IMG/VR virus record: IMGVR_UViG_3300043205_000037
Coordinates: 1-24,602 of that record
From: a virus
Lineage: Duplodnaviria > Caudoviricetes
Reading direction: 5' to 3' (one strand)
Length of the DNA stretch: 24,602 bases
Part shown: positions 1-24,602 of the stretch, in pieces
Layout of the letters: the number at the start of each line of letters is the position of its first letter
How positions within the stretch are numbered: the stretch's first letter is position 1
The notes under the pieces: model-generated
The model's database searches: none
Seen by the model: the letters and a program-made list of their open reading frames with translations, nothing else
Told to the model about the DNA's origin: nothing
Made by a program: the position numbers and the translations under genes

Positions 1-91
1 TGCCGGCATTGGTCAGCGCGGCGCTGTAATCCTGCATGGTGTGCGGCAAGGCCGACTTGGCAATGAGGTGCGGAAGGTTGGGCTGATACAT
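1..91 (-). CDS. 5' end of probable major capsid protein (runs off window)
   Basis: ATG at 91 opens MYQPNLPHLIAKSALPHTMQDYSAALTNAG with no stop before the edge. It lies directly downstream of the prohead protease, the usual capsid position. Identity is from synteny only. Confidence 0.5.
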   Translation of the reverse strand, partial: MYQPNLPHLIAKSALPHTMQDYSAALTNAG

Positions 92-141
92 GGTGTGGTT
101 CCCGTGGTTGGTTGGTTGGTTGGTTGATCTGAAAAGATTTG

Positions 142-315
142 CCTCCCCTGCAGGGGGGAGGCCCACAGGCGGCCTTCGGCCGCCGTACTTAAATCGAAGG
201 ACGCCGGCGCGATGCGTCGGCTACGGCGCGAAGCGCGACAGGTGGGGAAGTGAGGAGGCTTCGCGGCACTTCCCCACCCGCCGCTGCGCGGCGCCCTCCC
301 CCTGCAGGGGAGGGT
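142..315. repeat. Composite REP-like palindromic element
   Basis: Two related hairpins, CCTCCCCTGCAGGGGGGAGG (142-161) and CCCTCCCCCTGCAGGGGAGGG (~294-314), bracket a GGCGGCC-TTC-GGCCGCC hairpin. Intergenic between protease and capsid genes. Confidence 0.7.
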
Positions 316-320
316 TGCAA

Positions 321-1337
321 TCAGTCTCGACGCGGGCGAAAACCCGGAATGGCGCGCATCGGCTGGCTTTGCGCCTTGCGGATCGCGGCCTCGGCGAGCG
401 CTTCGAGCGCGCCCGGTTGATCGAGCAGCGCTTCCGGTTTTGGAAAGATCGAGTCCTCGCTCTTCTCGGCAACGCGCACCGAGGTGGTGCCGAGCGGCAA
501 CGGCTGCGCCTCGATTTTCTTCACGCGTGCGGCGAGCTCGTCCATGTGCGAGGTGACGGCCTGTATCGCCTTGGCCAAAGAGTGATCGAAGACTTTTGCG
601 AGCTTTACCGTCGCATCGTCACCGGCAGCTTCGGCTGCACCCTCGCCGGCCTGCGGCGAGAATTTCGGCCGCGTCTCCACCTTGGCGCCGGCGACCGGCC
701 CGGCCGCGGCGCAGCAATCCGGATCGAGCCCGACCAGAAGATCGTGGGTTTGCTTGATGCGCTCCTTGTCGGCCTTGGAATGGCGCGCGCCGATCTTGGC
801 GAGCGCCTCGGCCAGCGCGGCGGACACGGGATTGTCCTTGAACTTGCGCAGCTCGGTCGAGCCGTCGGCCTTGATCACCGCAAAAGTCGCTTCCGGCAGG
901 CACGGATGATCGACCAGCGACACCTCCATGGGCTCGGCGGTGTAGCGCGTGAGCGCCGGCTCGTCGGGATCCGGCCAGCGCTTCAGATAGCGGCCGCCTT
1001 GCGAAAAGCCGGTATAGACGCCCTGCTCGACTTTTTCCCACTCAGCATCGTCGACCACCTTGCCGCAGATCTCGATGCGCTTGTGCTCGTCGTTGAAGGC
1101 GATCTCGACGAGCTTGCCGGCGGCCACGTTGGAATGCATGGCGCGCAGATTGCCGAGACTCTTGCCGTCGGTGGCGGACGCGAAATTGCGCGACCATTTC
1201 TGATAGAGCGGCTTGGTCGAGGCATAGTCGCAGACTTCGCCGGACACATCCGGCCTCTCCGCGGTGACGACGCCGTAGACCAGGCGCTGCGCCGCATCGA
1301 TCTTGGTAATGGGAACGAAGATGTTCATGTCGTCCAT
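321..1337 (-). CDS. Phage prohead serine protease (XkdF/HK97-like) with C-terminal scaffold-like region
   Basis: Start MDDMNIFVPITK has AAGGAG upstream. Motifs RLVYGV..AERPD..GE, NLRAMH (His), TGFSQGG (Ser) and EVSLVDHPC. Ala/Lys-rich helical tail. Confidence 0.85.
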   Translation of the reverse strand: MDDMNIFVPITKIDAAQRLVYGVVTAERPDVSGEVCDYASTKPLYQKWSRNFASATDGKSLGNLRAMHSNVAAGKLVEIAFNDEHKRIEICGKVVDDAEWEKVEQGVYTGFSQGGRYLKRWPDPDEPALTRYTAEPMEVSLVDHPCLPEATFAVIKADGSTELRKFKDNPVSAALAEALAKIGARHSKADKERIKQTHDLLVGLDPDCCAAAGPVAGAKVETRPKFSPQAGEGAAEAAGDDATVKLAKVFDHSLAKAIQAVTSHMDELAARVKKIEAQPLPLGTTSVRVAEKSEDSIFPKPEALLDQPGALEALAEAAIRKAQSQPMRAIPGFRPRRD

Positions 1338-1579
1338 TGCATACTCCTTGTTGCGTCGTTGCCGCGCGTGGGTGTTCGCCGGCCGGCGCCCTGCGCGCCG
1401 GTCGAAGGGCTGGGTTCGAGCGAAAAGGTGAAAGGAAATCGACGTAGCGATCAGCTGGGCTGGCGGCGCAGCGCGGCCATGGCCCATGACGTGGCGAAGA
1501 AATATTCGGTCAAAAATATCGCAGCGCGCGAAACGCTTCGACGCGACACGATAAGCGCACAGGCCCGCTGCCGCCTAAA

Positions 1580-1792
1580 TCATGGATGGGGTCTTCTAAG
1601 CGTCATAACCTCATGTGCGCGACAAACAGGGCATTGCATATGGCGGTCAGTCCTCTCGGCATCGCCGGCATCTATGACTTGCAAAATTCCCTGACCGCAT
1701 GCTGGGCAAGGGACGGCCGCCTTCGGATCGGCCGCCAGGATTTTTGCCGCTTCGATCCAGCGCCGCCGCTGGGCGTTGATGTCTCCGGTCAT
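1580..1792 (-). CDS. Small CxxC...CxxC protein, putative immunity protein for the upstream toxin
   Basis: 70 aa with CPAC and CPVC. ATGA overlap with the stop of 1789..2766. Confidence 0.7.
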   Translation of the reverse strand: MTGDINAQRRRWIEAAKILAADPKAAVPCPACGQGILQVIDAGDAERTDRHMQCPVCRAHEVMTLRRPHP

Positions 1793-2766
1793 TGATCCAT
1801 AACTCCCGATCGAAGGACTTTGTCCACAAACTTTCGCGCAGCGTCATACTCGACGGCGGCCGATTCAGCTGAATGGACGCCAGTAGCTCCCGCTTGCGAT
1901 GTGTTGAGCCTATATAGTTCTTGCAACACCGTTGCTTGTGTTTCTTGCGGCGTTGCGAACGCGCCCGGTCCCAATGCAAAGCCGTTATTCTTAAAGTTGG
2001 TCATGCCCGATATATACGACGGTATATTCGGCTCGTACTGAATTGTTCGGCCGCCGATCGTAACGGTACTTTCTTGCTCGGCCAAATACGCCGCTCGAAG
2101 TTGCGCAAACTCTTGTGAGCTCAGCACGCTTTGCGCTTCATTGACGGTTATACCTTCGATGGCTGCCGCCAGTCGAGCGCTGTCCGCGGCTCGGGAGGCA
2201 TTGACCGATTGTTGGACCGCGGCGGCCTCTTCCTCGGTGATCCTGCCAGTCGCAACAAGTCTTTCCAGGGTTGCCGCCAGGCCGACCGCCGGAGGGATAT
2301 CGTTGACAAGTTGAACCTGCCCCGAAGGCGCCTTCTGCCAATTCGGATTGCTGCCGCTCGCCGTGGCGTCCGTCAACGTATCGGACACCCGTTGAGCGTA
2401 GTGGCGCGTCCCCGGCGTATCGCCTGCGGCATGGGACGTGTCTTTCGGCGACCCGCTCCCGTCCTCCGTCGTCCATTGCCCGCCCTTCGAATTTCCGGCC
2501 GGCACCCGCGGCTGATCGGGATTGTACTTATTCAGTGCCGCCCGCAGCTCCGCTTTCGCAAGTACCGCGGCCGCTTCGAAGGCGTTACGGATGTCAGCGG
2601 CAAGCAGCTCGAAATCGCGGCGGATCGCGGCGATTTCGGCGTGGCGCCGCCGCAGCAGCTCGCCCTCGTCCGGGCCCGCCAACGTGCGGATCGCTTTGGC
2701 GATTTCGAGTTGCACGTGCAACGCCCGGGGCACGGCGCTTTCGATGCGCGGCAGCGGAGGCTTCAT
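1789..2766 (-). CDS. Polymorphic toxin: conserved MKPPLP carrier domain plus unassigned tip
   Basis: N-terminus matches the four other carrier copies up to KYNPDQPRVPAGNSKGGQWT. Lower-GC unique tip (GRTIQYEP..SGMT..NGF.LG..AF...TVLQELYRL). Alternative GTG start at 2796. Confidence 0.8.
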   Translation of the reverse strand: MKPPLPRIESAVPRALHVQLEIAKAIRTLAGPDEGELLRRRHAEIAAIRRDFELLAADIRNAFEAAAVLAKAELRAALNKYNPDQPRVPAGNSKGGQWTTEDGSGSPKDTSHAAGDTPGTRHYAQRVSDTLTDATASGSNPNWQKAPSGQVQLVNDIPPAVGLAATLERLVATGRITEEEAAAVQQSVNASRAADSARLAAAIEGITVNEAQSVLSSQEFAQLRAAYLAEQESTVTIGGRTIQYEPNIPSYISGMTNFKNNGFALGPGAFATPQETQATVLQELYRLNTSQAGATGVHSAESAAVEYDAARKFVDKVLRSGVMDQ

Positions 2767-2932
2767 TTGCTTGATCTCGGTGTGGAAGGCTTTCACGGCG
2801 CATGCGTGTTGGCTTGTCCGGTGCGGTGTGCGCTCCGGTCAGAGGGCAGTTCTGGATTCGGTTGAAAGCTCGAAGAAAAGAGCGGTGGGCGCGTCAGCTA
2901 CGCCTTCGGCTTGCTGGGCCGCGACGTGCCGT

Positions 2933-3217
2933 TCAGCGCCACCAGACAAATACCACGACGATAACACTCAGCGGCAGGACCATGGCGGATAGCAGCCGCC
3001 GCCAAGCCCGCTCGCTTATCGCGGATATGCAGGCTATGACGCCGGCGCCGGCCGATATCAGCCAACACAAAAGTATTTCGAGCGGCGCAAAGTCCAAACC
3101 TGGTCCTGTGCGGTCGTACGTGATGAAAAGCCAGGACCAAAAGACAGCCAGTACAGTCGGCCAATAGAGGACCCGATCCTTGATCGGGATGATTTGATCG
3201 TCGCTCGCGGCTTGCAT
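2933..3217 (-). CDS. Truncated membrane immunity-family paralog (DRVLYWP family)
   Basis: 94 aa hydrophobic protein with DRVLYWP and WRRLLS motifs shared with the genes at 14046, 17502 and 18228. It lacks their C-terminal YDESD/GHFYF part. Confidence 0.65.
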   Translation of the reverse strand: MQAASDDQIIPIKDRVLYWPTVLAVFWSWLFITYDRTGPGLDFAPLEILLCWLISAGAGVIACISAISERAWRRLLSAMVLPLSVIVVVFVWWR

Positions 3218-3224
3218 ATCGGAC

Positions 3225-3476
3225 TTATTGCCTACTTTGCCGAATTCGTCCGGACTCATAGAGATCATAGCCCTTTAGATTATCTTCGACATCCCGTTTG
3301 GACAAGTGTGAGTAGACTTCGTCCCTCGGATCGCCTGCGCTAAAAGTAGACAACGCGCTGGCATAGGCATCCGCGATTGCGAGATAATCATCCCTGCTAA
3401 CGCCCGCCGCCGCCATAAAGACGCCGGTCGCGATACTCGTATAGTGACGATAATCGCGAACGTAGGTGCGCTCAAT
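3225..3476 (-). pseudogene. Orphan Ntox44-like toxin tip fragment
   Basis: Frame reads IERTYVRDYRHYTSIATGVFMAAAG...DEVYSHLSKRDVEDNLKGYDLYESGRI, homologous to the tips at 14774 and 19851. No carrier domain. The frame is bounded upstream by the barstar stop codon. Confidence 0.75.
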
Positions 3477-3494
3477 CTCTCCGCGATCGCTACC

Positions 3495-3950
3495 TCATCG
3501 TTCTCGAGAGCGCCCCGGTTTCAATTGTCGCCGAAGATTATCGGCTATCGAGCGGAGTTTGGGGTCGGGTCCTTCGTATTGCACTGCCTCAACCGCATCG
3601 CGAATCTTGGCCACTTGATCATCAGACATGCTGCCATCGTTCGCAGGTGCATTCACAATCGAGACTTCAACGTCATCGCCGTTGTGCCGTTTTCGATAAA
3701 TGCGTCCTTCCACGAGCATACCGCTTACCAATTCGACATGGTCATGAACCTCTTTCGGCGTCGCTGAAAGGCCAGAGATTTGGACCGAATACGGCGGTTC
3801 CACAGCGTTGATTCCGCCCCAAATCATGGAATCGACCAAAGCGTCAGGGCTCTGGCCGTGCCGAGCCGGCGCACCAATCGAGGCGAGGAGCGCATGATAA
3901 AAATCGATCACCGTTTTCCATTTTGTGGCATCAAGCTCGATGGTTCGCAT
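3495..3950 (-). CDS. Barstar-family RNase inhibitor (immunity) with C-terminal extension
   Basis: MRTIELDATKWKTVIDFYHALLASIGAPARHGQSPDALVDSM fits the barstar N-terminal pattern. Starts 5 bp after a barnase-like toxin. Confidence 0.85.
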   Translation of the reverse strand: MRTIELDATKWKTVIDFYHALLASIGAPARHGQSPDALVDSMIWGGINAVEPPYSVQISGLSATPKEVHDHVELVSGMLVEGRIYRKRHNGDDVEVSIVNAPANDGSMSDDQVAKIRDAVEAVQYEGPDPKLRSIADNLRRQLKPGRSRER

Positions 3951-3955
3951 GATTC

Positions 3956-4777
3956 CTACTCGCCGCGCGGGTTCAGGTTGAGACGATAGAAGCTGCGGTA
4001 ATGATTGTTGGTGTAATACATCGCTCCAATACCAGCATCAATCACGATTCTGCCAACGCCTCTGCCGGCGCCAAGTCCCGGCACATCGAAAGCAATATAC
4101 CCGCTCGCGCCAGGAGGTAGAACAGCGCCTGTCTCATAGTGCGGACGGTTCTCGTAGGCATGCGGATACAACGTGCTGAAGTCCTGATTTAATATAAGAG
4201 TCAGTGCGTCTGCAACATTTTGCTGTTCGTCCGGCAATATCGGACCGTTCAATCCTTTTGGGTCTAACGGATCTTTTCCTGGCGGACGCGCAATCGTAAA
4301 CCCGCGAGGCGTGACCTCGTTCTGTGCAAGCCGCGGACCGTTGTCAAAAGCGTTAGCCTCGCCGGTACCGGTCTCATCCGTCAGCGTGCCGGTATCTATT
4401 GCGGCGTATCGTTTGGGCGACTCCGACCCAACGCCCGCAGCATTGAAACTATCTGCCGACGATCCGTTGCCACCGTCGCTCGTCCACTGCCCGCCATCGG
4501 GATTGCCGGCGGGCACGCGCGGTTGGTCGACGCTGTATTTTTTCAGCGCCGCCCGCAACTCCGCTTTCGCCAGCATTGCGGCCGCCTCGAAGGCTTTGTG
4601 CAGGTCGCGGGAAAGCGCCTCTAAATCGCGGCGGATCGCGGCGATCTCTGCGCGGCGCTGCCGCAGCAGTTCGTCCTCGTCCGGCCCGGCGAGCGTGCGG
4701 ATCGCTTTGGCGATCTCGAGGCGCACGTGCAACGTCTGCGGCACGGCGCTCAAGGTGCGTGGCAGCGGAGGCTTCAT
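3956..4777 (-). CDS. Polymorphic toxin: MKPPLP carrier plus barnase/RNase Sa-family ribonuclease tip
   Basis: ATG at 4777 matches the paralog starts. Tip YENR...LP...Y..FDV...RG.GRIV...YYTNNHYRSF. Adjacent barstar. Confidence 0.88.
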   Translation of the reverse strand: MKPPLPRTLSAVPQTLHVRLEIAKAIRTLAGPDEDELLRQRRAEIAAIRRDLEALSRDLHKAFEAAAMLAKAELRAALKKYSVDQPRVPAGNPDGGQWTSDGGNGSSADSFNAAGVGSESPKRYAAIDTGTLTDETGTGEANAFDNGPRLAQNEVTPRGFTIARPPGKDPLDPKGLNGPILPDEQQNVADALTLILNQDFSTLYPHAYENRPHYETGAVLPPGASGYIAFDVPGLGAGRGVGRIVIDAGIGAMYYTNNHYRSFYRLNLNPRGE

Positions 4778-4809
4778 CCCTAAATCCTCGCATTGGTTGT
4801 TGCCGGTCA

Positions 4810-5129
4810 CGGCACCGAAAAGGCAAAGCAGATGATGCGGGCGAGCCATTCGTCGAAATCGTCCTTGTGCTGCGGCTCCTTGGTCTGGACGACCTTTGCC
4901 GCGGTCTCGCCGGGCACGAATTTTGCCCGCCGGCGCTTGGCCAGGTCGCCGGCGAAGCCCCCACCCTTCCCTCCCCCGCAAGCGGGGGAGGGTTAGGGAG
5001 GGGGAATCCTGGAACTGCTTGATCTGGTCCGGTGTCCAGCCCTGCGGCACGCCGATCAGCGCGTCGGGGATCGAGCCTTCGGTGAAATAATCGAGCTGCC
5101 AGAGCTGGCGGCGCAGCGCGATGTTGACG
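4810..5129 (-). pseudogene. Internal portal-gene fragment interrupted by a REP palindrome
   Basis: Near-identical to portal ~12511-12796 (NIALRRQLWQ...CFAFSVP). The YWDTEF codons are replaced by a REP, causing a frameshift. Confidence 0.85.
4958..5004. repeat. REP-like palindrome
   Basis: CCCCCACCCTT-CCCTCCCCCGC-AA-GCGGGGGAGGG-TTAGGGAGGGGG. Same family as the elements at 6727, 12941 and 13708. Confidence 0.8.
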
Positions 5130-5176
5130 ATACAAACCGTCGATGGGCAATCGGATTTAACTTTGACTCTCAGTCG

Positions 5177-6505
5177 CTATTGTTTCCGAAGCCGCGGTAT
5201 GTCTTGGGTTTTCAAGATGACTTGTCCTGGCTCTTCTACAGGCCAGTGAAGATATTTTTTTCTTGTCAGTTGTTCGATGGTCGTTCGGTTTTTGCGAAAT
5301 GCCTCTACACGGCCCTCGTTCGTCACGTTGTTGGCTCCAAAGTGGTCCGCTAGGCCCTCACGACTCACGGCGCAACGCACCTCATCGCCGAACGACTCGC
5401 CAGCAAATGCGACTATATCTCTCTGAAAGTCGTACCGTGGGGGCGGATTATTAAAAGTCAAATCGATTCCGGGAACGATATCCCGACTTTTGTCTACGGC
5501 TTTGAGTACAATGTCGCGTGGACTTATGGGCAACTGACTTAACCCTTCAAGAATAAGTCGACCCCACGTCTTTCCGCGCGCAGACGCTTCCTGCCAAGCT
5601 GACTTCAGGTCATAGGGGTTCTTTTCGGCAAGGATCACAAATAGTGATGCTGCTTGATCGATATCCTTTTGCCGTTTGGCAACCCCTTCGGGTCGAAGAC
5701 GAGACACTATGAGCTTGTGGATGGCGTACCGGGCTGGTGATGGCACGAGCACGTAAATGCCAACAGCATGGAGTATCGCGGCAGGCTCGGGATCGCTGAT
5801 CAAAAAGTCAAGGAACCTCAACGGTTCAGCCTCGGTTTGGAAGGCAGGTAGCGCCTTTGGTATGTCAGTATCGCGCCCTTGATTGGGCGTAAGAAAATCA
5901 ACGCGTATTCCTCCCTTGCCGACGTAGCTCGTAACATCGCCCTTGTGAAGGTGGGGAATAGGTCGAAATGTTTTATCGACCTGCTTCAGGACATCGAGGA
6001 CCGGAGGTATGCGGTCTCCTACCGCCACGGACACGTTGCTAAATTGCGCGATATCCACGTCGCTTGTTTGCAAGATTGACCGGGGTAAACGCGTTCCGAG
6101 CATCGCGGAATAAGTCTGATAAGCGACGGTACCGACCAGAACACCGCGAAGACGGAATACCCCTGCGTTCGCCAAGGCATTAACTACCTCGCCGATTTCG
6201 GGCGCAGGAGGCTGAAGCCCGAAAGAACGGACCAGCGTCGAAACCAGAGAGCGCCGTTCACGCTCGTCGCTTCGTATTTGCTTGTGGTGCGCAATCTGGT
6301 CGAGCAGCTCGGGTGTCTCCGGCCCAACATACTTTTGTTCACGGCCTCCAGTCGTTGAGCGCTGGAAGTACCAATATCGCTGTCCCTTGATCGTCTTGAC
6401 AACGAAAGCGCCGTCTTGCGGAAAATCGGTCTGAAACGCTGTCGCCCTGCACCGTTCAAGGAGTTCGGCGTAGGTTGTCTGCAGTAAAAGGGGTGGCGGT
6501 GCCAT
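5177..6505 (-). CDS. GSU2403-family nucleotidyltransferase-fold protein with C-terminal DUF1488-like domain
   Basis: YWYFQ...KYVGPET, GVFRLRGVLVGTVAY and TSDVDIA (G...DxD nucleotidyltransferase pattern), YAIHKLIVS. Tail VRCAVSREGLADHFG...FRKNR. GGAG RBS before ATG 6505. Lower GC. Confidence 0.8.
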   Translation of the reverse strand: MAPPPLLLQTTYAELLERCRATAFQTDFPQDGAFVVKTIKGQRYWYFQRSTTGGREQKYVGPETPELLDQIAHHKQIRSDERERRSLVSTLVRSFGLQPPAPEIGEVVNALANAGVFRLRGVLVGTVAYQTYSAMLGTRLPRSILQTSDVDIAQFSNVSVAVGDRIPPVLDVLKQVDKTFRPIPHLHKGDVTSYVGKGGIRVDFLTPNQGRDTDIPKALPAFQTEAEPLRFLDFLISDPEPAAILHAVGIYVLVPSPARYAIHKLIVSRLRPEGVAKRQKDIDQAASLFVILAEKNPYDLKSAWQEASARGKTWGRLILEGLSQLPISPRDIVLKAVDKSRDIVPGIDLTFNNPPPRYDFQRDIVAFAGESFGDEVRCAVSREGLADHFGANNVTNEGRVEAFRKNRTTIEQLTRKKYLHWPVEEPGQVILKTQDIPRLRKQ

Positions 6506-6516
6506 AGGAGCTCCAG

Positions 6517-6597
6517 TTATACTCAAAAAGCAAATTGAGTATAATATAGGGGGCCCACTAGGGCAAGAATTATACGCAGGTTGCGAAACGCGTATAA
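6517..6597 (-). promoter_or_regulatory. Sigma70-like promoter between two 28-bp palindromic operators
   Basis: Minus strand TTGCCC (6566-6561)-17 nt-TATACT (6543-6538). Palindromes TTATACTCAA-N8-TTGAGTATAA (6517-6544) and TTATACGC-N12-GCGTATAA (6570-6597). Confidence 0.75.
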
Positions 6598-6633
6598 TAA
6601 AATTGCCACTTATTTAACGGCGCCTGCGGAAGG

Positions 6634-6884
6634 CCCCTTGTGCTGCGGCTCCTTGGTCTGCACCACCTCGGCGGCCCTCTCGCCGGCACGAACTTGGTGT
6701 GGCGGCGCCCGGCGAGGTCGCCGACGCCCACACCCTTCCCTCCCCGCAAGCGGGAGAGGGTCAGGGAGGGGGTTAGTCCTCCGGACTGGCGAATCTGGCC
6801 CGGGGTCCAGCTCTGCGGCACGCCGAGCAAGGCGTCGGGGATCAAACCTTCGGTGCAGCAATCGTGCCGCCAAAGCTGGCGGCT
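6634..6884 (-). pseudogene. Degenerate portal-gene fragment with REP insertion
   Basis: Diverged copy of RQLW...TEG.IPDAL.GVPQ.WTP.QI...KFVP...VVQTKEPQHK. A REP sits at the same site as in the 4810-5129 fragment. Confidence 0.8.
6727..6772. repeat. REP-like palindrome
   Basis: CCCACACCCTTCCCTCCCCGCAAGCGGGAGAGGGTCAGGGAGGGGG. Confidence 0.75.
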
Positions 6885-7335
6885 ACGAACCATCCAGGCG
6901 ACGCGCTAATTCCTCCGCCTGCGGCAAATCGCGCTCAATGTCATGCACAACTTGTAATGACTCGTCCGCGGTCAGGAGTTTTCCCTCTTGCTCATCAAAA
7001 ACGACGCCGCCTGTCGCCCGCGCGTACGCCGTCGCCGCCATCCAAACAGCTATCAGCTCGTCAAAACCCGCTATCCAGGGGAAGGTAACAACATACTTCC
7101 AACTGTGACCGAAATTAATGTTCTTGTAGGTACTCATCAGATCCGCAGGATCCTCAATCCAACACTGAAAACTCGTTGGTCTGTCATGGAGGTGGGCGGT
7201 CAGAGTCCCACCGTCTTCATCAAACAGGACATCGTGCGCCAATCGCAAAGGCAAGCCTTCAGCGTCTAACGACCGCTGCCAGCTAGAAATTGAATCAAGT
7301 CGCGAGTCGGAGAGAACGTTGATTTCGACTGACAT
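6883..7335 (-). CDS. Putative immunity protein (family shared with 21123 and 21680)
   Basis: Follows a PD-(D/E)xK tip. Motifs VLSD.RL.SI..WQ...DAEG and W.AA.AYA.AT.GVVFD..EG shared with two paralogs that follow the homologous tip at 22157. Confidence 0.8.
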   Translation of the reverse strand: MSVEINVLSDSRLDSISSWQRSLDAEGLPLRLAHDVLFDEDGGTLTAHLHDRPTSFQCWIEDPADLMSTYKNINFGHSWKYVVTFPWIAGFDELIAVWMAATAYARATGGVVFDEQEGKLLTADESLQVVHDIERDLPQAEELARRLDGS

Positions 7336-7382
7336 CTTATTCCCTCATCCGCTTCTAGTACGCCCTGGCGTCATAGTTTTGA

Positions 7383-8822
7383 CTAGTCCGGGTCGCCCTG
7401 CTGTGACTTTATGACTGGCCCGCGCTCGATGTGCAGATCAATGACCGGGACACGGGAGACCGCTTTTGTCGCGGCACGAAGTTGGTTCGCTCTACCTGGC
7501 CTCAGGCTAGCGTCTAGGGTCTTAACATCGTAGATCGCGATTACATCACCACTATCATTGCGCAAAACAGCATCTGGCTTGACAGCCTTTCTACGGCCAC
7601 CGTAGTCGGAAGGCAAACTGAATGTGTGCTCAACATCGGAAGGACTAATGCCGCGTATCCGCTCAGCGATTACCGCGGCAGCGAACCGCTTGTGAATCAA
7701 AATTCCATAGAAACTTGGAGATAAGTGCGTCGGAGCAGTCTCGTCGACAACCCTTGCAAGAATTTCTGACAATCTTTTGGTTGTTTCATCGATTTGCTGA
7801 ATTCCTGTCCATGCATTTGGCCCATATACAATGTCCCTCGGCGGGCCGGCATATTGCTCACCCTTGGGAACATTTGACGTGTCTGGTCGTCCCTCGGTTT
7901 CCAAAGCGGCATAGCGGGTCTCGGACCTCGAACTTTCGGCGGCAACAGGTGGGAAATTGTATGGAGTCTGACTACCCTCCCCGTCCTTCGGCCGAAACTT
8001 GCCGCCACGGCCTCCTGGGGTCCCGGTCGGCCAGCCGGGATGCTCAGGATCGTCCGAGCTCGCTTTCAGAAGCGCGAGTTTTGCGGATTGCGTCTCTGCA
8101 CCCGCGCTATGCCCATTCGCGCCCGTGCGTCCGGTGTTGGCTCCCTGCCCGCCCGCATTCGCCTCGATCGGCACAAAGCCGGTGGCGGTGAGCACCATCG
8201 GGCGGTCGGCGGCGGCGTTGTCGAAGGGGTCGAGGCCGAGGGCGTCGCGCATCTCGTTGAGCGTGAGCGCACCGACTTTCAGCCGGCCTTCGAGCACCGT
8301 CTCGGGATCGCCTTCGTCCTCGTCGAGCCAATGCAGCTCGAGATCCGGCGAGGCGAATTCCTCCGCCACGATCTCGTCGATCAAATCCTTGACCCACTCC
8401 TTGGTCGGCTCGAGCCCCTCTTCCTCGGCCTGCGCCGACTGGTTGTCGGCGGTGGCGCGGTTCATCGCCTTGGTGGCCCATTGCGGCGGCACCGAAAAGG
8501 CAAAGCAGATGATGCGGGCGAGCCACTCGTCGAAATCGTCCTTGTGCTGCGGCTCCTTGGTCTGCACGACTTTGGCCGCGGTCTCGCCGGGCACGAATTT
8601 TGCCCGCCGGCGCTTGGCCAGGTCGCCGGCGAATTCGGTGTCCCAATAATCCTGGAACTGCTTGATCTGGTCCGGCGTCCAGCCCTGCGGCACGCCGATC
8701 AGCGCGTCGGGGATCGAGCCTTCGGTGAAATAATCGAGCTGCCAGAGCTGGCGGCGCAGCGCGATGTTGACGGTCATCAACACCTGCTGCACCGGCGAGA
8801 AGCCGTAGACCCGGTGGGCGCG
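7383..8822 (-). pseudogene. 5'-truncated portal-toxin cassette with PD-(D/E)xK nuclease tip
   Basis: 8148-8822 is near-identical to the portal 3' region. It continues in frame through LLKASSDDPEHPGWP..GGRGGKFRPKD to the tip YGILIH...KPDAVLR...IYDVKT. No portal N-terminus. Open from GTG 8792. Confidence 0.85.
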
Positions 8823-8859
8823 ACCTAATCGCCGATTCGCCTGATCGTGCGTTCAATAA

Positions 8860-9573
8860 TCAGTCACGGCACTCGCCGAATTCGGTTACGCGCCCGTCAT
8901 ATTTTTGGATTGAAGCGCACAAGCGGCTTGCCTCCGTAACGTCGCCTTCCTCTTTGCAGCTTCCTTTGATGCGCCAGTATTTGCCTTTGTCCTCTGCCAG
9001 CATCGGCGCTTGAACTTTAATATCATGGTGATGAGCATCAAAAAGCGCTTCGATGATGCTTGTGGCTAGCCTAGCATCAAAAACAACACCTCCGCGCGCC
9101 AATCCGGTTAAAAACATAATCCCCGACTCGGAAGCCGGGTCGGATCCTTCGTTTCTGAGCCGTGGTCCTGAAGCTGGAGCCGAATTCAAACTTGATTTCT
9201 GTTCATTATGGCCGTCGCGTATTGCTTTGACGACCAAAGGATGCGGTGGGCATCGAACATACTCGCCAAAATCGATCACTCGCGCATCACGCTTCTCAAT
9301 GGAGAGGAAGAATTCCGCAGGACCATTGATCGCTCCGTCGCGGTTTCGATTGCCTTCGACACGCCAATAATCTCCCCTATCTATCAACGACAGCGGCGAT
9401 TGCTCCCGAAGGTCGCCATAATGCGCCTCGCAAAATAACTCCGCGAGCTTGATTGCTAGGTTTTTATCGGACAAGAGGTCATCTGAGAACGTTTCCATCA
9501 TGATCACAAGCCTTGCTGTGAGATGCGATGAAATCAAGCAATTGCTTCTGTCAATGCGTCGGTTTCGATCCAC
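8860..9573 (-). CDS. Immunity protein with two tandem NTF2-fold immunity (YbbC/YhhH-like) domains
   Basis: Internal duplication: LAIKLAELFCEAHYG..QSPL...GDYWRVEG...SIEKRDARVIDFGE versus LATSIIEALFDAHH..QAPM...GKYWRIKG...SIQKYDGRVTEFGE. True start may be ATG 9501. Confidence 0.75.
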   Translation of the reverse strand: MDRNRRIDRSNCLISSHLTARLVIMMETFSDDLLSDKNLAIKLAELFCEAHYGDLREQSPLSLIDRGDYWRVEGNRNRDGAINGPAEFFLSIEKRDARVIDFGEYVRCPPHPLVVKAIRDGHNEQKSSLNSAPASGPRLRNEGSDPASESGIMFLTGLARGGVVFDARLATSIIEALFDAHHHDIKVQAPMLAEDKGKYWRIKGSCKEEGDVTEASRLCASIQKYDGRVTEFGECRD

Positions 9574-11029
9574 GCGGCAGCAGCTTAAGCGGAGGCAACT
9601 CGGTCACACTGTACTCCTTTCCCGGCCCAGGCGCTCGGATAAAGAAGACCCTCATAGGTGGAAAGGGGGCACCGGGCTCCCAGCCCAGTTCCGTAACGCG
9701 AAGATCATTGCTATAGACGTGCCACCCCAGCTGCATCATTTGAAGATAGATAGTCTGATTTGGTGTTAGAGTTATAGTTTCGTCGCCGGTCTTTATTTCA
9801 AGAACTGAGGGCCCCATGCCAGGCATAATCGCTATGATATCGGGATATCCAAGAATATCTTCCGGCAAACCGATCATATGCACGGCCGGCTCCTTGATGG
9901 CCGGTATACCGATGCTCTTAAGATAAGCCATCCAGTGATTGACATTCGCTTCGTGAAATCCCGCACTGAAGTCTACGACAGGAATCGGTGCCGCGGCGCT
10001 TGAAAAATCAGTCGCAGCATCCTTCGGGCGAAACTTTCCGCCCTTCCCTCCGGCGGTTCTTGCGGGCCATCCGGGGTGTTCAGGATCGTCCGGGCTCGCT
10101 TTTCCAAGCGCGTGATTCGCGAACCGCTTTCCCACATTTGCACTTTGCCCGTTCGCGTTGGCATTTCCGTCACTCGCCCCCTCCCCGCCCGCATTGGCCT
10201 CGATCGGCACAAAGCCCGTCGCCGTGAGCACCATCGGGCGATCGGCTGCGGCGTTGTCGAAGGGGTCGAGGCCGAGGGCGTCGCGCATTTCGTTGAGGGT
10301 AAGCGCGCCGACTTTCAACCGGCCTTCCAGCACCGTCTCGGGATCGCCCTCGTCCTCGTCGAGCCAATGCAGCTCGAGATCGGGCGAGGCAAATTCCTCC
10401 GCCACGATCTCGTCGATCAGATCCTTGACCCACTCCTTGGTCGGCTCGAGCCCCTCCTCTTCGGCCTGCGCCGATTGATTCTCCGCCGTGGCGCGGTTCA
10501 TCGCCTTGGTGGCCCATTGCGGCGGCACCGAAAAGGCAAAGCAGATGATGCGGGCGAGCCACTCGTCGAAATCGTCCTTGTGCTGTGGCTCTTTGGTCTG
10601 GACGACCTTGGCCGCCGTCTCGCCGGGCACGAATTTTGCGCGCCGCCGCTTGGCCAGGTCGCCTGCGAACTCGGTGTCCCAATAATCCTGGAACTGCTTG
10701 ATCTGGTCCGGCGTCCAGCCCTGCGGCACGCCGATCAGCGCGTCGGGGATCGAGCCTTCGGTGAAATAGTCGAGCTGCCAGAGCTGGCGGCGCAGCGCGA
10801 TATTGACCGTCATCAGCACCTGCTGCACCGGCGAAAAACCGTAGACCCGGTGAGCGCGCACGTTGCGCGGCCGGTAGACGATATCGCGCGCCGAGTAATT
10901 GACCGCGGGCAGGCCTTTGAGCACCTGCTGATAGGCCGGCGGATAGATCGTCGTGCCGTCGGCCGCGGCGAACGGCTGCGGCGTGCGGCCCCAATCGTCG
11001 ATGACGCGCTTGATGGTCGCGCCGTCGAG
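9551..11029 (-). pseudogene. 5'-truncated portal-toxin cassette with a second PD-(D/E)xK nuclease tip
   Basis: 10175-11031 is near-identical to portal 12163-13051. The frame opens after a TAG (CAG in the full portal). Junction LGKASPDDPEHPGWP..GGKGGKFRPKD. Tip GYPDII...VLEIKTG...LTPNQ. Confidence 0.85.
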
Positions 11030-11069
11030 CTATCCAATTGAGTTGGACCGCCGGCGGATTCCCTAGGTC

Positions 11070-11564
11070 TTAATCCAACACGGTACCTCGCCGAGCACCA
11101 TCATATGCGAGATCCTGAAAATCCTTCGGAAAATATTGCCGCTGAAGGTCGTCCACAATTTCATTCGCGCGAATGGAAATGCCCATATTGGGCCAATCTT
11201 TCAGGTGGTTCCACAGTCCCACCATGAGATCAATTCGCCAACCGGGAAACTCCTTCACTAGCTCCTGAAGCGCACTGACAACCGGGCGCTCCAACAGTTT
11301 GAGGTTATGAACGAAGACAACAACTTGCGGATATTCGCTATAATCGCCGTGGACCGAATAATCACCATGGCGCTGTCCTGGTAAAAAATCAGGCCTGCCA
11401 AAGCGCTCGAGCAGTGCATCGACGCGAGGGTAGAGCCGCTCAAAAACATCATATTGCTCGGCTTGGCGACGATCGTACTCGTCCCGACTCATCGTATTGA
11501 TGTCATCTCTAGTTATCATTTTCTGCTGCTCCCGATCATCGCTAGACGGCTTAGTCTGGATCAC
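11070..11564 (-). CDS. Putative immunity protein for the portal-fused toxin
   Basis: 164 aa, acidic, lower GC. Overlaps the portal-toxin stop, with GGAGG upstream of the GTG start. Confidence 0.75.
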   Translation of the reverse strand: MIQTKPSSDDREQQKMITRDDINTMSRDEYDRRQAEQYDVFERLYPRVDALLERFGRPDFLPGQRHGDYSVHGDYSEYPQVVVFVHNLKLLERPVVSALQELVKEFPGWRIDLMVGLWNHLKDWPNMGISIRANEIVDDLQRQYFPKDFQDLAYDGARRGTVLD

Positions 11565-13653
11565 CGCCCCTGCCTCCTCTTATTCCGCGCGGGCCGTAAA
11601 CACGAATATATCTCAATACTTCCCGTTGGATCTTTAGTACCAGTCCATGAATTCTGGGCTCGCTCGACGCCTTAACTTCCTCGATGAGTTCGCGCGCTTG
11701 ATCCGGTGTCATCTGCTCAGAGGTTATCTTATTCCTATTCAAGTAGGCTTCAAATAGCTCATCTACCGCCTCGTTGTATTCAATATGCTCTGCGTTGTTC
11801 CTATTAACGCTTGGATCAGCAAGTGTGCCCGACTTCGTCTTATCAAAGACCTCCCATGTTTCCGGCTTGATGTCCTTTTTATTGTAAACCACCTTCGGAA
11901 CCCAATGATGCCCCTCACCATATCTCTGATAGCGCACCAGGGCATCATCGGGCCCATCCGATTTATCATTCTCATCATCGGCTGCTGCAATTCTAGTCCA
12001 CTGGCCAGCGCCAGGATTGCGCTTGGGCACACGTGGTTCACCAGGGTCGTAACCATATTTTTGAATGAGAGGTGTCCCGTTATTTCGCTTGCGGAGGCTC
12101 GATATATTGGTTTGTTGAGCAACAACTAGTTGTTCACCCCCGCTTTGCTCGCCAGCGTCTTTCGCCCCTTCCCCGCCCGCATTCGCCTCGATCGGCACAT
12201 AACCCGTCGCCGTGAGCACCATCGGGCGGTCGGCGGCGGCGTTGTCGAAGGGGTCGAGGCCGAGCGCGTCGCGCATCTCGTTGAGCGTGAGCGCGCCGAC
12301 TTTCAGCCGGCTTTCGAGCACCGTCTCGGGATCGCCTTCGTCCTCGTCGAGCCAATGCAGCTCGAGATCGGGCGACGAAAATTCCTCCGCCACGATCTCG
12401 TCGATCAAATCCTTGACCCATTCCTTGGTCGGCTCGAGCCCCTCCTCTTCGGCCTGCGCCGATTGATTCTCCGCGGTGGCGCGGTTCATCGTCTTGGTGG
12501 CCCATTGCGGCGGCACCGAAAACGCAAAGCAGATGATGCGGGCGAGCCATTCGTCGAAATCGTCCTTGTGCTGCGGCTCCTTGGTCTGGACGACCTTTGC
12601 CGCGGTCTCGCCGGGCACGAATTTTGCCCGCCGGCGCTTGGCCAGGTCGCCGGCGAATTCGGTGTCCCAATAATCCTGGAACTGCTTGATCTGGTCCGGC
12701 GTCCAGCCCTGCGGCACGCCGATCAGCGCGTCGGGGATCGAGCCTTCGGTGAAATAATCGAGCTGCCAGAGCTGACGGCGCAGCGCGATGTTGACGGTCA
12801 TCAGCACCTGCTGCACCGGCGAGAAGCCGTAGACCCGGTGGGCGCGCACGTTGCGCGGCCGGTAGACGATGTCGCGCGCCGAATAATTGACCGCCGGCAG
12901 GCCTTTGAGCACCTGCTGATAGGCCGGCGGATAGACCATTCCCCCACCCTTCCCTCCCCCGCTTGCGGGGGAGGATAGGAGGGGGTCCCAATACGGCTGC
13001 GGCGTGCGGCCCCAATCGTCGATCACGCGCTTGATGGTCGCGCCGTCGAGCTGCTGCAGCGCGCAGAGCTGGCCGGAGCGCGTGCGCTGGCAATACAGCG
13101 TCGCCGCGTCGATGACGAACATGTCCTCGAGCAGCGCCCGCAGCCAGGTCTTCCAGCGCGTGATGCCGTCGGGCTTTTGCAAGAAAGCCTCGATGCCGGC
13201 GATGCGCGCGGTCACGTCGGGATCGATCGCGGCGCTGCGACGCTTGGATTTTGCATCGCGCGGCCGGATGCGCCAGCGCTGGCGCTCCATCTGGTCCTTG
13301 CGTGTCTCGATGACCAGCCGCAACAGATCGTAGGCGTCGGCGAAACCGCGCAGCTCGGCAAAACCGATGCTCTCGTAGGCACGCGGCCGGGTGACGAGGT
13401 TGTAGCCGGGCGGGAAGTCGAACCGCCTGCCGGCGACGTCGGGCGGCGCGATCGGCCGCATCGGGTCGAGCGGGCCGAACCAGTCGGCGCCCGAGCCGCG
13501 CGCAATGCCATTGCTTGACGTGGCTTGGCTCGACGTGCCTTGGCTCGACGTGCCTTGGCTCGACGTGCTTTGGCTTTGGCCGTAGGACACCTGGATCTGA
13601 TACGGCGACAGCGGCCAAGTCGGCTGGCCGGCGCCGCGCACCTGTTCGCTCAT
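11551..13653 (-). CDS. Phage portal protein fused to a C-terminal HNH/AHH-like nuclease toxin (700 aa)
   Basis: Start MSEQVRG with AGGA RBS. Portal motifs LEDMFVIDA, LDGATIK, YGFSPV, YFTEGSIP, ICFAFSVPP, LTLNEMR..LGLDP. Then KYGYDPGEPRVPKRNPGAGQWT and a lower-GC tip GHHWVP...H.EYN..V. Lies between terminase and protease. Confidence 0.9.
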   Translation of the reverse strand: MSEQVRGAGQPTWPLSPYQIQVSYGQSQSTSSQGTSSQGTSSQATSSNGIARGSGADWFGPLDPMRPIAPPDVAGRRFDFPPGYNLVTRPRAYESIGFAELRGFADAYDLLRLVIETRKDQMERQRWRIRPRDAKSKRRSAAIDPDVTARIAGIEAFLQKPDGITRWKTWLRALLEDMFVIDAATLYCQRTRSGQLCALQQLDGATIKRVIDDWGRTPQPYWDPLLSSPASGGGKGGGMVYPPAYQQVLKGLPAVNYSARDIVYRPRNVRAHRVYGFSPVQQVLMTVNIALRRQLWQLDYFTEGSIPDALIGVPQGWTPDQIKQFQDYWDTEFAGDLAKRRRAKFVPGETAAKVVQTKEPQHKDDFDEWLARIICFAFSVPPQWATKTMNRATAENQSAQAEEEGLEPTKEWVKDLIDEIVAEEFSSPDLELHWLDEDEGDPETVLESRLKVGALTLNEMRDALGLDPFDNAAADRPMVLTATGYVPIEANAGGEGAKDAGEQSGGEQLVVAQQTNISSLRKRNNGTPLIQKYGYDPGEPRVPKRNPGAGQWTRIAAADDENDKSDGPDDALVRYQRYGEGHHWVPKVVYNKKDIKPETWEVFDKTKSGTLADPSVNRNNAEHIEYNEAVDELFEAYLNRNKITSEQMTPDQARELIEEVKASSEPRIHGLVLKIQREVLRYIRVYGPRGIRGGRGGDPD
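12941..12985. repeat. REP-like palindrome inserted in frame in the portal gene
   Basis: CCCCCACCCTTCCCTCCCCCGCTTGCGGGGGAGGATAGGAGGGGG, translated as PLLSSPASGGGKGG. Absent from the portal copy at ~10947-10975. Confidence 0.85.
13524..13568. repeat. 15-bp tandem repeat, 3 perfect copies
   Basis: CTTGGCTCGACGTGC x3, encoding TSSQG/TSSQA repeats in the portal N-terminus. Confidence 0.9.
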
Positions 13654-13707
13654 CGTGGTCCTGTTCTGTCTGGTCGTTGTCGCGGCTGACGGCGCACGGA
13701 AAAAATT

Positions 13708-13743
13708 CCCCTCCCCCTTGTGGGGAGGGGTTAGGGGTGGGGG
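13708..13743. repeat. REP-like palindrome upstream of portal
   Basis: CCCTCCCCCTTGTGGGGAGGGGTTAGGGGTGGGGG. Confidence 0.7.
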
Positions 13744-14045
13744 CCGGGATGCTGCCGTCAAAATACTTGCGGCAGACCCCGGCCCGGCGACCCACGCCGC
13801 CCTTTCGCTATCCGCTGTCCGGGAGGGACATGCGTTCCGCCGGAGCTGAAGTCGGAACACACGGGCGTTGCAGCGGTGCGCGAAGGCAAGCGTGGATCAG
13901 GCCCGCGCAAAGCGGGCCGTCGCGTACCGCCGCGGCTCGCGGCCGCGGCGGCACGACTGAAAATCCAATGCTGAAAGTGGACTTCTAATTCCGGCTGACG
14001 CCAAACGAAGCTACCAACCATAGGCACCGCAGGCCGTCCAGGCCG

Positions 14046-14777
14046 TCAATGATTGCACTGCCGAGAATTGTCGTAACGATCAAGCGGGCAAATGGTGACA
14101 AAATAAAAATGCCGGAACATGCGGGAATCGCGAGAAACCGGTGTGCCTGATACTTCCGACGACATGTGATAACCCTCGAATGGTCCAGCACAAATCCCGG
14201 AACGGAGCCCGGTCGCATCGCTCTCATCATAGGCGACCCCAATACCGCAAGGCGCAGTGTCAGCCCAGCCCCACACCTTGAATCGCGGCTTGTCGGCGGG
14301 CAGCCTGGATATCTCGGCCGTGTAACGAGGATACATGACGGAAAGATAGACGTAGTCCCCGCCGCGCCTGAAGGCATCGAGATTGGCTGCCGCAACAATC
14401 GCGGTCAGCAGCAAAATGAGCGTGGATAACAGCCGACGCCAAGTGTGTTTGAGTCCGTGCTCGACACAGTTCATCGCGGCAATAATGGCGACGGTTACGC
14501 CCGCCCCGCCCCAGAACAAAAACAACAGGGGAATGAAGAATGCGTATAGAAAATATGGACCGGCAATCCCAAAGGCAGTGGCCAGCGGACAGGCCTTCGC
14601 AATGTCGGCGCCGTCGCAAGCAAAAGTGGCAAGGCCGAAAGGGACAAAGACAATATACAGGAGGGATTTGAGGAATGGACCCGGATAAGCAATCAAGCAG
14701 GTCAGCGCACAGCCAGCAGCGGTAGCGACCGGCCAATAGAGAATTCGGTCGTCAGTCGCGCCTTGCACGGCAGTCAT
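14046..14777 (-). CDS. Membrane immunity protein (DRILYWP family)
   Basis: Multi-pass hydrophobic N-terminus with C-terminal PRFK.W...CG.G.AYDESD...HFYF. ATGA overlap with the Ntox44-like toxin. Confidence 0.8.
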   Translation of the reverse strand: MTAVQGATDDRILYWPVATAAGCALTCLIAYPGPFLKSLLYIVFVPFGLATFACDGADIAKACPLATAFGIAGPYFLYAFFIPLLFLFWGGAGVTVAIIAAMNCVEHGLKHTWRRLLSTLILLLTAIVAAANLDAFRRGGDYVYLSVMYPRYTAEISRLPADKPRFKVWGWADTAPCGIGVAYDESDATGLRSGICAGPFEGYHMSSEVSGTPVSRDSRMFRHFYFVTICPLDRYDNSRQCNH

Positions 14778-15847
14778 CGCCCCGGCCGAATACGTCCCGA
14801 TTGGTACAATCTATAGCCCAGTTTCGTATCTTCGACATCCTGCTTCGCCGAATGAGTGTAGACGTCGTCCAGCCGGTCATTACGGCCGAATCGGGAAAAA
14901 TTTAGGGCATAATCGTCTATTGTCGAGAGGACATCGTTCTGATCCAAGCCTGCTGCCGCGCCGTAAACGCCGATCATGATGTTCAGATAGTGGCGGTAAT
15001 CGATAACACGACTGAAGTCGAAACGTTCGGCATCCAGAGACCCTCCAGGGGAAACAGGAAGCAGCAACGAATAAAGGATCCCCCGAGCCACAGACGGTGT
15101 AACGTCCCAAGGCCCGACCTGATCTTGCGGGCTCATCAACGCGCTCAACGCTGTCCCCGAGAATGGGTTTGCCAAGCCCGCCTGAACATATCTTTCCGGT
15201 GGCATGCTAGCAGGCCGAAAAATAGGTTGACCCTGATTGTCGTGGATCGGGACGCCATCACTGTCCACAAATTCCACTGGGGCCCTTGGATGATCCTCAG
15301 GAAGTGTATACGACCAAATATTCTGACGCCGCGGATCATGTACAGTCAGAAGAGTGTAGAGCACACCAGGAAGGTTACCCTGAATTGACGTGTCGTACGC
15401 GGCCGTGTTGGCCGCGTTGCGGCTTGTCTCGTCCGTACGCGTATTAGTCTCGGCCTGAGCGTATTGCACGCGCGCACCAGAGACCTCGCTCGTGTTGTCG
15501 TCTGAAAGATGCGATGCCTCGCCGCTCCCGGCGACAGGCTCACTCCCGCTCGTCCACTGCCCACCGTCGGGGTTTCCGGCCGGCACGCGCGGCTGGTCGG
15601 GGCTGTATTTTTTCAGCTCCGATTGCAGCTCCGCCATCGCCAGTGCCGGCAATTCTTCGCCGAGCTTGCGAACGCCGCGCGCGAGCACATCCAAATCGCG
15701 GCGGATCGCGGCGATCTCCGCGCGCCGCTGCCGCAGCAATTCGTCCTCGTCCGGCCCGGCGAGCGTGCGGATCGCCTTGGCGATCTCGAGCTGGGTGTGC
15801 AAGTTCCGCGGCACGGCGGTCAAAATGCGAGGTCCGTTGGGGTTCAT
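14774..15847 (-). CDS. Polymorphic toxin: carrier domain plus Ntox44-like tip
   Basis: Carrier N-terminus (AVPRNLHTQLEIAKA...KYSPDQPRVPAGNPDGGQWT), ATGA-coupled to terL. Tip LDAER...YRHYLNIMIGVYGAAAGL...DVEDTKLGY resembles the Ntox44 NxxxG...D pattern. Confidence 0.82.
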   Translation of the reverse strand: MNPNGPRILTAVPRNLHTQLEIAKAIRTLAGPDEDELLRQRRAEIAAIRRDLDVLARGVRKLGEELPALAMAELQSELKKYSPDQPRVPAGNPDGGQWTSGSEPVAGSGEASHLSDDNTSEVSGARVQYAQAETNTRTDETSRNAANTAAYDTSIQGNLPGVLYTLLTVHDPRRQNIWSYTLPEDHPRAPVEFVDSDGVPIHDNQGQPIFRPASMPPERYVQAGLANPFSGTALSALMSPQDQVGPWDVTPSVARGILYSLLLPVSPGGSLDAERFDFSRVIDYRHYLNIMIGVYGAAAGLDQNDVLSTIDDYALNFSRFGRNDRLDDVYTHSAKQDVEDTKLGYRLYQSGRIRPGR

Positions 15848-17379
15848 GCGATCGACCCTTTGTCGTCATCGACCAACTGCTGGTAGCCGGCCTTGAGGAG
15901 GGGCTCGACGTCGCCCGGCGCCACCGCGATCACACGGTCAGCGCCGACCATATAATATGTCGTGGACAGACCATGAACGCCGGAGATGTTCTCCGGCACG
16001 CGCAAGCGGATCGTCGCCGGCGCTTCGGGGGCCGCCGCGGCCGCGGCCGGCCGGGCCTGGTCCTCCACCTTGAGACGGTAGAATTCGATGATCGCGGTGT
16101 TGTCGGCTTTCAGCATCAGCTCGGTGACGGCAAAGATCAGCGCGTCGGCGTGATCCGGACTGCCCTCGCCGCGATAGCCCGCGGTGGTGAAGGCGCAGAG
16201 CTGGTCCTCCAGCACGGCGAAACGGCCGACGTGATGTACGATACCCTGCTCGTACAGCGCCGACACCGGCTCGGCGCGCAGCACCTTGCCGCGCGAGGCC
16301 GAGATCATGTGCACCGGCAGATTGGGATCGGCGGCGCGGATGACGAAGCGCACCATCTCGCCGCCGAAATTCTCCTCCGCCACGATGCGGTCGGCGTCGA
16401 AATCGTGATAGGCCTGCACCGCGACGCGGCCCCACGCGGCGGGCGCATCGCGCAGCGAGCGGTCGGCGAGCACGTAAGCGTGGCCGTCGGCGCCGCGCGC
16501 GGCAACGACGATGCCGATCTCGTCGGCGCGTTCGTCGTCGCGGCTCGAGGCGCCCGACGGATCGACCGCGACGACGACGCGCCGGCGGTCGGCCTTCGGC
16601 AGGTCGGCAACGCGCGCGCGGGCGATCATCTCGTAGCTGAACAGCGCACCGTCGAGATTGTCGATATAGACGCCTTCGAAGAAGCGCTTGCGCTGCCGCT
16701 CGGGCAGCCGTTCGAGGCTCTTGAGGTAATCCGCCGATAGATTGTCGGCGTTGTCGCGTGGATTGAGAAATATCCGCTCGTAGTTGTCAGGATCGTCAAG
16801 CGGCAGTTGCGAGATCGGATCGCGCTTCTCGCCGAACAGAACGTTGGTCCAGTGGCCCTTGCTGGTCGGGTTCAAGTCGTAATAGGCGGCCTGGCGGAGA
16901 TCGCCGGCAACCTGCGCCAGCCGGGTCAGCGCGACCAGCACCGAGGAGTAGGGAATCTGCGAGCATTCGTTGAGAAAGATCGTGACATATTCCTTGCCCA
17001 GAATCTTCTCGACCCGCTCCTGGTCGTCGAGGCCGGCGAACCAGATTTCCGATTCGTTATTGAGCGAAAAATACCCCTCGGTGCGGTGGTGTTTGTGCGG
17101 CACCATGGGGTCCCAGAAGCGAAACACCTTCGGCAGCGTGTCAAGCGCGATCGAGGGCCGCACCGCATTGGCGCGGAACCGCAGGATAGCGTGACGCGAG
17201 GCGTCGGCGCGCAGCGCACGGGTGACGATTTCATGGACCAGGAGCGTGGTCTTGCCGGACCGCGCGCCGCCCACGAGCAGCGTGTGCCGCTGCGACCGTC
17301 CCAGGAGCTTTTGCGCGTCCTGCTGCCTGGCAGTGCGCTTGAATTGGGACTTTTGAGACGGCTCGTTCTCGCTTCCCAT
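15844..17379 (-). CDS. terL: Phage terminase large subunit
   Basis: Walker A GGARSGKT, Walker B-like IFLNE, coupling motif DLNP, nuclease motifs VVVAVDPS, IVAEENFGG and SPDHADAL. Confidence 0.93.
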   Translation of the reverse strand: MGSENEPSQKSQFKRTARQQDAQKLLGRSQRHTLLVGGARSGKTTLLVHEIVTRALRADASRHAILRFRANAVRPSIALDTLPKVFRFWDPMVPHKHHRTEGYFSLNNESEIWFAGLDDQERVEKILGKEYVTIFLNECSQIPYSSVLVALTRLAQVAGDLRQAAYYDLNPTSKGHWTNVLFGEKRDPISQLPLDDPDNYERIFLNPRDNADNLSADYLKSLERLPERQRKRFFEGVYIDNLDGALFSYEMIARARVADLPKADRRRVVVAVDPSGASSRDDERADEIGIVVAARGADGHAYVLADRSLRDAPAAWGRVAVQAYHDFDADRIVAEENFGGEMVRFVIRAADPNLPVHMISASRGKVLRAEPVSALYEQGIVHHVGRFAVLEDQLCAFTTAGYRGEGSPDHADALIFAVTELMLKADNTAIIEFYRLKVEDQARPAAAAAAPEAPATIRLRVPENISGVHGLSTTYYMVGADRVIAVAPGDVEPLLKAGYQQLVDDDKGSIA

Positions 17380-17501
17380 TCGCGTTCTGTCGTTCTGTTG
17401 TTCGGTGAATCACACTCCTGCGCCAGAGAAAGCGGCGCTCACTGTTGAGCCAAGGATGGACAGAATTCCGAATCCGAATGCAAGCGGCCGTTGGCCAACG
17501 A

Positions 17502-18200
17502 CTAGCAGGTGAGAACGAAATAGAAGTGGCCGAACGCACGGGAAACATACTCAACTTCGACGGTGCCGATACGTTCGTCTGTTACCCATCGGGTGCGAAA
17601 CACCAACGCGCCGCTCTCGTCATAGGCTATACCCGTGCCGCACGGTCCGTAGAAGTACCGTTGCCACACCTTGAACCGCGGCTCATCGGCTGGCAGTTGC
17701 GCCACTTCGACCATGTAGCCGGGATATCGGGCAAGCAGATAAATGTAGTCGCCAGCGGTATGTCCTGCGCGCCAGAAAAACTCGACATTGTACAGCGCAA
17801 CCAGCGAAACCAACGGCAAAATCACGATGGACAAGAGCCGGCGCCAAGAGTGCTTAAACCCCCTTTCCACTCCCTCCATGACGGCAATCAAAGGAACAAC
17901 CACACCCGCGCCAAGCCAGACTCCAAAGGCCAGAGGACCTATTATCAGGGAGAGCAATCCAGCGAGAATGAATGGACCGGTAATCCATGCCAACGAGCAG
18001 ACAACGCCGCCACTCTTACAGGCCGCAGCGTCAATAATGAGGGAGACGAAAGTGACGAACGGCGTGAACGGGCCACAAATGAGCTGAACGAGGAACGTAT
18101 CGGACCAGGCGAGTATACAGATCACCGGACAGCCAATGGCGATAGCAAGAGGCCAATAGAGAACTCGGTCGTTATCTGCCCCTTGCACGCCGGACCTCAT
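17502..18200 (-). CDS. Membrane immunity paralog (DRVLYWP family), orphan
   Basis: Collinear similarity to 14046..14777 along its whole length. No toxin immediately upstream. Confidence 0.8.
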   Translation of the reverse strand: MRSGVQGADNDRVLYWPLAIAIGCPVICILAWSDTFLVQLICGPFTPFVTFVSLIIDAAACKSGGVVCSLAWITGPFILAGLLSLIIGPLAFGVWLGAGVVVPLIAVMEGVERGFKHSWRRLLSIVILPLVSLVALYNVEFFWRAGHTAGDYIYLLARYPGYMVEVAQLPADEPRFKVWQRYFYGPCGTGIAYDESGALVFRTRWVTDERIGTVEVEYVSRAFGHFYFVLTC

Positions 18201-18227
18201 TCACGGCGCAGCCGAATGCGCTGCCGC

Positions 18228-18788
18228 CTAGCAATCATGGCCGACAAAGTAGAAATGGCCGAAGATCGGTGTGTAGCCGTACACGCAATTTGCATCGGTC
18301 AAGGCGGCTCGTCTCTTCCACGCGTCGGAGCGCTCGGTCGCCGGCCGCGTGATCTCATCGCTTGCATCGTACACGACCCCGCGCGATACCGCTAAAAATC
18401 CACCCCAATCCTGGAACATGAACCGCGGCTCGTCAGTAGGCAGCTTCGATATCTCGATGAGATAGATCGGTAGCATGGCGTAAAAATGGACGTAGTCTCC
18501 GGCCCCTTGTCCGGCGCGCCAAGCAAAGCCCGGATTGAGACCCGCCACGAGCACGGTCAGCGGCAACACAATCGTCGACAAGAACCGGCGCCACGTCCGC
18601 AGATAGAGCCATGCCAAACAAATCAAAGTAGCGACTCCAGCTGATAAGGCCCACAAGGCAATGACCAACGGACCGCCATAGAATGATAAGTCAAACGGCC
18701 CCGCCCAAGCCAAAATAAAGGCGATAGGCCAAGCCACAGAGAGAATGATCGGCCAGTAGAGGATGCGATCTGGACGACCAAATTGCAT
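18228..18788 (-). CDS. Membrane immunity paralog (DRILYWP family)
   Basis: DRILYWP, WRRFLS, GDYVHF, EPRF, VYDASD and FGHFYF motifs. Follows an orphan tip. Confidence 0.8.
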   Translation of the reverse strand: MQFGRPDRILYWPIILSVAWPIAFILAWAGPFDLSFYGGPLVIALWALSAGVATLICLAWLYLRTWRRFLSTIVLPLTVLVAGLNPGFAWRAGQGAGDYVHFYAMLPIYLIEISKLPTDEPRFMFQDWGGFLAVSRGVVYDASDEITRPATERSDAWKRRAALTDANCVYGYTPIFGHFYFVGHDC

Positions 18789-18800
18789 GTCGTTCTCCGG

Positions 18801-19020
18801 CTATCGTCCGGCCGCGATTCGACCGGACTCGTAAAGATCGTAACCCATCTTCATGTCGAGCACGTCCCGCTTTGGCAAATGGGTGTAGATTTCATCCATT
18901 GGCTCATGGAAGCTGGAAGAATACTTTGCATAGGTGTCTGCAAACCACATACCGTCCTCAAATTTAATTCCCGCTGCGGCAAAATAAAGGCCAATCACAA
19001 GGTTTGCATAGTCGCGGTAG
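18801..19020 (-). pseudogene. Orphan Ntox44-like toxin tip fragment
   Basis: YRDYANLVIGLYFAAAGI...MDEIYTHLPKRDVLDMKMGYDLYESGRI. Abuts a copy of the terL 5' end instead of a carrier. Confidence 0.8.
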
Positions 19021-19168
19021 CAGCGTGTGCCGCTGCGACCTTCCCAGGAGCTCTTGCGCGTCCTGCTGCCTGGCAGTGCGCTTGAATTGGGAGTCTTGAG
19101 ACGGCTTGCGCTCGGTTCCCGTTCGCGTTCTGTCGTTTTGTTGTTCGGTGAATCACACTCCTGCGCCA
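19019..19168 (-). repeat. Direct-repeat copy of terL 5' end and leader (17276-17425)
   Basis: Collinear near-identity by eye. The terL ATG is ACG in this copy. Confidence 0.88.
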
Positions 19169-19277
19169 AGGGGCGCTTACGGTTAAGCCAAGATCAAGAG
19201 AGCTAACTTGCGGTCTGTTGGTTCTAATCGGCGAAGTCCGTCTCTGCTGGGCTCGGCGCTTTGCGCTCGGCCTGCTA

Positions 19278-19838
19278 CTAACAAAAGGTCGCGAAATAGA
19301 AATGTCCGAATGCGCGGGAGTTGCCGTGCACGTCCACCGTGCCAACAAGTCCATCGCTCGTCGAGCGGTGCCTGGACGCAATCGCGTCGCTTTCATCGTA
19401 GGCAATCCCGCTGCCGCAAGGCCCGGCGAAATGCCATTGCCACGCCTTAAAGCGCGGTTCCGGCAGGTCCGATATCTCGGCCATGTACCAAGGATACAAG
19501 GCAAAGAGGTGAACATAATCGCCTGACGCGGCAGCCGACTGCCAAGCCCATCCGAGATTCACTCCGGTTACGACCATGACCAGCAGCAGGATCAGCTTCG
19601 ACGGGAAACGGCGCCATTCGCGTTGGTAGGCCGAGACGGCAAGCGCCAGGGCATCGAGATAAGTCAAGCCGGCCCAGGCGACAAAGACGACGAGCAATAT
19701 CGCGCCACAGATGAAGAGGACAATGATTCGATCGCTTACAATATCGATAAGAATACGGACACCAAAAACGGACAATGGTCCAAGCACCGCAAAGATCCAC
19801 GTCCAAATTCGCACGCGACTATCAAGTGTGCTCTGCAT
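19278..19838 (-). CDS. Membrane immunity protein (same family as DRILYWP proteins)
   Basis: Hydrophobic N-terminus, then GDYVHL..YP.Y..EIS.LPEPRFK.W...CG.GIAYDESD...FGHFYF. Directly after the Ntox44-like toxin. Confidence 0.8.
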   Translation of the reverse strand: MQSTLDSRVRIWTWIFAVLGPLSVFGVRILIDIVSDRIIVLFICGAILLVVFVAWAGLTYLDALALAVSAYQREWRRFPSKLILLLVMVVTGVNLGWAWQSAAASGDYVHLFALYPWYMAEISDLPEPRFKAWQWHFAGPCGSGIAYDESDAIASRHRSTSDGLVGTVDVHGNSRAFGHFYFATFC

Positions 19839-19850
19839 CTCAGATACCGT

Positions 19851-20957
19851 CTATCGTCTCAACCGAATGCGCCCGGACTCGTACAATCTATAGCCCAATT
19901 TCGTGTCTTCGACATCCTGCTTGGCTGAGTGCGTGTAGACTTCGTCCATCAACTCTTCGGTCGCGAATGTCGATTTGCGGGAGGCGTAGAAATCTATGGC
20001 GGAGAGGACGTCTTCGCGGTTTAAACCCGCAGCCGCAGAATAAACACCGATCATTATGTTTAGATAGTGGCGATAGTCGAGAACGTAATTCCCATCGAAC
20101 CGTTCAGCGTCCAACAATCCTCCGGGCGCGACTGGAAGTAATGCCGAATAAAGTGCGACTACCGCACCTAAGACCTTGGCGTCCGAAACCCCATCACCCG
20201 TCCCAGGCTGCAGCAATCCAGCGGATTGCGCGCCCAAAAATCGATTTGCAAGTCCAGCTCGGAGATATCTTTCGGGCGGAAGGTCATCCGGTCTGGAGAT
20301 GGGATTATCCAGGATGTCGAGAACGGGTTGGCCATCACTGTCTACGAATCGCACCGGATGCCTTGGATGATCCGCCACTATCTCATTCGACCAAATCAAG
20401 TCACGAGGTATTGTCGATTGGACAGTGTGGAGCACGCTCTGAAGATTGGTCAGAATTTGCGTGTCTTGCGTGGCGCTGTCTGTCGTACCGCCGCTCCTGC
20501 CCACCGCCGCCGGACTCGTGCCTGGAATTTCCAGCGACGCATACCGTATGCGCGTTTCAGCATTTTCATTAACGGCATCTGCTTGACCATCCTTGGGCCG
20601 GAATCGACCTCCCTGGCGGTCTGGCGCTCCAGCCGGCCAACCTGGATGCTCTGGGTCATCGACTGCTGCTTTCGTGGTTCCACGGCGGTCCGGCACCCGC
20701 GGATGGTCGGGGTTATATTTTCTCGGTGTCCCGCACAGCTCCGCTTTCACCAGCGCCGAAGCCTCCTTGAAGGCCCTCGGAATCTCGCGGGCAAGCGCCT
20801 CCAGGTCTTGGCGGATGGCGGCGATCTCAGCACGGCGCTGGCGCAGCGGATCATCCCCATTGGGCGCCGTCAGCGTGCGGACGGCCTTGGCGATTTCGAG
20901 CTGCGCGTGCAGCGTTCGCGGCACGGCGCTCTCGATACGCGGCAGCGGTGGTTTCAT
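19851..20957 (-). CDS. Polymorphic toxin: MKPPLP carrier plus Ntox44-like tip
   Basis: ATG at 20957 matches the paralogs. Contains both KYNPDHPRVP and DDPEHPGWP..GGRFRPKD motifs. Tip strongly similar to that of 14774..15847. Confidence 0.83.
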   Translation of the reverse strand: MKPPLPRIESAVPRTLHAQLEIAKAVRTLTAPNGDDPLRQRRAEIAAIRQDLEALAREIPRAFKEASALVKAELCGTPRKYNPDHPRVPDRRGTTKAAVDDPEHPGWPAGAPDRQGGRFRPKDGQADAVNENAETRIRYASLEIPGTSPAAVGRSGGTTDSATQDTQILTNLQSVLHTVQSTIPRDLIWSNEIVADHPRHPVRFVDSDGQPVLDILDNPISRPDDLPPERYLRAGLANRFLGAQSAGLLQPGTGDGVSDAKVLGAVVALYSALLPVAPGGLLDAERFDGNYVLDYRHYLNIMIGVYSAAAGLNREDVLSAIDFYASRKSTFATEELMDEVYTHSAKQDVEDTKLGYRLYESGRIRLRR

Positions 20958-20989
20958 CGGATTGGCCTTTTCCGCGCCGAGCGCCGCGA

Positions 20990-21119
20990 TCATTCGAACG
21001 CGATGTTGATGGCGCGAAGCCCGCGGTGGGTACGATCGATCTCGAAGCTGACCGGCCGGCCCTCGAAAAGCGCGCCGGCATTCGCCGGCAGGTCGGTGCG
21101 ATGCACGAACACGTCGCCC
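20990..21119 (-). pseudogene. Duplicated 3' part of the cold-shock gene (copy of 23342-23471)
   Basis: 130-bp collinear near-identical repeat encoding [10 protein letters not shown]...AINIAFE*. No 5' end. Confidence 0.9.
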
Positions 21120-21122
21120 CAA

Positions 21123-21602
21123 TTAAGTTTGTTTGCGTTGCGTCGCCAATCGCCGCATCAAATGCTGCTTACGCTCCCGCAATTCCGGCAAGAACTGCTC
21201 AAGATCGCGCGCGACATCGAGCGCCGCCGCCGGGCTGAAAAGTTTGCCCTCCTCGTCGTCGTATATGACACCGCCGGTAGCACGCGCATAAGCTATCGCA
21301 GCCATCCACGCCGCCGTTGAATTGTTGACATTCAGCCCGCCCCAGATAAATGCAAACGCGTACTTCCATTTGCGATCGAATTTCTCAGTTCCGTAACACT
21401 CCATCGTCTCCTGTGCGTCTCTGGGGTGAAACTCGAAATCGGTCAGTTCGTCGTGCAATTGGCCGAGCCATTTGCCGTTGATCTCGCTTGGGGGCACGTC
21501 ATCGGATAGCCACAGCCGGAAACCCTCGGCGTCGATCGCCTGCTGCCATTGGGCAATCGAGCCAAGAATCCGATCGGAGAAGACACATATCTGCATCGAC
21601 AT
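21123..21602 (-). CDS. Immunity paralog (family of 21680 and 6883), orphan
   Basis: MSMQICVFSDRILGSIAQWQQAIDAEG...WMAAIAYARATGGVIYD. Start chosen by alignment to paralogs. Confidence 0.8.
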   Translation of the reverse strand: MSMQICVFSDRILGSIAQWQQAIDAEGFRLWLSDDVPPSEINGKWLGQLHDELTDFEFHPRDAQETMECYGTEKFDRKWKYAFAFIWGGLNVNNSTAAWMAAIAYARATGGVIYDDEEGKLFSPAAALDVARDLEQFLPELRERKQHLMRRLATQRKQT

Positions 21603-21679
21603 GACGAGCGCCGTCGACCTCAGGTCAATGAATGCGCAGGCTTGATAACTTGCATGTTCGGGGCACATTCTCTGACAGA

Positions 21680-22123
21680 TCAGTGCCGCGACTGCAGCTC
21701 ACGCAACATCCTTGGCATGTCACGCACGATTTTTCTTGCTGCTTGTCTAGCCTCCTCCACAGGAAGGATCGACCCATCCTCACCATCAAACACGACGCCG
21801 TTCGTGGCGCTGGCATAAGCGGCTGCGGCCGTCCACGCAGCCTCAAATTCATGGAAATCGCCCCTCCAGCGGAACCCAAGCACAAATTTCCATTCGTGGC
21901 CGAAATCGATATCGGAATTTTCACTTATAAATTCGTCAGCTGAATCGTGATAGCATTCAAAACCAGTCAGCTTTCCATTTAATCGCGCGGGTAAAAATCC
22001 TGAATGCCATCGAAAGTCTGTGTCATCCAACTTGACGGCGAAGCCCTCGGCATCGATCGCCGCCTGCCACTCAGCAATTGATCCTAATTGCCGGTCGGAC
22101 AAGACAAACATCTCCATCGCCAT
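21680..22123 (-). CDS. Putative immunity protein for the 22157 toxin
   Basis: GGAGGG RBS. Immediately downstream of the nuclease tip. Paralogous to 6883..7335. Confidence 0.82.
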   Translation of the reverse strand: MAMEMFVLSDRQLGSIAEWQAAIDAEGFAVKLDDTDFRWHSGFLPARLNGKLTGFECYHDSADEFISENSDIDFGHEWKFVLGFRWRGDFHEFEAAWTAAAAYASATNGVVFDGEDGSILPVEEARQAARKIVRDMPRMLRELQSRH

Positions 22124-22156
22124 GTGAAAGCCCTCCCGCCTCCATTGCCGCCACGA

Positions 22157-23308
22157 TTACCGGCGTTTCAAAATAGCGCCTCGTACGCGATTCAACTCGA
22201 TCACCGGTATGGTACGGCCGGAATCGGTCATATAGCGAATCTTAATGACTCGGAGCTCGCTCATACCGCGTCCCGTCTTGATATCATAAATCGCAGCGAT
22301 GTTGCCGGTGTCGCGTCGAAGTATCGCGTCAGGTCTGATACTGTATTTGGCTCCATAAAACGCCTTATCGGTTAACGAGAAAGTTCTTTCCACGTCATTG
22401 GGCTCTATGCCCGGCAGACCCTTCGCACGCAACATCTCAGCAAAATCCGTGTGAACGCGGATACCATATTGGCCCGGGTCCAGGTCTGCTCGAGGTCCAA
22501 CTCCGTCCATGACATCGCCAAGGAGGTCCATCAGCTTTGCTGTTGTGCTGTCAATTAAGGGATCGCCCGTCTTTGTGTTTGGTGGGAAAATGAAGCGGCG
22601 GCCGGTACTTAGATCGCGGGGAAATCCAAGGCCGCGAAGCCGTGCGAGGAATTCCTCCGCCTCTTGCGCTCGGGCCTCCAGATTTGTGATCTTACCTTCG
22701 ATATCTTCGTAAACACCAGGACTCGGACTCCAGTTTTGATCAATTTTTCGCGCTTGCGCGATCAAATCGTTGAGCCGAGCCTGGGCGACATCCAGCCTTA
22801 TCAGCTGCCCGGGCGACGCTTCCATACCGCCTTCACGTTCATTTTCCTCATTGCTCTCATTACCGGCCGCGTATCGCGTCCCCGATGCCGGTGCATCCGT
22901 CAGCACATTGTTTGGTGAAGTTTCGAGTGAGGCATACCTCACAGGCACTCCGGAGCGTTCTGTAGATGTTCGACTGGAGGGGGTTGACGGTTGGTTTCCG
23001 CCGTCTCCCTTCGTCCACTGTCCACCGTCGGGATTTCCAGCCGAAACGCGTGGTTGGTCGGGGCTATATTTCTGCAGCGTTGCCCGCAGATCCGCTTTCA
23101 GCAGTGCCGCAGCTTCTTCGAAAGCTTTGCGGATATCGCCGGCGAGCACCTCAAGATCGCGACGCAGCGCAATGATCTCGGCGCGGCGCCAGCGAAGCAG
23201 CTCGTCCTCATCCGGCGCCATCAGCGTGCGCATGGCTTTGGCGATCTCAAGCTGTGCGTGCAGCGTTCGCGGTACGGCGCTTTCGCTGTGCGGCAGCGGA
23301 GGTTTCAT
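22157..23308 (-). CDS. Polymorphic toxin: MKPPLP carrier plus PD-(D/E)xK nuclease tip
   Basis: Carrier N-terminus. Tip YGIRVH..FA...DVERTFSL...RPDAILR...IYDIKTG, homologous to the tip of the 7383 portal cassette. Confidence 0.85.
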   Translation of the reverse strand: MKPPLPHSESAVPRTLHAQLEIAKAMRTLMAPDEDELLRWRRAEIIALRRDLEVLAGDIRKAFEEAAALLKADLRATLQKYSPDQPRVSAGNPDGGQWTKGDGGNQPSTPSSRTSTERSGVPVRYASLETSPNNVLTDAPASGTRYAAGNESNEENEREGGMEASPGQLIRLDVAQARLNDLIAQARKIDQNWSPSPGVYEDIEGKITNLEARAQEAEEFLARLRGLGFPRDLSTGRRFIFPPNTKTGDPLIDSTTAKLMDLLGDVMDGVGPRADLDPGQYGIRVHTDFAEMLRAKGLPGIEPNDVERTFSLTDKAFYGAKYSIRPDAILRRDTGNIAAIYDIKTGRGMSELRVIKIRYMTDSGRTIPVIELNRVRGAILKRR

Positions 23309-23341
23309 TAGGTCTGCCCTTTGCGACGCGCGGCGTCGCGG

Positions 23342-23545
23342 TCACTCGAACGCGATATTGATGGCGCGAAGCCCGCGGTGGGTGCGATCGATCTCGAAGC
23401 TGACCGGCCGGCCCTCGAAAAGCGCGCCGGCATTCGCCGGCAGGTCGGTGCGATGCACGAACACGTCGCCCGAGCCGTCGTCGCGGGTGAAAAAGCCGTA
23501 GCCTTTGGTGTCGTTGAAAAACTTGACCTTGCCGGTGACGCTCAC
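23342..23545 (-). CDS. Cold-shock domain protein (CspA family)
   Basis: [14 protein letters not shown] (RNP1) and DVFVH (RNP2), 67 aa. GGAGG upstream. Confidence 0.93.
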
Positions 23546-23908
23546 GGTTCATCCTCCGATGCGCTGATGAAACCCGCGCGAATGTGCGCGCGGCCGCCGG
23601 GTGCGTGAATGCGTCACGCGCCGGTGCGGCCTCGCGCGTCGTTCGCGAGTTTGCTGGTGTTTGAAGATTGTGAGTGAGTTGCGAAGCGCGCCGCACGCAG
23701 TTCGGCAAGGCGCGCCCGCACGCGAGGCAATGCCGCAAAAAACCGGAGCGCGTCAAGCGCACGGATCGGAGCTTGCTCTGAAAATTTCACGTATCGTATT
23801 GAAGACGCGACGGAAAATATTTTGTGCGGCAAAGGCGAAAAACCGGCCGCCACGACCGGCCGCATCGCTTCACTCCGATTTTTGGCAAAGATTCGCAAAC
23901 AACGATCG

Positions 23909-24439
23909 TCACAGATAGCGCAGCGTGGCGGCGAGCTTGCGCACAAGCTCTTCCTTGTAGCCGAGCATCCATTGCGCATAGGGCACGACGCGCTCGCCTT
24001 TGGCGGCGGCGTCGCGCCGGTACGATTGGTAGGACTTGTTGATCGGCCGCAAATCTCCGGACTGGCGCAAGCGTTCGATCTCGTCGTCGATTCTGGCGAT
24101 GACGGCCATGGCTTGTTCCAGAATTTCTTCATCCAAATGCAGATCGACATGGCGCTGCTTGGCGGCGCGAACGACCGCTTGGCAGGCCGATATCGCCGCG
24201 CCATCGCAGCTTTCGCGGCTGTGCAGGCGGGCGGCGACTGCCGTCGCGATGGACGCGGCTTCATAAGCCCGCGGGCACCACCAGCGGCACTGCACGGTTT
24301 CCGCAGGCGCGCAGGCGATTTCGGCGCCCGGCGCCGCCGCCGTGACGCGAACGCCATCCGGCCCGTCGATCACCGCGATCGCGGCCAGGCCGAAACCTTC
24401 GCGAAACGCCGCGACCAGGCGCGCGCGCGAGGCGTTCAC
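23909..24439 (-). CDS. Hypothetical phage protein
   Basis: 176-aa ORF with high-GC codon pattern. GTGA overlap with the upstream gene. No recognised motif. Confidence 0.65.
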   Translation of the reverse strand: MNASRARLVAAFREGFGLAAIAVIDGPDGVRVTAAAPGAEIACAPAETVQCRWWCPRAYEAASIATAVAARLHSRESCDGAAISACQAVVRAAKQRHVDLHLDEEILEQAMAVIARIDDEIERLRQSGDLRPINKSYQSYRRDAAAKGERVVPYAQWMLGYKEELVRKLAATLRYL

Positions 24440-24600
24440 CGCACCGGCACCCGGCGCTGGGCCAGCTCACGGGCAATGATTCGCAGACCGTGGAGCTTGC
24501 GGGCGTGGAAGGCGCGGCGCGTGATCTTGAGCCGCTTCACGCGCGCGTCGATATCGGCGTCGAACGCCGCCCACAGCGCGCCGAGATTCACGGCGCGGGC
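24436..24600 (-). CDS. 3' end of a basic helical protein, possibly a late transcription regulator (partial)
   Basis: Frame ARAVNLGALWAAFDADIDARVKRLKITRRAFHARKLHGLRIIARELAQRRVPVR* enters from the window edge and its stop overlaps the next start. HTH-like appearance only. Confidence 0.5.
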   Translation of the reverse strand, partial: ARAVNLGALWAAFDADIDARVKRLKITRRAFHARKLHGLRIIARELAQRRVPVR

Positions 24601-24602
24601 CA

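Follow-up and report, generated by a model that had tools for sequence, protein, structure and literature searches.

What is an array of toxin-like and immunity-like genes doing inside the head operon of a phage-like element? Every gene of the window (the whole 24,602-nt stretch of DNA analysed here) lies on the minus strand, and, just as a sequence-only reading had described, the cold-shock, terL, portal and protease genes are interspersed with eight fused tips, two orphan tips and twelve small downstream genes, all co-oriented with the head genes (Table 1). The explanation that we favour, and judge reasonably probable from sequence comparisons, is that this is a toxin-immunity arsenal in the head operon of a resident, GTA-like cluster adjoining aspS, with toxin-like tips that are likely packed into heads and would be injected into neighbouring cells.

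Layout of the head operon

The cold-shock gene cluster was found in 26 loci, and in a locus 99.7% identical to the window (L051) the capsid gene comes after the protease. ATGA coupling, as proposed earlier, occurs as 4-base overlaps at three of the 26 junctions (terL/C3, C3/its partner and C5/its partner). A nucleotidyltransferase at 5177-6526 belongs to neither the tips nor the immunity genes. No small terminase was identified, and scans for promoters and terminators stayed at chance level.

Table 1. Genes, cassettes and remnants in the window, listed from its high-numbered end
Feature	Position	Strand	Evidence
Cold-shock gene (part of the element's conserved scaffold)	23342..23545	-	PF00313, E 7e-17
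C1: helical carrier, K-tag, PD-(D/E)XK-like tip	22157..23308	-	tip label read by eye
imA, soluble protein paired with tips of the C1/P3 family	21680..22123	-	family comes next in 21/21 such tips with called next gene
Second imA paralogue	21123..21668	-	39-43% identical to the other two imA
Remnant: cold-shock gene 3' end and spacer, duplicated anchor	20963..21119	-	92% to 23315-23471; sharp junction
C2: carrier, variant tag, Ntox44-like tip	19851..20957	-	Ntox44 E 0.024, below cut-off
imTM, membrane-spanning partner	19278..19838	-	2 hydrophobic spans; 24/24 pairings
Remnant of terL: 5' end with sequence upstream of it, duplicated anchor	19019..19192	-	89% to 17276-17454; junction
Orphan Ntox44-like tip fragment	18801..19019	-	aligns with C2/C3 tip family
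imTM	18228..18788	-	predicted membrane spans
imTM	17502..18200	-	5 hydrophobic spans
terL, terminase large subunit	15844..17379	-	phrog_979, E 2e-68
C3: carrier, K-tag, Ntox44-like tip, ATGA-coupled to terL	14774..15847	-	Ntox44 E 0.014, below cut-off
imTM, ATGA-coupled to C3	14046..14777	-	predicted membrane spans
Portal (sole full-length copy), K-tag, AHH-like tip	11551..13653	-	PF04860, E 5e-16
imB, partner of the AHH-like tip	11070..11564	-	15/16 pairings
P2: portal cassette lacking its 5' part, with variant tag and PD-(D/E)XK-like tip	9551..11031	-	90.6% to portal gene; label by eye
Imm-NTF2-2 protein	8860..9573	-	PF15631, E 1e-8, over cut-off
P3: portal cassette lacking its 5' part, with variant tag and C1-family tip	7383..8822	-	95.5% to portal gene; 40% to C1 tip
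imA	6883..7335	-	soluble paralogue
Decayed portal remnant	6636..6883	-	68-81% to other copies
Portal remnant without tip	4810..5129	-	84-87% to other copies
C4: carrier, K-tag, barnase-like RNase	3956..4777	-	PF00545, E 7e-7, over cut-off
Barstar	3495..3950	-	PF01337, E 1e-5, over cut-off; 5/5 pairings
Orphan Ntox44-like tip fragment	3225..~3491	-	aligns with C2/C3 tip family
imTM	2933..3268	-	predicted membrane spans
C5: carrier, K-tag, tip with zincin-like lead only	1789..2796	-	Atlas score 0.86, a lead
CxxC protein of 70 aa, partner of C5 and ATGA-coupled to it	1580..1792	-	same pair in L034
XkdF/S78-type prohead protease, C-terminal scaffold-like region	321..1337	-	PF14550, E 5e-5; phrog_80

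An assembly artefact was rejected as the source of this layout: two sequencing runs contain the unique parts of the window at even depth and with no differences, and most tip-partner-remnant junctions are bridged by single contigs. The order of the portal cassettes is not proven, since no contig spans the portal repeats and a genome that matches the window (G468) has an additional copy of 4810-7076.

Carriers, tips and their partners

The count of eight fused tips stands, but the eight are not equal: five (C1-C5) each follow a complete helical carrier of about 80 aa, one ends the full portal, and two (P2 and P3) sit on 5'-truncated portal copies that are 89-95% identical to the portal gene and are incapable of making a whole portal. 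The carrier is predicted to form a single helix. Its profile matches fall within or near the element in 5/5 genomes; isolated phages gave no match, and the Atlas only an unnamed cluster. As a possible copy of the capsid leader or of the protease scaffold region, it was discarded for want of a profile match.

The earlier statement that no MuF is visible here holds, with the HxxCRC motif absent from all six frames and no MuF Pfam match in 27 window proteins. PF04233 was found in 0/5 genomes with working controls, and the carrier, compared with the MuF tails of the nearest phages, gave 0.6% in a profile-profile comparison and no hmmsearch match. Together with the one-helix model, these searches rule out the carrier as a MuF1 or MuF2 variant.

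Seven of the eight window tips pass no Pfam cut-off, the exception being the barnase-like RNase of C4; the other toxin labels come from weak matches, homologues or motifs read by eye. Tips homologous to that of the portal match AHH weakly (E 0.004-0.02). The Ntox44-like tip of C3 gave an all-helical model without a solved match, and its fold is given no assignment because the best Z was only 5.5 and Foldseek returned no match. For two tip families, sequence search gave no solved relatives. The proposal that the tips are nucleases fits at best five of the ten, and the four tips with membrane-bound partners may be non-nucleases. In all eight fused tips, GC content is 9-17 points below that of the tip's own anchor.

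The twelve downstream genes sort into six types: predicted membrane proteins with 2-5 spans (five genes), soluble paralogues (three), a barstar, an Imm-NTF2-2 protein and two singletons. Among them and their tips are known toxin/immunity types (RNase-barstar and Imm-NTF2-2), and in related loci the matches include CdiA-CT RNase A (E 1e-15 to 1e-18 in four homologous tips), Imm1, Imm52 and Ntox37. The family of the tip predicts that of the next gene: across 105 related loci, 724 of 749 same-tip pairs were concordant (mean 80, maximum 122 in 5000 shuffles; based on the 118 distinct tips for which a next gene was called), although these pairs are not independent events, as cassettes are common to related loci. 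Of 203 tag hits, 69 that were short tips or duplicates were left out before clustering; the remaining 134 distinct tips formed 28 clusters, and 16 of them had no called next gene. Eight of the 11 tip families with at least three members are borne by both portal and carrier; a homologue of the C5 tip is carried by a portal in locus L034, with the same tip-partner pair. Cassette content varies between co-occurring strains, and P2, P3 and the two orphan tips are present as stand-alone cassettes for exchange. By its gene content, the locus thus qualifies as a polymorphic toxin system, with a constant N-terminal part, variable C-terminal tips, a downstream partner gene and stand-alone cassettes, and both the tip-partner pairing and the presence of tips on both carriers support the idea of a two-carrier toxin-immunity locus within a head operon.

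A short tag shared across carriers and heads

The sequence-only reading named the portal and an unnamed N-terminal domain as carriers; it missed a short tag, the K-tag, which is common to portal, carrier and unrelated heads. Each tip opens with [LV]xK followed by Y-x-P-D-Q-P-R-V-P-x-G-x-x-x-G-G-Q-W or with one variant (K followed by A-x-x-D-D-P-E-H-P-G-W-P in C2; P2 and P3 are also variant). In 116 of 123 tips on portal or carrier, a lysine stands 5-8 residues ahead of the tag motif, whereas K makes up 2% of linkers, and L, V or I stands two places ahead of it in 100/122; an independent set has the pattern in 79/87. In the capsid proteins, [LI]xK followed by S or T lies immediately ahead of the conserved core. 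We infer that the prohead protease would cut after the tag lysine, as it likely does ahead of the mature capsid protein, freeing toxins inside the head with the tag at their new N-terminus.

The same tag occurs in 15 large polyvalent-type proteins, repeated 3-8 times in each, once per module head, the modules matching ART-PolyVal, GNAT, Nudix, Acb1 or TopoIB (Pfam match in 12/15); polyvalent proteins are a class described, in the excerpted text of PMC5512222, as head-packaged. In RcGTA-type clusters, including that of cultured Phyllobacterium, the tag is fused to portal or protease and heads toxin fusions, and in a viral contig (L169) it lies between portal and MuF. It is not confined to head operons, since 34 of 71 tag loci in a genome scan had neither a head nor a tail gene within 6 kb. 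All four tested genomes with such loci hold an RcGTA-type capsid gene elsewhere, so that loading in trans is possible. The tag's motif strings were not found in the literature searched.

The resident element and its relatives

The hosts are soil alphaproteobacteria in which the phage-like cluster is resident. The window corresponds to the head portion of a tailed-particle cluster of about 44 kb adjoining aspS, which lies upstream in 18 of the 20 loci that reach far enough; G468 also has this flank. Among 176 genomes from a single genus, 32 have the capsid gene, none in more than one full copy. The structural module is about half as frequent there as the regulatory front end (32 versus 62 genomes), and several related loci appear deleted after the portal. 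Capsid DNA distance is 0.14 versus 0.16 for gyrB, with dN/dS 0.13 for both. The capsid and gyrB trees have just 5/18 splits in common, with conflicts that have support (Mantel rho 0.26, p 0.037). Measured against aspS, the distances of portal and protease gave little or no signal, in a low-power test in which even the two aspS halves were in poor agreement. One element (G001) has full tail and lysis genes, and none of its scanned genes, several of which have no family, matched an integrase or replication gene.

The element does not resemble a typical temperate phage: the fixed aspS site, the lack of an integrase match and the gyrB-like rate make it look long-resident and GTA-like. It resembles RcGTA, as portrayed in the portions of PMC5721377 available, in staying at one chromosomal site, in evolving slowly, and in its short tape measure and distal tail genes (DUF2460, BR0599 hub, Phage-tail_3, Rcc01698_C, with GTA_TIM in relatives). 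It differs in its head family (capsid phrog_13692, portal phrog_2662) and regulators (XRE, GcrA-like, DUF6362), and the RcGTA-type capsid was found in 0/5 carrier genomes versus 5/5 controls. The element would thus be GTA-like, yet without the RcGTA head. The nearest isolated phages, Brevundimonas phages Polewnik and Strzyga, have a portal 51% identical, the same gene order and a capsid with LAK followed by S. The Polewnik portal ends in MuF (PF04233, E 6e-6), whereas that of the window ends in tag and toxin, and Polewnik, unlike the element, encodes a tape measure of 966 aa and includes nucleotide-metabolism genes.

Comparison with known systems

Judging from the sections of PMC5576092, PMC3482391 and PMC11699363 at hand, MuF toxins are proposed to travel in heads and have a downstream immunity gene, and they share with the window a variable C-terminal toxin and a terminase-portal-protease module. 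The window differs in having no MuF1 or MuF2, several carriers per operon (portal and helix), reserve cassettes stacked at each scaffold gene and a chromosome-resident element. Portal-fused effectors are not new: the available parts of PMC5512222 and PMC9503650 already describe portals that bear RNase, 2H, Nudix and ART domains. As here, enzymatic domains sit on portal or head protease and are thought to be injected; unlike here, those effectors are anti-host and, in the same parts, appear without immunity genes, cassette arrays or mention of a tag. The orphan arrays of CDI/Rhs systems (PMC3482391, in part) similarly place units of truncated anchor, tip and immunity gene after a full gene and share tip families, whereas the vehicle predicted here is a phage head and not a type V or VI system. 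In the literature searched, no work combining GTAs with polymorphic toxins was found by title or abstract start.

A proposal for toxin delivery and its alternatives

Based on these comparisons, we can outline how the arsenal might work. Upon induction, the operon would be expressed with all its partner genes, so that the producer and its clone-mates are protected. The tip on the full portal would enter the prohead as part of that protein, and the helix of the carrier would likely co-assemble with the scaffold; packaging might suffer if each of the twelve portal subunits bore a toxin. Once cut free, tagged tips would exit with the DNA and harm cells without the partner. New tip-partner units would be gained by recombination with one side anchored in a conserved gene, leaving duplicated fragments of the cold-shock gene, terL, portal and capsid gene, and older tips would be pushed downstream as reserve cassettes while their immunity genes are kept.

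The toxins might instead act in their own cell as addiction or abortive-infection modules, freed by the protease in the producer without delivery. Tight coupling of toxin and partner, the frequent absence of the structural module where the front end remains, and the separate nucleotidyltransferase module in the same operon all point that way; however, portal and protease fusions in unrelated head types, together with the tag on polyvalent head-type proteins, fit cargo better, and the extra immunity genes hoarded without tips fit attack from outside, leaving this reading rather unlikely. We give still less weight to a capsid-independent role for the tag, as an export or uptake signal for which head operons are one settling place among others. 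The tag loci distant from head genes and the membrane-spanning partners of the Ntox44-like tips would agree with it, but trans loading could explain the former, and the in-frame fusions to portal and protease speak for the head.

Equally doubtful is a still-mobile element, either a temperate phage or a satellite, that prefers a single site and whose toxins, as has been suggested for those of MuF type, benefit the phage. In its favour are the classification of the window as a virus record, a complete set of head, tail and lysis genes, patchy presence with partly incongruent trees, and the existence of true phages whose heads belong to this family; against it stand the lack of integrase and replication matches among the scanned G001 genes, the near-constant flank and the gyrB-like rate and dN/dS. 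That the locus is a decaying remnant, retained only for its immunity genes, seems very improbable: truncated cassettes and remnants in the window and deletions in relatives would suit it, but terL, portal, protease and five carriers are all open frames, the capsid gene has the dN/dS given above, and cassette content differs between co-occurring strains.

If head delivery is correct, a broader view may be ventured, more tentatively: GTA-like particles of alphaproteobacteria, from the aspS element and many RcGTA-type clusters, would be kin-discriminating weapons, with the short protease-exposed tag loading any toxin fused to it from the operon or in trans, DNA going to immune kin, death to others, and the cassette array being restocked by that DNA; the same tag would be a general cargo signal for polyvalent proteins. 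Toxin delivery to non-kin would directly benefit cells that carry suicidal gene-transfer-agent clusters, whose retention still calls for an explanation. Cultured Phyllobacterium strains, with an RcGTA-type cluster that has tag-toxin fusions on the head protease, make the idea testable. The K-tag is a concrete candidate mark for head cargo across unrelated head families and polyvalent phage proteins, and the loci yield about a dozen recurring toxin-immunity families, mostly without a Pfam name.

A toxin-immunity locus in the head region

On its minus strand the window contains the head region of a tailed-particle cluster, comprising a cold-shock gene (csp), terL, the portal gene and an XkdF-type protease gene. 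Interspersed among these scaffold genes are five proteins with a common N-terminal carrier of ~80 aa (C1-C5), one full portal copy extended at its C-terminus, two 5'-truncated portal copies that end in different extensions (P2 and P3), two orphan tip fragments, twelve small genes and one nucleotidyltransferase, a tip being a toxin-like C-terminal domain. The sequence-only reading had counted eight fused tips; the number stands, with the carrier intact in only six of the eight fusions, and tip GC is below anchor GC in all eight. With high confidence, then, the polymorphic toxin-immunity locus in the window is real, and the cluster that hosts it is GTA-like and resident.

The pairing of tips with neighbouring genes was assessed over 36 genomic loci, 55 viral loci and 14 flanking stretches, taking as tips every frame downstream of the shared motif (203 matches, reduced to 134 distinct tips of at least 90 aa; the next gene was called for 118). 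The next-gene family was identical in 724 of 749 same-family tip pairs (5000 shuffles: mean 80, maximum 122), although these pairs are not independent events because related loci share cassettes. Tip-to-partner coupling is nearly one to one across these related loci with partly shared cassettes, and 8 of the 11 larger tip families use both portal and carrier.

Pfam names one pair in the window outright, an RNase with barstar, plus Imm-NTF2-2; the Ntox44 match of window tips lies below the Pfam cut-off. At homologous positions, relatives carry four CdiA-CT RNase A tips (E 1e-15 to 1e-18) as well as AHH (weak), Ntox37, Imm1, Imm52 and Imm32. The C1, P3 and P2 tips contain a D...(D/E)xK pattern and, read by eye, would be PD-(D/E)XK nucleases. 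C2, C3 and both orphan tips are Ntox44-like and all-helical, and a search for a solved structural match to the Ntox44-like tip found none. With 2-5 hydrophobic spans in each of their partner proteins, the target of these tips would lie in the membrane or periplasm and would not be RNA.

Further features of the window
Feature	Window position	Remarks
Nucleotidyltransferase (NTP_transf_8) fused to DUF1488	5177-6526	GC-poor; flanked by two portal remnants
G+C palindromes, one family	295, 4969, 6738, 12952, 13709
One of these palindromes, in portal gene	12941-12987	inserted in frame
Another of these palindromes, in remnant	4958-5004
Conserved 176-aa gene, no family	23909-24439	before csp; candidate small terminase or regulator

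Related elements have homologues of the NTP_transf_8-DUF1488 gene at other positions, frequently behind the tail tube gene and in reverse orientation (L011, L048, L086, L094). Soil runs show very high depth over the palindromes, so this repeat is common elsewhere.

Carrier, tag and proposed delivery

MuF is absent from the Pfam matches of the window proteins, HxxCRC is not present in any of the six frames scanned, and PF04233 was found in 0/5 carrier genomes while positive controls matched. The carrier is predicted to be a single helix (residues 16-79, pLDDT 80), and its profile comparison with the MuF tails of the nearest phages gave a probability of 0.6%. The proposal that the toxin carriers lack MuF is supported for MuF1/2, and these results speak against a MuF1/2 variant. 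The portal of Brevundimonas phage Polewnik, the nearest isolated phage, is 51% identical and has MuF at its end, as do 11 of 20 aligned viral portals; the slot occupied by MuF in relatives therefore carries a tag and a toxin here.

This tag, the sole element common to portal and carrier, is the short motif Y-x-P-D-Q-P-R-V-P-x-G-x-x-x-G-G-Q-W, with a variant D-D-P-E-H-P-G-W-P...G-G-K-F-R-P. A lysine lies 5-8 residues ahead of it in 116/123 cases (K frequency in linkers, 2%), with L, V or I two positions ahead of the lysine in 100/122. As in HK97, a head protease of this type would cut after lysine, and [LI]xK-S/T, with the proposed cut after K, directly precedes the conserved core in capsid proteins of the element and its phage relatives, behind leaders of varying length. 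A search with a carrier profile gave 1805 representatives, 326 of them at E 1e-10. Fifteen of the 1805 are proteins 1130-2713 aa long in which the tag pattern occurs 3-8 times; the copies nearly always follow K or KR (A or E in one protein), and the proteins also have ART-PolyVal, GNAT, Nudix, Acb1 or topoisomerase domains. PMC5512222 describes polyvalent proteins of this type as packaged in the head.

From these sequence patterns, the motif would be a cargo tag preceded by a cleavage site, and the mechanism that we favour as most likely, with some reserve, is release by the protease and delivery in particles. Since the tag is used with unrelated capsids, a single capsid family is a less likely candidate for its partner than DNA or the exit channel.

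Phage-head MuF toxins (PMC3482391, PMC5576092, PMC11699363) and effectors fused to portal or protease (PMC5512222, PMC9503650) are already published. The window locus appears to work like the MuF toxins but shows no MuF1/2 domain. Literature searches, which covered few subscription papers, found neither the tag motif strings nor a report of polymorphic toxins in GTA clusters, and PMC7824862 contributed nothing further.

The tag beyond this lineage

In an RcGTA-type cluster of Phyllobacterium bourgognense 31-25a, the tag is fused to the head protease and followed by a truncated protease cassette, with a carrier-type gene after the capsid; an RcGTA-type cluster of a Hyphomicrobium MAG has portal-tag fusions and a truncated portal cassette. 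A tag pattern scan took in 133 of ~310 estimated stretches, and 71 distinct loci were examined. Of these 71 loci, 22 lie in RcGTA-like head clusters, defined by at least 2 genes at ≥35% to locus L103, some of which may be HK97-type prophages. A further 4 belong to aspS-type elements, 11 have one head or tail gene nearby, and the other 34 have no such neighbour. Four genomes with a tag locus of this last kind were checked, and all four have an RcGTA-type capsid gene elsewhere. Tagged portal tips also occur in a second, distant clade (L105, L096/L171; portal identity 44%), with a truncated portal cassette in L105 and an 800-aa tail-spike-like region fused ahead of the portal in L096.

The host element

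In relatives, labelled Xanthobacteraceae or uncultured Alphaproteobacteria, the gene order is aspS, a 125-153-aa gene, XRE repressor, GcrA-like, DUF6362, a 176-aa gene, csp, terL, portal, protease, capsid, connectors, tail tube, a 400-460-aa tape measure, DUF2460, hub, NlpC-like, Rcc01698-like and lysozyme. The element spans about 44 kb in genome G001, where no integrase or replication gene was matched within it. aspS lies upstream in 18 of the 20 loci long enough to show it, and likewise in genome G468, which is 99.7-100% identical to the window and has the capsid gene after the protease. Among incomplete genomes, the capsid gene occurs in 32/176 of G001's genus and 4/301 of a family sample, and the DUF6362 gene in 62/176 of the genus.

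Over 21 genomes, divergence is 0.14 for the capsid gene and 0.16 for gyrB (dN/dS 0.13 for both), yet their trees share only 5/18 splits, a pattern read as long residence with recombination. Slow change and stable flanks separate RcGTA-like clusters from prophages, according to PMC5721377. The window cluster appears to work like a GTA but differs from RcGTA in its head; no RcGTA-type capsid was matched in the five carrier genomes searched.

Several loci vary. In L023, L024, L027 and L029 the regulatory front end is retained, but the element seemingly breaks off within the portal, where downstream genes are joined on. Two conserved signal-peptide genes lie between terL and portal in L004, L005, L028 and L030, in the place of toxin cassettes elsewhere; one encodes about 233 aa, the other about 465 aa with a match to a tail protein. 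A Tle1-like phospholipase-domain gene lies on the opposite strand in the connector region of L025:12104, L038:2071 and L056. The alignment of aspS in G468 (L107:703-2658) falls into two pieces, and this aspS has about 27 additional codons in frame; aspS calls are likewise long in L026 and L030.

Accumulation of cassettes

Two runs yielded single contigs identical to the window's unique parts; none spans a portal repeat, so the identity of the tip on the full portal is less certain than everything else in the layout. In two other soil runs the scaffold is present, with zero cover across several tips and different joints. Each extra unit in the window borders a scaffold-gene fragment (csp 3', terL 5' or portal 3' parts) with one sharp junction, and relatives repeat the pattern with capsid 3' fragments. 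Recombination anchored by homology at one side is a known mechanism, and such borders fit cassette gain by this route. Tagged tips with Imm52-type neighbours also occur on another N-terminal leader (L039:16270, that is G001:C48:221189, and L029:14095), about 10 kb past the element or after a deletion.

What the first reader, a model, noticed from the sequence alone, without database searches (positions are those of the whole stretch)
2400..23075. Shared junction motifs before every tip on both carriers
Seen: all eight fusions have K(Y/A) followed by either DQPRVPAGNPDGGQWT-like or DDPEHPGWP..GG.GG.FRPKD. Six then have a second motif (RYAALET, RYASLET, RYASLEI, RYAAIDT, HYAQRVS, QYAQAET), usually followed by TD or PD. 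The 19851 gene carries both first-type motifs in tandem, and the full portal uses the type typical of the stand-alone genes. Inference: a common ejection, translocation or processing signal that also serves as a recombination joint.
Basis: partly seen in the sequence, partly recalled or inferred. Interest (0 to 1): 0.75.

Follow-up and report, generated by a model that had tools for sequence, protein, structure and literature searches.

The report
Cut site plus widespread cargo tag
A soil prophage puts the same two-part label in front of eight swappable toxin-like domains: a lysine where its head protease likely cuts, followed by a short peptide that unrelated phages also place in front of head-module cargo and that likely acts as a docking tag for loading or injection.

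Summary
The motifs are real. All eight fusions have Lys|Tyr/Ala plus a PRVP..GGQW or HPGWP..GGxF peptide, and six have [RQH]YA. The junction has separable parts. (1) Hydrophobic-x-Lys is likely the prohead-protease site. It is enriched in the protease/scaffold and capsid leaders of this clade, including cultured relatives that lack the peptide, and HK97's mature capsid chain starts after F-N-K. (2) The peptide after it belongs to a widespread family with no Pfam or PDB match (765 clusters at 50% identity). Giant polyproteins carry up to 8 copies, one per module. The residue in front of it follows each phage's apparent protease site (Lys, Asn, Leu). In one phage with no recognisable protease gene, eight genes start with it at or near Met. 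It would therefore be a retained N-terminal tag, likely for docking or delivery; its partner is unknown. (3) [RQH]YA is clade-specific. Tip exchanges do end at both motifs, but silent sites are not extra conserved, so the recombination role is likely a by-product. No cut, packaging or delivery has been measured. Verdict: new variant of a known kind (protease-processed capsid cargo, polymorphic toxins).

The parts
321..1337 (-). XkdF/S78_2-type prohead protease with scaffold-like C-terminal half; likely the cutting enzyme
   Evidence: PF14550 E 7.9e-5, 23.1 bits, just under the cut-off of 24; PHROG head maturation protease E 2.7e-7; His and Ser motifs at aa 66 and 110
1789..2766 (-). Fusion A: helical MKPP leader, junction, tip of unknown family
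2383..2535 (-). Junction A: LNK 2527-2535, tag 2473-2526, motif 2 2383-2403
3495..3950 (-). Barstar-family immunity gene behind fusion B
   Evidence: PF01337 E 1.4e-5
3956..4777 (-). Fusion B: MKPP leader, junction, barnase-family RNase tip
   Evidence: PF00545 E 2.5e-7
4391..4546 (-). Junction B: LKK 4538-4546, tag 4484-4537, motif 2 4391-4411
6883..7335 (-). Likely immunity gene of fusion C, homologous to 21123-21668 and 21680-22123
   Evidence: BLASTP E 4e-36 and 4e-38
7383..8792 (-). Fusion C: 3' portal duplicate, junction, tip homologous to the tip of H
   Evidence: tips 39% identical, E 1e-29
7836..8072 (-). Junction C: LLK 8064-8072, HPGWP tag 7983-8063, motif 2 7896-7916 and 7836-7856
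8860..9573 (-). Imm-NTF2-2 immunity gene behind fusion D
   Evidence: PF15631 E 9.9e-9
9551..10924 (-). Fusion D: 3' portal duplicate, junction without motif 2, tip
10019..10108 (-). Junction D: LGK 10100-10108, HPGWP tag 10019-10099
11070..11564 (-). Likely immunity gene of fusion E (by position; no family)
11551..13653 (-). Fusion E: full portal protein, junction, tip (start inferred; the open frame runs to 13860)
   Evidence: PF04860 E 5.8e-16; phrog_2662
11998..12066 (-). Junction E: IQK 12058-12066, divergent PRVP tag 11998-12057
14046..14777 (-). Likely immunity gene of fusion F; same family as 2933, 17502, 18228 and 19278
14774..15847 (-). Fusion F: leader, junction, tip with a weak Ntox44 match
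   Evidence: PF15607 E 0.013, below cut-off
15446..15616 (-). Junction F: LKK 15608-15616, tag 15554-15607, motif 2 15446-15466
15844..17379 (-). Terminase large subunit
   Evidence: PF17289, PF04466, PF03237
19851..20957 (-). Fusion G: MKPP leader, chimeric junction, tip 58% identical to the tip of F
20526..20726 (-). Junction G: PRK 20718-20726, truncated PRVP tag 20691-20717, TTK 20670-20678, HPGWP tag 20589-20669, motif 2 20526-20546
21680..22123 (-). Likely immunity gene of fusion H
22157..23308 (-). Fusion H: MKPP leader, junction, tip homologous to the tip of C
22856..23077 (-). Junction H: LQK 23069-23077, tag 23015-23068, motif 2 22919-22939 and 22856-22876

Best explanation
Each junction holds a hydrophobic-x-Lys site that the element's own prohead protease likely cuts inside the procapsid, followed by a widespread PR..GxW peptide that would then head the released toxin-like domain and likely docks it in the head for delivery with the DNA. 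Steps: (1) Inferred: the portal or the helical MKPP leader brings the fusion into the procapsid. (2) Inferred, about 0.8: the XkdF/S78-type protease cuts after the Lys, as at the capsid leader and scaffold. (3) Inferred, about 0.55: the exposed N-terminal tag, consensus [YFW]-[DNS]-P-x-[QH]-P-R-x(2-9)-G-[QRE]-[WF] with HPGWP as a variant, binds a conserved component of the particle and so holds the cargo in place for ejection; where no protease is encoded, the same tag sits at Met and could also load the protein. (4) Inferred: the tip acts in the infected cell, and lysogens are protected by the immunity gene behind each tip. (5) Shown as a pattern: exchanges of tips begin or end at the tag and at [RQH]YA, likely because these are the last stretches shared between cassettes.
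For: Lys site: 111 of 113 tag contexts in kin loci have Lys within 6 residues, 101 of these with L/V/I/M/F two residues before it (related sequences, not independent). The pattern [LIVMF]-x-K-[ASTGY] is enriched in 5 protease/scaffold proteins (39 against 14.9 +/- 3.6, 0 of 1000 shuffles), in 5 capsid leaders (9 against 1.1, 0 of 500), in portal tails (15 against 6.6, 2 of 1000) and in the carrier ends (41 against 12.8, 0 of 200). It is not enriched in terminases, tail proteins or capsid bodies. Four cultured relatives have the sites but no tag. Mature HK97 capsid chains in the PDB begin at Ser104, after F-N-K. In the AlphaFold model the carrier helix ends exactly at the Lys and the rest is unstructured (5 sequences, pTM 0.28). 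Tag: 765 clusters match. 77 of 138 new hits have 2 or more copies, median spacing 255 aa, beside ART, NUDIX, GNAT, zeta, Acb1 and MuF domains (20 of 31 scanned had families). The residue before the tag agrees within proteins (0.88 against 0.59 +/- 0.03). It matches the local protease/scaffold motif in the Lys clade (6 against 2.2, 15 of 1000), an Asn locus (10 against 3.6, 0 of 1000) and two Leu loci (19 against 7.6, 0 of 1000), with no cross-enrichment in those three sets. L237 has eight tagged genes between portal and scaffold, all with the tag at or near Met. Exchange.
Against: No cut, packaging or delivery is measured. Tips are not depleted of the Lys pattern (46 against 39.8 +/- 6.0), so folding would have to protect them. 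The site in the 19851 gene reads PRK, without the hydrophobic residue. The patterns were written after I had seen the sequences, and 2 of the 5 protease-bearing sets did not fit cleanly: L187 is ambiguous (Ala-Ser 40 of 1000, Leu 10 of 1000), and L207 has tags after LERR with no significant enrichment. Agreement within a protein can also come from internal duplication. The window's protease is not detectably similar to HK97 gp4 by BLASTP (E 2.7) and falls just under the Pfam cut-off. L237 is an 11-kb fragment, and one of its tagged genes has a weak SprT-like metallopeptidase match (E 0.009), so a protease is not excluded there. HPGWP lacks the otherwise invariant Arg and joins the family only through profile comparison (probability 84%, score 21 against at most 16.8 in 40 column shuffles; 98% through 13 PRWP bridging variants). 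Genome context is known for only one of the giant polyproteins (P0136, on viral contig L189). The tag's partner is unknown.
Confidence: 0.6

Rival explanations
1. The tag acts only after injection, on a host machine: the cut would expose an aromatic N-terminus that works as an N-degron, or as a handle for a host unfoldase or translocase.
For: 212 of 264 Lys-type copies in the distant hits have Y, F or W right after the Lys. That F, Y, W and L are bacterial N-degrons is recalled. A host partner would explain conservation across unrelated head modules.
Against: HPGWP-type copies start with Ala, as do 51 of 111 kin contexts; L237 copies start Met-Ala-Phe or Met-Gly-Trp; the conserved core lies 5-18 residues in.
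Confidence: 0.13
2. The tag is only the primed-side recognition sequence that makes the neighbouring Lys a good protease site, with no role after the cut.
For: It sits 1-6 residues after the Lys in 111 of 113 kin contexts.
Against: It follows sites of different protease types, stands at Met starts, and capsid and scaffold sites have no tag.
Confidence: 0.08
3. There is no cleavage: tips stay fused, and the motifs are structural anchors that tie the flexible tail to the portal or shell.
For: No cut is shown; Lys-Ala after a hydrophobic residue is common in helices; tips are not depleted of the pattern.
Against: Helical tail proteins are not enriched (13 against 13.3); the residue before the tag switches with the protease clade; HK97 precedent.
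Confidence: 0.1
4. The motifs are kept mainly as DNA joints for tip exchange, and the peptides are incidental.
For: 14 of 21 pairs with a shared carrier and unrelated tips lose homology 56-61 nt after the Lys, where the tag ends at 54; one tip sits on both carrier classes with only 5 nt shared before the Lys; 7 pairs break 26-42 nt into motif 2.
Against: Four-fold sites in the tag are 55-69% identical against 60-72% in the carriers, and conserved residues use several codons. The peptide persists in phages of unrelated head type. No recombinase was found among the 25 ORFs scanned.
Confidence: 0.08

Closest known systems
T4 capsid targeting sequence (CTS) and gp21 processing (PMC9026906; section 2.5 and passages read)
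   Same: A short shared peptide on unrelated head cargo, a prohead protease with a short hydrophobic-x-P1 motif (L/I-X-E), and cargo ejected with the DNA.
   Different: The CTS lies before the cut and is removed; this tag lies after the predicted cut and would be kept. P1 is Lys here, and the tag recurs inside polyproteins and across unrelated head modules. The MKPP leader is the closer CTS analogue.
HK97 gp4 maturation of gp5 (S78-type protease)
   Same: The mature chain starts after hydrophobic-x-Lys, F-N-K103|S104, like the capsid leader and the junctions here.
   Different: The protease here matches the XkdF/S78_2 family, with no BLASTP similarity to gp4; no tag in the HK97 head region.
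MuF polymorphic toxins of temperate phages (PMC5576092, PMC3482391; passages read)
   Same: Variable toxin tips and immunity genes in the terminase-portal module, proposed to be loaded into heads.
   Different: No MuF domain here; the carriers are the portal and an unnamed helical leader. The words 'motif' and 'cleav' do not occur in the main text of PMC5576092.
Polyvalent proteins of phages (PMC5512222, PMC9503650; passages read)
   Same: Multi-enzyme head cargo fused to portal or MuF, with the same domains (ART, NUDIX, GNAT) as the tag-bearing polyproteins.
   Different: Processing is ascribed to built-in zincin metallopeptidases; I saw no repeated inter-domain peptide in the passages read. 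The supplementary alignments were not seen.
SPN3US gp245 processing of head and ejection proteins (PMC10052503, PMC7411985; passages read)
   Same: One prohead protease cuts capsid, portal and other head proteins at a shared motif.
   Different: Cuts after Glu and removes N-terminal propeptides; no retained shared tag is described in the passages read.

Membership tests
Prohead-protease substrate site (S78/XkdF type) | Protease gene with His and Ser motifs in the head module | tested here: met
   PF14550 E 7.9e-5 (under cut-off), PHROG protease hits; motifs at aa 66 and 110
Prohead-protease substrate site (S78/XkdF type) | Same motif at the capsid leader and in the scaffold, not in other proteins | tested here: met
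Prohead-protease substrate site (S78/XkdF type) | Site in an accessible, unstructured place | tested here: inconclusive
   Helix ends at the Lys, then pLDDT under 50; shallow alignment
Prohead-protease substrate site (S78/XkdF type) | Cleavage measured | not testable with these tools
   needs proteomics
T4-type capsid targeting sequence | N-terminal propeptide that the protease removes | tested here: not met
   The tag lies after the predicted cut; only the MKPP leader lies before it
T4-type capsid targeting sequence | Sufficient to load a foreign protein | not testable with these tools
   In L237 the tag is the only shared feature I saw among eight genes: suggestive only
MuF polymorphic toxins | N-terminal MuF domain | tested here: not met
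   No MuF hit in Pfam, NCBIfam or PHROGs scans of the eight fusions
Polymorphic toxin system | Conserved N-terminus with variable tips | tested here: met
   8 C-terminal families of 4 or more members and 11 singletons among the homologues
Polymorphic toxin system | Immunity gene behind the tip; extra cassettes | tested here: met
   Barnase with barstar, Imm-NTF2-2; homologous tip and immunity pairs; 3' portal duplicates. No immunity gene identified for fusion A
Polymorphic toxin system | Toxicity and neutralisation shown | not testable with these tools
   needs expression tests
Polyvalent proteins processed by a zincin MPTase | Built-in zincin metallopeptidase | tested here: not met
   No such Pfam hit in the window's fusions
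Site-specific recombination joint (shufflon or integron type) | DNA-level conservation beyond coding need | tested here: not met
Site-specific recombination joint (shufflon or integron type) | Adjacent recombinase | tested here: inconclusive
   None among 25 ORFs, but the record is a fragment

The most novel reading that the evidence does not exclude
The PR..GxW peptide is a general address for capsid cargo in tailed phages, kept on the mature protein. Phages with unrelated portals, capsids and proteases expose it at the N-terminus of every cargo module, by their own protease or by a start codon, and it binds one universal component to load and eject the module. One 18-residue motif would then identify injected anti-host and anti-defence proteins from sequence, and could carry reporter proteins.
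Probability: 0.4. Interest if true: 0.87.

Novelty: new variant of a known kind. Interest (0 to 1): 0.68.

Why it matters
How tailed phages choose the proteins they inject with their DNA is known mainly for T4, and the proposal that portal- and MuF-fused toxins are delivered from heads is largely untested. This junction gives both questions residue-level predictions: where the cut falls, which N-termini should appear in particles, and which peptide to delete or transplant. The tag also works as a search handle for unnamed cargo domains (11 of 31 large tag-bearing proteins scanned had no Pfam family).

Tried and rejected
Complex prediction of two portal cores with the tag: no answer, score 0.00; no evidence either way. 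Tag profile against the PDB: 0 hits at E 10. Tag members against Pfam: 0 families, 26 of 33 scanned. Foldseek of the carrier model against viral structures: nothing at E 0.001. ESM Atlas: only unnamed clusters. tblastn of single junctions against cultured phages: no match, too short to be informative. Head or cargo regions of five further cultured phages, picked through a polyprotein search, held no full tag, only shorter RDxxG[RK]F stretches in two of them, so I name no cultured model. A word-indexed search for shorter tag-bearing proteins found nothing. Sequencing runs: no RNA holder listed. The first breakpoint script (upper table) was faulty and was replaced; the leader split was wrong for one phage and was redone. 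Rejected: motif type fixed by carrier; MuF as the universal partner, since the window has none; motif 2 as part of the universal tag (6 of 255 against 6.8 expected); an assembly artefact at the 19851 junction. Ten literature searches found no description of the tag; the 30 listed of 60 papers were unrelated. Subscription papers and the supplementary alignments of PMC5512222 were not seen and could hold it.
Full report
Setting. The window is a whole IMG/VR virus record of 24,602 bases. On the minus strand it holds a terminase large subunit (15844-17379), a portal, two 3' portal duplicates and an XkdF/S78_2-type prohead protease (321-1337), interleaved with toxin-like tips and immunity genes. 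A second record, identical over window 1-2400, continues into a 524-aa gene whose relatives are annotated as major capsid or head protein in cultured phages. Three kin records are classed as proviruses, 68-78% complete. The stand-alone carrier occurs in Xanthobacteraceae and other alphaproteobacterial MAGs, and the two runs that hold most of the stretch are soil metagenomes. Head-tail adaptor and neck genes follow in relatives; my reading of the later genes as a non-contractile tail rests on recalled resemblance.

Observation. Eight fusions carry Lys|Tyr/Ala and one of the two peptides, and six carry [RQH]YA. The back-translated pattern gives 3 matches against 0.00 by chance. A profile built without window rows finds the six PRVP-type sites above all 30 shuffles, but not the HPGWP sites. 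In the 19851 gene the first peptide is truncated after PRVP and the second brings its own Lys; this junction lies within single contigs in two runs. In relatives both types occur on both carriers and on at least one further carrier class. Within the window the same tip family sits on a portal cassette with the HPGWP type and on a stand-alone gene with the PRVP type (39% identity), each followed by a homologous small gene.

Element 1, the lysine. Of 113 unique tag contexts in loci L001-L114 and the window, 111 have Lys 1-6 residues upstream, and 101 of these have L, V, I, M or F two residues before it (kin sequences). The capsid gene begins with three such sites just before its conserved body. 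I counted [LIVMF]-x-K-[ASTGY] in four cultured phages with related capsids plus this element. Protease/scaffold: 39 against 14.9 +/- 3.6. Portal beyond residue 450: 15 against 6.6. Portal core: 9 against 6.7. Terminase: 12 against 9.1. Tail proteins: 13 against 13.3. Capsid leaders: 9 against 1.1; capsid bodies: 3 against 6.8; carrier ends: 41 against 12.8; tips: 46 against 39.8, so not depleted. The cultured phages have the sites but no tag, so the two elements are separable. Mature HK97 capsid chains begin at residue 104, after F-N-K; that T5 and Twort-like phages also cut after Lys is recalled, not checked. In an AlphaFold model of carrier A the long helix ends at the junction Lys and all that follows is unstructured. 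I infer that the Lys is the prohead-protease site.

Element 2, the tag. A search of 1.84 billion cluster representatives with the junction of H found 765 proteins at E 0.001 or better and listed 150. Of the 138 new ones, 77 have two or more copies (255 copies, median spacing 255 aa), with up to 8 in proteins of up to 4,009 aa. Of 31 large ones scanned, 20 had Pfam families: ADP-ribosyltransferases (14 proteins), NUDIX, GNAT, zeta toxin, Acb1, topoisomerase IB and MuF. These are the domains that PMC5512222 and PMC9503650 (passages read) ascribe to head-packaged cargo. The residue before the tag is Lys-type in all copies of 49 proteins, in none of 21 and mixed in 7; agreement within proteins is 0.88 against 0.59 in shuffles, though duplication can contribute. 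A strict DNA pattern returned 143 IMG/VR stretches, about 210 estimated; of 116 loci with new contexts, 83 were Lys-type, 28 not and 5 mixed. I scanned 69 of 81 ORFs from 10 non-Lys loci: all 10 are head or packaging modules, with at least five portal families and Mu-like, HK97-like or scaffold-only organisation. The residue before the tag matched the motif enriched in the local protease/scaffold and capsid leader for Lys (6 against 2.2), Asn (L235, 10 against 3.6) and Leu (L228 and L233, 19 against 7.6), with no cross-enrichment in these three sets; L187 was ambiguous and L207 not significant. These patterns were set after inspection. Six of 33 non-Lys copies follow a Met directly. L237 has eight different genes between portal and scaffold, each with the tag at or within about 12 residues of Met, a capsid gene without a leader and no recognisable prohead protease in that interval; it is a fragment, and one gene has a weak metallopeptidase match. 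The HPGWP type aligns to the PRVP type with probability 84%, above 40 column shuffles, and with 98% through 13 PRWP variants. In four MAGs the strong hits cluster on a few contigs, and 5 of 301 sampled genomes of the phylum, the centre genome included, had a hit (28 candidates scored per genome). The simplest reading is a peptide that must head each mature cargo module. Because portal-fused and polyprotein modules would already be inside the head, its role there should come after the cut; because the L237 proteins show no other shared feature, it may also load.

Element 3, [RQH]YA. It occurs within 90 residues of the tag in 40 of 77 non-redundant kin tips against 2.1 in shuffles, mostly 20-30 residues downstream and often followed by T-x-T-D, and in 105 of 114 close homologues. 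It is at background level in the distant hits (6 of 255). It is a clade-specific linker module; a second cut or binding site is possible, but I have no evidence for either.

Recombination. Among 90 junctions, 21 pairs share the carrier up to the Lys but have unrelated tips; 14 lose homology at +56 to +61 nt, where the tag ends at +54. One tip occurs on a stand-alone carrier and on portals with 450 nt shared after the Lys and 5 nt before it. Among 65 junctions with motif 2, 7 pairs break 26-42 nt into it and 5 pairs start sharing 2-13 nt before it. These pairs reflect a handful of events. In the window, cassettes C and D are 89% alike up to the end of the tag, whereas the full portal diverges from them 70-100 nt before the Lys, and the 690-900-nt portal duplicates supply far more homology than the tag. 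Four-fold sites in the tag are 55-69% identical against 60-72% in the carriers (the invariant residues were fixed by my search pattern). The motifs are therefore real exchange boundaries, likely as a result of protein-level conservation.

Known systems. It works like T4 head processing (PMC9026906, section 2.5 and passages), but the tag fails the CTS test of being removed. It works like MuF toxins (PMC5576092, PMC3482391, passages) without MuF. The tag has no Pfam or PDB match, and ten literature searches found no description; passages of PMC7824862, PMC10052503 and PMC7411985 held none either. Subscription papers and supplements were not seen.

Verdict. Observation confirmed with small corrections; interpretation partly supported. 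New variant of a known kind, interest 0.68. The bolder reading, a general retained address for capsid cargo, has about 0.4 probability and would deserve 0.87.

Noticed in passing
L237:1744-7821 (minus strand): Eight unrelated genes between a DUF4055 portal and a DUF6651 scaffold all begin with the tag; the cleanest natural test case for a tag-only address.
   Followed up: partly
window 23234-23308, 20883-20957, 4703-4777, 2692-2766 (minus): The first 25 or so residues of the stand-alone carrier (MKPPLPR..LEIAK|A) are kept on carriers with unrelated middles in relatives, also behind the capsid gene, and end in a Lys site: a candidate removable CTS-like leader.
   Followed up: partly
window 17276-17454 and 19019-19192; L007:14119-14445 and 16684-17010; L013:12946-13236: 3' ends of core genes (terminase here, capsid gene in relatives) are duplicated in front of toxin or immunity cassettes, as the portal 3' end is: cassettes seem to be added by partial gene duplication.
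   Followed up: no
window 4810-5129 and 6636-6883: Short degraded portal fragments, each interrupted by a palindromic repeat.
   Followed up: no
window 142-313, 4958-5004, 6727-6778, 12934-12987, 13708-13744: REP-like GC-rich palindromes, two of them within the portal's reading frame; contig depth there is 10-30 times the surroundings, so they are likely host-wide repeats.
   Followed up: no
window 5177-6526: NTP_transf_8 nucleotidyltransferase fused to DUF1488, inserted among the cassettes.
   Followed up: no
window 2933-3420, 17502-19838: Five related membrane-type immunity-like genes and two orphan C-terminal fragments of the Ntox44-like tip (near 3230-3420 and 18801-19049).
   Followed up: partly
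L001:19540-20637; L013:18215-19300: A third carrier class (RLPID..FPDPP) behind the neck gene, with LLK followed by a WDPxKHPR..PPNxGWF tag variant.
   Followed up: partly
P0121-P0156; L189, L230, L249: Giant polyproteins with 3-8 tags; many modules have no Pfam family and are candidate injected effectors. P0122 begins with Acb1.
   Followed up: partly
L317:11386 and 14558 (phage DSL-LC01): Two genes behind the portal carry QRRDRxG[RK]F near their start, a possible short relative of the tag in a cultured phage.
   Followed up: no
linkers of kin fusions, e.g. L047, L049, L073: Further recurring linker modules, xSDATPDNxWxPGxQYA and PGIGHNQGPP, occur in shuffled order between tag and tip.
   Followed up: no

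Follow-up and report, generated by a model that had tools for sequence, protein, structure and literature searches.

In a group of uncultured soil bacteria, a phage-like cluster of head, tail and lysis genes has a fixed place next to aspS. Its portal gene ends in a variable tip that is likely toxic, and the headless copies of the portal behind it are likely displaced tips that can likely be reloaded by recombination between portal arms. This reading is based on a window of 24,602 nucleotides, i.e. the whole stretch of DNA analysed (positions 1 to 24,602 of IMGVR_UViG_3300043205_000037 in IMG/VR, a single metagenomic virus record), and on related loci. All features given below lie on the minus strand, the palindrome excepted. 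The original prediction held that two truncated portal copies are silent cassettes, each with its own immunity gene, from which one crossover would load a new toxin onto the portal.

The full-length portal (11551..13653; PF04860 E 5e-16, phrog_2662 E 2e-71) consists of a 494-aa core and a 206-aa tip (12171-11551). It is set in a terminase-portal-protease module with a terminase large subunit (15844..17379; PF17289, PF04466, PF03237) and a likely XkdF-like prohead protease (321..1487; PF14550 E 8e-5, below its cut-off, and PHROG head maturation protease E 3e-7), whose predicted role is to free the tips. Searches of Pfam and NCBIfam gave no match for any of the three window tips themselves. The active tip is likely an AHH/HNH-type nuclease, judging by AHH matches in 5 of the 16 members of its family (best E 5e-5; the window's own member is without a match) and by Atlas leads to Tox-GHH2/Tox-SHH at 0.91. 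Its likely immunity gene (11070..11564, start uncertain) has no Pfam match and lies downstream of 16/16 tips of this family and of no other. As a feature beyond the original prediction, a REP-like palindrome sits in frame inside the full portal (about 12938..12985); it is a dispersed repeat, and many loose ends occur at this place in other runs. The palindrome is absent from the first headless cassette, C1, which has therefore not been copied recently from this portal allele.

With the full portal ORF (13653-11551) as query, BLAST located the arms, and the reading frames agree with the predicted layout: from their truncated 5' ends, C1 and C2 are open in the portal frame, through the shared PIEANAGG, into different tips. 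The C1 arm (10184..11031; BLAST match 11031-10168) covers portal residues of about 202-494 with an in-frame TAG directly upstream. It leads into a 210-aa tip (9551..10183) with a predicted PD-(D/E)XK nuclease fold, in which D52 and K68 are invariant; the top Foldseek matches of its model (pLDDT 83.7) include Holliday-junction resolvases, Exo5 and AdnA, none with E <= 0.001. The predicted Imm-NTF2-2 immunity gene of C1 (8860..9573, likely start near 9501; PF15631 E 1e-8) is coupled to the C1 tip family in 2/2 cases. The C2 arm (8148..8822; BLAST match 8822-8137; residues of about 270-494) is followed by a 254-aa tip (7383..8147), likely also a PD-(D/E)XK nuclease: D88, D103 and K105 are invariant in the 24 members of its family, of which 0/24 match Pfam, and Atlas leads point to Tox-REase-9 (0.89) and VRR-NUC (0.88). 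Its likely immunity gene (6883..7335) belongs to one family found downstream of 27/27 tips of the C2 family. Two further, decayed portal arms, both with a palindrome insertion, extend the original description, one tipless and 68% to the full portal by BLAST (6636..6883), the other at 4810..5129.

The arm differences had been described as mostly synonymous, and the dN/dS calculation confirms it over 224 shared codons. The full portal differs from the C1 arm (94.6% nucleotide identity) by 32 synonymous and 4 non-synonymous changes (dN/dS 0.032) and from the C2 arm (96.0%) by 22 and 5 (0.061); between the C1 and C2 arms the counts are 38 and 1 (0.007), and the synonymous excess is significant throughout (Fisher p <= 7e-11). 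GC3 is 0.86 in the arm but drops to 0.48-0.56 in the tips. The arms show no private amino-acid change, and each variant in them is shared with the set of 52 intact full-length cores. Low dN/dS thus means that the silent arms descend from recently functional portal alleles; it is not proof of selection as a reserve. It could also be taken to mean that the headless copies are expressed as cassette-specific peptides, as internal expression has been reported for Salmonella rhs in the cited part of PMC7043789, but we consider this very improbable. In-frame starts led by a Shine-Dalgarno sequence are absent from C1 and limited to a weak TTG in C2, promoter-like sites (4 vs 3.3 expected) are not above chance, and the arms begin at arbitrary residues that differ from arm to arm. 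Two RNA runs contributed small shares only, mostly from relatives and the palindromic repeat, and speak neither for nor against expression.

The layout recurs widely. Truncated arms were present downstream of the portal in 16/19 genomes and in 22/27 virus records with at least 4 kb downstream, and in 0/9 distant portal loci, which were counted apart; L041-L058 (overlapping fetches and tip-only loci) were dropped before counting. The hypothesis that strain variants were mis-assembled into a tandem array, to which a single metagenomic record with repeated arms lends itself, is thereby largely refuted and retains a negligible probability. Record L104 is 100% identical to the window over 8624-12720, contigs in two runs (perhaps the window's own source) connect tips with neighbours and arm ends at a depth similar to that of the flanks, arrays also occur on contigs of 0.1-4 Mb, and the truncated 5' ends form unique junctions.

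Ten multi-member tip families share one portal core among 117 tips, and 7/10 of them occur on full as well as truncated portals. Tip and neighbouring gene are strictly coupled (558 pairs; permutations gave 149 at most) and the neighbours include PF15631 and barstar matches. The neighbour of a tip is thus likely its cognate immunity gene as far as sequence can tell, in keeping with the predicted immunity gene for each cassette. Named toxin domains were found on full portals as well, namely a CdiA-CT RNase A (L007, E 2e-16) and a barnase-type RNase (L029). Among 90 distinct tips the motif was matched 76 times, and in 75 of these matches the residue two places before Lys is L, V, I or F ([LVIF]-x-K); the capsid N-terminus has the same pattern. 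The locus combines a conserved carrier with variable C-termini, a putatively cognate gene downstream and orphan cassettes homologous to the main gene, as is characteristic of polymorphic toxins.

Nearly identical tips stand on full portals in some strains and on truncated portals in others, as expected if the portal gene anchors their recombination. A genome search with the single C1 tip gave no match, and the metagenome alignment query gave 9 loci. The C1 tip occurs on the full-length portal of P0003 (83%) and the window's active tip on a truncated portal of P0035; the two may represent a mirror-image array. L005 and L010 share a tip-plus-immunity block of about 1.83 kb with 8 mismatches (99.6% identical) on backbones of 93-95% identity; the block is silent in one genome and loaded in the other, and both of its ends lie inside the portal arms. 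Likewise, the first cassette of L070 sits on the full gene in L071 and L072, strains that are about 99% alike and have their own SNPs. In these cases the points of exchange lie within the arms of the portal. Neither outcome named beforehand as a refutation, mis-assembled repeats or the lack of these tips on any full-length portal of related genomes, was observed. A promoted tip and a displaced one give the same pattern in a pairwise comparison, and the direction of a swap is readable either way.

In a rearranged record of the same strain, L059, the window's C2 tip stands on a full portal after a duplication. This record has no private SNP and switches within identical tracts of 176 bp (12599..12774 in the full portal, 8750-8575 in the C2 arm) and 134 bp (4956-4823 in the second decayed arm, 12657-12524 in the portal). 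In two runs the part duplicated in L059 does not have a doubled contig depth, and L104 follows the window's path rather than that of L059; L059 may be an assembler path and not a real rearrangement. L068 compared with L061 is ambiguous in the same way (323-bp identical tract). We rejected L059 and L068 as proof of promotion, both being SNP-free mosaics that switch in long identical tracts.

Decay or sequencing error is common in these loci: arm and tip are still intact in 6/19 genomes only, and several full portals are broken or short-tipped. Intact cassettes precede decayed ones in 11/12 mixed arrays, L071 being the single exception, in a count that left out 11 redundant or doubtful records including L059. 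This polarity favours growth by displacement. Together with the lack of private amino-acid changes in the arms it indicates that the cassettes, besides being a reserve, are likely in equal measure tips that were active until recently and then displaced. Carried further, the cassettes would be nothing but leftovers of displacement that persist on account of their immunity genes and are never reloaded to any use within a lineage; the polarity, the many tipless arms beside persisting neighbour genes, and the same reading published for Acinetobacter cdi orphans (cited part of PMC6336857) agree with it, and L070 vs L071/L072 can be read as an insertion in L070. We regard this as unlikely, since the arms (675-850 bp, about 95% identity) match the Salmonella rhs recombination substrate (522 bp, 95%) described in the cited part of PMC3967940, the layout of L059 is exactly the duplication-plus-crossover of the same model, and L064 and L087 have arrays of 3-4 fully intact cassettes. 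Reloading from the predicted reserve is likely, alongside displacement. Loading by one crossover agrees with the tips found on full portals elsewhere, but a single crossover would delete the current immunity gene, and L059 has a duplication as well.

We favour displacement combined with reloading. DNA of a foreign lineage (arm-tip-immunity-arm) would recombine into the portal gene and push the old tip and its immunity gene downstream. New cassettes would be gained at the front of an array and older ones would decay towards its end, and the immunity genes, having their own starts, would keep the memory. If the full gene crossed over with an arm, a stored tip could be promoted, either by deletion or, after duplication, with the old immunity gene kept. 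The tips are predicted to hang from the portal within the prohead, to be cut off by the prohead protease after the [LVIF]-x-K motif and to be ejected into the target cell.

The setting of the locus bears on whether particles are involved at all. aspS adjoins the cluster in 18/21 loci, and no integrase or replication gene was seen between aspS and lysis (Pfam/PHROG over 34 genes of G001; ORF reading of G002, G003 and G005). An ordinary defective prophage at an integration hotspot, delivering no particles and carrying its pairs as addiction modules only, would account for the CI-like S24 repressor and the lysis genes, a portal carried by only 30/151 genus genomes, the weak correlation of aspS and element distances (rho -0.08 to 0.23, at a similar range of divergence) and the frequent frameshifts. 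Against this explanation, which we judge quite improbable, stand the constant site, the failure to see integrase or replication genes in that interval, purifying selection on the structural genes (dN/dS 0.09-0.30 vs 0.125 for aspS) and two clades common to the aspS and terminase trees. Gene transfer agents, as treated in the cited part of PMC11841831, similarly keep their head and tail genes clustered at a fixed site that lacks replication genes, with tail genes of the DUF2460, BR0599 and Rcc01698 families. The present cluster differs in its repressor and lysis genes, its size (about 44 kb with cargo) and its patchy presence.

Portal-effector fusions and orphan cassettes are each already known; their combination did not turn up in the literature searched. 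Orphan rhs-CT/rhsI (Koskiniemi 2014, PMC3967940) and Acinetobacter cdiA-CT/cdiI cassettes (PMC6336857), in the cited parts of these papers, likewise join a truncated homologous arm of about 95% identity to an alternative tip with its own immunity gene, recombine after duplication and are displaced downstream stepwise. Here, the anchor is a phage capsid structural gene instead of a secreted Rhs or CdiA scaffold (neither was found in the window, the portal domain alone being detected), and delivery by a tailed particle is predicted. MuF polymorphic toxins of temperate phages (cited parts of Jamet 2017, PMC5576092; Zhang 2012, PMC3482391; Bxa, PMC11699363) also place a variable toxin and an immunity gene in the head module and are predicted to be capsid-packed. 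In our case the tip is fused to the portal itself, and PF04233 (MuF) is found neither on the window's portal nor on its cassettes in a scan that detects it on distant relatives. Phage portals fused to PBECR, 2H, InPase, Nudix or ART domains are described in the cited parts of Iyer 2017 (PMC5512222) and Iyer 2022 (PMC9503650) as single genes, without truncated-portal arrays; among 54 long relatives that we scanned, 35 carry MuF and 14 carry ART, Acb1, zeta, RNase, PBECR, InPase or phosphatase domains. The closest isolated phages, Brevundimonas phages Polewnik and Strzyga (portal core 51% identical), have one portal place per record. Polewnik shares the order terminase-portal-(two genes)-connector and a capsid N-terminus like that of the element, but fuses its portal to MuF and has nucleotide-metabolism genes. 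The literature searched holds no description of truncated-portal toxin arrays, and the words 'orphan' and 'truncated' are absent from the main text of Jamet 2017; supplements to Zhang 2012, Jamet 2017 and Iyer 2017 may contain loci of this kind.

Switching of orphan cassettes was earlier reported for secreted scaffolds (Rhs, CdiA), and toxins carried in capsids were reported as single genes. In the present loci, which come from dozens of soil genomes and include natural pairs of the states before and after a swap, recombination is anchored in a virion structural gene. A capsid gene is likely a docking site for toxin exchange, because the same tips occur on the full gene in related strains. More tentatively, and on balance doubtfully, a domesticated, non-replicating particle of soil Xanthobacteraceae could be weapon and gene-transfer vehicle in one: twelve portal subunits would load protease-released toxins into each head, non-immune relatives would be killed, and the carried DNA would re-arm a surviving recipient with a new portal tip, leaving an ordered record of toxins and immunities. 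If particles are made, they would provide a further route for toxin delivery between bacteria, and the purpose of phage-head toxins would become directly testable, since the toxin and its immunity gene, the predicted cleavage site and the points of switching have all been defined.

The minus strand carries the terminase (17379-15844), a portal of 700 aa (13653-11551) and a likely prohead protease (1487-321), together with two 5'-truncated copies of the portal's 3' part, C1 (11031-10168) and C2 (8822-8137). As the original prediction had it, both copies keep the portal frame up to PIEANAGG and then run on into differing tips, of 210 aa in C1 and 254 aa in C2. Over 224 codons their arms are 94.6% (C1) and 96.0% (C2) identical to the full gene, and the arm differences are mostly synonymous, as had been expected by eye, with dN/dS values of 0.032 (full gene vs C1), 0.061 (full gene vs C2) and 0.007 (C1 vs C2). 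Two further portal 3' copies (6883-6636 and 5129-4810) are decayed; between them lies an AT-richer nucleotidyltransferase (PF12281) plus DUF1488 gene (6526-5177). An in-frame TAG directly precedes the start of C1, in which inspection of start sites found no SD-led in-frame start, and C2 offers a single weak TTG as in-frame candidate. Clear ribosome-binding motifs precede the genes behind the active tip and behind C2. Since C1 lacks an in-frame palindromic insert of the full portal, it did not arise by recent duplication of this portal allele. The insert is REP-like and translated, and recurs in the relative portal P0003; such palindromes have inserted repeatedly into portal arms (12985-12938, 13742-13708, 6773-6727, 5004-4958).

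The tandem array is not an assembly artefact. That the repeats might be strain variants wrongly joined is not supported: another virus record, L104, matches the window at 100% identity across 8624-12720, and contigs from two public runs bridge the stretch between the end of one arm and the start of the next, tip and neighbour included, two of them reaching just 30 letters into the arm. Contig depth, a crude measure in runs that may both be the window's own source, was similar in the array and its flanks: 44.7-56.8 in the array against 52.9-62.5 in the flanks in run X1, and 33-35.3 against 34.8-39.8 in run X2, where the active tip was uncovered. Among related loci in which 4 kb or more lies beyond a full portal, truncated arms come next in 16 of the 19 genomes and 22 of the 27 virus records, and an intact arm with tip occurs in 6 and 15 of these, respectively (best 80 of 175 stretches; record counts include redundant records). 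All nine distant portal loci lacked truncated arms.

The cassettes had also been credited with an immunity gene each. In a set of 85 distinct tips that have an ORF downstream, the tip families indeed each pair with a neighbour family of their own (27/27, 16/16, 9/10 and 7/7), with 558 same-same pairs observed against at most 149 in 2000 permutations; the immunity role itself is putative. Full-portal family members bear CdiA-CT RNase A (E 2e-16) and barnase-type domains. The window's three tips have no domain match of their own, while 5 of 16 members of the active tip's family match AHH. The modelled C1 tip (pLDDT 83.7) resembles PD-(D/E)XK nucleases at no significant E-value, and in the C2 tip a D...D-x-K pattern is invariant, with Atlas giving weak leads to Tox-REase-9. 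The tips are putative toxins. Behind Ntox44-like tips lies a hydrophobic, likely membrane, immunity-like gene family with several toxin-less members (14777-14046, 18200-17502, 18788-18228, 19838-19278, 3268-2933), and the C2 immunity family includes two tandem paralogues (22123-21680, 21668-21123) that follow a single toxin and form a small poly-immunity run.

Portals are generally dodecamers whose C-termini face the capsid interior. A motif resembling PDQPR or PDDPEHP comes after a Lys in 99 of 117 tips; in 75 of 76 matches the residue two positions ahead of this Lys is L, V, I or F. Similar sites occur at the capsid N-terminus. The prohead protease may thus cleave the tips at the Lys-linked motif.

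The same motif is found in a second carrier family of ~80 aa with no known domain and variable tips (2796-1789, 4779-3956, 15847-14774, 20996-19851, 23308-22157), including barnase plus barstar, a weak Ntox44 and one C2-family tip. P0004 shows the C1 tip on this carrier as well, and in P0013 the carrier is joined to a portal-arm end; tips therefore move between carriers. Further N-terminal carriers, unlike either, carry tips of the C1 family or similar motifs (P0005, P0006; L044:6384-7820). Anti-CBASS Acb1 domains are fused to the C-terminus of related phage portals (P0048, P0070, P0076, P0081), and the head module of three genomes holds an opposite-strand Tle1-like phospholipase gene (L041:5072-6316, scanned with PF09994; similar ORFs at L045:4643-5911 and L047:15717-16889).

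Alternative tips on full-length portals, the proposed test of swapping, were found in relatives. Of 10 multi-member tip families (117 tips), 7 occur on both full and truncated portals, and the C1 tip sits at 83% identity on the 688-aa full portal P0003. The cleanest case is the orthologous loci L005 and L010, 93-95% identical, which share a ~1.83-kb block of tip and immunity region that differs at just 8 sites; L005 carries it silent, L010 loaded. The block starts ~68 nt before one arm's end and stops ~46 nt into the next arm, which suggests that it recently passed between lineages by crossovers that both fell in portal arms. Likewise, the first-cassette tip of L070 is on the full gene in L071 and L072, strains ~99% alike and each with its own SNPs; two diagnostic sites 16 nt apart bracket the switch, which adjoins a 310-bp identical tract. 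L059, a record of the window's own strain, bears the C2 tip on a full portal (748 aa, P0037), switching within a 176-bp tract (12774-12599) and repeating the block from 12657 downward through a remnant at 4956-4823. This layout matches the duplication-then-crossover shown for Salmonella rhs (PMC3967940). We count L059 as ambiguous evidence of same-strain reloading because it has no private SNPs, the doubled depth expected from its duplication was seen in neither of two runs, and L104 follows the window's path. L068 vs L061 is likewise ambiguous for tip switching.

Promotion by deletion and insertion with displacement leave the same pairwise pattern. Of 12 mixed arrays (among 16 with at least two arms), 11 have their intact cassettes ahead of the decayed ones. 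All amino-acid variants of the window's arms, whose synonymous divergence is 0.16-0.30, are also found in a set of 52 intact full-length cores; the arms were therefore still functional in the recent past, and this divergence accrued in different lineages. Polarity and shared variants favour array formation by displacement, also the published reading for Acinetobacter cdi orphans (PMC6336857). The reverse use, silent cassettes reloaded onto the portal by one crossover as first proposed, is mechanically possible.

The record probably derives from a host chromosome. In 18 of 21 genome loci aspS lies at most 10 kb upstream; it is at 12 kb in one more and at 45 kb in another (L012 / G309:C42), where ordinary host genes surround the element and no integrase was seen between; in the L059 contig (L120) aspS lies ~2.5 kb past the window end (24602), and after it come a conserved ORF of 153 aa and a CI-like repressor. 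The ~44-kb cluster of genome G001 runs aspS, CI-like repressor, GcrA, terminase, portal, cassettes, protease, capsid, connector, tail, GTA-type hub genes and lysin, and its 34 scanned genes include no integrase or replication gene. Structural genes have dN/dS values of 0.09-0.30. Of 151 genomes of the genus, 30 have the portal, as do 4 of 251 in the family; where contigs allow, the matches within any one genome all fall in one locus. Co-descent with aspS is only weakly supported. A replicative relative with an SNF2 helicase (L108) has a plain portal, and portal-MuF fusions occur in more distant relatives, including Brevundimonas phage Polewnik.

Portal-effector fusions (PMC5512222, PMC9503650), MuF toxins (PMC5576092, PMC3482391, PMC11699363) and orphan cassettes (PMC3967940, PMC6336857, PMC7043789) are known; our literature search, covering passages and abstracts, found no published report of truncated-portal cassette arrays or of the element. 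The system works like an Rhs/CDI orphan array and like a MuF toxin locus, but lacks the defining domains of both. We conclude that it is a real, new form of polymorphic toxin system, with putative toxins.

What the first reader, a model, noticed from the sequence alone, without database searches (positions are those of the whole stretch)
11070..13653. Portal protein directly fused to a nuclease-like toxin with coupled immunity gene
Seen: the only full-length portal reads without a stop past its normal end (LTLNEMR..LGLDP...PIEANAGG) into a linker, the DPGEPRVP...GQWT motif and a lower-GC GHHWVP...HxxYN tip. An overlapping acidic gene follows. Known: portals are dodecamers whose C-terminal crown faces the capsid interior. 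Inference: up to 12 toxin copies could be loaded per head next to the DNA exit channel.
Basis: partly seen in the sequence, partly recalled or inferred. Interest (0 to 1): 0.88.

Follow-up and report, generated by a model that had tools for sequence, protein, structure and literature searches.

The report
Phage portal carrying swappable toxin tips
In soil bacteria, the DNA-doorway (portal) protein of a resident phage-like particle is fused to interchangeable toxin-type domains, each followed by its own likely antidote gene, and the toxins are likely clipped off inside the particle's head and injected into rival cells.

Summary
The fusion is real, and it is part of a larger system. The 700-aa ORF (13653-11551) is a portal whose crown continues into a tag and a divergent AHH-like (probably HNH nuclease) tip. 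The same tip ends RHS toxins. A dedicated partner gene follows 44 of 44 such tips. Two 5'-truncated portal cassettes with other tips follow in the window. Seventeen portals at 90% identity or more carry five unrelated tip classes, and tip class is random on the portal tree: this is a polymorphic toxin system carried by the portal. A hydrophobic-x-Lys site precedes the tag in nearly all tips and matches the propeptide boundary of the putative capsid protein, so the prohead protease likely frees the toxin inside the head (inferred). The same tag and toxins ride on short helical leaders and on a second portal lineage. The host element is a head-tail-lysis cluster beside aspS in one Xanthobacteraceae genus, with no integrase recognised. 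Toxicity, cleavage and injection are untested. MuF toxins and portal-fused enzymes are known; my ten paper searches found no portal-borne polymorphic toxin system. The scan earlier noted only a similar integrase-less cluster elsewhere.

The parts
12178..13653 (-). portal core (residues 1-492) of the fusion, ending in the crown motif and PIEANA
   Evidence: Pfam PF04860 and PHROG 2662; profile match to phage 812 portal 8Q7D, E 1e-8
12058..12177 (-). variable linker ending in Ile-Gln-Lys532, the predicted prohead-protease site
   Evidence: Lys just before the tag in 69 of 70 type A and 23 of 23 type B distinct sites; hydrophobic residue two before the Lys in 82 of 83; cleavage inferred
11995..12057 (-). 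conserved tag (YxPxxPRVP...GQWT), the predicted new N-terminus after cleavage
   Evidence: shared by portal tips, helical-leader toxins and a second portal lineage; function unknown
11551..11928 (-). GHH...H..Y tip, a divergent AHH-like and probably HNH/EndoVII nuclease
   Evidence: conservation; weak Pfam AHH in 11 of 28 members; Atlas SHH/GHH2/AHH 0.90-0.92; hhalign to 7 AHH members 40%, E 3e-4, controls 0.2%; RHS carriers
11070..11564 (-). cognate partner, likely immunity gene (start 11564 or 11519); no known family
   Evidence: follows 44 of 44 tips; no Pfam, PHROG or Atlas hit
9551..11031 (-). orphan 5'-truncated portal with a different tip (restriction-nuclease-like by motif)
   Evidence: 90.6% DNA identity to copy 1 over 897 nt; type B tag after Lys; tip class 6
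8860..9501 (-). Imm-NTF2-2 immunity gene of that cassette
   Evidence: Pfam PF15631 E 7e-9
7383..8822 (-). second orphan truncated portal with a third tip (restriction-nuclease-like by motif)
   Evidence: 95.5% to copy 1 over 686 nt; this tip class sits on 8 of 17 full-length portals at 90% or more
6883..7335 (-). likely immunity gene of the third tip
   Evidence: the same family follows this tip class elsewhere; no Pfam hit
4810..5129 (-). portal remnant broken by a palindromic insertion; another remnant at 6636-6883
3495..4777 (-). helical-leader + tag + barnase-like RNase, followed by barstar
   Evidence: PF00545 and PF01337, both over cut-off
1580..2766 (-). helical-leader + tag + unassigned tip, followed by a small Cys-rich partner
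321..1337 (-). XkdF-like prohead protease, the candidate processing enzyme
   Evidence: PF14550 E 5e-5, just under cut-off; PHROG head maturation proteases E 2e-7
14046..15847 (-). helical-leader + tag + Ntox44-like tip, followed by a membrane partner
   Evidence: PF15607 weak, E 0.03; 531 proteins share the leader
15844..17379 (-). terminase large subunit
   Evidence: Pfam and PHROG
17502..23308 (-). two more leader-tag-toxin genes (23308-22157, 20957-19851) with partner and orphan partner genes

Best explanation
This is a polymorphic toxin system whose carrier is the portal protein of a resident phage-like head-tail cluster: tips are swapped among portal copies, and the toxin is likely cut free by the prohead protease inside the head and likely injected into non-immune neighbours. 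Shown: the fusion, the tip-specific partner genes, the orphan cassettes, the tip exchange and the conserved hydrophobic-x-Lys plus tag. Inferred: the CI-like repressor with an S24 peptidase triggers production after DNA damage. Twelve portals then bring up to twelve tips inside the prohead, and helical-leader toxins are co-loaded. The XkdF-like protease cuts after Lys532, freeing a 168-aa (19 kDa) tagged nuclease. The tag directs retention or ejection, and the partner protein protects producer and kin.
For: Tip diversity: 17 distinct full-length portals at 90% or more carry 5 tip classes, and 48 of 52 at 75% or more have extensions of 80 aa or longer. Tip class is unclustered on a tree of the portal N-terminus: 27 changes against a shuffled mean of 27.2, 45 rows. 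L003 and L007 (87-93% identical, on 717-kb and 178-kb contigs) hold two tips in reciprocal order. Known toxin families sit on such portals or their stubs: barnase with barstar, CdiA RNase A, Tox-REase-5, Ntox37. The tip also ends RHS proteins. Partner coupling is 44 of 44 versus 1 of 114. Lys precedes the tag in 69/70, 23/23 and 81/81 sites, and in 62/70 among 50%-identity representatives, against 3.9% background. The putative capsid protein has a Lys at the start of its conserved part in 34 of 39 copies, exactly where its PHROG match begins (residue 52). Precedents: the last 124 residues of the Mu portal are missing from virions and ascribed to protease I (PMC11915804, passages); T4 internal proteins lose capsid-targeting propeptides and are ejected (PMC7411985, passages). 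Portal and terminase show dN/dS 0.17 and 0.15 (7 loci).
Against: No activity, cleavage, particle or injection data. The Lys counts come from homologous sequences and are not independent. The capsid-protein assignment rests on gene position (its PHROG has no function). Nuclease assignment is weak: below the Pfam cut-off, one His fewer than the AHH definition, and hhalign only 40%. An active DNase in a DNA-filled head is a problem I cannot resolve. Many copies of the element are frameshifted or carry truncated tips. Only 22 of 101 sampled genomes of the genus match. Distances of aspS did not correlate with portal or terminase (r -0.13 and 0.02, n = 7), so vertical descent is not shown.
Confidence: 0.6

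Rival explanations
1. The tips are toxins and are cut off, but they leave the prohead with other cleaved peptides and act as diffusible bacteriocins released by lysis, not as injected cargo.
For: Proheads expel cleaved material (PMC7411985, passages). The element has lysis genes. It avoids a DNase sitting with packaged DNA.
Against: No receptor-binding or translocation domain was seen beyond a 20-aa tag. The identified tips are nucleases that need the cytoplasm. A folded 19-kDa domain is large for capsid pores (own knowledge).
Confidence: 0.15
2. The cassettes are selfish toxin-immunity modules accumulating in a decaying prophage, maintaining it by addiction; they are never delivered.
For: Many remnants, frameshifts and orphan partner genes (23 of 68 partner hits lack an adjacent tip). 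Patchy presence in the genus. Other mobile genes are inserted in the array.
Against: In-frame fusion at one point of the portal in 48 of 52 close portals. The Lys site and tag are kept across carriers. Purifying selection on portal and terminase. Capsid-protein matches are mostly single-copy and 89-94% identical to the query across species.
Confidence: 0.12
3. One reading: the tips stay attached to the portal crown and act there or leave with the DNA without cleavage, or they act in the producer (for example cutting host DNA for packaging).
For: The crown faces inward and its termini may contact DNA in phage 812 (PMC12886913, passages). No small terminase was recognised in the close group.
Against: A portal stays in the virion (own knowledge). 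The tips are freely exchangeable and include RNases, which does not fit a packaging role. A conserved cleavage-type site precedes them.
Confidence: 0.1
4. The fusion is an assembly artefact of the repeated portal copies.
For: L063, identical to the window over 10,645 nt upstream, has another tip on the full portal, switching inside a 176-nt identical stretch.
Against: The portal-end-to-tip junction lies in one contig of run X1. Eleven other full-length portals carry this tip class, and portal-plus-toxin architectures recur in many records. At most, which tip is in first position is uncertain.
Confidence: 0.02

Closest known systems
MuF polymorphic toxins of temperate phages (Zhang 2012, PMC3482391; Jamet 2017, PMC5576092; Apk2, PMC10083569; passages read)
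   Same: Toxin domains with adjacent immunity genes in the head-packaging module, predicted to be loaded into heads and co-injected. Related phage portals are fused to MuF at the same position (L107, L112, L113, Brevundimonas phage Polewnik).
   Different: No MuF domain: the portal itself is the carrier (12 copies versus 1-2 for SPP1 gp7). There are arrays of orphan portal-stub cassettes, a shared cleavage site and tag, and a second leader-type carrier.
Portal-fused enzymatic effectors (2H, Nudix, ART; Iyer 2022, PMC9503650, passages read)
   Same: Enzyme domains fused to portal or other head proteins, proposed to be packaged and injected.
   Different: Those are described as anti-defence or host-takeover effectors of phages. 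The passages read mention no cognate immunity, orphan cassettes or tip exchange.
CDI/Rhs polymorphic toxins with orphan cassettes
   Same: Conserved carrier, variable C-terminal tip, cognate immunity and orphan modules; the same tip domain occurs on RHS proteins.
   Different: The carrier and predicted delivery route are a phage head, not type V or VI secretion.
RcGTA-type gene transfer agents and PBSX-like defective phages (properties recalled)
   Same: Head-tail-lysis cluster at a fixed chromosomal site with no integrase or replication genes recognised; RcGTA-like tail genes (DUF2460, hub, Rcc01698, GTA_TIM); XkdF-like protease as in PBSX.
   Different: The head genes are not RcGTA-type (nearest solved portal is phage 812's; nearest annotated phage is Polewnik, 51%). 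It has a CI-like repressor and a GcrA-like gene. Toxin cargo is not part of these systems as I recall them.
Tox-AHH / Tox-SHH HNH nucleases (Zhang 2012, table passages)
   Same: GHH motif, a later His and Tyr, similar size, C-terminal toxin position.
   Different: Below the Pfam cut-offs; only one His in the second motif; its partner belongs to no listed immunity family.

Membership tests
Polymorphic toxin system (Zhang 2012) | Conserved N-terminal carrier with variable C-terminal toxin domains | tested here: met
   5 tip classes on 17 portals at 90% or more; random on the tree; known toxin families
Polymorphic toxin system (Zhang 2012) | Tip-specific immunity gene directly downstream | tested here: met
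   44 of 44 versus 1 of 114; barstar, Imm-NTF2-2 and weak Imm32 after other tips; genomic coupling only
Polymorphic toxin system (Zhang 2012) | Orphan toxin-immunity cassettes that recombine with the main gene | tested here: met
   stubs in the window; reciprocal order in L003 and L007
Polymorphic toxin system (Zhang 2012) | Toxin released by proteolysis | tested here: inconclusive
   conserved site only
Polymorphic toxin system (Zhang 2012) | Toxicity neutralised by the partner; delivery to other cells | not testable with these tools
   needs experiments
MuF toxins (Jamet 2017) | N-terminal MuF1/MuF2 domain (PF04233/PF06152) | tested here: not met
   only Phage_portal hits P0001 at E up to 0.1, while MuF is detected on related phage portals
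MuF toxins (Jamet 2017) | MuF3/MuF4 custom profiles | not tested
   profiles are in supplements that I did not open; the 40-aa linker leaves no room for such a domain
MuF toxins (Jamet 2017) | Located in the head-packaging module with a small downstream ORF | tested here: met
   terminase, portal and protease order
Tox-AHH (PF14412) | [AG]HH and terminal His/Tyr | tested here: met
   His 143 and 141, later His 150 and Tyr 148 of 151 aligned rows
Tox-AHH (PF14412) | Two His in the second motif; Pfam cut-off | tested here: not met
   one His; best E 8.6e-4 in 11 of 28 members, none for the window's tip
HNH/EndoVII fold | Structural match to a solved HNH nuclease | tested here: inconclusive
   model pLDDT 88; no significant Foldseek or VIA match
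Tox-SHH (PF15652) | [SG]HH, H motif and profile match | tested here: inconclusive
   motif present; Atlas 0.92; no Pfam hit; hhalign to one member 0.4%
RcGTA-type gene transfer agent | RcGTA-like tail genes | tested here: met
   DUF2460, hub, Phage-tail_3, Rcc01698_C, GTA_TIM in G001 and G002
RcGTA-type gene transfer agent | RcGTA-type head genes (HK97-family portal, S78 protease, capsid) | tested here: not met
   XkdF-like protease, PHROG 2662 portal, PHROG 13692 putative capsid; portal core does not align by BLAST to P0264
RcGTA-type gene transfer agent | No integrase or replication genes, fixed site | tested here: inconclusive
   aspS upstream in 18 of 27 close loci; none recognised in five genomes, but only part of the genes were scanned; right flanks differ
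RcGTA-type gene transfer agent | Vertical inheritance | tested here: inconclusive
   Mantel tests not significant with 7 loci; L004+L043 pair in all three trees, L005+L011 supported only in portal and terminase trees
RcGTA-type gene transfer agent | Packages and transfers random host DNA | not testable with these tools
   needs particles

The most novel reading that the evidence does not exclude
A domesticated siphovirus-like particle serves soil Alphaproteobacteria as a capsid-loaded toxin injector. A portable 'hydrophobic-x-Lys + YxPxQPRVPAG...GGQWT' tag makes any portal or short leader into a cargo carrier that the prohead protease processes, and the same tag has armed a second, RcGTA-type portal lineage. 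It would be an undescribed interbacterial weapon class and a general capsid-loading signal.
Probability: 0.35. Interest if true: 0.9.

Novelty: new variant of a known kind. Interest (0 to 1): 0.76.

Why it matters
Whether phage heads really deliver polymorphic toxins has been open since MuF toxins were described (PMC10083569 still lists it as future work). Here the carrier is an essential 12-copy virion protein with a predicted cut site, so virion proteomics gives a yes-or-no answer. If it holds, resident GTA-like particles double as kin-discriminating weapons in soil, and the tag offers a way to load proteins into phage heads. The tip and its partner are also an unnamed toxin family (730 clusters at 50% identity) and an unnamed likely immunity family.

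Tried and rejected
Tip-partner co-folding gave no answer (score 0.01); it is not used either way. Fold searches of the tip model found nothing significant (Foldseek best E 1.6; VIA best Z 4.2), and the PDB sequence search gave only unrelated helices. The full-length portal model was queued and never finished (last try), so crown geometry rests on the sequence profile match. L063 first looked like a tip swap in the same strain. I rejected it as evidence: the switch lies in a 176-nt identical stretch and could be an assembly path. Zero depth over the tip in run X2 was not used, because only about 86% of the run was read. Runs with small shares are not used for habitat. The aspS-versus-element Mantel test was underpowered. 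The Atlas gave no usable hit for the partner. Pfam named no family for the window's other tips; their labels are by motif. A sequence search for a solved capsid relative failed, and two paper searches for Lys cleavage by XkdF-like proteases gave nothing relevant, so that precedent is not cited. Four of five look-ups of earlier findings returned nothing. G000 is only the window, so element context comes from relatives.
Full report
OBSERVATION. The ORF at 13653..11551 (minus strand) is 700 aa without a stop. It matches Phage_portal over residues 157-465 and PHROG 2662. After the crown motif (455) and PIEANA (487-492) come a 40-aa linker, Lys532, the tag (533-553) and a tip with GHH (581-583) and HIEYN (623-627). 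GC drops from 0.66 to 0.50. The partner gene overlaps by 14 nt if it starts at GTG 11564; pI is 5.1. One contig of run X1 spans 10973-12241 without differences (X1 may be the source sample). The held genome is only this contig, a virus record.

THE LOCUS. The portal is followed by two 5'-truncated portal copies (90.6% and 95.5% identical to it) with different tips and partners, and by two remnants. One partner is Imm-NTF2-2. Five further genes share a helical leader of about 90 aa plus the same tag; one ends in a barnase-like RNase followed by barstar. Terminase lies upstream and an XkdF-like protease downstream.

TIPS ARE SWAPPED. Related loci numbered 62 from genomes and 64 from viral contigs (the best 80 of 216 stretches). 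Among distinct closed full-length portals, 17 at 90% identity or more carry five tip classes (8, 5, 2, 1, 1; window and L063 included). Forty-eight of 52 at 75% or more have extensions of at least 80 aa, three of these truncated or frameshifted. On a tree of the portal N-terminus (45 rows with an assigned tip class; L063 left out), eight classes need 27 changes against a shuffled mean of 27.2. L003 and L007, 87-93% identical, carry two cassettes in reciprocal order. Named tips include barnase, CdiA RNase A, Tox-REase-5 and Ntox37 (53 proteins scanned). L063 shows another tip on a near-identical portal, but the switch is inside a 176-nt identical stretch, so I do not count it; it also means the window's own tip order is not fixed by short reads.

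THE TIP AND ITS PARTNER. The family has 730 clusters at 50% identity. In 151 aligned rows the two His of GHH are kept in 143 and 141, the later His in 150 and Tyr in 148. Two members are RHS proteins in which the tip follows DPxGL (the role of that motif as the RHS cleavage site is recalled). Family evidence is consistent but weak: Pfam AHH in 11 of 28 members, best E 8.6e-4; Atlas SHH, GHH2 and AHH at 0.90-0.92; hhalign to seven AHH members 40%, E 3e-4, against 0.2% for two controls. It lacks one of AHH's two later His (definition from PMC3482391). A confident model (pLDDT 88) matched no solved fold. I put nuclease activity at about 75%. The partner family follows 44 of 44 tips that reach their C-terminus with room downstream (identical copies included) and 1 of 114 other portal extensions; 23 of 68 partner hits are orphans.

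PREDICTED PROCESSING. A Lys lies in the four residues before the tag in 69 of 70 distinct type A portal sites, at one position in 23 of 23 type B sites, in 81 of 81 leader proteins and in 62 of 70 representatives; background is 3.9%. Two residues before it stands L, V, I or F in 82 of 83 sites, background 11%. These are homologues, so the counts show conservation, not independence. The gene after the protease, taken as the capsid protein from its position, has such a Lys at the start of its conserved part in 34 of 39 copies (four others are fragments, one is divergent), where its PHROG match begins. The portal's nearest solved relative is that of phage 812; the match puts the last portal motif in the crown, which is inside the capsid (PMC12886913). 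Mu's portal lacks its last 124 residues in virions, ascribed to protease I (PMC11915804), and T4 ejection proteins lose targeting propeptides (PMC7411985). I infer cleavage after Lys532 inside the prohead, freeing a 19-kDa tagged toxin.

THE ELEMENT. In relatives the order is aspS, CI-like repressor with S24 peptidase, GcrA-like, DUF6362, a hypothetical gene, cold-shock gene, terminase, portal, protease, putative capsid, connectors, a long-tail module with RcGTA-like genes and lysis genes. Of 27 close loci with 9 kb or more upstream, 18 show aspS, 22 the repressor and 27 terminase; in the other nine the 10-kb flank does not reach aspS. I recognised no integrase or replication gene in five genomes, but scanned only part of the genes; right flanks differ. 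Matches occur in 22 of 101 sampled genomes of one genus (completeness unknown) and 4 of 301 of the family. dN/dS is 0.17 for portal and 0.15 for terminase; congruence with aspS was not shown. Related portals at 50-70% are short or fused to MuF, as in Brevundimonas phage Polewnik, so the tag-toxin likely took the place of MuF.

BEYOND THIS PORTAL. The helical leader is shared by 531 proteins. The tag and the same tip also sit on a second portal lineage (P0264, P0221), whose core does not align to this one by BLAST; I call it RcGTA-type from a recalled motif and did not test those loci for GTA status. Three of 80 loci of that lineage have fused extensions, one an RNase A tip, and four more have a tagged gene nearby.

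WHAT IS KNOWN. I ran ten full-text searches and read passages, not whole texts, of PMC3482391, PMC5576092, PMC9503650, PMC7824862, PMC10083569, PMC3185693, PMC11915804, PMC12886913, PMC7411985 and bioRxiv 10.1101/2021.10.19.465003 (no occurrence of 'portal'). MuF toxins are established, and portal-fused 2H, Nudix and ART domains are noted. None of the passages describes a portal as the carrier of polymorphic toxins with immunity and orphan stubs, or this tag. The library lacks most subscription papers, PMC3482391 is held only in part, and I opened no supplements, which may list such architectures.

VERDICT. Real; a new variant of phage-head-linked polymorphic toxins. The architecture and tip exchange are shown; cleavage, packaging, injection and toxicity are inferred. 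Unexplained: how a DNase would coexist with packaged DNA, what the tag does, and why no small terminase was seen in the close group.

Noticed in passing
window 12940-12990; also 4955-5005 and 13708-13745: A REP-like palindrome is inserted in frame in the full-length portal, adding about 11 aa relative to the second copy; a related insertion breaks the remnant, and another lies just upstream of the portal.
   Followed up: partly
window 19019-19192: Duplicate remnant of the terminase 5' end (89% to 17276-17454), amid orphan partner genes.
   Followed up: no
window 5177-6526: Nucleotidyltransferase (NTP_transf_8) plus DUF1488 gene inserted in the cassette array; an NTP_transf_8 gene also sits in the tail module of G005 (L135:11987-13021), with look-alikes in G002 and G003.
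   Followed up: partly
window 17502-19838, 14046-14777, 2933-3268: A family of membrane proteins follows Ntox44-like tips; several copies are orphans, forming a small poly-immunity run.
   Followed up: no
L019:3499-5233; window 23909-24439: Conserved regulatory block (CI-like repressor, GcrA-like gene, DUF6362, a 176-aa gene of no known family, cold-shock gene) heads the element in most close loci.
   Followed up: partly
L137, L138, L139, L140, L144, L148, L183; P0264, P0221: The same tag-toxin modules are fused to, or lie beside, a second (HK97/RcGTA-type) portal lineage.
   Followed up: partly
L127, L131, L133, L135, L217, L218: Leader-type or tagged toxin-like genes and partner-like genes are also scattered through the neck and tail module and after the lysis genes.
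   Followed up: no
L221:6884-11047 (Brevundimonas phage Polewnik): Portal-MuF fusion 51% identical to this portal, with several similar Lys sites between portal and MuF and in the following protease-like gene.
   Followed up: partly
L054:11240-13036: A distant portal-MuF fusion carries a weak intein match inside its MuF region.
   Followed up: no
P0153, P0160, P0162, P0168, P0172 and others: Many carriers of this tip have another unnamed leader with repeated Trp-x-Arg-Pro-Asp motifs before the Lys and tag.
   Followed up: no
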